From Nitrospirota bacterium (GTDB taxonomy: Bacteria; Nitrospirota; UBA9217), in assembly GCA_963751455.1 (NCBI GenBank), contig CAVVUN010000015.1:800001-864000 (forward strand): a stretch of DNA of 64,000 nucleotides, written 5' to 3'. Position 1 is the stretch's first letter, and every line of letters starts with the position of its first letter. Positions 1 to 64,000 of the stretch are shown here, one piece after another. The notes beneath the pieces are model-generated. The model was not told the DNA's origin. It was given only the letters and a program-made list of their open reading frames with translations, and searched no databases. The position numbers and the translations under genes were made by a program.

Positions 1-374
1 CGAGTGGTCCCTGTTCGAGGGAGGACTCACGCGCGGCGCAGGTTGGAAAGGCGCGGGCCCGATACCGGCAGACCGAGTGGAACGAACGCGCGGTGCGGGA
101 CCAGGTACAGGTGGATTTTAGACAGGCGCTTGGCGACCTGCGCACGGCCCTCGCATCAATCCGGTCTTCGAAACGGCTGGTCGAGGCGCAGGATGAAGCC
201 TACACGGCTGCAGTGGAATTTTATAAAAGGGGCAAATCCACATACATCGAGGTGTTGACTGCGGAGACCGAGCTGACCCGGGCAAGGGCTGGTTATGTGC
301 GCTCGGTCGGGGATTACCAGTCTGCGTCGGCACGGCTTGATCGGGTGATGGGGAAAAAGGCAACAAGTCAGTAG
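1..374 (+). CDS. TolC-family outer membrane efflux protein, 3' part (starts upstream of window; frameshift near 40)
   Basis: EWSLFEGGLTR in one frame joins AQVGKARARYRQ...YKRGKSTYIEVLTAETELTRARAGY...LDRVMG, a typical OEP C-terminus; sits upstream of MFP and ABC genes. Confidence 0.85.
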   Translation, partial: SGPCSREDSRAAQVGKARARYRQTEWNERAVRDQVQVDFRQALGDLRTALASIRSSKRLVEAQDEAYTAAVEFYKRGKSTYIEVLTAETELTRARAGYVRSVGDYQSASARLDRVMGKKATSQ

Positions 375-383
375 GAAAGGCCG

Positions 384-547
384 TCCGCAGATTTCGCAGA
401 TGGACGCAGATTTGAAGCCTCTGGCTTAATTCTCGTCAAGGGACGGCAGGGAACCATTCTATTCTTAGTTTGTTTCGCAGTGGGCCGCAATGTTGAAAAA
501 CCGTATTCATTTTTGATTTAATCTGTGAAATCTGCGTCATCTGCGGA
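384..547. repeat. Palindromic element, arms of 3 x ~9-bp CGCAGAT units
   Basis: Left arm TCCGCAGATTTCGCAGATGGACGCAGATTT (384-413); right arm AATCTGTGAAATCTGCGTCATCTGCGGA (520-547). Confidence 0.9.
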
Positions 548-592
548 TAATGCTGGTTTGAGTAGTTAATAACAAAAGCAGGGAGGCTAAAC

Positions 593-1670
593 GTGACAAA
601 AATGAAGAAGATCAGCATAGCCATTTCTTCGGCGACGGTCGTGCTCGTAATTATAGCGTTCGTTGCTTATTCAAGAGCAAGCATTAATAAATCGGAAAGC
701 GCATTTACGACGGCCGTCGTCGAAAAGCGGGACATGGGTTCCCTCGTCCAGGCAACCGGCATCATCAAACCCAAGGTCGGCGCCGAGGTAAAAGTCGGAG
801 CGCGGATGACCGGCAAGGTGGAGCATCTTTACGCCAATATCGGCGACAGGGTCAAAAAAGGCCAGGTGCTGGTGCGGCTCGAGCAGGACGATCTGAAGGC
901 CCGGGCGGACCAGGCTGAGGCAGCCTATCTGGAGGCAGCTGCCGCCTTCGACAAGGCGAAGATCGACCTGGAGCGGGACAAACCGCTTGCGGAGGAGGGG
1001 TATATTTCCCAGCAGAATATCGACGTGCTCCAAAACGTGCATGACATGGCGAAAGCAAGGGTATTGAAGGCCAAGGCCGAGCAGGATTACGCAAAAGCCC
1101 AGCTGTCGTATGCAACGATAACAGCGCCGATCAGCGGAACGATCGCGTCCGTTACGACCCAGCAGGGAGAGACCGTGGCCGCCGGGCTGAACGCGCCCAC
1201 ATTTATCACGATCATAGACCTGAACAAGCTCGAAGTGAACGCCTATGTCGACGAGACCGACGTGGGAAAGATCAGCGTGGCGCAGGAAGCGCTCTTCACG
1301 GTGGATACCTTCGCGGACAGGGATTTTAAGGGCAAGGTGACCGCCATCTATCCGCGGGCCGTGCTGCAGGAGAACGTGGTCAATTATATTACGCTGATCA
1401 GCATCGAAAACCCGGAAGGAAAGCTCAAGCCGGACATGACCGCGAACGTCACGATCACGCTCAAAAAGAAAAAGGGAGTGCTTGCGGTGCCATCAGCAGC
1501 AGTCAAACGAGAGGGCGGGAAGAAATACGTATTCCTTGCCGGCACAGGACGGCGCCACAACGCGGCGCGAAGTCAAAACCGGATGGAAGGAAGGCAACTA
1601 TCTCGAGATCACTTCCGGGCTGAAGGAAGGGGACATTGTGGCGATGAGCGAGGGGGGCGGGAAAAAATAA
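593..1670 (+). CDS. Efflux membrane-fusion (periplasmic adaptor) protein, MacA-like; frameshift near 1540
   Basis: N-terminal TM anchor, VGDRVKKGQVL and ITAPISGTI lipoyl motifs; C-terminus RREVKTG...LEITSGLKEGDIV lies in ORF 1482-1670. Confidence 0.9.
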
Positions 1671-1683
1671 GAGTCAAAAAACA

Positions 1684-1775
1684 TTTTGGACGCAGATAAC
1701 ATCGGAATAAGCGGATTAAGGTTCAGATAGAAGAAATTAATCTGCGATCAATCCGCGTAAATCCGCGTCCTAAAA
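1684..1775. repeat. Palindromic element, ~10-bp CGCGGAT-type units
   Basis: TTTTGGACGCAGATAACATCGGAATAAGCGGATT ... AATCTGCGATCAATCCGCGTAAATCCGCGTCCTAAAA. Confidence 0.8.
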
Positions 1776-1795
1776 ATCTTTACAGAGGAGGAACA

Positions 1796-2478
1796 ATGAT
1801 CGAGTTGAAGGACATTACCAAGACGTACCGAAAGAACGGCGGCATGGAAGTGAAGGTTCTGCAGGGCGTTTCACTCAAGATCGAGAAGGGCGAGTACGTG
1901 GCCATCATGGCGCCGTCGGGCATGGGAAAGAGCACGCTCATGAACATCATCGGCTGCCTGGACCGGCCGAGTACGGGCGAGTATCGTCTCGACGGCATAG
2001 AAGTGGACAAAATGGACGACGACAACCTTTCTTCGGTCCGGAACAAGAAGATCGGGTTCGTATTCCAGTCAGTTTCATCTGCTGCCGAGGACAACAGCGC
2101 TCGAGAACGTCCAGCTCCCGCTGATCTACAGCACGCGACGAATCGGACATGAACGCGCTCGCCGTCGACGGCACTCAAGGAAGTGGGGCTCGGCGACCGG
2201 ATGAACCATGTGCCGAGCGAGCTTTCCGGCGGACAGCAGCAGCGCGTGGCCATTGCGCGCTCCCTCGTGAACGACCCCAGCATTCTGCTTGCCGACGAAC
2301 CGACCGGAAACCTGGATACGGCAGCCAGCACCGAGGTCATGTCGATATTCGACAAGCTCCATAAAGAGGGCAGGACCATCGTCATGGTCACGCATTCCGA
2401 CGAGATCGCCCGGCGGGCAAGCCGGATCATCAGGATGCGCGACGGCAGGATCGTGAGCGACGAAAGGAGGGCCGCATA

Positions 2479-2479
<1 letters not shown>
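1796..2479 (+). CDS. ABC transporter ATP-binding protein (MacB/LolD family); frameshifted ~2070-2170
   Basis: Walker [10 protein letters not shown], signature [25 protein letters not shown], split across ORFs 1796-2152 and 2183-2479. Confidence 0.92.
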
Positions 2480-3701
<1,222 letters not shown>

Positions 3702-3747
3702 AGCGGGATTAACCACAGAGGATGCAGAGAAAAACTGAAATAATATA

Positions 3748-3838
3748 TGGACACGGATAAAAGCTGAAGAAACGGATGGATGAAGAATCTGACAAACAAG
3801 CTTGGTTGATCCGATTTTTCCGTGTAAATCTGTGTCCA
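3748..3838. repeat. Palindromic element, ~10-bp CACGGAT-type units; solo ACCACAGAG-type arm at 3711-3730
   Basis: TGGACACGGATAAAAGCTGAAGAAACGGAT ... ATCCGATTTTTCCGTGTAAATCTGTGTCCA. Confidence 0.8.
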
Positions 3839-3847
3839 ATAATTTTT

Positions 3848-5070
3848 ATGAAACTACTCAAAGGAACAAAGATCGCCCTCAAGACCCTCGGCGCGCACAA
3901 GATGCGGACCGCGCTGGCCGTGATCGGCATCGTGATCGGTGTTTCGGCCGTCATTCTGATGGTTGCCATCGGCAGGGGAGCGCAGGAGGCGGTCCTGAAG
4001 AAGATCCAGGGACTCGGGACGAACCTGATCATCGTCACTGCGGGCAAAGTGCGCGTTATCGCGGGCAGGCCGAGGCAGACGGGCAATACCACGACGCCTT
4101 ACCGTCCGGGATGCCGAAGCGCTCGCCTCCGAATCCTGCGCAATTGCAGCAGCCGCGCCGTTTCAGGGCAAGAAATTTCTCGTCAAATACGGCGAAGCGA
4201 GCACTAACACGATGGTCTCGGGCACCACTCCTGATTTTCCCGACATCCGGAATTTTCGGCCCGGCACAGGACGATTCTTTACTGAAGATGAGGTCAAGGC
4301 TTCCATGCGGGTTGCCGTGGTCGGCAAGACAGTAGTGAACAACCTGTTCGAAGGGCAAGCGCCGCTCGGCGAAACGATCCGGATCAATAACGTGCCCTTC
4401 GAGATCATCGGCGTCCTTGAGGAAAAAGGCGTGAATGCCATCGGCCAGGATGACGACGATCAGATCCTCATTCCGATCACGACTGTCATGCGCAGGCTTA
4501 TGAACGTCATTTACGTGAACAATATCTATGTTGCTGCCCGTGATGTATCGCTCATGGACAAGGCGGTGAGCGATATCGGCTCGATCCTCCGGGAGCGGCA
4601 CCATCTGAAACCGGGCAAGGAAGACGACTTCAGCATCCAGAACCAGATGGACATCCTGCGCGCCGAGCAGGAGACATCGGAAACGTTTACCATGCTTCTG
4701 GGCGGCATCGCGGCGGTTTCGCTTCTGGTCGGCGGCGTGGGCATCCTCGCCATCATGCTGATATCCATAAAGGAGCGCATCAAAGAGATCGGGCTTCGCC
4801 GCGCGCTCGGTGCGCGCAAGAAGGATGTGCTGCTCCAGTTCCTCATGGAAGCGCTCGTTCTGAGCATTGCGGGAGGCATCACTGGGCGCTGTACTCGGCG
4901 TTATTGGGTCGTTCATCGTCGGCTGGACCACGGAACTGCCCACGAGCGTATCCATTCTTTCCGTCGTTATCGCGTTCCTCTTCTCAGCAGGCATAGGCTT
5001 GTTCTTCGGTATATATCCGGCTAAAAAGGCTGCCGAATTCGATCCGATTCATGCATTGAGGTCTGAATAA
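3848..5070 (+). CDS. ABC permease (MacB/FtsX family) 2; several frameshifts
   Basis: HKMRTALAVIGIVIG; LLVGGVGILAIMLISIKERIKEIGLRRALGA; GIYPAKKAAEFDPIHALRSE, spread over ORFs 3776, 4212 and 4867. Confidence 0.9.
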
Positions 5071-5153
5071 ATCATCAGCGACCGATTGCGAAGCACTTTT
5101 GTCGCCAACAGTAGTAGAACCATGTTTTATTTAAGCGAGATTTCTGCGGGGCG

Positions 5154-5201
5154 TTGACAGTCTCTCCGCGGTATGCTATGCATATAATGTGCATATGCAC
5201 A
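5154..5201 (+). promoter_or_regulatory. Sigma70-type promoter with palindromic operator TGTGCATATGCACA
   Basis: TTGACA (5154-5159), 17 bp spacer ending TGC, then TATGCA; perfect 14-bp palindrome at 5188-5201; same layout at 6355-6400. Confidence 0.75.
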
Positions 5202-5297
5202 GTCAGAACGATCAAGCATGGGTTCATGTATCGAAGGCACGACTAATTCGAACAGTAACAACGTACGGGCCGCTATGACCCGGCTAAGGAGGACGCC

Positions 5298-5753
5298 ATG
5301 AAGAGAATAAAAAAGATTTTGCTTGGAGTTATCGGAACCATACTATTTGTATCATCAGCCTCTCTTGCAGGTCCAGGACAGGGGGATCAAGGAAGCGGTG
5401 GATGGGGCATGGGGTCGCAGTACCAGAGGATGTTCAATCCAGCTGCCGTTGAGACAGTGTCCGGCACCGTGGAATCAGTTGATAAAATGACGCCGATGGG
5501 GGGGATGTCTTACGGCGTTCACCTTATGCTAAACACCGGCCAGGATGCAGTAGATATCCACCTCGGACCGGGGTGGTTTCTTGATAGACAGGATACCAGG
5601 ATCGAGAAAGGCGACAAAATCGACGTGAAAGGTTCGCGGGTAACGGTCGGCGGCAAACCTGCAATCATCGCACAAGAAGTCAAAAAAGGCGATCAGGTGC
5701 TCGTTCTCAGGGACAACAACGGCGTTCCTGCGTGGGCAGGATGGAGAAGATAA
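5298..5753 (+). CDS. Exported OB-fold protein (MamS/MamX-like domain)
   Basis: Signal peptide; NPAAVETVSGTV...GVHL...IHLGPGWFL...GDKIDVKGSRV...LRDNNGVPAW; RBS AAGGAGG. Confidence 0.7.
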   Translation: MKRIKKILLGVIGTILFVSSASLAGPGQGDQGSGGWGMGSQYQRMFNPAAVETVSGTVESVDKMTPMGGMSYGVHLMLNTGQDAVDIHLGPGWFLDRQDTRIEKGDKIDVKGSRVTVGGKPAIIAQEVKKGDQVLVLRDNNGVPAWAGWRR

Positions 5754-5806
5754 GAATTAAATAGCCCGTTTCGATCAGGGGCGGGCTTATTAGATAAAAG
5801 AGAAAA

Positions 5807-6319
5807 ATGATCGAGGAGGATATCGTGTCTGAGAAGGAAAAGGAAAACCTTGAAGAAGCTTTAACAGGATATAAACAAAAAATAAACCATGTATCCAAAG
5901 CGACCTTGTCATGGGACAAGGATCTTATATTCGTAGGCAGAACCCAGGAAGGATATGAGATTGAATTCGATGCACATGTGCAGTGGGGATGCAAGCCTAC
6001 AGATGCTCTTCTTTTAAGCCTTGCAGGCTGCATGGGAATCGATGTGGTCATGTTCCTGCAGAAAATGAAGATCGATTTGGAAAGCTTCACAGTGGATATG
6101 ATCGGAGAGCGCAATACAACTCCGCCGCAATACTTTAAAACCGTGGATATCGTGCTGCATCTTAAAGGAAAAAATCTGAACCCGAAAAAAGTCGCTCGTG
6201 CGGTTTCACTGTCACATGAAAAATATTGCTCCGTTTACAACTCGCTGAGAAAAGACATGGATGTAAAAGTCACCTACAACATCACCGAAACAGGACAAGC
6301 CTGCCCAGTCATTCAATAA
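5807..6319 (+). CDS. OsmC/Ohr-family (YhfA-like) protein
   Basis: PTDALLLSLAGCMGIDV and LSHEKYCSV conserved Cys motifs. Confidence 0.88.
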   Translation: MIEEDIVSEKEKENLEEALTGYKQKINHVSKATLSWDKDLIFVGRTQEGYEIEFDAHVQWGCKPTDALLLSLAGCMGIDVVMFLQKMKIDLESFTVDMIGERNTTPPQYFKTVDIVLHLKGKNLNPKKVARAVSLSHEKYCSVYNSLRKDMDVKVTYNITETGQACPVIQ

Positions 6320-6354
6320 GAGATGCGGAAGAAAAAGGAGGAGAAAAAGTTATG

Positions 6355-6400
6355 TTGACAAGATCGCTGATGTCTGCTATTGTTCTGTGCATATGCACAG
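6355..6400 (+). promoter_or_regulatory. Sigma70-type promoter with palindromic operator CTGTGCATATGCACAG
   Basis: TTGACA (6355-6360), 17 bp spacer ending TGC, TATTGT, then 16-bp perfect palindrome at 6385-6400 directly upstream of the DUF134 gene. Confidence 0.78.
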
Positions 6401-6417
6401 TATAAAGGAAGGGCCGC

Positions 6418-6693
6418 ATGTCTCCGCGTTGTAAAAAACCCAGGAATTGCCAATGCAAGTTCAAGGGAAAAGCCTTCAAGCCGACGGGGATACCGATATG
6501 CGACATCAAACAGATCACCTTGTCCCGCGATGAGCTGGAAACCCTGAAGCTTTGCGATTTCGATGACTTGACACAGGAAGAGGCCGGTTCGAGAATGGGC
6601 GTGTCGCGGGGAACGATTCAGCGTACACTTTCCGCGGCCAGGAAAAAGGTTGCCCAGGCGCTTACTCAAGGAGGGGCAATTGTATTTGAGTAG
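6418..6693 (+). CDS. DUF134 family predicted DNA-binding protein
   Basis: PR.K.R.C...FKPTGIP...DELETLKLCD..DLTQEEAG.RMGVSRGTIQR.L.SARKK. Confidence 0.9.
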   Translation: MSPRCKKPRNCQCKFKGKAFKPTGIPICDIKQITLSRDELETLKLCDFDDLTQEEAGSRMGVSRGTIQRTLSAARKKVAQALTQGGAIVFE

Positions 6694-6722
6694 CTAACTT
6701 TAATTGGGGAGGAATATACGAC

Positions 6723-7103
6723 ATGAAGATCTGTTTTCCCGTACAAAAAGACGAAGGACTTTCCAGCACGGTTTATAATCATTTCGGATCCGCACCGGTA
6801 TTTCTCATATTGGACACGACGACTAACAGTATTTCGCCTCTTAACAATCGGGACCAAAATCATGTGCACGGCGCCTGCAACCCCATAAAAGCACTCGATA
6901 ATCAGAAAGTGGACGCGGTCGTAGTCGGCGGTATCGGAGCAGGCGCTTTGAACAAGCTCAATCAGATGGGAATCAAGGTGCATCGCGCTCAGGCCGGGAA
7001 AATCGTTGAAAACGTTTCACTGTTGAATGCCGGCAGTCTTCCTGAGCTGACACTCAACGAATGTTGCGGCGGCCATAGTAAGGGCGGAGGATGCGCACAC
7101 TAA
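6723..7103 (+). CDS. NifB/NifX-family (FeMo-cofactor-binding domain, MTH1175-like) protein
   Basis: HFGSAPVF, VDAVVVGGIGAGA, Cys/His-rich tail ECCGGHSKGGGCAH. Confidence 0.88.
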   Translation: MKICFPVQKDEGLSSTVYNHFGSAPVFLILDTTTNSISPLNNRDQNHVHGACNPIKALDNQKVDAVVVGGIGAGALNKLNQMGIKVHRAQAGKIVENVSLLNAGSLPELTLNECCGGHSKGGGCAH

Positions 7104-7160
7104 AGAAACTTCGTCCGAGAAAAGGATTGAAGAAGGATATTATCTTGCAAGGAGCCATGT

Positions 7161-7529
7161 ATGGAAAACAAAGAATTTGTTTTTATAATAACCCATTCCT
7201 ATGACGCGATAGAGCGCGCGGCGGCGGCGCTCCAGCTCGCAACAAATATGACAGCCTTCGATGCTAAAATAGATTTCTTTTTAATGAACGAGGGTGTGCA
7301 TCTTGCCCGCAAGGGGTTCGCGGAATCCGTCACATGGCAAAAGGGATTTTCTCCGGTGGCCGAACTCGTGAAAAGTCTCACTGAGGATTTCGACTGCAAA
7401 TTCTACGTGTGCGCATCCTGTGTCAAGCCCTATGGGCTTGAAGGCGTGGAATGGATAAAGAATGCGGAGGTCAAGCCGGGATCATACCTCGGAGAGCTCT
7501 TGATGACGCGGCAGAACGTGACGTTCTGA
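7161..7529 (+). CDS. DsrE/DsrF-like sulfur-relay family protein
   Basis: FFLMNEGVHLA and FYVCASC motifs; 122 aa. Confidence 0.82.
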   Translation: MENKEFVFIITHSYDAIERAAAALQLATNMTAFDAKIDFFLMNEGVHLARKGFAESVTWQKGFSPVAELVKSLTEDFDCKFYVCASCVKPYGLEGVEWIKNAEVKPGSYLGELLMTRQNVTF

Positions 7530-7614
7530 CCGCCGTGTTGAGAGGACTTAGTACCGAACGAAGAAAAATAAGGCGCACGGAATCAATTAAGCAGCGAAAG
7601 AGAGAGCGGGTTGC

Positions 7615-7965
7615 ATGAAAGATAATATCTTTGACTTCCAATCAGAAGTTTGTAAGGCGTTCGCCAGTCCCCGAAGACTTCAAATTCTCAATCTGGTTAA
7701 AACAAATGAGCAGGCAGTTGGAGATATTGCCAATGCAATGGGGATATCAAAGGCAAACGTCTCTCAACACCTCGCTATAATGCGGATTCGAGGTCTTTTG
7801 AAAACAAGAAGAGTCGGAACCGTGGTCTACTACCGGATAGCAAATGAAAAACTTGCGCATGCGTGCAATTTAATGCAGGATGCTCTCGGTCAAATTATGG
7901 AAAGCGATCTGGAACGACGGAAAGAACACGAAAAGCAAAGGAAAGAATACAGTATTCAACTGTAG
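7615..7965 (+). CDS. ArsR/SmtB-family transcriptional regulator
   Basis: KAFASPRRLQIL...VGDIA...SKANVSQHLA.MR..GLL.TRRVG..VYY. Confidence 0.92.
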   Translation: MKDNIFDFQSEVCKAFASPRRLQILNLVKTNEQAVGDIANAMGISKANVSQHLAIMRIRGLLKTRRVGTVVYYRIANEKLAHACNLMQDALGQIMESDLERRKEHEKQRKEYSIQL

Positions 7966-8028
7966 GCCTGCATAGTAATTGCCGCAGTTAAAGCGGTCTG
8001 CAACTCACTCAAAAAACAATTACAAAAA

Positions 8029-8196
8029 GTAACTACCCAGGTCATTTTTTTAGCCGCAGATTACGCAGATTTCGCAGATAAAAACAAAACCAGAATTCCG
8101 GTTTTAGAATCTGCGTCAATCTGCGAAATCTGCGTATAGAAGGGCTTTTTCTTAGATTTGTCTTAATGCTGTTCTGAAAAGAAGCTGAATAGTTAC
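8029..8196. mobile_element. 168-bp MITE with GTAA termini and 8-bp target duplication (IS66-like ends)
   Basis: Ends GTAACTACCCAG / CTGAATAGTTAC; direct repeat TACAAAAA at 8021-8028 and 8197-8204; inverted homolog at 19765-19921; internal CGCAGAT-unit palindrome. Confidence 0.85.
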
Positions 8197-8447
8197 TACA
8201 AAAAAAACATATTGCTATGTGTATGTGCCGCCGTGGTGCTGAAAATGAGATAATGACGCCGCACCATTCATTGTGCGTTCCCTCCTGACCTTTCTGTTAT
8301 ATTTAATACCATCAAGAAGTCCGAACGACCGGCTGCGACCATAGAACTAAAAATATTGCCTGCCGTTCTCTTGCAGAACCCCCTGCAGCTAAATTACTAA
8401 AAAAACTCGCTTCCATACGGCCGCCAGGGGAACAGGAGCGGACCACC

Positions 8448-10199
8448 ATGGCGAAACGCTGCTGTTTACTGATTATTGCGCTCCTGCTCAGCGGCAGACC
8501 GTTGTCAGCAGCGGAACCGGTGGAGATAATTGTGGACGGTGCCGAAGGAGATGCGCTTGCCAACATTCGCGCGGCGCTCACCCTCCCGTACGGCCTGGTT
8601 CAAAACAATGTCGTGAACGAGTTATGGATAGAACGGTTCAGTAAGCAGGCGCCGGACAGGGTTCGCAGGGCGCTTGAGCCGTTCGGCTATTACCATGCCG
8701 AGGTGCACACCAGCCTTATGAAGGTCGATGCGAACAGGTATCGTTTGTTCGTGAACGTGCTGCGCGGAGAACCTGTCCGCATTGTTGAAGTGACCGCTGT
8801 TCTAGAGGGTCCGGGCGCAGCCGAGCCTCTCTTAAAGTCGTGGATCGATCGCTTCCCGCTCCGCAAGGGTGATCCTCTTCTCCAAAAAAAATATGAAGAG
8901 ACCAAGGCGTCTCTCAAGTCCACGGCCGTGAATCTCGGGTATCTCGATGCGGAATTCCCGGTTCACGATATCCGTGTCGATCTCGAACAATTGACTGCCC
9001 GTATCGATTTGCGTCTGAAAACCGGACCGCGATACCGGTTCGGTGACGTCCGGTTCGAGGGAGCCGGCAAGTATCCCGAGGGGTTTCTCTTTCGGTTCAT
9101 CGCCTTTCACCGCGGTGATATATTTTCCTATTCGAAACTTGGAGAAACGCAGCTCAATCTCATAAACTCAGACCGGTTCAGCGAAGTTATTCTCATTCCG
9201 GAAAAGAACGAGGCGCGCGACGATCATGTGCCGGTGCTTATCACGGTAAAGGAAAAGCCTACCAAGCGTCTCCGGCCGGGGATCGGCTACGCGACCGACA
9301 CGGGGCCGAGATTTTCGCTCAATTACCGGGACTTGGACGCTTTCGAACGGGGCCAGGAATTTCATTCTGAACTCAGCCTTTCTCACCGTCTTAAGAACAT
9401 CGGCGCGGGCTACATTTTTCCCGCAGCCCGTGACATCAACAGCTTTTCGGCGATCCGGGCGTATATCGTTAGGGAAGACCTGAGCACTCATGTTATCCAG
9501 TCCGAAACCCTGGAAGTAGACAGAACCCGAAGTCTCGGGAAGGGCCGGCAAGGGACCGTATATACCAGGCTCATCAGGGAGGACTCTTCTGTCGCTGACG
9601 TCGGCACACTCTCGCGCCTGTTGATGCCCGGCGCGCGCTTTTCGGAACGGCGCTATGACAGTCTCATCCGGCCCGTTAAAGGCCACTCCTTCTCGCTCGA
9701 CCTGCATGGCACGCACGAGGCGCTCGGATCGGACACGCATTTCGTTCAGTTGGCGACCGAAGGGCACCTCCTGGCGCCCGTTGCAGGCCGCCTGTCGGTT
9801 CTGGCCAGGGTGACTGCGGGAGTAACGTTGCAGAACGCGGCCTTCGCAGAGCTTCCCGCTTCACTGCGGTTTTTTGCAGGCGGTGACCGCAGCGTCCGCG
9901 GTTATGCATACCAGTCCCTTGGGCCCGCGAACGAGGCTGGCGCTGTAACAGGCGGAAGAAATCTCCTTGCCGCAAGCGTCGAACTCGACCAGGGCTTTTC
10001 GCAGAACTGGGCGACAGCGGTTTTTTATGACGCCGGCAATGCCTTTAATTCGTTCTCCAGTTTTGATCTGTTTTCCGGCGCCGGCATAGGCTTACGGTAC
10101 TATACGGCGGTCGGCGCAATCCGGATCGACATCGCCAGGCAGCTCCGTGTAGAAAATCCGAAGTATCGCCTGCACATAACGATGGGAGTTGAATTTTGA
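8448..10199 (+). CDS. tamA: Translocation and assembly module outer membrane protein TamA
   Basis: Signal peptide, POTRA domains (ALEPFGYY), RFFAGGDRSVRGY, C-terminal Phe; followed by tamB. Confidence 0.92.
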   Translation: MAKRCCLLIIALLLSGRPLSAAEPVEIIVDGAEGDALANIRAALTLPYGLVQNNVVNELWIERFSKQAPDRVRRALEPFGYYHAEVHTSLMKVDANRYRLFVNVLRGEPVRIVEVTAVLEGPGAAEPLLKSWIDRFPLRKGDPLLQKKYEETKASLKSTAVNLGYLDAEFPVHDIRVDLEQLTARIDLRLKTGPRYRFGDVRFEGAGKYPEGFLFRFIAFHRGDIFSYSKLGETQLNLINSDRFSEVILIPEKNEARDDHVPVLITVKEKPTKRLRPGIGYATDTGPRFSLNYRDLDAFERGQEFHSELSLSHRLKNIGAGYIFPAARDINSFSAIRAYIVREDLSTHVIQSETLEVDRTRSLGKGRQGTVYTRLIREDSSVADVGTLSRLLMPGARFSERRYDSLIRPVKGHSFSLDLHGTHEALGSDTHFVQLATEGHLLAPVAGRLSVLARVTAGVTLQNAAFAELPASLRFFAGGDRSVRGYAYQSLGPANEAGAVTGGRNLLAASVELDQGFSQNWATAVFYDAGNAFNSFSSFDLFSGAGIGLRYYTAVGAIRIDIARQLRVENPKYRLHITMGVEF

Positions 10200-13100
10200 G
10201 ACAGCGACTGACTTATATGTTTCTGGTCCTGTTTAGCGCGTCAACCCTCGCCGTTGTTGCGGGCATCGCATGGGTGACCGGTACAACGCAAGGCGCCCGC
10301 TGGCTTCTTGACCAGATATCGCAAAGGACTGCGCTCGAGATCAGTACCGAACGGCTTGAAGGAACGCTTGGCCGCGATTTGCGCGTGCACGGTCTGACTG
10401 TTTCCTGGCCTGGTGGAAATGCGCAGATTAAGAACATGCGGCTTCGATGGCGTCCCATTCTCCTGCTCTCATGCCGGTTCGTTATAACCGGGCTTTCCGT
10501 CGATGACGTCACTATCCAGGACAACGCTCCTGAGGAGAAGAAGCAGCCCGGTCTTTCCATGGCCAACGGTGAGCCGCCTTTTCACATACCTATTTGTCAG
10601 GATCGATCATTTTCATGTCGACCGGCTGCAATACCGGAAACTTGACCGGCCTCCCGTAATAGTAAAAAGATTCTCGGGTACCATCATTCTCGGCAATGGT
10701 TTCATAAGCGCGAACAAAGTCGAGATCGATATGCCGCAGGGCAGAGCCGGGTTGTCCATAAAAGCAGGTCTGTGGAAACCCTCCCTCGATCTCGATATGC
10801 AGTTTATCCCCGCTCATCCTGTTGCAGCAATGGACCGTTTTACCATACGAGCAGATCTTCTTCCCGCCCGTGCCCCGGACCGGGTATCCGGGCCTGTTAA
10901 AGTAGCAGCGATGTCCGGGCCGCGAACCGACCTGGAGGTTGCCGGAATACTCACAGTCGCAGAACAATCCGTTCGCCTTGCCGGGCTGCGCGCCTTTCGT
11001 CCCAATATGAAGGGAACGGCAACAGGCCAGGCCGAACTCATTCTCGCGGCAGATCAACCGTTCTTCCGCCTGCAGCTGAATTTTGCAGGGATCGATCTGC
11101 GTCCGGAACTGACAGTTGCCACTGACCTGTCCGGAAAGTTGAATATCGAAGGCAACCCGGACCGCTATGCGGGCGATATCACGATCGAAAACAGAGGAAA
11201 AGCACCGCGTACGGCTGCACTCTCCGCTTCCTTTCACGGAACTGCGGATGATATCCGGATGACGGCGATCAGGGGAACATGGCTCGGCGGGACGCTGACG
11301 GGTGACGCCAGGGTTTCCTGGAAAGATGCAGCGTCCTTCGCAGCCGCGCTGAAAGCCCGCTCCCTGAATCCTGCCGCTTTTTCGCCGTCATGGGAAGGAA
11401 CTGTAAATGCGGACGTCAGCGCGGCAGCCCGCTGGCCGCGGTCAGGGAAGCCCGAGGGAAGGCTTTCGCTTCTGCTTCTTGAAAGCCGTTTACGCGGAAA
11501 GGATCTGACCGGTGAACTTCGCGTGCGGTCGTCGAAGACTGACGTGCATCTGGACCGGCTGTTTCTTCGCGGGCAAGGCTTTTCCATGCAAGCGGGGGGC
11601 AGTTTGTCCGGAGGAATCCGGATGAAGACGGCTGTTTCGGATATATCGCTCTTCGTGCCGGAAACACGGGGATCAATCGATCTCGAAGGATCTGTCCGCT
11701 TGCGGGCGAATCTTTATTCCGGATGGCTTAAACTGCAGGGTCAGGCCATCGAGATCGAGGGCATAGAGTCAGGGTCGCTGGAACTTTCAGCCGCAGTCGA
11801 CGAGGGTAAGGACTATCCCTTTCGGTTTCACACGGCTTTTGCCGGCTTTACATATAAGGCGCTTCACGCAGACACGATTGTTCTCGACGGCGACGGTACG
11901 CTCTCAAACCACCACATTCGCGCCTCGATCGATTCGCCGGTTTTCAGAGCGGATGCCGCTCTCTCCGGGTCCTATTCGAACGGCGAATGGCTGGGGAGGA
12001 TTGCGCGCCTGTCCGGCCGCGATCATGTGGGTGGCTGGGACCAGGAAGCTCCTTCTGAGTTTCGGGTAAGCAGAGAGAGATTATCGCTGTCCCGGATTAT
12101 ACTGAGAGGCCAGGCCAACGAACAGGTCAAGCTTGACGCCGACGTCATGATCCAGGCCCAGCGCGGTTCAGTCAATGCCGAATGGCGGCAGCTTAACCTT
12201 GCCCGGGCAAACCTCTGGCTCAACGGCCTGGCCTTTTCCGGCGCGACCGACGGCGTGGCAAATTTGCAACTGCCGGAAAGGGGCCGCATTTAGGCAGGGG
12301 CAACCGCTGCGGCATCGGGGACCGTGACGATCGGTACACGCCAGGATCGTCATCAAAGAGTCGTCACTCAAAGGCGAGTGGAACGAACGAGGGCTTCTCG
12401 CTGCCGCGACACTGGTCACGGAACGCGGCAAGGCGCATGCCCGCGTGTACTCATCCGGTCGACCCGGCCCGGCTCTGCCGGAGCATGCCGAGGTCTCGGC
12501 TGACTGGGAAGAGTTCGACCTTGCCCTGATCGGCGCCTGGGTTAAGGACGTTCAGCTGTCCGGAGCAATCTCAGGCCGGTTAAAAGGAACGGTGAACAGC
12601 GGAAAAATACTGGACTTTGCCGGAGAAGTTTCTGTGGCAGAGGGCGCTCTTCGCCGCCGTGTGCGGGACGTTGAGATTTCCGCTGCTGTTAAGAAGGTCA
12701 TTCTCGGCTGGACCTGGCGCGGCGATATACTGAGCGGTTCTATCAAGATGGCCCTTGCAGAACATGGAGAGGCAGATGCTCGTTTCAGTATTCCGCTGCC
12801 GGCCCGTCTACCGGTCTCCATAGAGCCTGGAGGGCACGTTCGCGCTGCTCTTACCGGAACCGTACAAGAACTCGGTATCCTTACCGCATTTTTCCCCGGC
12901 CTTATCGAGGATAGCCGCGGGCAGCTCGATCTTGACCTGCGGGTGGAAGGGACATGGGCAGCGCCGGCTCTGAAAGGCTCCATCGTTCTCGATAAGGCCG
13001 CCGGCTATTTCCCGGCTGCAGGCATTCACGTAACCGGGATTCGCGTCAAAGTACGGATGGAACAGGACCGAATATACGTAGACACCGCCGAAGCCCGCTC

Positions 13101-14193
13101 AGGGCCCGGTACCCTTACGGGTAGCGCCGTGATAGACATGGAACAATGGAGGATTTCCGGCTTCAAGGGCAGCTTGAGCGGCGACGCATTCGAAGCTCTT
13201 TACCTGCCGGACCTGCGAATCCAGCTGAGCCCGCGCATCGAATTCGAAGGCTCACGGCAGAAAGTTTCCGTCAGGGGAGAAATACTCGTGCCGGAGTTTT
13301 TGACCTATGGCCGGCCGCAGGAGGCTTCCATAAAGCCGAGCAGCGACGTCATGATAACGGACGGCACGAGGGAGCCCGCGGAATTGCCCGTTGCTCTCGA
13401 CCTCAAAGTCAAAGTCTTGCTGGGCAAGCACGTTCTCGTAAAAGCAGAGGGGGCCGACGCACAGCTCGGCGGAAGCGTGGAGCTGAGGTCCGGGAAAAAC
13501 AATGAAGTCCTGGGTACGGGCGAAATCACGGTCGTTAAAGGCAGGTACAGCGCCTACGGCGTAAACCTCGATATTAAGAGAGGACGGGTCCTCTTCGCGG
13601 GCGGCCCGGTCGACAACCCGGGGCTCGACATCCTTGCCCTGCGCAGGGTGGGGGAGGTCCGGGCCGGGGTGGTCATTACGGGGTCGACGCAGCAACCGCA
13701 GGTAAAGCTGTATTCCGAACCATCCATGCAGGATATCGATATTCTGGCCTACATCGTGCTCGGCCATCCTTTGGGCGAAGACCGCACCCAGGGCCTGTCC
13801 TTGATGCAGGCGGCAGGACTCCTTCTGTCGGCAGGACAATCGGCAACGCTCCAGGATCAAATGAAACAACGGCTGGGAGTCGATACACTTGATATCGAGA
13901 CGCAGGCCCCGGGCAAGACGCAGACGGTTCCCGGTCAGCCTGCGGGCGCCGCGCCGACGACCGGGCCGGTGGCGCAAACAGGCGGACAGCCCGCGGGGGA
14001 CCAGGTGGCCCGTTCTCTCATAACGGTCGGCAAATATCTTACACCCAGGTTATATGTCAGTTATGGCCGGTCCCTGTTTACCGGCGAAAACGAATTCAGG
14101 CTGCGGTATTCGTTCTCGAAGCGCTGGGAAGTGGAAACGCAAACCGGCATCGAAAGCGGTGTCGATCTTTTCTATAAAATAGATTTCGACTAG
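10196..14193 (+). CDS. tamB: Translocation and assembly module TamB; frameshifts near 10550 and 12290
   Basis: N-terminal TM (GTTQGARWL), beta-taco repeats, DUF490-type C-terminus TVGKYLTPRLYVSYG...GVDLFYKIDFD across three ORFs. Confidence 0.9.
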
Positions 14194-14465
14194 TACAACG
14201 TAAACCTAGTTGTTAATAGTTCCACGACGTCATTACGGTGTGCTTTAAGCCAACAAGCCGGAACTAAAAAGATTGAACCGCGAGGGCGCAAAGGTCGCCA
14301 GGAAGGCAATACTATCCTGTGGCATATTACGGGAATTTCGCTTTCCTCGCGTTCCTCGCGACTTCGCGGTAAATGTTCCTGCCGTTTTGAGAGGAATTCG
14401 ATTTGTAACTGACTACTGGACCCGGCTAAAGGTGCAATACAATCAAGAATTAGTTTTACAGTGCA
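14194..14465. mobile_element. Candidate 272-bp CTAG-flanked MITE carrying a CGCGAAG-type palindrome (14276-14370)
   Basis: CTAG at 14190-14193 and 14466-14469; imperfect TIR TACAACGTAAACCTAGTT vs TGCACTGTAAAACTAATT (13/18); internal ACAAGCCGGAACTAAAA end motif. Confidence 0.55.
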
Positions 14466-14518
14466 CTAGCAGTGTTGAAAAGTCGATTATTCCGGTTATA
14501 AAGGCAGGAGGTGCGGAC

Positions 14519-14905
14519 ATGACTTACTATTTTACCAAGACCGTGCAGACAACATTCGAAGACGCGGTAAAGCGCGTGACCGAGGAACTCGCAAAGGAAG
14601 GATTCGGCGTCCTGAGCGATATCGACGTGAAAGCAACCTTCAAAAAGAAATTGAACGTTGACTTCAGGAACTACCGGATCCTGGGTGCATGCAATCCGCA
14701 GTTTGCCCAGCGTGCACTGGAGGTTGAAGACAAGATAGGAACGATGCTTCCCTGCAGCGTGGTCGTACAGGAAATCGAAAGCGTCGGCGCTGAAGTTTCG
14801 GCAATCGACCCTGTGATGTCGATGCAAGCGGTCCAGAACCCGGAGCTGCAGGCAATCGCCGAGGAGGTGCGCGAAAAGCTGAAAACGGTCATACGAAAGG
14901 TATGA
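14519..14905 (+). CDS. DUF302 domain protein
   Basis: EGFGVLSDIDV..TFKKKL...YRILGACNP..A...IGTMLPC; RBS GGAGG before ATG 14519. Confidence 0.9.
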   Translation: MTYYFTKTVQTTFEDAVKRVTEELAKEGFGVLSDIDVKATFKKKLNVDFRNYRILGACNPQFAQRALEVEDKIGTMLPCSVVVQEIESVGAEVSAIDPVMSMQAVQNPELQAIAEEVREKLKTVIRKV

Positions 14906-14931
14906 GGCTCAAACCCGAACAATTACGGCGT

Positions 14932-15690
14932 TTACAGCGCCTCTATTTTTACAACAACAACGGTTATATTGTCGGCCCCGCCGTGGTCGTTTGCGAGGTC
15001 AACGAGCCTCGCGGCAGCAGCCGCCGGCGCTAGATTCTGCAGTACGATTTTGATTTCGGAGTCATCAACCATGTCCGTGAGCCCGTCGGTGCAGAGCAGG
15101 AACGTGTCGTCAGGAGCCGGATCGATCTTCCGGAGTTCGATACGGAGTTCCTCTTCTATTCCGAGCGCGCGCGTTATAATATGCCGGTAGGGATTAGACC
15201 GGGCCTGCTCAGGAGGGAGCAGGCCTGCCCGCACGAGTTCCGCGACGACTGAATTGTCTTCACTGATCTGGCTTAGTAATCCAGCCTTCAAACGGTACGC
15301 CCTGCTGTCGCCGATATGCGCAAGATAAACGCTCGTGCCAAAGAAAAGGGCCGTAAGCGTGGTTCCCATTCCGGAGAGAACCGGATTACCGGCGGCAGCC
15401 TTCCGAATATTTGCGTTTGCCCGACTGAATGCCGTCTCCAGCGCCGAACGACAGGGATCAACGGCAGAGGGCCGCTCCCGAACGGCTGCGTCCGGCCCTG
15501 AGGCAAGCAGCAGCGGAACTTCGCGGGCCACGGTATCGACTGCCAGCCGGCTGGCTACCTCCCCGCCCTGGTGCCCGCCGATGCCGTCCGCCACCGCATA
15601 CAGTCCGTTGCCATCGTCGATGAGATACGAATCCTCATTGTTCTTTCTTGATTTGCCGCTGTCTGTCCGTCCGAAAGAGACGATTTTCAT
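14932..15690 (-). CDS. PP2C-family Ser/Thr protein phosphatase (Stp1/PrpC-like)
   Basis: RKNNEDS, VADGIGGH, GMGTT, HIGDSRAY, LLCTDGL, GGADNIT. Confidence 0.95.
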   Translation of the reverse strand: MKIVSFGRTDSGKSRKNNEDSYLIDDGNGLYAVADGIGGHQGGEVASRLAVDTVAREVPLLLASGPDAAVRERPSAVDPCRSALETAFSRANANIRKAAAGNPVLSGMGTTLTALFFGTSVYLAHIGDSRAYRLKAGLLSQISEDNSVVAELVRAGLLPPEQARSNPYRHIITRALGIEEELRIELRKIDPAPDDTFLLCTDGLTDMVDDSEIKIVLQNLAPAAAAARLVDLANDHGGADNITVVVVKIEAL

Positions 15691-15966
15691 AGGCCGATAA
15701 TCGGGTTCAGGAAAACGAGGCTTCACACAGTGCTACCTTGGTAAGGATGCCGGCAGGCCGGAGATGGTTCCAATGATAGAATATTACGGCAGTTGCGTCA
15801 AGCTGAATCCCGGCAACTCATGAAATGATAGACGGAGAATTCATTGTAGCGGAACCGGGGATCAAGGCGGGACAAGGGAAAGAGATCAGGCTCGACCGGA
15901 ACAAGGGAGTAATGAAAACCTGTTTCAAGGAAATCCAGAGGTCGCTACATTCCCAACTCTGTATTT

Positions 15967-16203
15967 CTAGCCTTGTTTTTTCTTCTCTTCATACAGAGCG
16001 AGCAAAGGCAGGGTATCCATGTTCAGGACATTTGCATACATCTTCAGATAACCCCGGTCGAACACGTTCGGGATGCTCTGAAATTTACCCTCTTCCATGT
16101 CCTTGAGATAATGAGCGCTTATGCGGGTCCTCCTTGCAATGTCTCCGATCTCAAGTCCGCGCGCCACTCTTCCTTCTTTCAACATACGACCGATATTACG
16201 CAT
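15967..16203 (-). CDS. Small HTH protein (RodZ N-terminal / HTH_25-like domain only)
   Basis: IG..LKEGR...G..I.DIARRTRIS..YL..MEEG.F...RGYLKMYA. Confidence 0.8.
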   Translation of the reverse strand: MRNIGRMLKEGRVARGLEIGDIARRTRISAHYLKDMEEGKFQSIPNVFDRGYLKMYANVLNMDTLPLLALYEEKKKQG

Positions 16204-16566
16204 CTTCGCCCCCCCGACGTTTAAGAGTAATATAGGTTAACAGATTCAGGATTCTGTCCGGGGATCAATCCCCAGGCCGGGAATCTGGTTATTTTTTAAT
16301 AAAGCATTGCTGCAATCACAAATCCAAAGAACCGAGACAGGAGCGCTTCCGCTCTGTAGATTGTATCAAAATTTTCAGAAAAGCGAGGATTTTTTATTTT
16401 CCTATCACGAAACGGACACAAAAGCAACGTAAATTTCTAATTTTGTAATTCTGCAACTTTTCGTTTTTTGTGCGACACAACATCTTGTGCCGTTCTTTGT
16501 AAAACCACCAGTTCTGCTCTTTTTTATATTGATCGTCGCCGCATAAACGTGCTATAAACCAGGAAC

Positions 16567-17256
16567 ATGAAAACGTTTTACCCGGTCCTCCGGCATAAAA
16601 ACAGCAAGTTGTATGCACAGGCCTCCGCGCTCGCCCTGGTCACGATTCTCTATAATATCGTTGAAGGATTGGTGTCGGTCTTCTTCGGCCTGGAAGATGA
16701 AAGCATGTCGCTGTTCGGCTTTGGGCTCGATTCCTTTGTGGAAGTGGTTTCGGGCATCGGCATCTGGCACATGATCCGAAGAATACGGCGGCACGACGGG
16801 GAGAACCCGGACGTATTCGAGAAACGGGCGCTCAGGATCACGGGGTCCGCTTTCTATGCGCTTACGGCAGGGCTCGCGATTACTTCTCTCGTCGATTTGT
16901 ACCGGGGGCACAAACCGGAAAGCACGTTCTGGGGAATTGCGGTCTCTCTCGTATCAATTTTTGCAATGTGGGCGCTGATCCGGGCAAAGGTTTCGGTCGG
17001 GAGAAGACTGAATTCTCAGGCAATACTTGCGGATGCCGCCTGCACTCGCGCCTGCCTCCAGCTATCCGTAGTGCTGCTGATTGCGAGTGCGGGATACAGG
17101 CTTACGGGATTCGGCGGACTCGATTCCATCGGGGCGCTCGTGATCGCTGTGTTGTGTCTCCGGGAAGGCAAAGAAGCCTTTGAAAAAGCGCGGGCGGGAA
17201 GTTTTGCCTGCACGTGCGGAGGGAGCTGTAGAGAAGCAGAAACAGCGAAAAAATGA
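16567..17256 (+). CDS. Cation diffusion facilitator-like membrane transporter (TM domain only)
   Basis: YNIVEG, SLFGFGLDSFVE, LADA, six TM segments, CTCGGSC tail. Confidence 0.82.
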   Translation: MKTFYPVLRHKNSKLYAQASALALVTILYNIVEGLVSVFFGLEDESMSLFGFGLDSFVEVVSGIGIWHMIRRIRRHDGENPDVFEKRALRITGSAFYALTAGLAITSLVDLYRGHKPESTFWGIAVSLVSIFAMWALIRAKVSVGRRLNSQAILADAACTRACLQLSVVLLIASAGYRLTGFGGLDSIGALVIAVLCLREGKEAFEKARAGSFACTCGGSCREAETAKK

Positions 17257-17292
17257 AAAAAGAGGGACGATGGGAGCATCAGAGGCTGAAGG

Positions 17293-17931
17293 ATGAAATT
17301 CAAAATTGACTTGCACGTACACTCACGATACAGCACTGACAATGATTCCGATCCGGAGGAAACAGTTGTCCGCGCCATTGAACTGGGTCTGCACGGGATT
17401 GCCTTTACCGAGCACTATCATTACGCTGCTTCGGAGCCGATCGAGACGCTGAAGGAAAAATACCGGGCCAGCATCATGATATTCAGGGGCGTGGAATACT
17501 CTACCGCGGAAGGGCATTGTCTTATTTTCGGCGCTGATACGGATAAACTCGGCATAAAATACGCTCCTGCGGCGGACGTGATCCGCTTCGTGAACGGTTC
17601 GGGCGGTGTGGTCATTCCATCGCATCCGTACAGGCCCGGGACGAGCCTCGGCGACAGCGTCATGGGACTCGAAGGCATTACCGGCCTTGAGGGGTATAAC
17701 GGCGCAAACATGCACTCGTTTAACCTTCAGGCTATCGCGGCGGCAAAGGCCCTTAAGCTGCCCTTTACCGGGGGCTCCGACGCGCACTCCGCCCGGGAAA
17801 TCGGTTCCTGCTATACAGAGTTTCCGTGCGAGGTAACCTACGATAATTTTATAGCTTTACTGCGTTCGGGGAACTATTGCGGTGTGGATACGAGGAAGAT
17901 ATCGAGGATTGTCTTAGAAGGTCATCAGTAG
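17293..17931 (+). CDS. PHP-domain metal-dependent phosphoesterase
   Basis: DLHVHS, AFTEH, SHPYR, GGSDAH. Confidence 0.92.
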   Translation: MKFKIDLHVHSRYSTDNDSDPEETVVRAIELGLHGIAFTEHYHYAASEPIETLKEKYRASIMIFRGVEYSTAEGHCLIFGADTDKLGIKYAPAADVIRFVNGSGGVVIPSHPYRPGTSLGDSVMGLEGITGLEGYNGANMHSFNLQAIAAAKALKLPFTGGSDAHSAREIGSCYTEFPCEVTYDNFIALLRSGNYCGVDTRKISRIVLEGHQ

Positions 17932-17960
17932 TTTTTGCTGTGTAGACGACTAGAGAAGAG

Positions 17961-18950
17961 TTAACCGATATGATAGTGCGTCAGGAGTTTCTGGATCCCC
18001 CAGGCCATGGAGATGCAGACCGGCAGGGTAAGGACCCATGCCATCACGATCTTGCCCGCTATGCCCCACCGCACCGCCGAGAGCCGTTTCGTTGCGCCCA
18101 CTCCCAGGATCGCGGTTGAGACCACATGCGTCGTGCTTACGGGCAGGCCCCAATGGCTTGCTGCCACGATAATCGCAGTGGAGGACGTTTCCGCGGCAAA
18201 GCCGTGAATAGGCTCGAGCTTCAGCATTTTGACGCCGAGAGTCTTGATGATCTTCCATCCCCCGAACAGGGTGCCGAATCCCATTGCAAGCGCGCAGATT
18301 AAGATTACCCATTTGGGCACATCGAGCGTATGCAGCACTCCCCCGCTTACCAGGGCCATGGTTATTATTCCCATGGCCTTCTGCGCGTCGTTGGAACCGT
18401 GGCCGAATGCCATAAAGGCCGATGACACGATCTGCAGCCTTCCGAAGTACTTGCTGATTATGCCGGGCGACAACCGGCCGAAGAGTCTCAGGATGAGTTT
18501 CATGAACAGGTAGCCGATGATTATACCGAGCACGGGCGAGATGAGAAGCGATGTCAGGATTTTCACAATCCCGCCGACATTCAGGATGCCGATCCCGCCG
18601 TGCGCCGTTGCTGCCCCTGCGATTCCGCCGAACAGCGCATGGGAAGAGCTTACGGGAAGCCCCATCAGGATTGTGATCAGGTTCCAGAGGATGGCGGAGA
18701 GCAGCGCGGAGATGATGACGAGGTCGGTGACTGCCAGGGGGTCAACGATGCCTGATCCGACGGTTTTAGCTACGGCTGTCGTCAGGAAGGCGCCGAAGAT
18801 GTTCATCCCGGCGGCCAGCATTACGGCAGCCAGGGGTGAAAGTACCTTGGTCGATACTACGGTGGCAATGGCATTGGCCGCGTCGTGCCACCCGTTCGCG
18901 ATATCGAAAAATACCGCGAGAACGATGATCAGTATCAGGATCTCATGCAT
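17961..18950 (-). CDS. PiT-family inorganic phosphate transporter
   Basis: NGWHDAANAIATVV, GLPVSSSHAL, HGSNDAQK, LPVSTTH. Confidence 0.95.
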   Translation of the reverse strand: MHEILILIIVLAVFFDIANGWHDAANAIATVVSTKVLSPLAAVMLAAGMNIFGAFLTTAVAKTVGSGIVDPLAVTDLVIISALLSAILWNLITILMGLPVSSSHALFGGIAGAATAHGGIGILNVGGIVKILTSLLISPVLGIIIGYLFMKLILRLFGRLSPGIISKYFGRLQIVSSAFMAFGHGSNDAQKAMGIITMALVSGGVLHTLDVPKWVILICALAMGFGTLFGGWKIIKTLGVKMLKLEPIHGFAAETSSTAIIVAASHWGLPVSTTHVVSTAILGVGATKRLSAVRWGIAGKIVMAWVLTLPVCISMAWGIQKLLTHYHIG

Positions 18951-19560
18951 TTTTGAGGACTATGCTTTCGAGAATATTCGCGACGTCTTCAGCCCTGTCC
19001 GACGCGTCCTCGAAGAGCTGATAAATATCCTTCCACTTGATGATGTATACCGGATCATTCTTCTCGTTTACCAGTTTGCCGAGGGCATCCCGGTACTTGC
19101 GGTCGATCCTGTTCTCCAGCCGGTTGATCTCGATGCAGTGCTCCTGCACATGTGAATATTGTTTCGCGCGAAGGTCCCGGAGCGCTTTCTTCAGGATGTC
19201 CGCAGTCATCTGCAGGTCTTCGGCAATGGATATGACTTCGGGCGTCGGTTTTTCTATTTTATAGACGGACATTCTGTCCACGGCCGCCCAGATGAGGTCG
19301 AGAACATCGTCAATCCTCGACGCAAGCGCATGAATGTCCTCGCGGTCTATCGGCGTCAGGAACGTCCTGTTCAGGTCCTTCATGATGTCATGCGTGAGCA
19401 TGTCGCCTTCCTGCTCGAACTCGTAAATGGCCTTCGCCTTCTTCTCGAAGGTTTCGAAATTATTCATCAGGTCGACGAGGACGTTGGCGGCCCGGGAAAC
19501 GTTCTCGAGTGCGCGATCGAACTGTTGAAAGAAATCTATTTTTTTCGGGAATAATGCCAT
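18943..19560 (-). CDS. DUF47 (PhoU-like) phosphate transport regulator
   Basis: TFLTPIDREDI...LENRID...IKWKDIY..FEDASDRAEDVA; overlaps the PiT gene. Confidence 0.93.
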   Translation of the reverse strand: MALFPKKIDFFQQFDRALENVSRAANVLVDLMNNFETFEKKAKAIYEFEQEGDMLTHDIMKDLNRTFLTPIDREDIHALASRIDDVLDLIWAAVDRMSVYKIEKPTPEVISIAEDLQMTADILKKALRDLRAKQYSHVQEHCIEINRLENRIDRKYRDALGKLVNEKNDPVYIIKWKDIYQLFEDASDRAEDVANILESIVLKNA

Positions 19561-19764
19561 AAATAGATCTATTCACTCCTTACTCGGGATTTTTGGCGAT
19601 TGCCGATACAGGCTGGGGACTTCCATAACGAACAGTTTCAAAATATATCATAAACCGGTTTCAGACGCAACTTCAAAATTTTTAATTTAAAGGAAATGGT
19701 ATAGCGCATGAAGACAATATTAAATCGAAACTGTCCCGGGTTTACTGCTCTCTGAAAAAAAATT

Positions 19765-19921
19765 GTAACCATTCAGCTTCTTTTCAGAACGGCATTAAGA
19801 CAAATCTGAGAAAAAACCCTTCTATCCGCAGATTTCGCAGATTTACGCAGATTTTTACCGGAATTCTGGTTTTGTTTTTATCTGCGTAATCTGCGGATAA
19901 AAAAATGACCTGAATAGTTAC
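19765..19921. mobile_element. 157-bp MITE with GTAA termini and 8-bp target duplication; inverted homolog of 8029-8196
   Basis: Ends GTAACCATTCAG / CTGAATAGTTAC; direct repeat AAAAAATT at 19757-19764 and 19922-19929; one 9-bp unit fewer than copy 1. Confidence 0.87.
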
Positions 19922-19963
19922 AAAAAATTAAAGAATATTACATCATATGCTATAGTATCAGTC

Positions 19964-22654
19964 ATGGGTACACGCTTCATCGGAGTAGTGCTCTTCCTTC
20001 TTATCTGCGTTCAACTCTTCGTTCAACCGGCATGCCCTGCCCATGCTCAGGAACTCGTCCGTTTCAGACTTACCTATACGACCATATACGGCGGGCTTAA
20101 GACCGCAGTAACCCCCCCGGATCAGACCGTTCCGCGTGTTGGTCTCGCTTTAGCAGGAGGCGGGGCAAAGGCCGCGGCTTCGATCGGGGTATTAAAGGTC
20201 CTCGCAGAGGAAGGCATACGCGTTTCCTGTGTCGCCGGAACGAGCATGGGAGCCGTGGTCGGGGGCATCCTGGCTGCGGGGTATCAACCGGACGAAATTG
20301 AGCGGATATTCATCGCGAACGACTGGAACGATGTATTCACGGACACGCCTGCACGCGCCTTTCTTACGCAGGAACAGAAGGAGGCCGGTTTCCGGCATCT
20401 GCTTGAATTCACGCTGCGCGACGGCGAGTTCATGGCGCCCTCGGGGCTGTCCGCGGGCCAGAAACTGATGAACCTTCTCGCCGCAAAAACTCTTGCAGCC
20501 TCGTTTGAGGCCGACCTCGACTTCGACCGGCTTAAAATACCCTACCGGGCCGTTGCCGCTGACATTGAGACCGGAGAGGCGGTCGTACTCGGCACGGGCC
20601 TTCTGCACGAAGCGATCAGGGCGAGCATGGCGATTCCGCTGGTATTCCAGCCGGTCGAGCTCAAGGGCCGGATGCTGGTGGACGGCGGGCTGGTCAACAA
20701 TCTTCCTGTCGACATCGCGCGGTCCATGGGTTCCGATGTGGTGATCGCCGTGGATTCTTCCGCAAAGCTCGAAAAAAAGGAACGGCTGGTCTCGCTTATT
20801 GAAATTATGAGTCAGTCCATCTCGCTTCAGGTCCGGCGCGAGTCGGAGCGCCAGGCGAAGCTCGCCGATCTCGTTATAACGCCGGATACCTCGGACTACT
20901 CATTCACGGACTTCCCCTTGATGCGCGAGATTATCCGCAAAGGCGAGCAGGCTGCCCGCGCCCAACTGCCCAGAATCCGCGAGTTGATGAAGCCGAGGAA
21001 AGCAATCCCTGAAGGTAACGAGCGGTACCGGCTTACGACTCTCACGGTCCGGGGGAACGTCAATGTTTCTGAAGCCACTATCCGGTATGCCATGGCGCCA
21101 GCGCTCTCGCCGCGCGAAGCGACCGCGGCCGAAATACGGAAGACTTTGACGGACGTCTTCAGGCTCGGTTATTTTTCCGACGCTGCCCTCGACCTGAAGC
21201 GGGAAGGAGAAGGGTATGAAGCCGTCCTTACCGTAGCTGAAAATCCGGTTGTTTTGTCGATCATGCTGACCGGTAATACCGTTCTACCTTCCGAAGAAAT
21301 CATGTCGTCACTCGACTGGCAGCGCAATCACCCGCTCAATGCTGAACGGCTTGCGGCCGAACTGGACAAGATTGTGGGTCAATACCGGAACCTGGGATAC
21401 CTGATGACCCGGGTGGAACGGGCGGGCATGAAGCCGGACGGTACGCTTGAAATAGTATTCTATGAAGGCCGTATTGATTCGATTACCATCACCGGCCAAA
21501 CGAGGACGAGTCGTTACCTGATACGGAGAGAGACCGTCACCAGGACCGGCCAGCCCCTGAACCTCGAAACTGCGGCATACGACATCCAGCATCTGTATGC
21601 CCTCGGTTACTTCGAATCGCTCTCCATCGATATGGCAAAGAGCGACCAGGGAGGGATCGATCTCACACTCAGGATCAGGGAAAAACCGGTCAACAAGATA
21701 AGGCTCGGCCTGCGCTACGATCTCGAGGACAGCTTCACGGGGCTTACGGATGTCGTGGTGGACAACGTGACGGGCAGGGGCGTCAAGCTCTTTCTGAACA
21801 CGCGCTATGGCAATTACACCGATATCATGCTGGGGTACCGTTCTCCGGTGATTCTCCGCACGTATTTCGTTCATACCGTGGACGGTTTCTACACGAACCG
21901 GAAATACTTCATTTATGAAGACAAGCATACGGTCAAACAGCTGGACATCACGCGCACGGGCGTTGAACTGGCATTCGGCTACCAGTGGTTCCGTTTCGGA
22001 GACACATACCTGCGGTACCGGTACGCATCGGATACGATACTGGAGACGCTTGGCGTTAATCCGCCTGAAGCCATTTTCCGGATCGGGAGCCTTGCGCTTC
22101 TGTCGACCGTGGACACGAGGGACATCAGCACCTTTGCGCACCGGGGCACTCTTTTCAAGGGTCTTTATGAAATCGCTGCTCCTGCATATGGGGGAAATGT
22201 CGAATACACGAAGGCCTCGCTCTATGGACAGGGCTTCTTCCCGCTTGCCGAACGGCATACCCTGGCGCTCGATGTGACCGCCGGGCTGGGCAGCGGAAAT
22301 ATTCCCTACGAGGAAAAATACGGTATAGGCGGCGCGGATTATCTTATCAGCTCTCCTCTTTTCGGCTTCCAGCGAAGGGAATTCACCGGAGACAACGTGG
22401 CCGCCTTTTCAATTGCATATCGCTGGATGATCAGCGAATACCAGCTTAGCTTCGCGAAGGCGGTGTATCTCAATCTCGCCTATCAAGCTGCCGATATCGG
22501 GGAAAACCGGGACGACGTCTCAGTTAAGGACCTGCGGACCGGGGCCGGCATAGGGTTGTATGCCGACACTGTTATCGGCCCGGTGCGGTTGGACTTCGGG
22601 CACGGTGAACAGCATCGGAATGCCGTGTACTTCTCGGCCGGGTTCGATTTTTAG
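19964..22654 (+). CDS. Patatin-like phospholipase with POTRA domains and Omp85 barrel (PlpD / type Vd-like)
   Basis: LAGGGAK, GTSMG, DGG; POTRA motifs (RLGYFSD, NLGY, YALGYFES); C-terminal YFSAGFDF. Confidence 0.9.
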   Translation: MGTRFIGVVLFLLICVQLFVQPACPAHAQELVRFRLTYTTIYGGLKTAVTPPDQTVPRVGLALAGGGAKAAASIGVLKVLAEEGIRVSCVAGTSMGAVVGGILAAGYQPDEIERIFIANDWNDVFTDTPARAFLTQEQKEAGFRHLLEFTLRDGEFMAPSGLSAGQKLMNLLAAKTLAASFEADLDFDRLKIPYRAVAADIETGEAVVLGTGLLHEAIRASMAIPLVFQPVELKGRMLVDGGLVNNLPVDIARSMGSDVVIAVDSSAKLEKKERLVSLIEIMSQSISLQVRRESERQAKLADLVITPDTSDYSFTDFPLMREIIRKGEQAARAQLPRIRELMKPRKAIPEGNERYRLTTLTVRGNVNVSEATIRYAMAPALSPREATAAEIRKTLTDVFRLGYFSDAALDLKREGEGYEAVLTVAENPVVLSIMLTGNTVLPSEEIMSSLDWQRNHPLNAERLAAELDKIVGQYRNLGYLMTRVERAGMKPDGTLEIVFYEGRIDSITITGQTRTSRYLIRRETVTRTGQPLNLETAAYDIQHLYALGYFESLSIDMAKSDQGGIDLTLRIREKPVNKIRLGLRYDLEDSFTGLTDVVVDNVTGRGVKLFLNTRYGNYTDIMLGYRSPVILRTYFVHTVDGFYTNRKYFIYEDKHTVKQLDITRTGVELAFGYQWFRFGDTYLRYRYASDTILETLGVNPPEAIFRIGSLALLSTVDTRDISTFAHRGTLFKGLYEIAAPAYGGNVEYTKASLYGQGFFPLAERHTLALDVTAGLGSGNIPYEEKYGIGGADYLISSPLFGFQRREFTGDNVAAFSIAYRWMISEYQLSFAKAVYLNLAYQAADIGENRDDVSVKDLRTGAGIGLYADTVIGPVRLDFGHGEQHRNAVYFSAGFDF

Positions 22655-22797
22655 ACTTTTCCTGCGTCTTAGGGCTTCTTCTGCTGTCGTCCCTCCTGTT
22701 TCAAGCTCGGCGCTATACTAAATGTATCTTTCGCTTTCCCGACTCTTACGGAGCGTCAAAGTTCTTGTTTGTCGGCGAATCTCCGGATATAGCAGCC

Positions 22798-23958
22798 ATG
22801 AATGTATATTTTGACAATAACTCAACGTCTCCTCTCGCTCCCGAAGTCCTTGATGCCATGCTTCCGTATCTTGCCGGCAAATTCGGCAATGCTTCGTCGG
22901 TCCATTCATGGGGCCGGGAGGCGAAGAAGGCGTTGGACGAATCAAGAGAAACGGTCGCCCGCGTGCTGGGAGCCGCACTGCCGGAATGCATCTGCTTTAC
23001 GGGTTCCGGATCCGAAGCCGATAACATGGCAATCCAGGGAATCGCCAGGGCTTTACGGAAAAAAGGAAAACATATCGTGACTTCGGCTGTCGAACATTCC
23101 GCGGTTCTCAATACGTGCAGATTCCTGGAGAAAGAAGGATTTGCAGTGAGCTATGTCAAGCCGGACCGGACCGGCCTGGTGTCCGCTCAGGCCGTAGAGT
23201 CGGCGCTGAAGGAAGATACCATTTTGATATCGGTGATGCACGCTAACAACGAAACGGGCACGATCAATCCGATTGCGGCAATCGGGAATGTCGCCAAAGC
23301 ACGAAATATCATTTTTCATACGGATGCCGTCCAGAGCTTCTGCAAGGTGCCCTTTACCGTTGATGAGCTCGGAGTGGATTTGCTGTCGATTTCCGCGCAC
23401 AAGATTCACGGACCGAAAGGGGTAGGCGCTTTGTATATCCGGGAGGCAGTTCCGCTGACACCCCTGGTCTTCGGCGGGCATCAGGAGGAAGGCCGCCGGG
23501 CAGGGACCGAGAATGTGGCGGGGATCGTGGGTCTGGCGCTGGCTGCGGCAGACGCCCGCAGGATTATGGAAGAATCAAGCCGGAGGATGAAGCTCCTCAG
23601 AGACAGGCTGGAAAAAGGGCTCGCTGCCAGGATACCTCCTGTGCGGTTGAACGGGCACCCCGAGCTGCGGCTTCCGAACACCGTGAACCTGTCCTTCCCG
23701 TTTGTTGAGTCCGAGGCATTGCTCCTGGAACTCGATTTGAAGGGTGTGGCCGTCTCTTCAGGATCGGCTTGCACCTCGGGCACGGGCGAGCCTTCTCACG
23801 TGCTGCTGGCAATGGGAATACCGGCCGAGATATGCCGCGGGGCTTTGAGGTTTTCGCTCGGAACACAGAACACTGCAGAAGAAATCGATTATGTTCTCGA
23901 CATCCTGCCGGAGATTGCGGGCCGCATACGCGCAATGTCGCCCCTGTCGGCGGCGTGA
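22798..23958 (+). CDS. iscS: Cysteine desulfurase (IscS/NifS group I)
   Basis: YFDNNSTSP, GNASSVH, HTDAVQ, SAHKIHGPKG, SSGSACTS. Confidence 0.9.
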   Translation: MNVYFDNNSTSPLAPEVLDAMLPYLAGKFGNASSVHSWGREAKKALDESRETVARVLGAALPECICFTGSGSEADNMAIQGIARALRKKGKHIVTSAVEHSAVLNTCRFLEKEGFAVSYVKPDRTGLVSAQAVESALKEDTILISVMHANNETGTINPIAAIGNVAKARNIIFHTDAVQSFCKVPFTVDELGVDLLSISAHKIHGPKGVGALYIREAVPLTPLVFGGHQEEGRRAGTENVAGIVGLALAAADARRIMEESSRRMKLLRDRLEKGLAARIPPVRLNGHPELRLPNTVNLSFPFVESEALLLELDLKGVAVSSGSACTSGTGEPSHVLLAMGIPAEICRGALRFSLGTQNTAEEIDYVLDILPEIAGRIRAMSPLSAA

Positions 23959-24037
23959 GTGTTGTTTCTGCCCCGATGTTTTGCGGGAAGCGACATGTCC
24001 TGCAAAATACGTCAAAGTCATTTAAAGGGGAATTATC

Positions 24038-24694
24038 ATGAACCAGCAGAATTTCACGCAGTCCGCCGGATATAATCATATAATTTTTTTTCCGCTGGAT
24101 CATTTGAAGCAGGAGCAACCGTGGCCCACAATCGTGTTTCTTCACGGCGCCGGAGAACGCGGAAATGATCTTAAACTGGTCACCAGTCAGGGTCTTCCCC
24201 GCATGTTGAAAGACCGCGACGATTTTCCTTTCATAACCGTTGCGCCCCAGTGCCCTGAAGACGAATACTGGATTCCGTCGATGGTCGATGAATTGATCCT
24301 GATGGTTGCTGATAAATTCAGGGTTGACACGGACAGACTATACCTGACGGGCATCAGTATGGGAGGGTATGCAACGTGGGTGACCGCAATCGATTTTCCG
24401 GACAGGTTTGCGGCAATCGCGCCGATTTGCGGAGGAGGAGACCCGGACAAGGTCTCCGTCATAAAGCACCTGCCGGCATGGTCGTTTCACGGAGCAAAGG
24501 ACCCCGTTGTAAAAGTCACCGAATCGGAAGAAATGGTTAAAGCCCTGAAAAAGGCGGGAGGCAATGTGAGGTTCACGCTCTATCCGGAAGGCGGACACGA
24601 CGTATGGACCGAGACCTATAATAATCCCTCGCTCTATGACTGGTTTCTCTCCCAGAGCCGGAAGAACCAGGCATTCGGGAGCAAGGCATCCTGA
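24038..24694 (+). CDS. Alpha/beta hydrolase (predicted peptidase/carboxylesterase)
   Basis: FLHGAGERG, GISMGG nucleophile elbow, FHGAKD, GHDVW. Confidence 0.88.
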   Translation: MNQQNFTQSAGYNHIIFFPLDHLKQEQPWPTIVFLHGAGERGNDLKLVTSQGLPRMLKDRDDFPFITVAPQCPEDEYWIPSMVDELILMVADKFRVDTDRLYLTGISMGGYATWVTAIDFPDRFAAIAPICGGGDPDKVSVIKHLPAWSFHGAKDPVVKVTESEEMVKALKKAGGNVRFTLYPEGGHDVWTETYNNPSLYDWFLSQSRKNQAFGSKAS

Positions 24695-24706
24695 TTCAAA
24701 CCGGCG

Positions 24707-25834
24707 TTATTCATCCTGTCCTGAAGAAGGAGCGGAGGTGAGGGCGGAGTTTGCGGGGTCCTTATAGCAGCAGACCCTGTTCCTGCCCATATCCTTTGCT
24801 TTATACAATCCGTTGTCAGCCCTGTCCAGGAGTTCAAATACGGTTGAGGCGTCGCGGGGGTAGCTGCTGTAGCCGCCGCTGATCGTTATTCTGACTACTA
24901 TGCCGGAGGCGATCGGAAATTCGGCCTCTTCGACTTTTTTTCGGATCCTTTCGGCGATCTCCATTTCTGCCCCGTTGCTGTCCGGCATAAGGATCACGAA
25001 TTCCTCGCCACCGTACCGTGCGACCGTATCCATGACGCGCGCATTAGATTTTATGATACGGGCCACTCCTTTGAGCAGCACATTTCCCTTTTGATGGCCC
25101 CACGTATCGTTCACTTTTTTAAAAAAATCGAGGTCGAAAATGACCACAGAGAAAGGCTTGCCTGTGCGGTCGCTTCGTGCCTGTTCTTTCTTCAACTCAT
25201 CGACAAAAAAAGCGTAATTATGGAGTCCCGTCAATCTATCCACGATCGATTCTCTATGGAACCCCTCGAGCAGCTCAAGCGTATAATGCTCTTCCCGTGA
25301 GAAAATGCCCCCGAAAAGCGAAACAGCCATAAAGGAAAAGAGTCCCGGAATCAGCCTGTCCAGGACTGAGAAATCGGTCAGCACGGCAGTATGGTAAACA
25401 AGATACATATGGATGATGGCGATCGGGAACTGCAGGCGCAAGGATTTCACAAAGCCGAACCGCGCACCCGCAGTAAACAGAGTGAGATACCAGAGAAAGA
25501 AAAAGGGACTGTTCACCCCGCCCGTAAAAAAAAGTCCGACAGCGACTGCGATTATATCGCAGTACATGGAAAAATGAGTGATGTTGATTGAAAAACTGTC
25601 GCTTCTCCTCATGAAAACCATGATGAAGGAGTTATAGGCCGCGGCGAAGAGAAGAAGCAGGTTAAAGAGGTGGATGGGCCATCCCTCGGGCTCGATGATG
25701 TTGAGATAAGAAAACACAAAAATGATAACGATCCAGCGGCCGATCGCCACAGAGCGTTCGGTGATACGGTAATTTTGAGCTTTTACCTCGTCGCTGACAC
25801 CTGAACTTTTTTCATTATCAGCCATAGAACTCAC
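24707..25834 (-). CDS. Membrane-bound diguanylate cyclase (GGDEF)
   Basis: N-terminal TM helices; DRLTGLHN, DLDFFKKVND.WGH, RYGGEEF with RxxD I-site (RVMD). Confidence 0.93.
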   Translation of the reverse strand: MSSMADNEKSSGVSDEVKAQNYRITERSVAIGRWIVIIFVFSYLNIIEPEGWPIHLFNLLLLFAAAYNSFIMVFMRRSDSFSINITHFSMYCDIIAVAVGLFFTGGVNSPFFFLWYLTLFTAGARFGFVKSLRLQFPIAIIHMYLVYHTAVLTDFSVLDRLIPGLFSFMAVSLFGGIFSREEHYTLELLEGFHRESIVDRLTGLHNYAFFVDELKKEQARSDRTGKPFSVVIFDLDFFKKVNDTWGHQKGNVLLKGVARIIKSNARVMDTVARYGGEEFVILMPDSNGAEMEIAERIRKKVEEAEFPIASGIVVRITISGGYSSYPRDASTVFELLDRADNGLYKAKDMGRNRVCCYKDPANSALTSAPSSGQDE

Positions 25835-26079
25835 CTTGCAGTCGATCCTCGTTTCATGATTCGAAATCGTAGCAGGATATGAAACTTAATGCAACCTAAA
25901 AATTATAGTTTTTGCAATATTTTATGGGTAATTTTCACCTGAATGGGATTCAGAGAGGAAGGGTTTAATAGATATAAGGGTGCGATATATAAAGACAAAT
26001 ACTGCTTTTTACGTACCTGCAGATAGAGGACGAAAGAGAGGGTCACTACCAAACTATTTACTGTTCGGAGATGAATCAT

Positions 26080-26243
26080 CCTGAAAAAAGCAGTTGGACA
26101 CGGATAAAATCTGATCAACACGGATTTATAGGAAGTTACGAACAGTAATGGATTCACCCAAAAGGCGAGATGGCTTTTTGCTCTATCACATTGTTTTGAT
26201 CCGCTGTTTCCGTGTTCATCCGTGTTCAAATGCCGTTTTTAGG
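26080..26243. mobile_element. 164-bp MITE, CCTGAAAAA...TTTTTAGG ends, 5-bp target duplication
   Basis: Identical to 31537-31700; flanks ATCAT / ATAAT (4/5); internal CACGGAT-unit palindrome. Confidence 0.88.
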
Positions 26244-26247
26244 ATAA

Positions 26248-26490
26248 TCAGCTCTTGATTGCTTTTTTCAGCCGCTCGAGTTTGTCGGCGCCTACGCACT
26301 CCTTTGCAAAGGCGCACCATTCGATGCAAGAGGTGCCGAGCGGCCGGGAATTCACGTGACCGCAGTTCCTGCAGGTTGTGTCCGGCTCATCGGTCCATAT
26401 CTCGATCTTTTCGCCGCACTTCTGGCACCTGATGTCTTCGGGTTTGGGAGTTCTTATTTCAGCGCTTCCTGGGCATCCTTCTTTAAACAT
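26248..26490 (-). CDS. Small Cys-rich putative metal-binding protein
   Basis: CPG...CQKC...EIWTDE...CRNC...CIEWC.FAKEC; 8 Cys in 80 aa. Confidence 0.75.
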   Translation of the reverse strand: MFKEGCPGSAEIRTPKPEDIRCQKCGEKIEIWTDEPDTTCRNCGHVNSRPLGTSCIEWCAFAKECVGADKLERLKKAIKS

Positions 26491-26523
26491 GACTTAATTT
26501 TACCCTATATTTCCGGATAAATC

Positions 26524-26539
26524 TATGACATGGATCATA
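26524..26539. promoter_or_regulatory. Possible CRP/FNR-family binding site
   Basis: TATGA-N6-TCATA palindrome about 40 bp upstream of the Cys-rich gene. Confidence 0.3.
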
Positions 26540-26619
26540 TACCGGCGCGGTATCAACCATCCGTGGACTGAACCCAACTTGGTTGCCTTGGACATATGAG
26601 GGCAACACGGTCCAAATAT

Positions 26620-29613
26620 TTACAATGTGACTTTGATTTCCATTTCCCGGGCTGCCCGTAAGAAGCGCTTTCGGAGCACCCTGACTTTAAGGATGTCTCC
26701 TTTCTGCTTGTAAAAAAGAATGAGTTTGATTTCCTCGACGCTGGCTACGTTCGAGCCGTCCAGTGAGAGGATCATATCGCCGACCTCAATGCCGGCGGTC
26801 TTCGATACGCTGTTTGGAGCAAGGTCCTTGACGCTGATGCGGTTGTTTTCGACGCTCAGCACGGCCATGAGTTTAGGGGCTGCCTCGCCTTCAAGCGGTT
26901 GTGGCTGGACGATATAATCGGCGACGCCGGGCGCGATATCCTCATCGTTCACAATAATGTAATACGGTATGCTGTTTCTGCGGTACGTCCGCTTCGGGAT
27001 GCCTGATCCGAAAACTATGTGGCCATTACCGGCAAGCACGAGCATCCGGTATTCCGGTTTCTTCTTCAGGAACTCGTCGATCGACAGGGACATTGTTTCA
27101 TCCCATAAAACCTGGGCCTGGTAAAAGAAATCAAAGTTTTTTTCTTCGGATTTTTTGTGCCGGCTAAAGACGTCTTTGAGCCGTTCACGGTATGCGTTAT
27201 CCGAGAAGTCCAACTCAGCAGGGACATCCTTCTTCTCATCGGCTTCAAGCGAATCGATGCCTCCCTTCGATACCTTGTCCACGATTTCTCTTTTCAGGTT
27301 CAAGGCAACCACCGGTATTTTCCGGGAGCGGCAAAAATCAAGGATCGGTTTGTAGAGGTTATAGTCAAAGCCCCATCTTTTAAAGTATTCCGACTTTGCA
27401 AGGAACTGTTTCTCGTCGATCGACCCGGCCAGATAATCATCGAGGACGTTCTGAAAGGGGCGCTGGAACATTTCCATGCCCACGGCGATTTTCGGCTCTT
27501 TTTCGTAAAAACTCTCGAGTACCTGCAGCTGCACCATATGGTGACTGTACTCGTCGTGGCGTTCTCCCACATAAACGATCTTTTTTCCGTTCGCCGCTGC
27601 GATGGCGTCGTCGACAGTCTTTACGGAGGAAGGTTCGAACGCGGCAGCCGGTTCCCTCAATTCCATTCGTATGCCCCTTTCCGAATCCCCGAGTTTCATT
27701 TCGATGTTTTTCCCTTTATCGAAAGATACTATGCTGTATTCCGCATAGTCCGGAATCACGCGCAAGGCTTCCTGGGTTTCCGCCGCTGACCTGCTGTTGA
27801 TTATGGCAACCACTTTGGCGGAATTCCAGGGGTTCTTCCTTACAACAATACTGAACCCCGCCCGGCTGCTTCGGGCAGCGCCGAACAATCGCGGAATAAC
27901 CGGGTTATCGCTGCCGAAAATGACCAGCGACGCATTCTTGGTGTCAGCGTCCTTGAAGTCGGCAGCTGCTTTTTCCCGGGCGCCGGTGCTCTTCAACAGT
28001 GTAATCGCCGGTTTGTACGCTTCTTCATTTGAAACAGGCATAACGATCAGAAGGCTGCTTTCGCCGAGCACTGCCGCAACAGCGGGCGGCGTTTCATCAT
28101 CGCTGAGCGTCCGGGCTACGTTATACCCGTGGTCAATTGTCAGGCTCCGGGGTTCTTCTTTAGTGCGGACCATAACATTCTTTTTTGCCGAGTCCAGCAC
28201 CAGCGGTTCTGTTGTCATTCCGCCCCGCGTAAGAGATATCTCTTCCTGAAGGTCCAGGTTGTAAACAGTTTGTTTCTGCAAGACGCTGAAATCGATCTTG
28301 AACTCTCCGTTCTTCCACCGTACGGATCCCTTTTCAACGATCAGTTCAGGCAGCCCCTTTTGCTCGAGCCATTGCCTGAAAAAGGGGGAATAATCTTTTT
28401 TCGCTCGTTTTTCAAAACTCGTCCTGAGCTCGTCCCACCCTGCCCGGCTGTATTGGTTTGCAGCCACAAAATCGCGCAACGCATTGAAAAAGGATTCCTC
28501 CTCCATTGACTGCTTCAGCATGTGAAATAAAAGAGCGCCTTTTCCGTTTCCTATTGCCCTTGCCGCAGGGTCTGTTCCCAGCCTGAAAGCTCTGAGCGAT
28601 ATTTCGTTTTCAGGTTTGACATATGCGCGGTAATCCAGCAACAACCGCTTCCGGAATTCTTCTCCCCGGTCTTTCTGCTCTTCCAGCCGGTGGTCCGCAA
28701 GGTATGTGATCAGTCCGTCGGCCCAGTTGCCTGTTTCAAAATCGACAAAGACAAGGTTCCCAAACCATTGCCGCAGCAGCTCGCGACTGACCGTTCTCTC
28801 GGAAATTGACGGTGCGAGAACGTCGCTTTGGCCCAGAAGCATGAAGGTGGGTGCAGAATACCCGAGCTGCAGAACGCTTTCCACGATCGAAAACCGGGGA
28901 TAAGGATACTTTCCAAGCTGCTTCTCATAAAATTCAAAAAACTTCTTCGCCAAACGGAGAGACATCGCTGCCTGTCCCTGGTGTTCTTGAAAAAAATAGG
29001 CGAACAGCTCAATTCCGTTCACCCGGTCCGCCAGTATTCGATATCGCCCGCTTGCTATGAGATTGACACTCTGGAGCGGTCGGTCGAAGCGGAACAGGAA
29101 CTCCGTATGGTTGCCGCGTACGGTCTGCTTCACATATTCAGCCTCGGCTACGGCTTCATATCCGTTCGGAAGAAGCGCTCTCACCCGGTACTGGAGAGGT
29201 TTCTCGGGCCTGGGATACCAGGTTCCCTGCAGGAAAACGCCGCGGCTGTCGATGATATTTTGCTTCGCTGCGGGATCGGACCGGTCATCGAGCGGTCCGC
29301 GTTTAAAATAACCTTCGTACCGTATGTTTAAAATGCCGGATGCCGACGGCACAATACTGATCCTTTCGTCGTCGGTTTTAACATAATCGATATTGTCTCC
29401 ATTCAACGTTACACCTGAGAGCACAATGTCATCGGTCTTAAATACCATCTTCTCGCCCGCACGCGCTTTTACGTTTGCCTCGCCGGAAATGCGGGATGCG
29501 GCGATATCGAATGATACCGAGAGATCGTAATCGGGCTCCGGATCATTGCGTGCCCAGGCTTCGGCAACAGGAACAGATAGCACCAAACAAAACACGAGCA
29601 GTCGAACGAACAT
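26620..29613 (-). CDS. Exported fusion: M1 aminopeptidase-like (degenerate active site) + ChaN/EreA-like + PDZ
   Basis: Signal peptide; YPYPRFSIVE, RELLRQWFGN, KGALLFHML; VYVGERHD...GMEMFQ...AQVLWDETM...AGNGH; C-terminal AGIEVGDMILSLDG. Confidence 0.85.
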   Translation of the reverse strand: MFVRLLVFCLVLSVPVAEAWARNDPEPDYDLSVSFDIAASRISGEANVKARAGEKMVFKTDDIVLSGVTLNGDNIDYVKTDDERISIVPSASGILNIRYEGYFKRGPLDDRSDPAAKQNIIDSRGVFLQGTWYPRPEKPLQYRVRALLPNGYEAVAEAEYVKQTVRGNHTEFLFRFDRPLQSVNLIASGRYRILADRVNGIELFAYFFQEHQGQAAMSLRLAKKFFEFYEKQLGKYPYPRFSIVESVLQLGYSAPTFMLLGQSDVLAPSISERTVSRELLRQWFGNLVFVDFETGNWADGLITYLADHRLEEQKDRGEEFRKRLLLDYRAYVKPENEISLRAFRLGTDPAARAIGNGKGALLFHMLKQSMEEESFFNALRDFVAANQYSRAGWDELRTSFEKRAKKDYSPFFRQWLEQKGLPELIVEKGSVRWKNGEFKIDFSVLQKQTVYNLDLQEEISLTRGGMTTEPLVLDSAKKNVMVRTKEEPRSLTIDHGYNVARTLSDDETPPAVAAVLGESSLLIVMPVSNEEAYKPAITLLKSTGAREKAAADFKDADTKNASLVIFGSDNPVIPRLFGAARSSRAGFSIVVRKNPWNSAKVVAIINSRSAAETQEALRVIPDYAEYSIVSFDKGKNIEMKLGDSERGIRMELREPAAAFEPSSVKTVDDAIAAANGKKIVYVGERHDEYSHHMVQLQVLESFYEKEPKIAVGMEMFQRPFQNVLDDYLAGSIDEKQFLAKSEYFKRWGFDYNLYKPILDFCRSRKIPVVALNLKREIVDKVSKGGIDSLEADEKKDVPAELDFSDNAYRERLKDVFSRHKKSEEKNFDFFYQAQVLWDETMSLSIDEFLKKKPEYRMLVLAGNGHIVFGSGIPKRTYRRNSIPYYIIVNDEDIAPGVADYIVQPQPLEGEAAPKLMAVLSVENNRISVKDLAPNSVSKTAGIEVGDMILSLDGSNVASVEEIKLILFYKQKGDILKVRVLRKRFLRAAREMEIKVTL

Positions 29614-29838
29614 ACATACCTCTTATCTCAAATCGGCAAGATCATAACAAAAAAAATGATAGATATCCACACGTTATTTGCCGGGAGACGGTGCACGCCT
29701 GGTTTTTGCCGTTAAAATGAACTTTTTTTGTTTATTTTCCCGATATTTGACTTGAATTATCCGGAATACATAACTATAATTAGTATCCAGATTCGTTATT
29801 TAATAATCCGTGCAGCACGATCAGGAGGCGTAAGAAAG

Positions 29839-30441
29839 ATGGCTTTAAAAAAGGGCGCAAAAAAGAAAGCTGCTTCAAAGGCGAAGGTTAAAAAAGCAGC
29901 GAAAAAAGCCATGAAGAAGCCGAGAACGGTAATCACAGCCAGGAAACGGTCTGCAAAAAAAGCGTTGAAAGCGAAGCCAAAGGCCAAAGCCGTAAAGCGG
30001 GATGAGTCTTCTTCCCCTGTTGTTCGGCCGGTACGAATATCGGCAGAAACGAGAAAAAGACATGAATTGCTCAAAAAAATCCTGCTCAAAAAACGGAACG
30101 AGGTCGTGCAGGGACTGGAAACGCAAATGGGCCGCAAACTGATCAGGGAAACAGGGCAGAGGATCGATGCCGCAATGGACAGCGCGGACCTGTCCTCGCA
30201 GGACATGGACCAGGGAATCGATTATTCTCTTCTCGAGATGAAATACGAACAGTATAAGGACATCGCGGATGCATTTCGAAAGCTCCAGAACAACACCTTC
30301 GGCTTGTGCGAGGAGTGCGGGGAGGAGATCGATATCAAGCGGCTGCAGGTGAACCCGCTCGCCCGGTATTGCATAGCCTGTAAAACGAAAAAAGAGGAAA
30401 TCGAACGTATCCAGAAGGAAGAGACGAGGTTCAAGGAATAA
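29839..30441 (+). CDS. TraR/DksA-family C4 zinc-finger regulator with Lys/Ala-rich N-terminus
   Basis: DSADLS coiled-coil tip; FGLCEECGEEI...RL...P.ARYCIAC; RBS AGGAGG. Confidence 0.88.
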   Translation: MALKKGAKKKAASKAKVKKAAKKAMKKPRTVITARKRSAKKALKAKPKAKAVKRDESSSPVVRPVRISAETRKRHELLKKILLKKRNEVVQGLETQMGRKLIRETGQRIDAAMDSADLSSQDMDQGIDYSLLEMKYEQYKDIADAFRKLQNNTFGLCEECGEEIDIKRLQVNPLARYCIACKTKKEEIERIQKEETRFKE

Positions 30442-30596
30442 AGCCCCGAATAGCCGGATAAAACACCATTTCTGTTATTTCCAGCGAAGTCGGAAATGAT
30501 AATTTTTCAAAATATTAATGATCCCTTGCTTGGCTGGAAGCCCTCCTTCAGCGCGTCGGGTGTGATGGCTTCTCATTTTTTCCCCGTCACTTTTTC

Positions 30597-30625
30597 TTGA
30601 CAAAAAAGTTACAATACAGTATCTT
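30597..30625 (+). promoter_or_regulatory. Sigma70 promoter of the tRNA
   Basis: TTGACA-17 bp-TATCTT ending 19 bp before the tRNA. Confidence 0.65.
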
Positions 30626-30643
30626 AAGCCTCTGTTTTTCCGG

Positions 30644-30719
30644 GGCGGTGTAGCTCAGCTGGTAGAGCAGGGGAATCATAATCCCTGTGTCCGGGGTTCG
30701 AGTCCCTGCACCGCCACCA
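30644..30719 (+). tRNA. tRNA-Met (CAT), elongator type
   Basis: 76-nt cloverleaf: GGCGGTG/CACCGCC acceptor stem, anticodon CAT, GGTTCGAGTCC T-arm, encoded CCA; G1-C72 pair excludes initiator; Ile2 not formally excluded. Confidence 0.93.
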
Positions 30720-30767
30720 TTTCTTTTTTGTTTTCACGAAATAAGCTCTAATGAGCTCTGTTGAACG

Positions 30768-30798
30768 AAAGCCCCTGTAAAAGGGGCTTTTTCTTTTT
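30768..30798 (+). terminator. Intrinsic terminator after the tRNA
   Basis: AAAGCCCCT-GTAAA-AGGGGCTTT followed by a T-rich run. Confidence 0.8.
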
Positions 30799-30819
30799 GT
30801 GTTCTTTTTGTAAATGGCC

Positions 30820-30848
30820 TTGACGGTCATTAACATTTATGTTAATAT
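30820..30848 (+). promoter_or_regulatory. Toxin-antitoxin promoter with overlapping operator
   Basis: TTGACG-17 bp-TAATAT; inverted repeat ATTAACAT-TT-ATGTTAAT (30829-30846); start codon 7 bp after the -10 box. Confidence 0.7.
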
Positions 30849-30854
30849 ATACAC

Positions 30855-31181
30855 GTGCGGTGGATCGTAACCTATTATAACGAGCAAGTGCAGAAGGAAG
30901 TATTTTCCATGCCGCGCGGGATTCTTGCTCGATATCTTCGCTATGTAGAACTGATGGAAAAGCATGGCATTGATCTCCGTTCGCCGCATTCCGAACCAAT
31001 GGGCGGCGGTCTCTTTGAATTAAGACCAAAAGCACCAGAAGGCATCGGCCGTGTTTTTTATTGCACCGTGAAAGACTCGACTATCGTGATTCTTCATTCG
31101 TTCATTAAAAAGATCATGAAGACACCGAAGAGGGAACTCGAAGTAGCAAGGCAACGGCTGAAGGAGGTAAAGAATGAATAA
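30855..31181 (+). CDS. RelE/ParE-family toxin (Gp49/DUF891, HigB-like)
   Basis: PHSEPMGGGLFELRP...GIGRVFY...IVILHSFIKK..KTP.RELEVA. Confidence 0.9.
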   Translation: MRWIVTYYNEQVQKEVFSMPRGILARYLRYVELMEKHGIDLRSPHSEPMGGGLFELRPKAPEGIGRVFYCTVKDSTIVILHSFIKKIMKTPKRELEVARQRLKEVKNE

Positions 31182-31488
31182 GCAGAATAAATACAAACCT
31201 GTTAAACATACAAAGGCGACGACCGCACGGCTTCTTGCCGGTGATCCCGAGCTTAAGAAATCCTACGATGAACTCGAGGATGAGTTTGCCGCCCTGGACG
31301 CTCTTTTATCTGCGCGTCGTGAGGCTGGATTAAGCCAGGCCGAGGTAGCTCGACGCATGAAAATCAAAGCCTCATCTCTCGCACGCATTGAGGCCTCTTT
31401 GGCAAGCCGGGAGCATTCGCCTTCGTTTGCGACGCTCCGAAGGTACGCAGCCGCCTGCGGTAGAAAGCTGGTTATTAAATTCGCCTAA
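31174..31488 (+). CDS. XRE-family HTH antitoxin (HigA-like)
   Basis: ARREAGLSQAEVARRM....SLARIE...PSFATLRRYA; overlaps the toxin gene. Confidence 0.9.
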   Translation: MNKQNKYKPVKHTKATTARLLAGDPELKKSYDELEDEFAALDALLSARREAGLSQAEVARRMKIKASSLARIEASLASREHSPSFATLRRYAAACGRKLVIKFA

Positions 31489-31536
31489 GCCACCTCTAGC
31501 CCACAACTGACCGCGAAGTCATGCAGATCGTATGAG

Positions 31537-31700
31537 CCTGAAAAAAGCAGTTGGACACGGATAAAATCTGATCAACACGGATTTATAGGAAGTTACGAAC
31601 AGTAATGGATTCACCCAAAAGGCGAGATGGCTTTTTGCTCTATCACATTGTTTTGATCCGCTGTTTCCGTGTTCATCCGTGTTCAAATGCCGTTTTTAGG
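31537..31700. mobile_element. 164-bp MITE, identical to 26080-26243
   Basis: Perfect 5-bp direct repeat ATGAG at 31532-31536 and 31701-31705; removing it restores a CCGCGAAG...CTTCGCGG hairpin. Confidence 0.9.
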
Positions 31701-31813
31701 ATGAGAGCAGGCTTCGCGGATCTTCCGCCACATTAATCCCCATAATACGTGCATCCCGGACATCGCTATCCTACGTGTCCTTCCCCCATTATTCCATTTT
31801 ATAAAGGTGATCG

Positions 31814-32182
31814 ATGATATTAAAACTACAGATCGATACGAGTCAGTTAACATCCGCCATAGCTCAAGAAGTGCTGAACGGTATAAAACCATTTCTATTA
31901 CCGAAAGAAGAAGACGCGGATAGTGAACAAGGAAGCAGAGCGCCGGAAACCGGGTCAGGGGACGAGAATACATCTTTTCCGCAAGTGGGACTGCTGAGAA
32001 TATGGCAGATTCTTGGAAACAAGAGAAAGGTATTCTTCCAATTTATCCCTGTAAGCAAAAGCACATGGTGGGCCGGAGTGAAGTCAGGCAAGTATCCGAA
32101 GCCAGTCAAGTTATCCGCCCGGTGCACATGCTGGTACGTTGAGGACATTCGGGCGCTGTTAGAACGCACGGGGAAGCCATAA
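31814..32182 (+). CDS. AlpA-family regulator / excisionase-like protein
   Basis: GLLRIWQILG...IPVSKSTWWAGVKSGKYPKPVKLSARCTCWYVEDI. Confidence 0.82.
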   Translation: MILKLQIDTSQLTSAIAQEVLNGIKPFLLPKEEDADSEQGSRAPETGSGDENTSFPQVGLLRIWQILGNKRKVFFQFIPVSKSTWWAGVKSGKYPKPVKLSARCTCWYVEDIRALLERTGKP

Positions 32183-32267
32183 GCCGGAGCGACCGATTAT
32201 CGCGCACTCTCTTTCACAAACAACACTGCAATTTCGATTTATTCCAAGAATTGATAATTGCTGCCGG

Positions 32268-32390
32268 ATGGGCTTCGGCAAAGACGAAATGACGGGTCAT
32301 GGTCTCCGGGCCATGGCGCGAACGATCCTTGACGAAGTTCCTCAGGTGCGGCCGGAATTCATAGAACATCAGCTGGCGCATAGGTTAGAC
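32268..32390 (+). pseudogene. Fragment of a P4-type tyrosine integrase (C-terminal catalytic part)
   Basis: Manual translation MGFGKDEMTGHGLRAMARTILDEVPQVRPEFIEHQLAH (HxxR and LAH motifs); no N-terminus and no catalytic Tyr segment. Confidence 0.8.
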
Positions 32391-32440
32391 ACGGCACAAG
32401 GGATTTTTTTTGTCAAAAAATACGCTTATCGGAGGTGCGG

Positions 32441-32620
32441 TTGAGAACCGAAAAGGATAACTCGGACGGCATTATCGAGGTCCATGATCAAAACAAAAAA
32501 CAATTTGCCGCCCTCTGGAATTGATTGTTGGATCGTCAGGATTTATCCACGTGCGAAAAAATGGTCTGGATTGCTCTGAAATCATACGCCGGCTATTCGG
32601 TATGTTACATAAGACGCATG
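32441..32620 (+). pseudogene. Fragment of a phage/plasmid replication-initiator-like HTH protein
   Basis: RBS GGAGGT + TTG; ...FAALWN*LLDRQDLSTCEKMVWIALKSYAG; in-frame TGA at 32522. Confidence 0.45.
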
Positions 32621-33134
32621 CTTTTGACGGCTACCCGGTCATCCCTGTCCGTTACTATCCATTTTTTTTCGACAATAAACGTCTTGTTCCCGCAGTTTCC
32701 TTAGATTTTCCGCGACATATAGTGTGAACCACCGCATCATCCTCATTTTATGCTATATTTATACGCATGTAACGGCGTGACCCGTTGTTCGATTAAAACA
32801 CCTGCGTTCTTTCTGATACCCGGCATAATTTTTTAAATGATTCATCAATGCCGGCGCTAATGTGCCGACTTCACGAACAGCGGCCTCCGCGAAAAACAGC
32901 AAACCCTCTATCGCCCTGTCGGTCCATGGGACTGAGAGGGCGGAGCTCTGCTGACATAAATTCTCCAATCATGAATCACAGAACATGGGTTTCCACGCAG
33001 GGATTGTTCTCTTAATTAATCCGCTTTTTTCCGCTCGACCAGAAGATCGCCTATCTCTATCAGCCATGAGCCGTCAACCAGACGCGACAAACTGAACTCC
33101 CGGTTTCATATCGCAACATTTATTTAAATCAGCC

Positions 33135-34514
33135 ATGAAGTTTAAGTATTTCTCCAAAAAGAAAATTTTATTATTGCTGGGAGACGCAGGCATAATCTCC
33201 TGCTCCTATATTCTATCCATGTTAATCTGGTTCGGTTCTTTTCATGGGCATGACATAATCACTCTGTTGAAGGGGTCCTCATCATTCCTTGTCGCCTATT
33301 CGTTTATTTTTTATCTGCTGGATTTTTATAGTCTTGACCTGGATTCCCGGCATATTAAATATTTTTTCAAACATCTGATCGGGGTCGTTGTCGCCGCGGG
33401 GGCGCTCGCAATATACTTTTTTTTCTACCCGGATCTGAGGTCAGGCAGGGGGGTGTTTATTTTGTGCGCGGCGTTGGGAGGCGCCGGCACCTACCTCTGG
33501 AGGTTTGTCCTTCTGCCGATGTTTAAAAAGAAGTCGATGCAGCAAAAGCAACTCTTGATTCTCGGCGTGGATGGCGCCGCGGAGAAACTCTATAAGGCAA
33601 TGCAAGACGACCCGGACTATAGCGTGCTTGGACACACAACAGACGATGGCGGCCCTGTTTGGAAGGCCTCTCCTTCTCCCGCAATGGCCGAAGACTCAGC
33701 GACGTTAAAACAGATTATCAGATCCAGGAATATAAACGCCCTTGTCCTTGCAAGCAGCACTTTCAAGAAGCCCGAACTTTTGAAATCCGCCCTGGATTGC
33801 AAACTCGACGGGGTTATGGTCTATGACATGCCGTCCTTTTATGAAAAAATAACCGGGAAGGTCCCTGTGGAGCATGTGACGGACTTTTGGCTTGTTTTTA
33901 CGCCGTTATTGGGCGTAAAAAAAAATATATATAACAATAAAGTGAAAAGGGGCCTTGATATCATTCTCATCTTCATCGGCGCGGCGCTTGCGCTTCCTCT
34001 TGCCCTGGTTGCGGCAGTGGCCGTTTATTTAGACTCCAGGGGCGCCATACTGTACAGGCAGAAACGCGTGGGGCTGAACGGCAAACTATTCACGCTGTTG
34101 AAATTCCGTTCCATGCGGAGTGGAACGGACCATGACAGGGAGCATGCCGGAGAACGGGACGACCCGCGAATAACGAGAACCGGCAAAGTACTGAGGTTTT
34201 TCAGGATAGACGAGTTGCCGCAGCTGTGGAATATCCTGAAGGGAGAAATGAGCTTTTTCGGCCCCCGTCCGCTGCTCGAGGAAGAAGTGCGCGAGTTCGA
34301 ATCCAGAATACCCTATTTTTCACTTCGTCATTCGATACGGCCGGGGCTCTCCGGGTGGGCGCAAGTGCATTTCAGGCACGGAACGACGGTAGCGGACGGA
34401 CTGGAAAAGTTTCAATATGACCTTTTCTACATAAAAAATCTCTCGCCGCTCCTGGATCTGGTAATTCTGTTGAAAACGATAAAAGTGGTATTGTTCGGGA
34501 AAGGGGCGAGGTGA
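33135..34514 (+). CDS. Initiating polyprenyl glycosylphosphotransferase (sugar transferase)
   Basis: TM N-terminus; KRGLDI, KFRSM, DDPRIT..G..LR.FRIDELPQLWNILKGEMSF.GPRP, PGLSGWAQV. Confidence 0.95.
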   Translation: MKFKYFSKKKILLLLGDAGIISCSYILSMLIWFGSFHGHDIITLLKGSSSFLVAYSFIFYLLDFYSLDLDSRHIKYFFKHLIGVVVAAGALAIYFFFYPDLRSGRGVFILCAALGGAGTYLWRFVLLPMFKKKSMQQKQLLILGVDGAAEKLYKAMQDDPDYSVLGHTTDDGGPVWKASPSPAMAEDSATLKQIIRSRNINALVLASSTFKKPELLKSALDCKLDGVMVYDMPSFYEKITGKVPVEHVTDFWLVFTPLLGVKKNIYNNKVKRGLDIILIFIGAALALPLALVAAVAVYLDSRGAILYRQKRVGLNGKLFTLLKFRSMRSGTDHDREHAGERDDPRITRTGKVLRFFRIDELPQLWNILKGEMSFFGPRPLLEEEVREFESRIPYFSLRHSIRPGLSGWAQVHFRHGTTVADGLEKFQYDLFYIKNLSPLLDLVILLKTIKVVLFGKGAR

Positions 34515-34557
34515 GGAATAACTATGCAGGCAAAAGTTTTTGAGGAGTGATTGAATA

Positions 34558-35637
34558 ATGAGAACAAAATCCACCATATTTATTTCCGTTCTGTTTCTGT
34601 CATCAGCCTCATTCCTGGCGCCGGGGTGCGCTACCTACAGCGAAATCAGTCCCGGATCCGTCATGGAAGTTACTCACCAGGAAACGCTGAGTCCCGTGAA
34701 GAAGGCCGAAGCGAATAAATCTCCGCAGCCGGCCGCTTCTGTCGTCGAACAGGAGCTCGTGACGGTGCCTCCTTTGGAGGAACCGGCCCCGCCGGCGGAT
34801 TATATTGTCGGTCCCCATGACATATTATACATAAACGTGAGCGGCAAACCCGAATTCTCGACCGCGAGAAGCAGGGTTGACGGAAGCGGCAATATTCAGT
34901 TTCCCTTTCTCGGGACGGTGCGGGTCGGAGGCATGACCCTGGTCCAGATACAGAGCCGTCTGCGTGAACTCGTACTGCAATATATAAAGGAACCCTGGGT
35001 CGTTGTTGAGGTCGTAGAGTACCAGAGCAAGCCCCTCTACCTTCTCGGGCAATTTAGAAACCCCGGCACCCGTTATATGGACAGGCCTCTGAACCTTCTG
35101 CAGGGAATCGCTTTTGGGAACGGATTCGACCCCGCAGCCAGTCTCACCGCCGCGAGGCTTATCCGCGATCACAAAGTGGCGCCGGTGGATATCAATGAAC
35201 TGCTCACCACGGGCGATCAGCGGCAGAACGTCTGGCTCAAGACAGGCGATACCATCTACATTCCCGACAGCAGGAATACCCAGGTCTTTGTCTTCGGCGC
35301 GGTTAAAAAGGGAGGTCCTCAACCGATACCGTCGGGCGGAATCACCCTCGGGCAGGCGATTGCCGGCGCGGAACTGCGCGATAGCGGTTATGATTCCACT
35401 CATATACGCATCATTCGTTCCCTGTCCGCAACCCGCGGGGAACTCATCGTTGTTGATTTCGACAGGATACTGCGCGGCAAGGCGCTTCCCTTTGCGCTTA
35501 AGGAAGGGGACATTGTCTACGTTCCCAGGAACCGCTTCGGGACCTGGAACGATGCTATAAACGAGATTCTGCCGTCGCTTCAGGCCATCAGCGCAATTTT
35601 GCAGCCGTTCGTCCAGATAAAATTTTTACAGGAGTGA
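34558..35637 (+). CDS. wza: Polysaccharide export lipoprotein (Wza/OPX)
   Basis: Lipobox-like APGC, DYIVGPHDIL, VDGSGNIQFPFLG, SLBB repeats. Confidence 0.9.
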   Translation: MRTKSTIFISVLFLSSASFLAPGCATYSEISPGSVMEVTHQETLSPVKKAEANKSPQPAASVVEQELVTVPPLEEPAPPADYIVGPHDILYINVSGKPEFSTARSRVDGSGNIQFPFLGTVRVGGMTLVQIQSRLRELVLQYIKEPWVVVEVVEYQSKPLYLLGQFRNPGTRYMDRPLNLLQGIAFGNGFDPAASLTAARLIRDHKVAPVDINELLTTGDQRQNVWLKTGDTIYIPDSRNTQVFVFGAVKKGGPQPIPSGGITLGQAIAGAELRDSGYDSTHIRIIRSLSATRGELIVVDFDRILRGKALPFALKEGDIVYVPRNRFGTWNDAINEILPSLQAISAILQPFVQIKFLQE

Positions 35638-35678
35638 AATTAAGCTTCTTTCGTGTCCCGGTTGAAAAAACTCTTTTT

Positions 35679-35895
35679 GCCGCGGAGGCATGGAGAACTG
35701 ATTTATTTTTTGTACTACTCAGCAGGCCTGCATAAGAAAAGCATTTTTGAACCCAGAAAAACATTTATCCGCAGATTTCGCAGATGTCCGCAGATTTGAA
35801 AATCTGCAAAATTCAAGTTCGGTTTAATCCGTGAAATCTGCGTAATCTGCGGATAAGCATCATATACCCAGAGTTTTTTCTGTGTCTCTGTGGTT
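35679..35895. repeat. Nested palindromic elements: outer CACAGAG-type arms, inner CGCAGAT-type pair at 35765-35856
   Basis: Inner TTATCCGCAGATTTCGCAGATGTCCGCAGATT ... AATCCGTGAAATCTGCGTAATCTGCGGATAA; outer GCCGCGGAGGCATGGAGAA ... TTCTGTGTCTCTGTGGTT. Confidence 0.8.
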
Positions 35896-35942
35896 ATGCA
35901 TTGTCGTTCATTTTTTCTACGAATGAGCCGAAATTAATTCAA

Positions 35943-36032
35943 GTTCAAGGTCCGATGTTCTCTCGACAGCTCTTTCCGCTCAGCGTGCAGCGCCGAAACC
36001 CGGCTCCCTGTCTCGAACATTGTACCTGGAAC
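35943..36032. repeat. Inverted repeat with ~7-bp periodic arms
   Basis: GTTCAAGGTCCGATGTTC (35943-35960) vs GAACATTGTACCTGGAAC (36015-36032), 15/18 complementary. Confidence 0.6.
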
Positions 36033-36046
36033 CGGGAAGGACCGCA

Positions 36047-38450
36047 ATGACTACCGACCTCCAACGCCCTCAATCCCGATCACCCTTGCAATCCGGCGAA
36101 GTCCATCTCCATGATTACATTCGTGTAATCATGCGCCGCCGCCGGTCCTTTCTCATCGCCTTCTGCGTCGTCTTTTTTTCCGTAGCCGTTTACACGTTTG
36201 CCATGAAGCCGGTTTACCAGGCATTCGCCACGCTGCAGGTGCGGGAAGAGAAGGGCAAAGGGGACCTTCTCGGCGCACTGGGGGTGAGCCAGCAGAGCCC
36301 GGTTGATGCCGAGATCGAAATCATCAAGTCGCGCACCAATGCCGAGCAGGTCGTGAAGCGGCTTCAACTGGACCTGCAGGTGGCCAAACAGACGCGGGGA
36401 TTTTCCTTCAAAATCGCCGACTTCGCAAGCGCCGAGCCCCGGGCGGTGTATCGCGTGGAGTTGACGGGTCCGGACAGTTACCAGGTGCTCGACAGCGACG
36501 GCAAACCGGTCGGCGCCGGAAAAAGCGGCGTGCTCCTGCAGGCGGGCGCCCTGAGGCTTGTCCTGACCGGCCTCAAGGGCAAGCCGGGCGACAGTTTCCA
36601 GCTTTCCTCCCGACCCCTGTATGCGGCTGCCGACAGTCTTAAAGGAAGGATCAAGGCCTCCGAGGTGGGGAACAAGACGAAAATCATCCGCCTGTCATAC
36701 GAAGACACCGACCCGGTCATGGCCCGGGACGTAGTCAATACGCTGGTCCGGGTCTACCTGGACCAGAGCGTGGCCTTCAAGACCGAGGAGGCGAGCAAGG
36801 CCCTCGATTTCATAGAAGAGCAGATGAACAGCGTGCGGGGCGAGCTCGACGTTTCTGAAAAAAACCTGCAGGTATATAAGACCGGTTCCGGCGTGGTCAA
36901 GCTCGATAGCGAGGCGGGAGAGCTTGTCAAAAGGATTTCCGAAGTGGAGAAGGAGAGAACAAATCTTGTTTTGCAGCGCAAGCAGGTTGAGTTTGCCCTG
37001 GCCGCGCAGCGGGATTCGCTCGAGCAGGGCGCCGTTTATATCCCGGCTGGGGGCAAGGACGACCCGCGTGGGCACGATGGCCGCCAGGCTGACGGACCTG
37101 GAAGTGCAGAAGCGGACGCTTCTTGCCGACTACACCGAGACCCATCCTGCCGTCAGAGCCGTCCAGGAGCAGATCGGTGAAGTTCAGAAAAAAATCCGGA
37201 ATGCCTACGAGACCAGCCTGAAAAACCTGGAAAAACAGGCGGAAATCGTAACCCGGCAACTGTCGCTCTACGAAGGAGAATTCCGGAAACTTCCCGCAGC
37301 GGAGCGCGATTTGGCCCGCCTCATGCGCCACACCACGGTGAGCGCCGAGGTTTACACCCTTCTCCTCCAGAAACGCGAGGAGGCGCGCATTGCCAAGGCC
37401 TCCACGATCAGCAGCATCAATGTTATCGACCCGGCCATAACGCCCGCCACGCCCCTGAGACCGAACAAGCGGAAGAACCTCATGCTCGGCCTCCTGGTCG
37501 GCTTGATGCTCGGGGCGGGTCTGGGCTTTTTCCAGGAGTACCTGGACGACACGATCAAGGACGCCGAGGGGGCCCGGCGGGAATTCAGCGCTCCGGTCCT
37601 GGCGATCATACCTTTTATTCCTCATCGCAACGGCGACTCCGCGGAGGAACACGGCCTTTCTCTCATCGCTCAACGGGAACCAAAATCGTCCGTGGCCGAG
37701 GCTTTCCGCGGCCTCAGGACCAGCCTTCACTTCTCCGCCATCAACCGGGAAAAGAAATTACTCATCTTCACCAGCGCCTTTGCCGGCGAGGGAAAGACCA
37801 CCATCGCCGCCAACCTGGCGGCCACCCTGGTGCAAACCGGGGCCCGGACGCTGTTGATCGACTGCGACCTGCGTCGTCCGAACCTGCATGAGTTCTTCAA
37901 GCACGCCAAGGCGCCGGGACTCACCGAAGTCCTTGCCGGCGACGCGAGCTTTGAGAGCGTTCTCCGCGATACCGGGCTCGCCGGGCTCGATTTCGTCAGC
38001 GCCGGCACTACCCCTCCCAACCCGGCCGAACTTCTCGGCTCCGGGCGGATGGCGGAGCTGCTTCTCAGATTAAAGGGCGCCTACGATCATATTCTGCTCG
38101 ATGCCCCGCCGGTCCTCGCGGTCACTGATGCGCCGCTCCTGACGATCCGCTGCGACATGGCCCTCATTGTCATGGAGACCGAGCGGGTGCCGGTCAAGGC
38201 CGGCCGTCGAATGGCCGAGATGCTTGCCAACGTCAGCGCGCCCGTGGCCGGGGTGATCGTCAACGACAAGTCAGGCCGCAGCCTCGAGCGTTACGGCTAC
38301 TACCGCGATGGTTATTACGGCTACGGGTATTACGGGTCCGGATATTATTCCGACGAGGAGCCCGAATCCCGGAGAAAAGGTCCGCGGCTGCTGCGGCTGC
38401 TTCTCCCGGGAAAGAACGGGTTGTTCGTAAAAAAGTCGAAAAGGCCGTAG
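36047..38450 (+). CDS. wzc: Polysaccharide co-polymerase / BY-kinase Wzc; frameshift near 37060
   Basis: Wzz-like N-terminus; YTETHP; AEAFRGLRT, AGEGKT, IDCDLRRP, DAPPVL; C-terminal Tyr cluster. Confidence 0.93.
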
Positions 38451-38476
38451 AGACGCAGATTTTATTCTAAAATATT

Positions 38477-38544
38477 TGAACTATTCAGGTCAGCCGCTTC
38501 ATATCGGTGCTAGGCGCGCCGAGAGATCTTTAACGAATAGTTAC
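38477..38544. mobile_element. Short remnant with ends resembling the GTAA-type MITE
   Basis: GAACTATTCAG ... GAATAGTTAC; no clear target duplication. Confidence 0.45.
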
Positions 38545-38561
38545 CGGAGAATAAGGAAAGC

Positions 38562-39322
38562 ATGAATACGAAAAATCCGGGGAGCAAGGAACAGCGTTCC
38601 AGTCTCGATACGATGAGCATGCCGAAACATGTCGCGATCATTATGGACGGAAACGGCAGGTGGGCCATCAGGCGCGGGTTGCCGCGGATAGCCGGGCACA
38701 AGAAGGGCACCGACGCCGTGCGAAGGGTTACCGATTACTGCCGCCATCTGGGGATATCCGTGCTGACCCTCTACGCGTTCTCAGACGAGAACTGGGGAAG
38801 ACCAAAAGAAGAAGTAGCTTTCCTCATGGACAGGATCAGTTCTTTTTTGAAGGCCGAGATCGAAACGATGAGGACGAAGAACGTACGGTTCCGATCGATC
38901 GGCAGAATCGAGCGTCTTCCTTTGTCGGCCCAGAACTGGATCAAGAAGGCGGTGACCGAAACGGCGGGGAACACCGGTCTGATACTGAACCTTGCCCTTT
39001 CCTACGGAGGACGGGGCGAGATTCTCGAAGCGATCAGGCGCATGCATGCGGCCAACGGGAAGGCGGATCCGCTGACTGAAGAGCTGTTCTCGTCGTTTCT
39101 GGACACGGGAGGCCTTCCCGACCCCGACCTCATCATACGCACGAGCGGCGAAAAGCGGATCAGCAACTTCCTGCTCTGGCAGACGGCGTATGCAGAGCTG
39201 TATTTTACGGATAAAATCTGGCCTGATTTCGAAGAAAAGGATCTGTTGGACGCAAAACTCGATTTTATCCGAAAAGACAGCGCAGGTTCGGACTGACCCG
39301 GGAGCAGGTTGTGCAGAAGTGA
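38562..39322 (+). CDS. uppS: Undecaprenyl diphosphate synthase; frameshift near 39270
   Basis: HVAIIMDGNGRWA, YAFSDENWGRP, DPDLIIRTSGEKRISNFLLWQ; RRFG C-terminus in alternative frame. Confidence 0.92.
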
Positions 39323-39339
39323 AACGGTAAACTCCTGTC

Positions 39340-39606
39340 TGCAGATAACGCTGATTTCGCAGATAAAAGCAAACCTGAATTCTAAAAAATCAAAAGCTAA
39401 TCCTGACTTGTCATGAAGTTATTTTCATCCCAGCGGCAGAGCTGCGGGTATTTCAGGATGTTTTTATAAAATCTGATTTACATCGGATTTACCAAATACC
39501 GTTCAGGTCTTCATACTTCACCCAGAGGATGAAACGCTGTCTTGTCCTATCGCTTTGTTTTTATCCGCAGTTTCCGTGTTTATCCGCGTCCAAATGTTTT
39601 TTCAGG
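39340..39606. repeat. Composite of decayed repeat arms and the right end of a CCTG-type MITE
   Basis: Solo arm CTGCAGATAACGCTGATTTCGCAGAT; truncated arm ATAAAATCTGATTTACATCGGATTT (~39467); right arm and end ATCCGCGTCCAAATGTTTTTTCAGG followed by ATGAA. Confidence 0.7.
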
Positions 39607-40395
39607 ATGAATAATTCAGAATTCAAAACTCAAAGCGCAACGGATTACCATTGTCATCTGCTGCCCGGCATAGACGACGGCCCTTCCACCATGGACGAGT
39701 CGGTAGAGCTGGCAAGGGCTTTCCGTGGGGCAGGCTATACCACGGTTTTTTGCACGCCGCATCTGGTTAAGGGCAGCTTCGACATCGACAACGCAACGGT
39801 AGGGACGGTCCGGGCCGCGCTCCAGGCCGAACTCACACGACGACAGATAGACCTGCGGCTCCTTCCGGGACGGGAATACTATCTTGACGAATTTCTCATG
39901 GAATACCTGCAAGATCCCCAGCCGCTCGGAAATTCAAGGTTTCTCCTGATCGAGGTGCCCGACTATGCGCCGGCGGAGTTCGTCAAGGATGCCTGCTACC
40001 GGATCAAATGCAGCGGCTACGTGCCCATGATCGCGCATCCTGAGCGGTGTGTTCTCTTTGCCTTGCCGAAGCAGAAACAGGAAAGCGTATTAGGCAAGGC
40101 TCTGAGGACGATATTTACCGGGGGCGGGAAAAATAACTTTAAAACCCGGGCCTTGAACGCCGGAGGCGCGACTAATGAACTGCTGGATTATTTGAGGGAC
40201 ATCGGCTGCGCTTTTCAGGGGAATCTGGGGAGTTTTTTCGGAATGTACGGCGAGCGGGTGCGGAAAGCCGCCGACGGCCTGCAGGAAATTCAGCTCTATA
40301 CGCATTTCGGCACCGATGTTCACGCACTTGAAAACCTGCGGCATCTGCTTCATATCAGGACGCGGGTTCATCAAAATCTGAACGCTCTCTATTGA
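39607..40395 (+). CDS. CpsB/CapC-family PHP tyrosine phosphatase
   Basis: DYHCHLLPGIDDG, TPH, IAHPER, GTDVH. Confidence 0.92.
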   Translation: MNNSEFKTQSATDYHCHLLPGIDDGPSTMDESVELARAFRGAGYTTVFCTPHLVKGSFDIDNATVGTVRAALQAELTRRQIDLRLLPGREYYLDEFLMEYLQDPQPLGNSRFLLIEVPDYAPAEFVKDACYRIKCSGYVPMIAHPERCVLFALPKQKQESVLGKALRTIFTGGGKNNFKTRALNAGGATNELLDYLRDIGCAFQGNLGSFFGMYGERVRKAADGLQEIQLYTHFGTDVHALENLRHLLHIRTRVHQNLNALY

Positions 40396-40406
40396 ACCAA
40401 GTCATT

Positions 40407-42203
40407 ATGTGCGGAATAGTTTCCATATTTGCCTACAACAGCGGCGCTCCTTCGGTCGACCGGGACGAGTTGCTTCGCATGCGCGACAGGATGATCACGC
40501 GCGGTCCGGACGGGTGCGGCGAATGGTACTCGGCCGACAAACGCGTCGGCCTGGGGCACCGCCGCCTGGCCGTCATCGATCCGTCTGCGGCCGGCGCACA
40601 GCCGATGGCTGATACGGACGGCAATTCAGTCATCACCTTCAACGGCGAGATCTACAATTACCGGGAACTGCGCGATCGCCTGGAAAAGAAAGGCCGACGC
40701 TTCCGCTCGAGAAGCGATACCGAGGTCCTGCTCCAGCTCTACGCCGACAAGGGCGCGGAGATGGTGCATGAACTGCGCGGCATGTACGCCTTTGCAATCT
40801 GGGACGAACGGAAGAAGGGGCTGTTCCTTGCCCGCGATCCTTTCGGCATCAAGCCCCTTTATTACGCGGACAACGGCCGGACCTTTCGCTCCGCTTCCCA
40901 GGTAAAGGCGCTTCTTGCCGGAGGACGTATAGATACGGCGCCGGAACCCGCCGGTCACGCGGGGTTCTTTCTCTGGGGGCATGTGCCGGAGCCGTACACT
41001 CTCTACAGGGGGATCAGGTCTCTTCCCGCCGGGACATCGCTCTGGATTGATAACGAGGGAAAGAAGCGTTTCAGCAACTTTTGCAGCATCAGCAGGGAAT
41101 TGGCGGAAGCCGGCAAACACCCGCTTTCGCCGGGACCTCCGGAGATGCGGGAGCGCATACGCACGGCGCTCCTCGACAGCGTCCGTCATCACCTGATCGC
41201 CGACGTGCCGGTCGGCGTTTTCCTTTCTTCAGGCCTCGACTCCACAACCCTGGCGGCGCTGACCGCGGAGGTGGCGACGGGGGAGCTGCACACCGTCACC
41301 CTCGGCTTTAAGGAATACCGGGGAACGGAGAACGACGAGGTCCCGCTGGCCGAGCAGGTTGCGAGACATTACGGCGCCGTACACCGGACCATCTGGGTGG
41401 AGCGGCGGGATTTCCATGATGAGCTCGGCCGGATGCTGGAGGCCATGGACCAGCCGACCACCGACGGGATCAACAGCTACTTCGTGAGCAAGGCGGCCGC
41501 GGCCGCCGGCCTGAAAGTCGTCATCTCCGGCCTGGGAGGGGACGAGCTGTTCGGCAGCTACCCGAGCTTCAGCCAGGTGCCCCGCATGGCCGGCATGCTC
41601 GGTCCTGCCGGCGCTTTACCGGCCGTGGGGCGGGCGTTCCGCGCCGTCTTCGCGCCGCTTTTGAAACACGTTACCTCTCCTAAATACGCGGGGCTGCTGG
41701 AATACGGCGGCAGCTACGGCGGGGCTTATCTTCTGCGGCGCGGCATGTTCATGCCGTGGGAACTGCCGGGACTGCTCGATGGGGAAATGGCGCGGGAAGG
41801 GTGGCGGGAGCTGCAGACCCTGCTCCGGCTGGAACAGACCGTGCAGGGAATCGGGAGCGCTCATTTGAAGGTCTCGGCCCTGGAGATGGAATGGTACATG
41901 CGCAGCCAGCTTCTTCGCGATACCGACTGGGCGAGCATGGCCCACTCCGTAGAGATCAGGACGCCGCTTATTGACATTGAAATTTTACGAACACTTGCGC
42001 CCCTGTTCCGCGGTCCAGGCGCTCCTGTTAAGGGCGAGATGGCGTTTACCCCGCGGAAACCGCTTCCCAACGCGATCCTCAGCCGGGGGAAAACCGGCTT
42101 TGTCGTGCCGGTAAAGGAATGGCTGCCGGGAGACGGGGGCGCGGGAAAGCTGCGGGGGCTGCGGGGGTGGGCAATGAAGGTGTATGAGGAATTGAACCGG
42201 TGA
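40407..42203 (+). CDS. asnB: Asparagine synthase-like glutamine amidotransferase (polysaccharide amidation)
   Basis: MCGI N-terminal Cys, RGPDG, FNGEIYN, LSSGLDS, SGLGGDELF. Confidence 0.9.
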   Translation: MCGIVSIFAYNSGAPSVDRDELLRMRDRMITRGPDGCGEWYSADKRVGLGHRRLAVIDPSAAGAQPMADTDGNSVITFNGEIYNYRELRDRLEKKGRRFRSRSDTEVLLQLYADKGAEMVHELRGMYAFAIWDERKKGLFLARDPFGIKPLYYADNGRTFRSASQVKALLAGGRIDTAPEPAGHAGFFLWGHVPEPYTLYRGIRSLPAGTSLWIDNEGKKRFSNFCSISRELAEAGKHPLSPGPPEMRERIRTALLDSVRHHLIADVPVGVFLSSGLDSTTLAALTAEVATGELHTVTLGFKEYRGTENDEVPLAEQVARHYGAVHRTIWVERRDFHDELGRMLEAMDQPTTDGINSYFVSKAAAAAGLKVVISGLGGDELFGSYPSFSQVPRMAGMLGPAGALPAVGRAFRAVFAPLLKHVTSPKYAGLLEYGGSYGGAYLLRRGMFMPWELPGLLDGEMAREGWRELQTLLRLEQTVQGIGSAHLKVSALEMEWYMRSQLLRDTDWASMAHSVEIRTPLIDIEILRTLAPLFRGPGAPVKGEMAFTPRKPLPNAILSRGKTGFVVPVKEWLPGDGGAGKLRGLRGWAMKVYEELNR

Positions 42204-43174
42204 AACGGGCCCTTATTTGCGGCATCTCGGGCCAGGACGGGGCCTATCTCGCGCTGTTGCTGCTGACCAGGGGGTATGAAGTCTTCGGCACGTCCCGGGA
42301 CGCCCAGATGTCGTCGTTCCAGAACCTCCGTGCCCTGGGGATTCGAGGGAACGTCCGGCTTGAATCCATGGCTCCGAACGATTTCCGGAGCGTATTGCAG
42401 GTCCTGACGAAGGTCCGGCCGGACGAAGTATACAACCTCGCGGGACAGAGCTCGGTCGGTCTTTCGTTCCAGCAGCCGGTGGAAACCCTGGAGAGCATCA
42501 GCGTCGGCACGCTGAACCTGCTGGAGGCGATCAGGTTTTCCGGACAGCCGGTCAAATTATACAATGCCGGCTCCAGTGAATCTTTCGGCAATACCGACGG
42601 CGCCCGCGCCGCCGAAACCACTCCCTTCCACCCCCGCAGTCCCTACGGCGTGGCAAAGGCCGCGGCGTTCTGGGAGATCGCCAACTACCGCGAGGCTTAC
42701 GGCCTGTTCGCCTGTTCCGGCATTCTCTTCAATCATGAATCGCCGCTTCGCCCGGAAAGGTTCGTGACCAGGAAGATCATCGCGGCGGCCTGCCGCATCG
42801 CGGCCGGGAGCCGGGAAAAGCTTCGCCTGGGGAATATCTCCATCCAGCGCGACTGGGGGTGGGCCCCGGAATACGTGGAAGCCATGTGGCGCATGCTGCA
42901 GCAGGACCAGGCGGATGATTTTGTCATCGCAACCGGTGAAACACATAGTCTTGAGGATTTCGTGGATGCCGCGTTCAGCCAGGCCGGTCTTTTCTGGCAG
43001 GACCATGTGGAAATCGACCCGGAGCTGCTCCGGCCGGCGGATCTTGAAATCGGCAGGGCCGATCCCGCGAAGGCAATGAAGGTACTGGGCTGGCAAGCTC
43101 ACTACAGAATGCGGGATGTGGTCAGGATGATGATCGAACATGAGCAGGCCGGGGCCGCAAGGAAGCGTGATTGA
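42200..43174 (+). CDS. gmd: GDP-mannose 4,6-dehydratase
   Basis: GISGQDGAYL, YNLAGQSSV, PRSPYGVAK, FNHESP, RDWGWA. Confidence 0.92.
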   Translation: MKRALICGISGQDGAYLALLLLTRGYEVFGTSRDAQMSSFQNLRALGIRGNVRLESMAPNDFRSVLQVLTKVRPDEVYNLAGQSSVGLSFQQPVETLESISVGTLNLLEAIRFSGQPVKLYNAGSSESFGNTDGARAAETTPFHPRSPYGVAKAAAFWEIANYREAYGLFACSGILFNHESPLRPERFVTRKIIAAACRIAAGSREKLRLGNISIQRDWGWAPEYVEAMWRMLQQDQADDFVIATGETHSLEDFVDAAFSQAGLFWQDHVEIDPELLRPADLEIGRADPAKAMKVLGWQAHYRMRDVVRMMIEHEQAGAARKRD

Positions 43175-44328
43175 GGATACCGGCATTGCTCAATCGAATG
43201 ACCAGGGTGGAGGGGCCGCATCGGTGTTCTCTCCAGGCAAAAAGTTACAAAGAAACGTATCAGCGCAAGCGCCAACCGTGCTTATTTACAGAATCGGCCA
43301 GCTAGGCGACACGCTTGTTGCCATGCCCGCCATCCACGCCATCAGGCAGAATTATCCTCGTCACCGTCTGGCGCTGCTGACTGACCGGCATACCGGCAGC
43401 AACGGCTATGTCTCGTCATGGGACGTGCTCTGTCCTACCGGCTGGTTTGACGAGGTATTGTTTTATACGCCGGCTGAAGGTTTTGCGGCTTCTCTGGAAA
43501 ATATGCTTACCTTGGCGGGTAAATTGCGGGAACTGGCCCCTGAATACGTATTTGATCTTTCACCGGAACGGACTGCCTGGCAGGCCGGTAGGGACCGGTT
43601 TTTCTTCCGACGCATGGTTGGAGTTCCCTACTACCGGGGGTATGGGGCTTTTAAAAAGACCGGCAGGGGACCAGACGGAAATTTGCAGCACCGCGAGCCG
43701 GAATGGCGGCGGCTGCTTGCAGTGGCGGGAGGAGAAATTAATTCTGCTTTTTGTCTCCCTGTCCCGGACGGAGAAAAAAAGCCGGTACAAGATATTTTCA
43801 AGGCGGAAGGAATATCTGCCGAAAAAAAATTATTGGCATTGGGGCCGGGGTCGAAGATGCCGGCCAAAAGATGGCCAAAGGAGCAGCTTTGCCGAGCTTG
43901 GCCGACTGCTCCTCCGCGCTTTTCCCGACATGGAACTGCTCGTCCTTGGAGGAAAAGAGGACAAGGAATTAGGGGACGAACTTTGCCGGGAATGGAGAGA
44001 AGGAGCCCACAATCTCGCGGGGCGGCTTTCCATCTATGGCTCCGCCGCTGCTTTGGGAGCCTGCGCAGCCTATGTTGGAAACGATACGGGTACTATGCAC
44101 CTGGCCGCGATGGCCGGTACGCCCTGCATTGCTCTCTTCAGCGCCAGAGATTATCCCGGCAAATGGAATCCCTATGGCGACAAGCACATGATTCTGCGAT
44201 ATGAGATACCATGCGCCGGATGTATGTCGGAGGAGTGTACTGAATATCGTAATGAATGTTTAAAACAAATAGGGGTCAACAGGGTATTTGAGGCTGTTGA
44301 AGCGGTTTTATTCGGCTCAAAAAACTGA
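43167..44328 (+). CDS. Glycosyltransferase family 9 (heptosyltransferase-like); frameshift near 43885
   Basis: IGQLGDTL, PGSKMPAKRWP, GNDTGTMHLAA. Confidence 0.88.
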
Positions 44329-44339
44329 CTTAAGATTAA

Positions 44340-44556
44340 CCTGACCCGGACAAGCCGGAACTAAGATTGTTATACCACAGGCGGCTTCGCCGCACACAGA
44401 TAAACACAGATGAGAGTCTGAAAAAGGCACCGGGTCAAAAACAACTTAAAGTTCATCAGACTTTCTTCGCCCGATTGGAGAGCACATATTTCGATTTAAG
44501 ATTTTGAATCACCCGTGTTTATCTGCGTTCACCTGTGGTTAAATGCTTTTTCCAGG
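44340..44556. mobile_element. 217-bp element with non-identical CCTG ends and 5-bp direct repeat ATTAA
   Basis: Left CCTGACCCGGACAAGCCGGAAC, right TGCTTTTTCCAGG; ATTAA at 44335-44339 and 44557-44561; internal CACAGAT-unit palindrome. Confidence 0.7.
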
Positions 44557-44585
44557 ATTAACGATCTTGCCCCTGTTAAAGTATA

Positions 44586-45842
44586 TTGTTGAATAAAGAA
44601 CGTTTGAAATACTGGTCGTTCCTGCTGAGCAAATTTTTGGCCGGGCAGGCCGTTGTCCAGGCGCTGAATCTTATTACGGGGTTCCTGGTTCTGAGGTTCC
44701 TGCCGATCGGCGAATACGCGTTATATACCATTTCCAGCGTATTGTCGGCGGTAAGCGGTGTCGGATCGGACATGGGCGTTTCGCAGGGGATAGTGACCTT
44801 TGGTTCAAGGCTCAAGGATGACAAACGCCGGTTAAGCGGTTTATTTGCCGCTGCGCTGCGATATCGCAGGTGGCTCTATGCGGCGACAGGGCTGGTTGTT
44901 ATCGGCTTGGCGCCTTTTATGACGAAGGGGAATAACTGGCCCGCGCTCAGTATCATCACGAGTGTTTTGTTCGTATTGATAACAAGCTGGATCCAGCAGA
45001 CGGTTTCATTAAAAAATTCAATTCTGAATATATTTCATGATTCAACGGGCCTTATGCAGGCCGGGATGGGCAGCGCCGTAGTGAGGCTCGCGCTAACCGT
45101 GCTCTGGTGCAGAACTGCCCCTACCGCCGTCGTTGCACTGGCCGTTAATCTGGCGGGTTTCACGGCCGGCAGCATGCTGCTGAAAAAACGCTGCAGGCTT
45201 TATGTGAATGACGCTGCGCCGCCGAGCGCGGACCAGGGGCGTGTTCTTAAAGAATTTGTTTACCCCCTGGCGCCGGGCGTTATTTATTATCTGCTCCAGG
45301 GACAGATTTCCACCGCAATTCTGGGTTTCGTCGGGCATACGTCCTCGGTAGCCGAGGTCGGAGCCCTGGGTCGTTTGGGACAGGTTTTCGGACTGTTCAT
45401 GACGGTAAATACATTTTTTGTACAGCCTTATTTTGCCCGGATCGAAAACAGAAGAGCATATGTTGAAAAAGGCCTGCTCGTTCTTTCGGGCATCGGCGCG
45501 CTCTCGCTCCTGACCATGATCAGTGCTTTTGTTCTGCCGGAATGGTGGCTGTTCATACTCGGCGCCAAGTACGCCGGTTTGAAAAAGGAGCTGCCCTTCG
45601 CGGTTCTTGTGCCCTTGTTTCTCCTGCTGAGCGGAACTCTTTACACGATGGTTATCGCCAGGAAATCAACAGTGGGGCAGTCATGGATGATTGCGTCCGG
45701 GATCCTGATTCAGCTCTTGTTCATCGGGATGAACGGGATCAGGACGACCTTCGACGCGTTGATACTAAATGTCCTGCTTGCCGGAGGCGGTGCGCTCGTA
45801 CAGGCTTTTTTGCTCGCGAAAGGCATCTATTCATGGCGATGA
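44586..45842 (+). CDS. Putative Wzx-type flippase
   Basis: Roughly 11-12 hydrophobic segments, LRFLPIGEYALY pattern, EPS cluster context. Confidence 0.75.
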   Translation: MLNKERLKYWSFLLSKFLAGQAVVQALNLITGFLVLRFLPIGEYALYTISSVLSAVSGVGSDMGVSQGIVTFGSRLKDDKRRLSGLFAAALRYRRWLYAATGLVVIGLAPFMTKGNNWPALSIITSVLFVLITSWIQQTVSLKNSILNIFHDSTGLMQAGMGSAVVRLALTVLWCRTAPTAVVALAVNLAGFTAGSMLLKKRCRLYVNDAAPPSADQGRVLKEFVYPLAPGVIYYLLQGQISTAILGFVGHTSSVAEVGALGRLGQVFGLFMTVNTFFVQPYFARIENRRAYVEKGLLVLSGIGALSLLTMISAFVLPEWWLFILGAKYAGLKKELPFAVLVPLFLLLSGTLYTMVIARKSTVGQSWMIASGILIQLLFIGMNGIRTTFDALILNVLLAGGGALVQAFLLAKGIYSWR

Positions 45843-46591
45843 TACTGCTGAATTATTTGAAAGCGGCAAAAAAAGCGTTCTGGAATAATATCCCGGATAA
45901 ATATTACCTGCCGTTACTTTATCATGCCGGTTCCGGTGCGAAAAAAATAATACGGAAGGAAATAAGTATTCTCATGGAATTAGTAAAAGCCAGGAATGTC
46001 GCCGTCGATATCGGCGCGAATATCGGCCTCTACAGCTATCCTTTGTCGAAAGCGTTCAGAAAGGTGGTCGCATTCGAACCGGTTCCTCATTGCGCTGCAA
46101 TATTGAAAAATTACGGCGCGGCCAATATAGAAGTTCATAACGTCGGGCTGTCGTCATTCGATGGATTCCTGGAGCTTCATATACCGGTTCATAACGGAGT
46201 GGAAATATACGGTTGCGCGAGCTTTTCCAATATCTCCGGGAAAGGCGAAAAAATCATAACAAGCCCGGTAACAACACTGGATCGCTGCCTGTTGACCGGC
46301 GTCTCACTTATGAAAATCGATGCGGAAGGCCACGAGCTTGAAGTACTTAAGGGCGCCGATGTGACGATAAAAAGAGAGAAGCCGGTTATCCTGATCGAAA
46401 TAGAACAGAGACATCTTGACTTCCCCATGGAAATAATTTTTAACCGTTTGCGCAGTTATGGTTACAAGGGATATTTCATAAGCGGGAATGCGTTATTGCC
46501 GTTATCCGAATTTTCAGTGAACATTCATCAGCGGCAACAGGATTTGAATTCGGGAGGCGCGTATGTTTGCAACTTCATATTCAAAATGTAG
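45839..46591 (+). CDS. FkbM-family methyltransferase
   Basis: DIGANIG, AFEP, MKIDAEGHELEVLKG; ATG overlaps the upstream stop. Confidence 0.92.
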   Translation: MILLNYLKAAKKAFWNNIPDKYYLPLLYHAGSGAKKIIRKEISILMELVKARNVAVDIGANIGLYSYPLSKAFRKVVAFEPVPHCAAILKNYGAANIEVHNVGLSSFDGFLELHIPVHNGVEIYGCASFSNISGKGEKIITSPVTTLDRCLLTGVSLMKIDAEGHELEVLKGADVTIKREKPVILIEIEQRHLDFPMEIIFNRLRSYGYKGYFISGNALLPLSEFSVNIHQRQQDLNSGGAYVCNFIFKM

Positions 46592-46624
46592 CCTGAATCC
46601 ATTATTTGAAAGGAACGGTTTGGA

Positions 46625-47219
46625 ATGGAACGAACAGAATTATTCAGGAAGTCTATATTCCATTTGCTTGGATTCCGCGGCGTCATTGCTCAACACGGCG
46701 AGTTAGAAGCGGAATTGCTGAAAAAATATGCTTCAGGCAAAAAATCCATAATGGAGATAGGTGTTGCCGAGGGAGGCTCCGCACTTGTTTTGAGGCGTGC
46801 TATGGCCCAGGCCGGCACTCTTTATCTGGTTGATCCCTACCCGTCAGGACGCATTTTCGGGCTGAATTTTGCAGCTCGTTGCACATCGTTATGTTAACAA
46901 TAATAATAACGGCAATATACTGTGGCTTAAGGACTATAGCTGCTCGATTTCGAAACATTGGGATGTACTGATCGATTTTTTATTCATTGATGGAGATCAT
47001 TCCTATGAAGGTTGTTTGAAAGATTGGAATGCATGGAGCCCGTTCATAGAAAGAGATGGAATTATCGCTTTTCATGATGCCAGGCTTTTTTCGAATGGAT
47101 GGACAAGGCCCGACTGGGGGCCTGTCAGAGTCGTCAATGATTTGTTCCGCTCCAATCGAAATTCTGAATGGCAAATTATCGACGAGATAGATTCTCTCGT
47201 AATTGTCAAAAGGCGGTGA
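46625..47219 (+). CDS. Class I SAM methyltransferase (Methyltransf_24-like); frameshift near 46875
   Basis: EIGVAEGGS...VDPY; FIDGDHSYEG...AFHD. Confidence 0.85.
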
Positions 47220-47970
47220 GGAATGTTTCGGCTATTCTGAGCACGGCACGTCAAAGAACGCTTATGAAAAATGGCATGAGAAAGTCCATGGTGAGGAGAA
47301 CCCGGCGGAAATCCACCTTTGTGACTGGCATAGAAATGCCTTAAGCTTATCGCCGGATTTAACGGGGCTGAAGATATTGGAAGTCGGCTGCGGTGTTGGA
47401 GATTTTGCAATTCATTTGGCAAAACAAAAAGCGGAAGTTACAGCCGTAGATTTTTCTTCGAAGGCCATCGAATGGGCAAGAGAAAAAGCAAGGGTCCATA
47501 ACAAACGGGTTGCGTTCCAGGCGGGCGACGCTGAAGCGCTGCCTTTCAGAGATAATTTTTTTGATCTCTTGTTTTCCTGTGAATGCCTGGAGCATGTTCC
47601 CTCGCCTCGGAGAGCCCTTGCGGAGTTCTACAGGGTATTAAAACCTTCCGGCAAACTGATACTTACGACCGAAAATTATTCGAATGCCATGGTGCTGGCA
47701 TGGATAATGAGCAGGCTGCGAAAGGAGCCTTTTAACAGCGGCGCCGGGGTACAGCCGATCGAGCATTTTTTTTTGTATTGGCGAATAAATAAAATGCTCA
47801 CCTCGAACGGCTTCAAGGTAAGGCGTATGAGAGGATCACATCATGTTTTTTTGTTGCTCCCGGGGTTTGATCCTTCCGCTTTTACAAAAGAAAGGTTTGA
47901 GCATCCTCTGCTTGCAAAATTTTTTCGATCGGCAGCCAGGCATATGGCATTTGAAGCCGTTAAAAAATAG
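47203..47970 (+). CDS. Class I SAM methyltransferase
   Basis: ILEVGCGVG, GDAEALPF, LEHV...RVLKPSG; start codon uncertain. Confidence 0.88.
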   Translation: MSKGGEECFGYSEHGTSKNAYEKWHEKVHGEENPAEIHLCDWHRNALSLSPDLTGLKILEVGCGVGDFAIHLAKQKAEVTAVDFSSKAIEWAREKARVHNKRVAFQAGDAEALPFRDNFFDLLFSCECLEHVPSPRRALAEFYRVLKPSGKLILTTENYSNAMVLAWIMSRLRKEPFNSGAGVQPIEHFFLYWRINKMLTSNGFKVRRMRGSHHVFLLLPGFDPSAFTKERFEHPLLAKFFRSAARHMAFEAVKK

Positions 47971-47981
47971 GGACTGAGGAG

Positions 47982-48812
47982 GTGAAAAACGTGGAAAAGA
48001 TCCTCGTAAATGCGATCAGGAGATACGTCCGCAAACACCACTTTGATGTGGTGCAATATCCGCGTCCCTTTCCTCCTGATATCGCACAGGAGGATATCGA
48101 AACGTTCACGAGCGTAAACGATTATACGGAAACATCTCTGGAGCGGGTATCCGCCCTCTGCAACGCCGTCAAGTACGTAGTGGCTCATAACATCCCGGGC
48201 GATATCGTGGAGTGCGGCGTCTGGAAAGGGGGCAGTATGATGGCCGTTGCGCGGACATTGCTGACCCTCAACGTTTGCGACCGGAACCTTTATCTTTTTG
48301 ACACCTTCGAAGGAATGACGAGACCGACGGGAAAGGATATTTCCTATGGCGGTGAACGAGCCATTGAGAGCTGGGCGGCGCAGAGACGGGAAGATGAATC
48401 CTCAAGCTGGTGCCATTGCTCCCTGGAGGACGTGAAACAAGCGATGTACGGCGTTGGTTATGACAACGCAAGGATCTTTTTCGTAAAGGGAAAAGTTGAA
48501 GCGACGATTCCGGCACGGGCACCGGATAAAATTTCCCTGCTCAGGCTTGACACGGACTGGTATGAATCCACGAAACATGAGCTGGTGCACCTGTTCCCCG
48601 CCTCTCCCCGGGCGGCGCCATCATAATAGATGATTACGGTCACTGGGAGGGGGCGCGCCTGGCCGTTGACGAATATTTGAGGGAAAACAAGTCAGGCTTT
48701 CCTCAATAGAATCGATTATACGGGAAGGATAGGAGTAAAGGAGCGGCCTTCGACAGGATTTTCGGAACGTGAGGATTTTGCGGGCGAATCCGGGAAAAAC
48801 GCACAGCCCTGA
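47982..48812 (+). CDS. TylF/MycF-family O-methyltransferase; frameshifts ~48600-48700
   Basis: PGDIVECGVWKGGS, FDTFEGM, LRLDTDWYEST; IIDDYGHWEG and RIDYTG in shifted frames. Confidence 0.9.
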
Positions 48813-48962
48813 AACGGCAGTTGATACGCAGATTTCACAGATTTGTAACTACTTTGTTGCGTCTGTGCTCAGCGGCAAACCTGAGTGGTTCCTAGAAACA
48901 ACCGTTGCTTCCACGGCTGCGTCAGAGGTACGGCATTCGAACAACCTTCTCAGGAGAGGAAT

Positions 48963-49760
48963 GTGGAATCTAAAAGATTGGCCGAGACCCTGACCGGAAT
49001 CGCAAAAGAATACCCCGCGGACCTGGCGGATGCTCAGCTTCGCGACATACCGAGGATCGCGTTCCATATCAGTCTGACCATGATGGCCGTTGGGGACAGG
49101 CCGCACAGAGAGTTAACGATCTGTGATCTTGGGGGAGGCATCGGGCTTTATTCCGTCGGGTGCGCCGCTTTGGGGTTCAAACGCGTCGTCCTGATTGATG
49201 ATTTCCAGGATCCCGTTAACCGCGCTGTCGGGGATTCGATATTTTCTCTTCATAGAAAATACGGTGTTGAAGTTATCTCAACCGATGTGATTCAGCAGGG
49301 AATGCAAGATATTGTTGAAGGTGATTTCGACGTCATTACCACCTTCGACAGTATGGAGCATTGGCACCATTCTCCAAAAAAACTATTCCAGGACGCAGTC
49401 GCGAAGCTCAGGCACGGCGGCGTATTTATTCTCGGAGCGCCGAACTGCGTCAACATGAGAAAGAGAATTGCAGCGCCGCTGGGAAAGGGCGGATGGAGTG
49501 ATATGCAGGATTGGTATGAAGAAGCGGTGTTTCGCGGTCATGTCCGGGAACCGAATATTTACGATCTTAAATATATCGCCGCCGACATGAGGCTTGCCGA
49601 TACCCAGGTGTTCGGCAGAAATTGGATGGGGCTCCGGTCCGCGAACCCGGTGATTCGATCCGCTGCCGTTGCCTTTGACCATCTTTTAAGACTGAGACCA
49701 TCGCTGTGTTCGGATATCTATATGATAGGCAGGAAACCGCGGATTAACTGCCGTTTATAG
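48963..49760 (+). CDS. Class I SAM methyltransferase
   Basis: DLGGGIG, FDVITTFDSMEHWHHSP, GHVREP. Confidence 0.85.
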   Translation: MESKRLAETLTGIAKEYPADLADAQLRDIPRIAFHISLTMMAVGDRPHRELTICDLGGGIGLYSVGCAALGFKRVVLIDDFQDPVNRAVGDSIFSLHRKYGVEVISTDVIQQGMQDIVEGDFDVITTFDSMEHWHHSPKKLFQDAVAKLRHGGVFILGAPNCVNMRKRIAAPLGKGGWSDMQDWYEEAVFRGHVREPNIYDLKYIAADMRLADTQVFGRNWMGLRSANPVIRSAAVAFDHLLRLRPSLCSDIYMIGRKPRINCRL

Positions 49761-49764
49761 GTTT

Positions 49765-50856
49765 ATGGGAAAACTTATCGTACATGTTGCCCAGGTAGAG
49801 ATATCCGAAGAATCCGGAATGGGCCGGGTTGCATGGCACTGGAAGAAAGAGTTCGAAAAGCGGGGGTATGATTTTTTCCATATAGGCCCTTCACAGGCGG
49901 GCCCTCTGTATCATAACAGTTTATTCCCTTACGCGGCTTTGAAAACATATGTTCGCCTTGGACTACAGGCATCCCTGTTTCTGGTCCACGAGCCTGCATC
50001 CGGCGTTTTTGTCGATCGGAAGATTCCCGTTGTTGTCTTCAGCCATGGGTTGGAACGGAGAGGATGGCAGCTTGCATTGAAATGGAAGAAAAAAACGGAG
50101 CAAGTTATTCGTTTCCGCACACGATTGCTCAATTCACTATGGAGAACGCGTCAATGCGATCTCGGACTGAAAAGGGCCGACTCGGTTTTGTTAATAAACG
50201 AGGAAGACCGCATTTTTGCCCGGGAATATTACGGCCTGAGCCCTGATCGCATCCATGTTTTCAGAAATGGAGTTTATCCTTCGCCCCTGGACGAGAACGT
50301 TCAGCCCGGGAATCCGACGACAGTTCTTTTTGTCGGCACCTGGATAGAGAGAAAGGGGACCAAGGTGCTTGTTGAAGCGGCCGATCGCTTGCATAAGAGC
50401 GGGCTGCGTGTGAATTGGCTGCTGGCGGGGACCGGTGCGTCCCGTGAGAAAGTCCTTAGTACATGGCCGCATGAGCTCTATCCTTATGTTGAAGTAATTC
50501 CGCAGTTTCCAAGAACAATGGAAGACAGCCTCTTTGCACGCTCTCGTATCGTCGTCATGCCCAGTTTCTTTGAGGGACAACCCCTGGCGCTGCTGCAGGC
50601 CATGGAATCGGGACGCTGCTGCATTGCTTCGAACTGCTGCGGCCAGCGGGACATGATTCAGCATGGATATAACGGCTTGCTTCACGAACCGGGCGATGAA
50701 CGGCAACTGGCTTTGTTAATAGGGGAATGCGCTCAGAATATGGATTTAAGAACCGATCTGGGGAGGCATGCCAAGCTCTCCATGAAAAATCGCATGTGGG
50801 AACAGGTGTCCGGAGAAGCGGTGATTCAAGTTGAAAAAATTACGGGACGGAGTTGA
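49765..50856 (+). CDS. Glycosyltransferase family 4
   Basis: FVGTWIERKG, PSFFEGQPLALLQAM. Confidence 0.9.
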   Translation: MGKLIVHVAQVEISEESGMGRVAWHWKKEFEKRGYDFFHIGPSQAGPLYHNSLFPYAALKTYVRLGLQASLFLVHEPASGVFVDRKIPVVVFSHGLERRGWQLALKWKKKTEQVIRFRTRLLNSLWRTRQCDLGLKRADSVLLINEEDRIFAREYYGLSPDRIHVFRNGVYPSPLDENVQPGNPTTVLFVGTWIERKGTKVLVEAADRLHKSGLRVNWLLAGTGASREKVLSTWPHELYPYVEVIPQFPRTMEDSLFARSRIVVMPSFFEGQPLALLQAMESGRCCIASNCCGQRDMIQHGYNGLLHEPGDERQLALLIGECAQNMDLRTDLGRHAKLSMKNRMWEQVSGEAVIQVEKITGRS

Positions 50857-50997
50857 CGCGTTCGTAAAAAGACAAGATTTGCCACAGGAGTACAGAGTTA
50901 AGACCTATTACTACAGCAAACCTTTTTAGTAACAACCCGAGTCGCTGAATAACCACACTCTCCTTCGGTCCCTTCGCTGATATATTTACTCCCGGTT

Positions 50998-52075
50998 ATG
51001 ACAACACAACGTATTGTCCAGTCCCATCGTCCCCGTCTCCCTCCAGCAAATGACGGAGTAGGAGATTACGCCGTTCATTTAGCGCGACAGCTTAACAGGG
51101 AATTCGGCCTGGAAACTCGTTTTATTGTCTGCGATCCAACGTGGGAAGGTTCGGGTGAAATTCATGGTTTTCCCGTGCGACGACTTTCCAGGCATTCAGC
51201 GGCTTCGCTGAAGCGGCATTTGACGGCTAACCCGGCGCTGCTCCACTTCGTGAACTACGGCTATGAAAAGCGTGGCTGCCCTGTGTGGCTTTTGGAAGGA
51301 TTGCTGCAATGGAAACGTCGCGCGCCGGCGGCGCGGCTGGTCACGATGTTTCATGAATTGTACGCCTTTGGCCCTCTGTGGCGCAGTTCGTTCTGGCTCT
51401 CGCCCGTCCACCGGATGCTTGCCGCGCGCCTGTGCCGTTTGAGCGATGCAGGCGTCACCAGCATGAGGCGGTACGCCGACAGGCTTGCCGGATGGGATGA
51501 GACGAAGACCGGCGAAATACCGGCGTTGCCGGTTTTTTCCAATATCGGCGAGCCCGCTCACGTCCCCCCTCTGGCGGCGCGCAGGCGCAGGATGGTCGTT
51601 TTCGGCGGCAAGTGGCTGCGAACGCGGGCATATACCGTTTCTCTGGATAAGCTGAAAGCTGCATGCCGCATGTCGGACATTCAAGAGGTTGTTGATGTGG
51701 GGCCTGAGCTGGATTTCCGCCTGCCCGAGCTGGGTGTCCCGGTTGCGGCGTTGGGGAAAAGGGAAACCGGCGAAATCTCGCAGGTCATGTTGAATTCGCG
51801 GGCCGGCTTTATCGACTATCCGCCTGCCTACCTGGCCAAATCAACGGTCTTTGCATCCTATTGCGCTCACGGCCTGGCGCGCTGCTTCCCGGGACGGGGG
51901 AAGCAGCGTCTGACGGTATTTCTCCGGTCGTCATTTTCTCATTGCAGACGGCCAGGACAGCGGCATGTCCGGCGCGCTATTTCAGCAGATCGCCGATAAT
52001 GCCCAGACATGGTACGGAGCGCATTGCACTGCTACGCAGGCTCGCGTTTTTCTGAAAAAACTGGTTCCACAATAG
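50998..52075 (+). CDS. GT-B fold glycosyltransferase; frameshifts ~51880-51960
   Basis: DGVGDYA, YGYEKRGCP, MFHELY, PVFSNIGEP, AKSTVFASYCAHG. Confidence 0.75.
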
Positions 52076-52108
52076 TAACCGAATCACGGGCATCCGGAGA
52101 CGAAATCA

Positions 52109-52711
52109 ATGGCGCATCCGCATCAATTGGAGTTTATCGGGATTCTCGCGAAACATATGCCCCGGTTTTTCCGAAAGGCAAAGGTCCTGGAAATAGGTTC
52201 GCTGGATATCAATGGTTCGATCAGAGGGTTTTTCAACCAATGTGAATATATCGGAATCGATGTTGCCGAAGGGAAGTGCGTGGATGTGGTATGCCAAGGA
52301 CAGGAATATGACGCTTCAAATGATTCGTTCGATCATGTCGTCTCCTGTGAAACCCTGGAGCATAATCCATACTGGAAAGAAACATTCACGAATATGATTC
52401 GTCTTTGCCGTCCCGGCGGATTGGTTTCGATGTCCTGTGCGACTTCGGGAAGGGGTGAGCATGGTACGGCTCGCACGACTTCTCAGGATTCGCCGTTGAC
52501 CGTCAAGATGGGATGGGACTATTACCGAAACCTCGCGAAACGGGATTTCACTCGAGCAATGGATTTGCAGGCCCGTTTTTCATATTACCGGTTCTGGGAA
52601 AACTGGATTGCGTATGATCTTTATTTTGCAGGGATCAAGCGCGAATCTGAATTGACCGTGGAAAGCGCCGGGCAATGGGAAGAGACGAACGCGCAGTTGA
52701 AGAAGCAGTAA
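52109..52711 (+). CDS. Class I SAM methyltransferase (may extend to ~52809 via frameshift)
   Basis: VLEIGSLDINGS, YIGID, SCETLEHNPYW. Confidence 0.85.
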   Translation: MAHPHQLEFIGILAKHMPRFFRKAKVLEIGSLDINGSIRGFFNQCEYIGIDVAEGKCVDVVCQGQEYDASNDSFDHVVSCETLEHNPYWKETFTNMIRLCRPGGLVSMSCATSGRGEHGTARTTSQDSPLTVKMGWDYYRNLAKRDFTRAMDLQARFSYYRFWENWIAYDLYFAGIKRESELTVESAGQWEETNAQLKKQ

Positions 52712-52819
52712 CGCGATACAACGCACCAGGGAGATGCACCTTGAGGAAAATTCTGGCGTACACGCTGGGGGACGACGGTTTTAAACTCGCGCGAAAATAC
52801 AGGTCCTAGACTGACGACA

Positions 52820-53840
52820 ATGAAACCCGAACAGCACAAAAATGTGACGCCGGTCAGCGTTATTGTGAGCGCTTATGCGGAGGCCCCTTATCTTGAAGAT
52901 ACACTGGCAAGCGTTGCAGGCCAACTGCACGATGGAGATGAGTTGATTGTCTTTCATGACGGAGTGGAAGAATGGTCAACTGCCGCCGGTTACTGGCATG
53001 ACGTTCAGTATACAACGTACCGGGCGGGCCGCAAGTTAGGTCTGGAACGAAGCTGGTCGCATGCTCTGATGCTCGGAAAAAATGATTGGATTCTCTGGAT
53101 GCACCATGATGATCTGCTCAGGGACGGGGCTCTGAGTATGCTCAAAAAAGCGGTTTTCGAGCATCCGATGGCTACCCTTGCATGCGGCGGTTATATAACA
53201 TTCACTTCCGGCAAAGACGCTCCGGACTGGTATCAATACCCGCTCTCGGGGGGCCTGCGCGAAATTGATGCAAATCAGAATTTAGCAAAATACCTTTTCA
53301 GCTTTCAGCACATATGTTCAGGACTTTTGATGAAAAGGACCGCGCTTGAAGCCGTTCTTCCAATACCCGATGATTTTGGGTCGGCGTCCGACGTTTGGCT
53401 ATATCAACGTTTAGCTTTTCAGGGAAATGCCGTTTTCCTGCGTGATGTTACGGCAGCTTATAAGAGCTCATCCCGGCACGGAGACAAATCGCTGTTTATC
53501 AAATTGGAGGGGCAGGCGGGCCTGGAGCCGATCGAGGCGCAGGCAAATGACCGATTGCTGCAATCTTATACGGAAAAAACAGTTAAGCTCCGACTTTGTC
53601 GCAAGGGTTGCGGAGAAAGAACCCGGAGCTGTGATTATGGATATCATGCGAGCTCTTATCCGTGCACGAAGCGGTTTTGCGAGGCCTCTTGTGGAGGCAA
53701 TAGAGAAGGTTCGTCCGGAACTGCTCCGTACCCCGGGATGGAGGAGAATAAAAATCGCGTTGGCTCTGGGCCCGTGGTCGCTTGAAGTGACGGGGGCCGT
53801 CGTTGCCGTTTTGAATAAAGGTGAAGGTTCTAAACAATGA
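52820..53840 (+). CDS. Glycosyltransferase family 2; frameshifted after ~53470
   Basis: VSVIVSAY, YLEDTLASV, WMHHDDLL, DVWLY. Confidence 0.8.
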
Positions 53841-53951
53841 TATTTTCCGGTTGTAAATCACAACTGTCCGGACGTTTACTGACTGCATCAATTAATGGTC
53901 AGCGGACTGTCGGGATGGTATTTGCCGAGGAACCATAACCAGAGGGAAAAG

Positions 53952-54625
53952 ATGGAATACAAAGGACTTTTCCAGGGAACGGGTATCCGCGGACTTCATG
54001 ACGCAGTTATTGAGGCGCTTGCCTCATTTCTCACTGGCAATTCCAAAATACTGGATTGCGGCGCCGGAAGCGGAGCCTTTGCATTGAAATTAAAGGATCA
54101 GGGGTATGCCGTTGAAGTTATGGAATTAGACGGGGCTTTATTCAAGCCTAAGGAGATTACCTGTTATATTGCGGATTTTAACTACAATTTTTCAGATTTG
54201 CCGGATAAAAAATACGATATCATTACGTCTATCGAGGTTATTGAACATTTGGAAAATCCAAGACACCTGCTCAGGGAATGCTGCAAGCTGCTGAAGCCGG
54301 AAGGCAAACTGCTTATTACCACACCGAACATCGAATCCATACCGGGGAGGCTGCGTTTCCTGTTAAAGGGTAATTTCAGGTTCTTTGATGAAGACCCGGC
54401 TAGGAATGAACCTACACACATAACCCCTGTTCAATCTGAAATGTTGAAACGCGCCGCTTTTGATACGGGCTATGAACTTATATGTCACAAAGTATATCCT
54501 GAAAAATATTTTGAGAACGCAAGAAGAATAGTCACGCATATCTCGCGGATGATCGGCCCCTGCTCCGCGGCGTCAAATACGGCGACAGGCATATATTTAT
54601 TTTTAAAAAGGTTTCGAAAGCATGA
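53952..54625 (+). CDS. Class I SAM methyltransferase (artefactually fused to the next gene in the ORF track)
   Basis: ILDCGAGSG, IEVIEHLENP, ITTPN; likely stop TGA 54623-54625 in a shifted frame. Confidence 0.82.
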
Positions 54626-55653
54626 GATCCTCATGTATTCCCCCGCATTTTATCCCGGCATCGGCGGCCTGGAAAACGTCGCGGCAATGGTGGCGGAGGG
54701 GTTGACCGAACTGGGGTGTCAGGTTACGGTGGTTGCAATGACGTCAGGCCTGGGCGATGAGGCGCGCTTTCCTTATACCGTGGTCCGGCGGCCGGGGCCG
54801 CTGCACCTCCTTCGCCTTGTGCAATGGTGCGACATTTTTTTTCACCATAACGTCAGCCTCAAGGGTATCTGGCCTTTGCTGTTCATCAAACGTCCCTGGG
54901 TGGTGGCCCATCATGGCTGGTATTCCCGCAGCAACGGCGCTATAGGCTGGCGGGACCTGTTAAAGCGCCGGGCCACCCGCTTCGCGACGAACATTGCCGT
55001 AAGCATGGCCGTTGCCGATCATCTCGGCGGCGTGGCTGCCGCTGTTATCCCGAATCCGTACAACGACGCTCTTTTCCGGGAAATACCTTCAATCAGCCGG
55101 GACCGCGAACTGGTCTTTTTAGGCAGGCTGGTCTCGGATAAAGGCTGCGACCTGCTGCTGGAGTCCCTGGTGATGCTGAGACAAGAGGGGTTGACGCCGC
55201 ACCTTACCATAATAGGCACAGGGCCGGAAGAAACCCTCTTGCGGGCTTGTGTGGACCGCCTCGGATTGGAGCGCCAGGTCAGCTTTGCGGGAACATTGGC
55301 AGGGGAGGAACTCGTAACGCGTTTGAATCACCACCAGCTCCTGGTGACGCCATCCCGCTGGAACGAGCCGTTCGGTATTGTGGCGCTTGAGGGTATTGCC
55401 TGCGGCTGTTTGATCGTTGCCTCTTCCGGCGGCGGCCTTCCCGAAGCCGTCGGCCCTTGCGGCTTGACCTTTTCCAACGGGGATGCCCGCGCTCTGGCGG
55501 ACCGTATAGCAGACGTTCTGCGGCGCCCCGAACGCAGGGCCGTGTACTTGCAGCGCCCCCGCGCACCTGTCCCGGCACCGGCGCGCGCATGTTGCACGCG
55601 CCTACCACGAGGTGCTCGAACGGGTGCTTGCCGGCAAGAGGCTTCAGTGCTAG
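54622..55653 (+). CDS. Glycosyltransferase family 4; frameshifts at start and near 55550
   Basis: ILMYSPAFYPGIGGLE, FLGRLVSDKG, PSRWNEPFGIVALEG. Confidence 0.88.
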
Positions 55654-56926
55654 AGCGTCAAGCCCTTATCGCTTTTTTTGTCTACCTGGTCCTCAAAGGG
55701 GCCCTGCGCAAATGGCTCTTCCCGTCGTTTTCAAACGAACTCTTTCTCGTGAAAGATATTTTGCTCCTGGTCGCTGTTTTCGGCTGGATGGGGAAGAGCA
55801 TCATCATCCGCGACAGAGTCGCTTCGGCCGTCACTCCGTGGAAGCCCTGCTGCTGTGGGGATGGGCGCTCTTTTTGGGATTCTGTTTGATCAGCGGTTTT
55901 TCCTTTACGGCCCTTGTGGGGCTGCGTTACTACCTGGTAATGCTGCCGCTCGCGATCATTCTGCCGCACGTCGTCGATGACGTGCCGATTTGAATCGCCT
56001 GGCCGGACGCTACTGCTGGCTGGCCTTTCCTGTTGCCTGCTGGGTATTGCACAGTTCTTCAGCCCGCCGGAGGCCTTTATCAACCGTTATGCCTGGAGCA
56101 ATCCCTCAATGGGGGTGGCTGGTTTGGGGCTGAACAAGACGCGAATAACAGGCACTTTTTCCTACATTGCGCCTTATGCCGTGTACCTGCAGTTCGTGTT
56201 TCTGGCCGGTCTTGCCCTGTTCAAGCTCTCGGGCCGCGGAAGGTCGCGGATTTTGCTCGGGGCGGGAACCGCCCTGGTGTTCGTGAACATCGTCATGACC
56301 GGGTCGAGACCCCTTTTCTGCTTTCGTCGGTGCTGGCCGTCCCTTTTTTTTTGAGTGCTTTAAAAGAGGCATCGATGAAAAAGGGACAAGTCTTTTCCTT
56401 ATCAGCATCTTTTCTGGTGATCGGCCTGCTTCTCTTTCAGTTCGGCAATGTTTTTTCCCTGCTGTCGCAACGGAACATCGAGGCTCGTGATACTGATAAG
56501 AGAGTAACCGGGGCGCTGTATACGCCGCTGCATACTCTGAAAAATGCCGAACTCGCAGGGGCGGGAATCGGGACTACGTTCATGGGGGTGCGCGAAATCA
56601 GTGGCGAATCGGAAGAGGCCGGCTTTGATGAGGTAACGATTGACCGCATAGGAGTGGAAACCGGCATTTTTGGATACTTGTTTGTGTTGATCTTCAAGCT
56701 GGTCTTTCTCGGAAAAGCCTGGACCCTGTACCGCGGGGCATTTGACCGGTCCGTTAAAACATGGGCGCTTGCCGTCTTCTGTTACCAGTTGACTTCCCTG
56801 TGGAGCGTGCCCGTGTACAATTCCACGGCCGCGGCCCTTTATTTTGCAAGCCTTGGTCTTTATGTTCTGCTGCGGAATGAGCAGCAGAAGCAGGTCCAGG
56901 CGCTCACTCACGCTTATCCCCCGTAG
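55647..56926 (+). CDS. Putative Wzy-type polysaccharide polymerase; several frameshifts
   Basis: Multi-TM; GALRKWLFP, RITGTFSYI, TGSR, GAGIG, ETGIFG across four ORF pieces. Confidence 0.7.
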
Positions 56927-56934
56927 GGACACCG

Positions 56935-58117
56935 ATGCCTGTCGCGGTCATTCACCCGCAAGTGCAGCACTCACATCAAGCGGCATGGGCGCTTGCCGAA
57001 GCAGGTCTTCTGGAACGGGATCACACCTCATGTTTTTTTGAACCCGCGCGCTGCGTTTTCTGCCGCCCTTTTTGCGGCGCGAATTCGGCAAGCGTTATCA
57101 CCCCGGTACTCCCTTGTTGCGGGTGGCGACCTTTCCCTGCCCGGATATTGCCTGGAAACTGGCGGGCGCATTGGCCGGCCCCGCATTGCATGAGCGGCTT
57201 TATTACTACAGCGTCTGGCGCTTCGATGCTCATATGGCGCGTCGGGTGGCCCGCTCTCCGGCCCGCATCGTTACGGGGTTTGAGAATTCGTGCCGGGACA
57301 TTTTCAGGGCGGCCGGAAAAGCCGGAAAATTTGCGTGCTCGATGCAGCTTCCGTCCATTACCTGGCCCAGAAGGAAGTGTATATGCCGCCTTATTCGGCG
57401 GCCTTTCGGGACAAGATAAACACGAGGAAGGAGGAGGAGATACGGCTTGCCGACCGCATCCTTACACTTTCCGGTTATGCGAAGGAAACCTATGTCCGTT
57501 CCTGCATCCCGGAGCATAAGATTACGGTGATCCCGCCTGGCGTTGACGGGCGCAGATTTGCCATGGAAAAGAAGAAGAGGACGAGAAACTCTTTTAAGTA
57601 TCTATTTGTCGGAAACATAAAGCCGGCCAAGGGGGTTGATATTCTTTTGAACGCTTTTAACCGTATAGAAGCGCCGGGCAAGAAGCTGACCATCATAGGG
57701 GCCATGGGTGATGCCGCTCACCTGCTCGGAAACAGACAAAATAATATTGCCGTTAAGGGATATGTGCCGCATGAGAAACTCCCGGAAGAGTATAACGACG
57801 CGGACATTTTCATTCTCCCTTCCAGGCTCGACGGTTTCGGGCTTGTCGTGACCGAAGCAATGTCAACGGCCACTCCGGTGATCGTGTCCTCACATGTCGG
57901 GGCGAAAGATCTGGTCAATGACGGCGTCAGCGGCTGGGTGTTTGAGTCCGGCGATCATGAGGCGCTTGCGGATGCAATGCAAAAAGCTTACGACAACAGG
58001 GACAGGCTGGTTTCAATGGGTGAAAAGGCAAGGGAGGCCGTCAGCCTGTATACCTGGGAAGCATACAGAGAGAATATCCGGAGGTTTTATTCAAGCCTTT
58101 TCGAAACGACGCAATGA
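56935..58117 (+). CDS. Glycosyltransferase family 4; frameshifted ~57030-57330
   Basis: HPQVQHS N-terminus; FVGNIKPAKG, PSRLDGFGLVVTEAM. Confidence 0.85.
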
Positions 58118-59307
58118 GAATCCTTCACGTCATCCGTGACCTTTCCCCGGCAACCGGCGGCCCGGTAACTGCCGTTCTGGGCATGGCCGCGGCAGAGTCA
58201 ACTCTGGGGAACGCGGTAACAATCATTACTACGGACCATGGTCTGGATGCTTTACCGCGGGAACACGGCGTCGGATTCAAAGTATTTCCCTGCCGGCTGC
58301 ACGGCTGGCGCTGGTCGCGGGAGTTGTCTCAGGGATTGCCGGTATTCATCAGGAATTCCGACATCGTCCATATCCACACAATCTGGGAGCACCCGACGTG
58401 GGTTGCGGCAAAAATCTGCGAAAAGCTTGAAAAGCCCTATGTCCTCCGTCCCTGCGGGATGCTGGACAAATGGTCTCTTTCCCGGAGCGCCTGGAAGAAA
58501 AAGGCTTATTTACATTTACTGGCGGCTTCCGTCATACGCCGCGCCGCCGCGCTGCACTTCACGTCGGAAGAAGAACTGAATAATTCCCTTATCATGGGAA
58601 GCGAAGACAGGGGTTTTGTTATACCGAACGGCCTGCCATTGTCGATTTTTCAAGACATCCCGGGACCACATCTTTTTCGCCGGCGCTTTCCGGAGCTGGA
58701 AGACAAACGGATCGTGCTGTTCCTGGGCCGGCTCCATTACAAAAAACAGCCTGAGTCGGCAATAAAGGCGTTTCACAAAGTCCGCGGTATTGATGGACGG
58801 CTGGTCCTTGTCCTGGCCGGTCCGGCTGAGCCGGCATATCTTGCTGAACTGCGGGCGCTAGTGAGGGACCTGCGCGTGTCGGACCGGGTTGTCTTCACCG
58901 GCTTGCTGCAAGGCGCCGCAATACGCGAAGCCTTCCATGCCGCCGAATTGTTCGTGCTTCCCAGCCTGCAGGAAAATTTCGGGATAGCCGTTGCGGAAGC
59001 CATGGCCGCCGGCTGCCCGGTCATTGTCAGCGAGCCGGTCAACCTGTCATCGGAAATACGTTCCGCCGATGCGGGTGTAGTCTGCAAGTCCGACGTCAAC
59101 TCTATCGCCGCCGCAATGGAGCAGCTGATAAAAGACGATTCGCTTCGAGCATTGATGGGTGAAAACGGCCGCTGCCTTGTATCCGGCAAATTCATGTGGC
59201 CGCAGGCAGCCGGCAGGCTGCTTCACGTTTATGAAGACGTGATTGCATCGAATCGGACCAGTCCGGACTGGAGAGGTAAGTTTTCACCCCGCGAGCTTAG
59301 TAACTGA
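58114..59307 (+). CDS. Glycosyltransferase family 4
   Basis: MRILHVI...GGP, FLGRLHYKK, PSLQENFGIAVAEAM. Confidence 0.92.
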   Translation: MRILHVIRDLSPATGGPVTAVLGMAAAESTLGNAVTIITTDHGLDALPREHGVGFKVFPCRLHGWRWSRELSQGLPVFIRNSDIVHIHTIWEHPTWVAAKICEKLEKPYVLRPCGMLDKWSLSRSAWKKKAYLHLLAASVIRRAAALHFTSEEELNNSLIMGSEDRGFVIPNGLPLSIFQDIPGPHLFRRRFPELEDKRIVLFLGRLHYKKQPESAIKAFHKVRGIDGRLVLVLAGPAEPAYLAELRALVRDLRVSDRVVFTGLLQGAAIREAFHAAELFVLPSLQENFGIAVAEAMAAGCPVIVSEPVNLSSEIRSADAGVVCKSDVNSIAAAMEQLIKDDSLRALMGENGRCLVSGKFMWPQAAGRLLHVYEDVIASNRTSPDWRGKFSPRELSN

Positions 59308-59350
59308 GGAATCAAATTCTTCTTAAAATGGAAAGAAAAAAGTCAACTTT

Positions 59351-59636
59351 TTTGACGCTGATTTACACTGATTACCTATGAACCAAGAAAAGGCATTTGG
59401 GACGCAGATAAAATCGGATAAACGCGGATAAAGACAGACAAAAAAATACTTCCGATGCTGAAAAAAGACACACCTTTGTGGTGAATACTCTTTCCGCCTG
59501 AATGTTTGGTTTTATCTGCGAAAATCTGCGGCCAACTACCGTTTTTAGGATGAAGAATCATGATGTTTCATCAGGTTTAATCCGCCTTTATCCGTGTCAA
59601 AGTCTTCGACTTGGTTGTTTTTTTGTCCGGGTCAGG
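59351..59636. repeat. Outer palindromic element (10-bp units) interrupted by a MITE, ending in a TTGTCCGGGTCAGG end motif
   Basis: TTTGACGCTGATTTACACTGATT ... ATCAGGTTTAATCCGCCTTTATCCGTGTCAAA; end motif at ~59623-59636. Confidence 0.7.
59383..59549. mobile_element. 167-bp MITE of the CC..AGG type with 5-bp duplication ATGAA
   Basis: CCAAGAAAAGGCATTTGG ... CCAACTACCGTTTTTAGG; ATGAA at 59378-59382 and 59550-59554; internal CGCAGAT/CGCGGAT palindrome. Confidence 0.82.
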
Positions 59637-59652
59637 TGAAAAAAAGACTCCC

Positions 59653-60207
59653 ATGCCGGTCTATCTTTCCCGCTTCGATAATTCCCGGTATGACCCCGGC
59701 CGGGGCTTCCTGACGCGAGCTCTGTGGCATTTTATGAATGCCTTGTTCCTGCAAAACCCGCTCAATCCATCCTCGAAACTCAAGATCATCCTCCTCCGCT
59801 TTTTCGGCGCTCAAATAGGCGAGGGGGTCGTTCTCAAGCCGGGCATCAATGTCAAATACCCGTGGAACCTGCAGATCGGCAGTTACTCCTGGATCGGCGA
59901 AAACGCCTGGCTCGATTCCCTGGCGCCTATAAACATCGGCAGCAACGTCTGTATCTCCCAGGGAGCATACGTTTGCACCGGCAATCATGACTGGGCCGAC
60001 CCGGCCTTCGGCCTGATCGTCGAGCCTGTCACCATCGAGGACGGCGCCTGGGTCGGGGCGAGGGCAACAGTACTGCCGGGGGTGACCATGGCGATTCAAT
60101 CCGTCATCGCCGCCGGCTCGGTCATAAGCAAGGATACCTGGCCGTATCAAATTTACTCCGGCAATCCGGCTGTTGCGGTAAAAACGCGAAAAATCAGACA
60201 GGCCTGA
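59653..60207 (+). CDS. wcaF: WcaF-family polysaccharide acetyltransferase
   Basis: LRFFGAQIG, VKYPWNL.IG..SWIGE, ISQGAYVCTGNHD hexapeptide repeats. Confidence 0.9.
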   Translation: MPVYLSRFDNSRYDPGRGFLTRALWHFMNALFLQNPLNPSSKLKIILLRFFGAQIGEGVVLKPGINVKYPWNLQIGSYSWIGENAWLDSLAPINIGSNVCISQGAYVCTGNHDWADPAFGLIVEPVTIEDGAWVGARATVLPGVTMAIQSVIAAGSVISKDTWPYQIYSGNPAVAVKTRKIRQA

Positions 60208-60208
60208 C

Positions 60209-61074
60209 ATGCCCCCTAGCATTTCAATCATAACAGCGGTCCGCAACGGCGCCGCGACTATCAAAGATTGTCTTGAATGCGTTCAATCGCAAATATATCC
60301 CGCTGAACATATCATCGTGAACGGAGCATCTACCGACAACACACTCGAAATAATCGATCGCTGCCGGTCAGGCGTTGCCAAAATTGTGTCCGAACCCGAC
60401 GACGGCATCTATGACGCCATGAACAAGGGAATCCGTCTTGCCGATGGTGAGATAATCGGCATTCTCAACGCCGACGACTTCTATGCCTCTCCCGAAGTGG
60501 CGGCCAGGGTCGTCGCGGCTTTTTCCGATAAGAGTATCGACTCATGCTACGGCGATCTGGTGTATGTGGCCGAAAAACACGGCAATGGGCGCTTTGCGAG
60601 GGGGGGGCGGCTCACGGTTCAACGCGGGAGGCGCGGCGTGATGCGAAACCCGGGGGAGAAGGATTGAGGGTCGTACGGTACTGGAAATCGGGAACGTTTC
60701 ATTCGGACAAGTTTTACAGCGGCTGGATGCCGCCGCATCCGACTTTCTTTGTTCGGAGAAGCGTATACGAGAAATACGGCGCCTTCAACATTGCCCTCGG
60801 CTCGGCGGCAGACTACGAGCTGATGCTGAGATTTTTGGTAAAACACCGGATTTCGGCTGCCTACATACCGGAGGTGCTCGTGAAGATGCGGGTCGGCGGG
60901 GTAAGCAACGCCTCGCTGAAGAACAGACTCACGGCGAATCGCATGGACCGCCGGGCCTGGGAGGTGAACGGGCTCAAGCCTTATCCGTGGACCCTGCTCA
61001 TGAAACCTCTTCGCAAACTTCCGCAATATTTTCATAAACCGGACAGGCCCCCGACTGTGTCGGGACAAGCCTGA
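60209..61074 (+). CDS. Glycosyltransferase family 2 (WcaE-like) with internal insertion/frameshift
   Basis: ISIITAV, SEPDDGIYDAMNKGI, LNADD, YGDLVYV | VVRYWKSG, GWMPPHPTFF, AADYELMLR. Confidence 0.88.
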
Positions 61075-61230
61075 ACCGAAAGTTTGAACCGCGAAGATCG
61101 CGAAAACCACATGCAATCATAAAAGTAAAATCTACCACGGAGACACTGAGACACGGAGAAAGTTTAATATGAAAACAAAGAGTTTTTCCCCCGTGCCCTC
61201 CGTGACTCCGTGATTAAATCTGCTTTTTCA
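61062..61230. repeat. Composite: GGACAAGCC.GAACC end motif, solo CGCGAAG arm, and CACGGAG-unit palindrome (61133-61215)
   Basis: ACCACGGAGACACTGAGACACGGAGAA ... TTCCCCCGTGCCCTCCGTGACTCCGTGAT. Confidence 0.8.
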
Positions 61231-61260
61231 GATCATCCTGTATCAGATAAAGGAGAAATA

Positions 61261-62778
61261 ATGGCATTTTTGCGAAACATCACGACCGCCGTCCTCCTTT
61301 TTTCCGTCGCAGCAACCGTTCATGCATCAACCTATGTCGATGTTGAAGACGACGTGTATATCCTCCTTTCGCGGCTCGAGGCCGAAGGCGTTATTCGCGA
61401 CGCACTGTTGTCTACAAAGCCGTTAAGCCGTAGAGAAATCGTGAGGCTGCTGCATGAAGCGGAAACGAATGCGGAAGGCCGCAGTGAATTCATCAAAAGC
61501 CTGGTCCGCGACCTTAAACAGAGTGTAAGACCTGAAGAATTCGAGTCAGGAGGCCTGAAGCTTTTGGATAGGGCGTACGTAAAATACATCAATACCGATG
61601 CCGACGTCCTGACGCTTGTCTACGGCTTTACTCGTGAAAAAGAACAGGCCTTTAACTATAATAATAACGGAGACCTTTACAGCCGCGGCTCCAATTACCG
61701 CGCCGGTTTTACCTCGCGGGCGGAAAATTGGGGACTGTTTTCATTGTACCTCAATCCCGAGTTCAGGTCGTCTAAAGGCGAACAGGCGGTACTTAAAAAA
61801 GGGTACGGCGTACTCGGCTTCTCCCGGCTCGATATCGTTTTAGGCAGAGATTCCCTGTGGTGGGGACCCGGATATAACGGCTCCATTCTTCTCTCCAATA
61901 ACGCCGAACCCTTCACCATGCTGAAGCTCACCGGCCCCGAGCCGGTGATCCTTCCCTGGATCTTCAAATACCTCGGCCCGTTCCAGTACACTATCTTCGC
62001 AACAAGACTTGAAAAAGACAGGAACGATTTCCCCGAGCCGTATCTTTGGGGTATGCGCTTCGAGCTCAAACCGCATCCGGTCCTCGAGCTGGGGTTTCAG
62101 CGTACGGCGCTCCTCGGCGGCCGCGGCAGGGCGCAGGGCCTGAATACATGGGTTAACAGTCTTTTGGGAACAGAAGAACATGAGAGAGACTTCAGCCGGG
62201 AAACCGGCGATCAAAGGGCCGGGTGGGACCTGAAGCTGACCTTGCCTTTCAAGCTGCAGCCCCTGCAGATGTACTGGGAGGGAGATGGAGAAGACGGCAT
62301 TCATGGCTGGCCCAGCCAATGGGCAAAGCTGTACGGCATTTACCTGCCGAGAGTGCTCAGCCTCGAAAGAATCAGCCTGCGCGGCGAATATGCCACGACT
62401 CATATGAATAAGCACCCCGGCGCGGTGTGGTACACGCACCATATTTACACCGCGGGCTACACGTACAACGGCATGATCATCGGCCACCACATGGGCTCCG
62501 ATTCGAACGACCTGTTCTCCGAGCTCTCTTTCCTTATTCCCGAAAAAAACAGCAGAGTGTTTATCCATTATGACCGGGTGGAACACAACCTTTCTAATCC
62601 TGACCCCGGAAACCACGAGATCCTGGATGAAGTTGCAGCAGGCGTGCAGCTCGCGTTGACCCGGTCAGTGGACCTGAAGGCCGTTTTCAACCATGGACGG
62701 CTGAAGAACCGTGAAAATACGCCCCATGAAGCCGTGCAGTTCAGCGCCTTCGGCGTAGAAATGACGTATAGATTCTGA
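61261..62778 (+). CDS. wzi: Capsule assembly outer membrane protein, Wzi family
   Basis: Signal peptide; GRDSLWWGPGYNGSILLSNNAEP, GDQRAG.D, YTYNG.IIGH; terminal YRF; RBS AAGGAG. Confidence 0.85.
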   Translation: MAFLRNITTAVLLFSVAATVHASTYVDVEDDVYILLSRLEAEGVIRDALLSTKPLSRREIVRLLHEAETNAEGRSEFIKSLVRDLKQSVRPEEFESGGLKLLDRAYVKYINTDADVLTLVYGFTREKEQAFNYNNNGDLYSRGSNYRAGFTSRAENWGLFSLYLNPEFRSSKGEQAVLKKGYGVLGFSRLDIVLGRDSLWWGPGYNGSILLSNNAEPFTMLKLTGPEPVILPWIFKYLGPFQYTIFATRLEKDRNDFPEPYLWGMRFELKPHPVLELGFQRTALLGGRGRAQGLNTWVNSLLGTEEHERDFSRETGDQRAGWDLKLTLPFKLQPLQMYWEGDGEDGIHGWPSQWAKLYGIYLPRVLSLERISLRGEYATTHMNKHPGAVWYTHHIYTAGYTYNGMIIGHHMGSDSNDLFSELSFLIPEKNSRVFIHYDRVEHNLSNPDPGNHEILDEVAAGVQLALTRSVDLKAVFNHGRLKNRENTPHEAVQFSAFGVEMTYRF

Positions 62779-62807
62779 TCCGGCTGTCCGGCCGCTTCTC
62801 ATGTGAT

Positions 62808-62862
62808 TCGTACCGGAACTCATAACCGGGAGGCCGTCGGTTTAAATCGCCCCCCGCTACAA
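62808..62862 (+). pseudogene. Degenerate 3' half of an initiator-type tRNA-Met (att-like remnant)
   Basis: TCGTACCGGAACTCATAACCGGGAGGCCGTCGGTTTAAATCGCCCCCCGCTACAA resembles the tRNA-fMet 3' half (CTCATAACCCGAAGGTCGTCGGTTCAAATCCGGCCCCCGCAACCA); no D-arm. Confidence 0.7.
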
Positions 62863-62870
62863 AGCTCATC

Positions 62871-62906
62871 AAGAGGCTACAGCACATGCTGTAACCTCTC
62901 TTTTTT
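62871..62906 (+). terminator. Terminator-like hairpin after the tRNA remnant
   Basis: AGAGGCTACAGCA-CA-TGCTGTAACCTCT followed by a T run. Confidence 0.55.
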
Positions 62907-62954
62907 GACTGTGCTAAAACTGTGCCAACGCCGTCCAAAGTCTCAACGCCATCT

Positions 62955-63175
62955 CTGCGATTTATGGCGTATCAGCTTGCTGCACTTTGTAAATCCCGTT
63001 GTTGCATAAGACCATTTCAGAAAAAACTTTCGTGAAGCCCGTTTGCTTGATTGCGCAGCGCATTCAATTTGCAACTACGGGGTAAAGATCGACTCCCGCC
63101 TGAACAAGCCGCGTCGTGAAAGTATGCCGCAGATTGTGAAACCGGCACTTGCTCACCTTCGCCTTTTCCACTCCA
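62955..63175 (-). pseudogene. Tyrosine recombinase/integrase C-terminal remnant
   Basis: Manual translation GVEKAKVSKCRFHNLRHTFTTRLVQAGVDLY, then broken IYKVQ.KLIRHKS; points toward the tRNA remnant. Confidence 0.78.
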
Positions 63176-63695
63176 GTTCTCAATCTCATCCAGCCTTCAG
63201 GAAAAATATCGCGTCATCAACAAGGTGCTTATTCACTTCCCCGTCACATCCTTCTAGTCAGGAGGATCGTCTCGGTCTTTGCTCCTTCATGGTTCTGCGG
63301 GCATTGAGCGCATCCTTCGAAAACCGAGCCCCGGAAAGTTGTGTTTACGCTGTAGTCATTGAATTCGGAGTTCTCCGGTAATAATTCTCTGGCGGCTATC
63401 CATGTTTTAGCGTATCTAAGCAGAAAATTTTTTTCCGGTTGACACACTAGCTCTAAAATGCTAGGCTCGATTACACAGCTTAAGAGTGAAAAAGGGAGTA
63501 ATTTCTCAATCGAACCGCAGTAACCGGAATTCTTCGGGGGTACTTTTACGTTACAAATCAAATTCTTCTCAGAATGGAAAGAATATTTCACCGCGAAGCC
63601 GCGCCCTGCACTCGCGCGGGCAATGCTTAGACTCGTTGTCTACCATCTCGCTACGAAACGCGAGATGGGAATCAAGGGTCTCATAAACGCTGGGT

Positions 63696-63824
63696 GCAGG
63701 CAAAGAACGCAAAGGAAATCCTTAAATTCTAATTCCGGCGGGTTAGAGCTTTAAATCTTCGCGACCTTTGCGGCTTGGCGGTTCAAAAGGTTTTTGATTT
63801 TGGTTCCGGTTTGTCCGGGTTAGG
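63696..63824. repeat. CGCAAAG-unit palindrome followed by a TGGTTCCGGTTTGTCCGGGTTAGG end motif
   Basis: GGCAAAGAACGCAAAG ... CTTCGCGACCTTTGCGGCTTGGCGGTT; end motif 63801-63824 is the inverse of that at 44340. Confidence 0.78.
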
Positions 63825-64000
63825 GGTATCCCGTTAAATTTATTAAAAAATTCTATTATTTTTCGTAGGCTGGACGATCAATTTGATGCCCTGCACCGCC
63901 GCCATTATTTTCCCTTTCCTTTTCCATCGTAATCATCTTACTGTATAATACTGTATCTGCCAACCTGAAGCAAAAACCGCTGATCGTTGCAGAAAAATAC

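Follow-up and report, generated by a model that had tools for sequence, protein, structure and literature searches.

The window analysed here, a stretch of 64,000 nucleotides from a Nitrospirota genome, raises the question how palindromes of one build, with arms of tandem 7-mers, came to lie inside miniature mobile elements with several different kinds of ends. A sequence-only reading had placed these palindromes in elements with 8-bp duplications (here type i), in elements with 5-bp ATNAN duplications (type ii), in a CTAG-flanked candidate at 14194 (type iii) and next to a fourth end motif (type iv). The following elements were delimited (positions of the whole stretch):

386 to 545, no strand assigned: bare palindrome of CGCAGAT flavour without shared flanks.
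1691 to 1767, no strand assigned: bare palindrome 3′ of an efflux adaptor gene.
3714 to 3834, no strand assigned: bare palindrome with an extra CACAGAG arm, 3′ of a permease ORF.
8029 to 8196, plus strand: type i MITE with ends that look IS66-type, 168 bp, perfect 8-bp duplication; CGCAGAT three times at 8055–8079, inverse arm at 8109–8134, hairpin z = −7.0.
14190 to 14469, plus strand: type iii MITE flanked by CTAG, 280 bp, with a CGTC-type hairpin remnant outside and an eroded type iv element inside.
14252 to 14415, plus strand: the type iv element nested in it, with a clipped left-end hairpin, a palindrome of CGCGAAG/CGCAAAG flavour and a right end.
19765 to 19921, minus strand: type i MITE of the family at 8029 in reversed orientation, 157 bp, perfect 8-bp duplication.
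26080 to 26243, plus strand: type ii MITE with IS1380-like ends, 164 bp, 5-bp duplication with one mismatch (ATCAT/ATAAT); CACGGAT arms abut the inverted repeats directly.
31537 to 31700, plus strand: type ii MITE, 99% identical to that at 26080, perfect 5-bp duplication.
35770 to 35851, no strand assigned: bare palindrome within a polysaccharide operon.
39480 to 39610, plus strand: decayed type ii relative, matching 26153–26232 at 76%, boundaries approximate.
44340 to 44556, plus strand: single-copy hybrid with a type iv left end, a CACAGAT palindrome and an IS1380-like right end, ATTAA on both sides.
59301 to 59636, minus strand: complete type iv mini-element with a degenerate left-end hairpin at 59636; its right end abuts CTAA (59297–59300) and overlaps the stop codon of the glycosyltransferase ORF that lies upstream.
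59383 to 59549, plus strand: type ii MITE lodged in the type iv palindrome's loop, with a perfect 5-bp duplication of ATGAA.
61090 to 61212, no strand assigned: bare nested palindrome, a CGCGAAG arm followed by a CACGGAG palindrome; a type iv element is not recognisable.
63550 to 63824, minus strand: type iv mini-element with a CGCAAAG/CGCGAAG palindrome, right boundary approximate; another small repeat lies within the arm (~63601–63700).

An Rfam scan of the window yielded a single tRNA and nothing else.

The ends of types i and ii proved reproducible throughout the genome. Type i (GTAAC..TCAG) is represented by 55 paired elements, 35 of them with a perfect 8-bp duplication and 47 belonging to one family of ~167 bp. 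From its termini it looks IS66-type: a resident IS66 (over the cut-off) also starts with GTAAC and has an 8-bp duplication, but its repeat diverges from that of type i past the fifth base. No type i ends were found near IS1-like proteins, and searches of viral contigs for the ends of types i and iv gave chance matches or none. A descent of the type i right end from that of type iv was rejected, there being no profile match at E < 20. Type ii comprises 101 elements, of which 84 have a perfect 5-bp duplication; the duplications are real, with the consensus WTNAW instead of ATNAN, and the copy at 44340 is a hybrid. Most type ii elements measure 164 bp (56 elements) or 174–177 bp (25 elements). 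Types i and ii both have A+T-rich targets. An IS1380-like partner with type ii ends occurs four times in the genome without arms, and eight of ten full-length partner copies have a perfect 5-bp duplication. Its transposase matches PF13701 over the cut-off and the NCBIfam IS1380 model at E 2e-34, which is under that family's cut-off. With a resident transposase, common ends and the 5-bp duplication, type ii belongs to the IS1380 family. The duplication is confirmed by an empty site, as a contig of run X1 joins 59374 to 59550 (shorter side 117 letters, four other letters between) and shows the 59383 site with a single ATGAA and no type ii MITE, the outer type iv element being present. Among the joints listed, none was an empty site of types i or iii, and none was seen for type iv.

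The CTAG candidate is likewise a real element, spanning 14190–14469. The genome contains 17 CTAG-ended type iii elements in size forms of 173, 280–304 and 225 bp, 16 of them with CTAG at both ends and nine being near-identical full copies. Neither 60 other genomes nor 40 metagenome loci contained a full-length type iii partner, and the genome has no IS701-type domain. As the nested arrangement shows, type iii evidently acquired its cargo second-hand, from a type iv mini-element: the element at 14252–14415 matches the type iv right-end profile (E 2e-7), and its clipped left end is one of two sites previously read as degenerate copies of the fourth motif. The other, at ~61062, lies in no recognisable type iv element. 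Many nested stacks are present in the genome, and the traceable nestings are small elements that jumped into palindromes or into each other.

The fourth motif, CCTRACCCGGACAARCCGGAA, is a real end at 44340, 59636 and 63824, but marks only the left end of an element. The right end differs from it in sequence and accompanies 27 of the 49 left ends. Judged by its ends, type iv is not a MITE but a miniature version of an element of 1,653 bp that lacks inverted repeats. Seven identical copies of this parent, all with CTAA at both ends, are found in another genome (G046), and a remnant in the own genome. Tandem iv-vii arrays fit an insertion 5′ of CTA(A). Across several phyla, parent loci show the left motif in 65 of 75 and the right motif in 67 of 73 scorable cases, compared to 0/47 and 2/47 in controls. 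Neither a strand bias of types iv, vi and vii nor a lagging-strand bias was seen.

Genome-wide, at least six end types carry the cargo. Types i, ii, iii and v are MITEs in that they are multicopy and non-coding, with terminal inverted repeats and target duplications, while in types iv, vi and vii the left and right ends are unrelated sequences and such repeats are absent. Type v has inverted repeats plus duplication in 18 of 28 elements, a length of 134/135 bp in 27 of 28, and 26 CGTC-type and two GxxExxY interiors; an IS1182-like partner with type v ends is present five times, without arms. Ends could hence be matched to autonomous elements, as the sequence-only reading had proposed, for types ii and v in the genome itself and for type iv in G046. 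For types i, iii, vi and vii the searches yielded no exact partner. Searches of the genome for ISAzo13 and IS91-type domains gave no matches, with the control also silent in both. A second CTAG type contains 25 GTAG and six CGTC interiors, CAGGCTG ends enclose three hairpin classes, and in types iv and vi one and the same position between the ends is occupied by at least five arm flavours, in the own genome and in relatives. The proposed cross-tabulation of ends and cargo is accordingly many-to-many. The other hairpin classes within common ends, the lack of inverted repeats in type iv and the GxxExxY origin of the arms were absent from that earlier reading.

The number of palindromes is far above chance, with 166 strict ones compared to five when the order is reversed and none in either of two 6-mer shuffles (relaxed: 266 compared to three, in a scan that misses most type ii copies). 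By its arms, the cargo is identified as the gene-less form of the palindromic arms around GxxExxY (PD-(D/E)XK) genes with the domain PF13366. Arm units occur on both sides of the gene at 29 of 34 loci, with all arm flavours represented, and 25 of 34 loci have flanking arms with an inverted-repeat score of at least 30 (control 0/34). The cargo is foreign, and the idea of a hitch-hiker was therefore right. What the end types have in common is the architecture and not the sequence, as the loops group by end type, apart from two cases that cross types; the earlier claim of one cargo in several end types stands to that extent. Since the full-length IS1380-like and type iv partners lack arms, the arms are not normal subterminal repeats, and with arms that match GxxExxY cassettes the interiors are not deletion derivatives of a parent IS. 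Bare palindromes lie in co-oriented junctions in 100 of 108 cases, at a median of 23 bp past the stop codon. Among 120 palindromes without ends, 17 have a loop relative.

We consider it on balance probable that the palindromes are gene-less GxxExxY cassette arms, which fill miniature elements of at least six end types and are likely amplified by transposases of the parent families. Cassettes would land just 3′ of stop codons and lose their gene, presumably through their own enzyme, which would leave the mostly unique bare hairpins that are observed. A hairpin would then come to lie between two element ends. This step is traceable in type iii, where a hairpin-bearing type iv mini-element jumped into an older CTAG MITE, with subsequent erosion of its ends; for types i, ii, iv and v a comparable step is assumed, and hybrids would arise by deletion between repeated arms of nested elements. 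High copy numbers were reached by the packaged lineages and not by the bare ones. Finally, ends may be trimmed to a minimum and the filler held at set lengths. If the filler can fold, the transposase can probably bring two close ends together more easily, so that any abundant hairpin class could be recruited.

Against this explanation stands the absence of a capture intermediate, as a palindrome lies inside the ends in none of 80 type iv parent loci (most of them from other phyla) and in none of ten full-length IS1380-like copies. Pattern search of the GxxExxY loci detected no GxxExxY gene between paired ends; one such gene of the own genome, which this search missed, adjoins a lone type vi-like left end. 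Length steps of ~10 bp could also be explained by the loss of one arm unit. The hairpin is not strictly required, because a few hairpin-free or deleted elements exist (type i elements of 69 and 134 bp, both with perfect duplications; L081; L128). None of these elements, which bear on the sequence-only suggestion to look for the same MITE with and without cargo, is multi-copy. L081 and L128 were rejected as pre-insertion targets, as their cargo-side flanks are kept and they are more likely hairpin deletions. A general capture by cassette insertion behind the transposase stop was also rejected, since no intermediate was found and the stop of the type v partner lies inside its end.

A purely neutral pile-up, in which hairpins and mobile ends gather in A+T-rich intergenic refuges and anything between working ends is amplified without a benefit of folding, appears rather unlikely. 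It would fit with the 409 of 4,829 junctions that already hold a strict arm, with loops of 69% A+T, with the A+T-rich targets of types i and ii and with the numerous nested stacks. However, a recognised hairpin is present in all 31 CTAGTGTAG-ended, 11 CAGGCTG-ended, four TAGAGTCTG-ended and 13 type vii elements (loose patterns, counted without a shuffle control), unrelated interiors converge at 130–135 bp, and for six other IS end types no short paired derivative was found. We give less credence still to a targeted hyperparasitism, in which the GxxExxY nuclease would recognise hairpins or element interiors and install or swap cargo, long-lived ends thereby receiving new flavours. The multiple arm flavours at one position in types iv and vi would agree with this, as would two same-direction arms in 36 of the 409 occupied junctions (about twice the Poisson expectation of ~4%, calculated by hand) and a contig of run X1 which replaces 61050–61255 by 196 other letters. 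Yet an extra arm within 330 bp occurs at only one of the 34 GxxExxY loci, bare copies prefer stop-codon junctions, many junctions with two arms result from MITEs inserted into loops, and no gene-bearing cassette was found between paired ends. The preferential insertion into MITEs that had been suggested is therefore unsupported.

Selection at the level of the host, by which hairpin MITEs are tolerated in operons as their RNA hairpin shields the transcript or lets it continue, seems improbable. Although types iv (24/27), v (25/28) and vi (14/15) are frequent in co-oriented junctions and type i has an orientation bias relative to transcription of 29:10 (p = 0.003, one of ten tests), the two largest families are at background (type i 43/54, type ii 72/101, compared to 3,811/4,829 or 79%). 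Moreover, all packaged types are further from the stop, with medians of 47–149 bp compared to 23 bp for bare hairpins, which crowd the tight junctions; these values derive from our own rough gene calls, and nesting inflates the distances. The earlier proposal that the hairpin makes insertion within operons tolerable is not supported. That all ends belong to a single IS family with the arms as its normal subterminal repeats is hardly conceivable. Types ii and iv both start with CCTRA and are joined at 44340, but the partners are IS1380-like DDE, IS1182-like and non-DDE TBP-fold proteins, the duplications comprise 8 bp, 5 bp, CTAG, 6 bp or none, and no partner contains the arms. This reading, which the earlier one had named as a possible refutation, is refuted by the arm-free partners and the type iv parent ends.

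The preferred explanation leaves the movement of type iv to its parent, whose sole gene encodes a protein of 514 aa annotated as ‘MarR’; its homologues number in the thousands and are labelled ‘MarR regulator’ or hypothetical. The predicted structure of the protein consists of a TBP-like core (Z 8.0, rmsd 3.9, 180 residues; a Z of 8 lies in the range that the comparison tool calls common) and a MarR-type winged helix. The residues D31, E255, D259, K327-x-Y329-D-K331 and E339 are invariant among 52 close homologues (mean identity 74%), in the same order as in Rep_trans proteins as far as these are described in the accessible text of PMC13107129. True Rep_trans structures match the protein weakly (4cij E 0.043, 4cwc E 0.059), a viral fold library gave TBP-like and unnamed matches, and the domain folded alone without alignment reached a pLDDT of 33. 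A sequence search of solved structures yielded nothing useful, and the protein matched no replication or transposase family in Pfam or NCBIfam, including no HUH Y2 family at E ≤ 1 (Pfam) and E ≤ 0.1 (NCBIfam). An atlas comparison pointed to unnamed clusters at ≤ 0.82, which serves as a lead only. An assignment of the parent to IS110 was rejected, as the protein has no IS110 match and the IS110 genes that were detected had inserted into arms or ends at a later stage; for the same reason the ends of types iv or vi are not IS110 ends. A close relative of one inserting IS110 was absent from 40 genomes of the phylum. The type iv ends are predicted to belong to a widespread element whose enzyme would be a rolling-circle nuclease and not a known transposase. 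Type iv would move by tyrosine nick-and-join of this Rep_trans-like protein and insert 5′ of CTAA without a true duplication.

REP and REPIN sequences are GTAG-tagged gene-less palindromes linked to RAYT (HUH Y1) transposases. The palindromes described here resemble them as abundant, gene-less intergenic sequences that match the repeats flanking a small nuclease gene and are targets of IS110; the arms, however, are tandem 7-mers without a GTAG tag and the protein is a PD-(D/E)XK nuclease (PF13366), not HUH. IS91 and ISCR are rolling-circle elements with a HUH Y2 transposase. The type iv parent shares with them the single gene, the lack of inverted repeats, a hairpin at one end, an apparent insertion beside a fixed tetranucleotide and tandem arrays, but its protein has a TBP fold with a winged helix and no Y2/HUH family match. 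Rep_trans initiators (pT181 RepD, RepSTK1) and Rep-Arvir serve plasmid or virus replication, according to the accessible text of PMC13107129. The 514-aa protein resembles the former in its predicted TBP-like fold, a candidate YxxK-type motif and three acidic positions in order, and Rep-Arvir in its C-terminal MarR-like helix-turn-helix, yet no other gene accompanies it in a chromosomal insertion that is multicopy and has defined ends.

Bacterial MITEs such as Correia, RUP, Nezha and Chunjie are reviewed in PMC3184786 and PMC10969869. According to the accessible parts of these reviews, on which the comparison with Chunjie is based, they are, like types i, ii, iii and v, short, non-coding, stably folding and high in copy, with inverted repeats and target duplication, and like types ii and v they may share ends with a resident IS. 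Unlike these, the elements here have a nuclease-cassette hairpin and not a remnant of a parent IS as interior, hairpin classes are common to unrelated families, and types iv, vi and vii lack inverted repeats. GTAG/CGTC repeat dimers were found regularly inside longer inverted-repeat shells, without an empty form (Di Nocera 2013, PMC3733652), an arrangement that also occurs here with GTAG- and CGTC-type hairpins; section 7 of that article neither recognises the shells as IS ends nor includes the heptamer (GxxExxY) class, and it leaves the issue uninvestigated. In the literature covered, which did not extend to ISfinder, most subscription papers and supplements, neither GxxExxY palindromes nor a Rep_trans-based IS are described.

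These results offer a source for the stable hairpins long noted in bacterial MITEs, namely that they can be borrowed from other selfish DNA, with ends and cargo assorting freely, and they link the GxxExxY nuclease, so far uncharacterised, with a DNA substrate that is defined. A wider reading, which is possible and which we advance tentatively, is that type iv is a non-autonomous form of a large unrecognised IS class in which a tyrosine nuclease of the Rep_trans (TBP-fold) kind takes the place of a DDE, HUH or serine transposase, and that bacterial miniature elements may as a rule be nuclease-associated hairpins trapped between minimal ends and not shrunken parents, the hairpin acting as a hinge for short-range end pairing. 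For the type iv family the ends are now defined exactly, and a target word, a candidate for the catalytic tyrosine and a naturally occurring mini-element are available; with these in hand the chemistry of its transposition is directly testable.

The assembly containing the window comprises 5.7 Mb, with homologue names indicating Nitrospirota, and the window itself carries transport genes and a polysaccharide cluster; a search of it with Rfam returned nothing besides one tRNA. All elements named in the sequence-only reading were present, with details of three of them requiring correction: the CTAG element starts at 14190 and not at 14194, the 5-bp duplication at 26080 contains one mismatch, and the element at 44340 turned out to be a hybrid. 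The 59383 element is missing from a contig of sequencing run X1, which retains a single ATGAA. Further features of the window and, in the last line, of the remaining host genome are:

2479-3701, 10503-14193 and 36020-38450: MacB-like, TamB and Wzc genes, each broken across two frames, which are either assembly errors or pseudogenes
3698-3847: palindrome junction, replaced by 36 other letters in a run X1 contig
30644-30719: tRNA with a CAT anticodon; small ORFs and a region of integrase-like remnants come after it
38477-38547: 70-bp degenerate type i-like element, cargo-free and single-copy
61050-61255: palindrome junction, replaced by 196 other letters in a run X1 contig
C2:27026-41903 and C12:8260-27196: long duplicated segments that have diverged

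The cargo consists of two or three tandem CRCRRAK heptamers opposite their inverse. Genome-wide, 166 such palindromes were found with a strict pattern (reverse-order control: 5; shuffles: 0 and 0) and 266 with a relaxed one (control: 3). Paired ends amounted to 55 for type i (GTAAC; perfect 8-bp duplication in 35), 101 for type ii (IS1380-like; perfect 5-bp duplication in 84), 17 for type iii (CTAG) and 27 for the asymmetric type iv, which lacks inverted repeats. Two types absent from the earlier reading were added, namely type v (28 paired elements, 18 with a perfect 6-bp duplication) and type vi (15 paired elements). These counts exclude unpaired pattern matches, which are numerous where the pattern is loose (for type i, 256 of 365). 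Chance probably accounts for a few of the type i pairs that occur as singletons. As the assembly is listed with 5.4% contamination, some repeat copies may originate from a second strain.

Ends and cargo combine in a many-to-many fashion. Type v elements enclose 26 CGTC-type and two GxxExxY interiors, a second CTAG type encloses 25 GTAG and six CGTC hairpins, and three hairpin classes occur inside CAGGCTG ends. In relatives, type iv ends surround many heptamer variants, another tandem repeat at locus L066 (G006:C10; a tandem 7-mer array, not a palindrome) and nothing at locus L081. Except for C3:340099 and the hybrid C2:462850, no loop is shared across end types, and element lengths converge whatever the interior.

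The genome contains ten matches to TIGR04256 (GxxExxY; eight above the cut-off), a protein family corresponding to the PD-(D/E)XK family PF13366 and encoded in 24 of 31 family genomes. In the host genome and its relatives, inverted flanks were present at 25 of 34 GxxExxY loci (control: 0) and heptamer units on both sides at 29 of 34, with every cargo variant being represented. As GxxExxY genes sit between the same arms as those of the palindromes, the cargo is therefore the gene-less form of this cassette, and the nuclease would be the enzyme that moves it. The literature search yielded little on GxxExxY beyond passing mention. By our own approximate gene calls, bare palindromes, which lack shared ends, lie in co-oriented junctions in 100 of 108 cases, at a median of 23 bp past the stop codon. 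A relative by loop sequence was found for only 17 of 120. The word GGTTTWA occurs in 16 of 101 of their loops (shuffle mean 2.05, maximum 8).

Two end types could be assigned to resident insertion sequences. Type ii ends match an IS1380-like element with four arm-free copies in the genome, and none of ten such copies from three genomes contained arms. Two copies (C1:632492 and C3:332553) lack matching duplications, their flanks looking swapped as by recombination between copies. Type v ends match an IS1182-like element with five copies. A resident IS66 resembles type i in beginning with GTAAC and duplicating 8 bp, but the repeats do not match in full, and no full-length partner of type iii was found in 60 other genomes and 40 metagenome loci.

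The exact type iv left end is present in 31 of 41 family genomes. In the relative G046, seven identical copies of a 1,653-bp element begin with the left end and finish with the right end of type iv; they lack an inverted repeat and are bordered by CTAA on either side; the host genome retains a 3′ remnant including the right end. Homologues of the encoded 514-aa protein number at least 8,000 and are annotated as hypothetical or as MarR regulator; the protein matched no transposase family in Pfam and NCBIfam. Its structure model (pLDDT 81) predicts a C-terminal MarR-type winged helix and a core resembling TBP (Z 8.0, rmsd 3.9, 180 residues), with Rep_trans structures only weakly among the matches. 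The order of its invariant residues (D31, E255/D259, KxYDK with Y329, E339) agrees with that described for RepDE and Rep-Arvir (PMC13107129). Among the best 80 of 595 parent loci, which span several phyla, the left-end motif was found in 65 of 75 scorable loci (control: 0 of 47) and that of the right end in 67 of 73 (control: 2 of 47). No description of a Rep_trans-based IS appeared among the papers listed in the literature search. Types vi and vii share the asymmetric end design, and a search for their parents found none. Type vii comprises 13 non-TIR mini-elements across the host genome (e.g., C12:484002, C15:313437), often in tandem immediately behind a type iv right end.

Nesting was observed along several routes. 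The 173-bp form of type iii contains a CGTC hairpin alone, its 280-304-bp form a type iv element nested within it (11 matches to the right-end profile, E<1), and its ~225-bp form, also found at two metagenome loci, eroded inner ends. Type i lies inside a type ii loop at three places, one with a later deletion between the arms, and comparison with a run X1 contig revealed type ii inside a type iv loop. Palindromes and element ends also act as targets of IS110 elements, one lying within a CGCGAAG arm and one within a type vi right end (L038, C2:628740-631991; L039, C12:619221-622475). Repeats of ~25-100 bp occupy fixed positions in arm heptamers (63601-63700 in the window; C2:248784, C9:411606, C15:560285 and C15:1255008), namely position 96 in four type i copies and position 34 in four type ii copies; one family of very small arm-inserting repeats covers ~38 loci.

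We slightly favor hitch-hiking of the cargo combined with selection at the level of the element. Cassette relics would come to lie between element ends, chiefly as small elements nest in one another; ends would stay minimal and lengths fixed, and transposases would amplify the package. As hairpin-free multicopy elements are nearly absent, folding of the hairpin filler may give an advantage. A search of 80 type iv parent loci and ten IS1380-like copies yielded no full-length IS carrying a palindrome in its interior, which counts against this model, and for the same reason we can only infer the first capture of cargo by types i, ii, iv and v.

A neutral pile-up of hairpins and ends appears unlikely, and targeted swapping of cargo even a little less plausible: 36 of 409 junctions carry double arms, but this is only about twice the Poisson estimate, and extra arms occur at just one of 34 cassettes. 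The earlier proposal that the hairpin makes intra-operon insertion tolerable was not borne out for types i and ii, which track the background of junction types; even with types iv, v and vi tending toward co-oriented junctions and type i showing a 29:10 orientation bias relative to flanking transcription in the host genome, we regard it as improbable. That all ends belong to one family is hardly credible.

In the sections consulted of reviews on MITEs (PMC3184786, PMC10969869) stable folding is noted, with no foreign source of hairpins. The nearest precedent for packaged cargo is found in section 7 of Di Nocera (2013), which describes REP dimers within palindromic shells, empty forms being absent. 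The finding is real and non-trivial, a variant of MITE biology with a cargo so far undescribed, and the non-TIR mini-element of type iv connects the window to a class of transposases that is possibly new.
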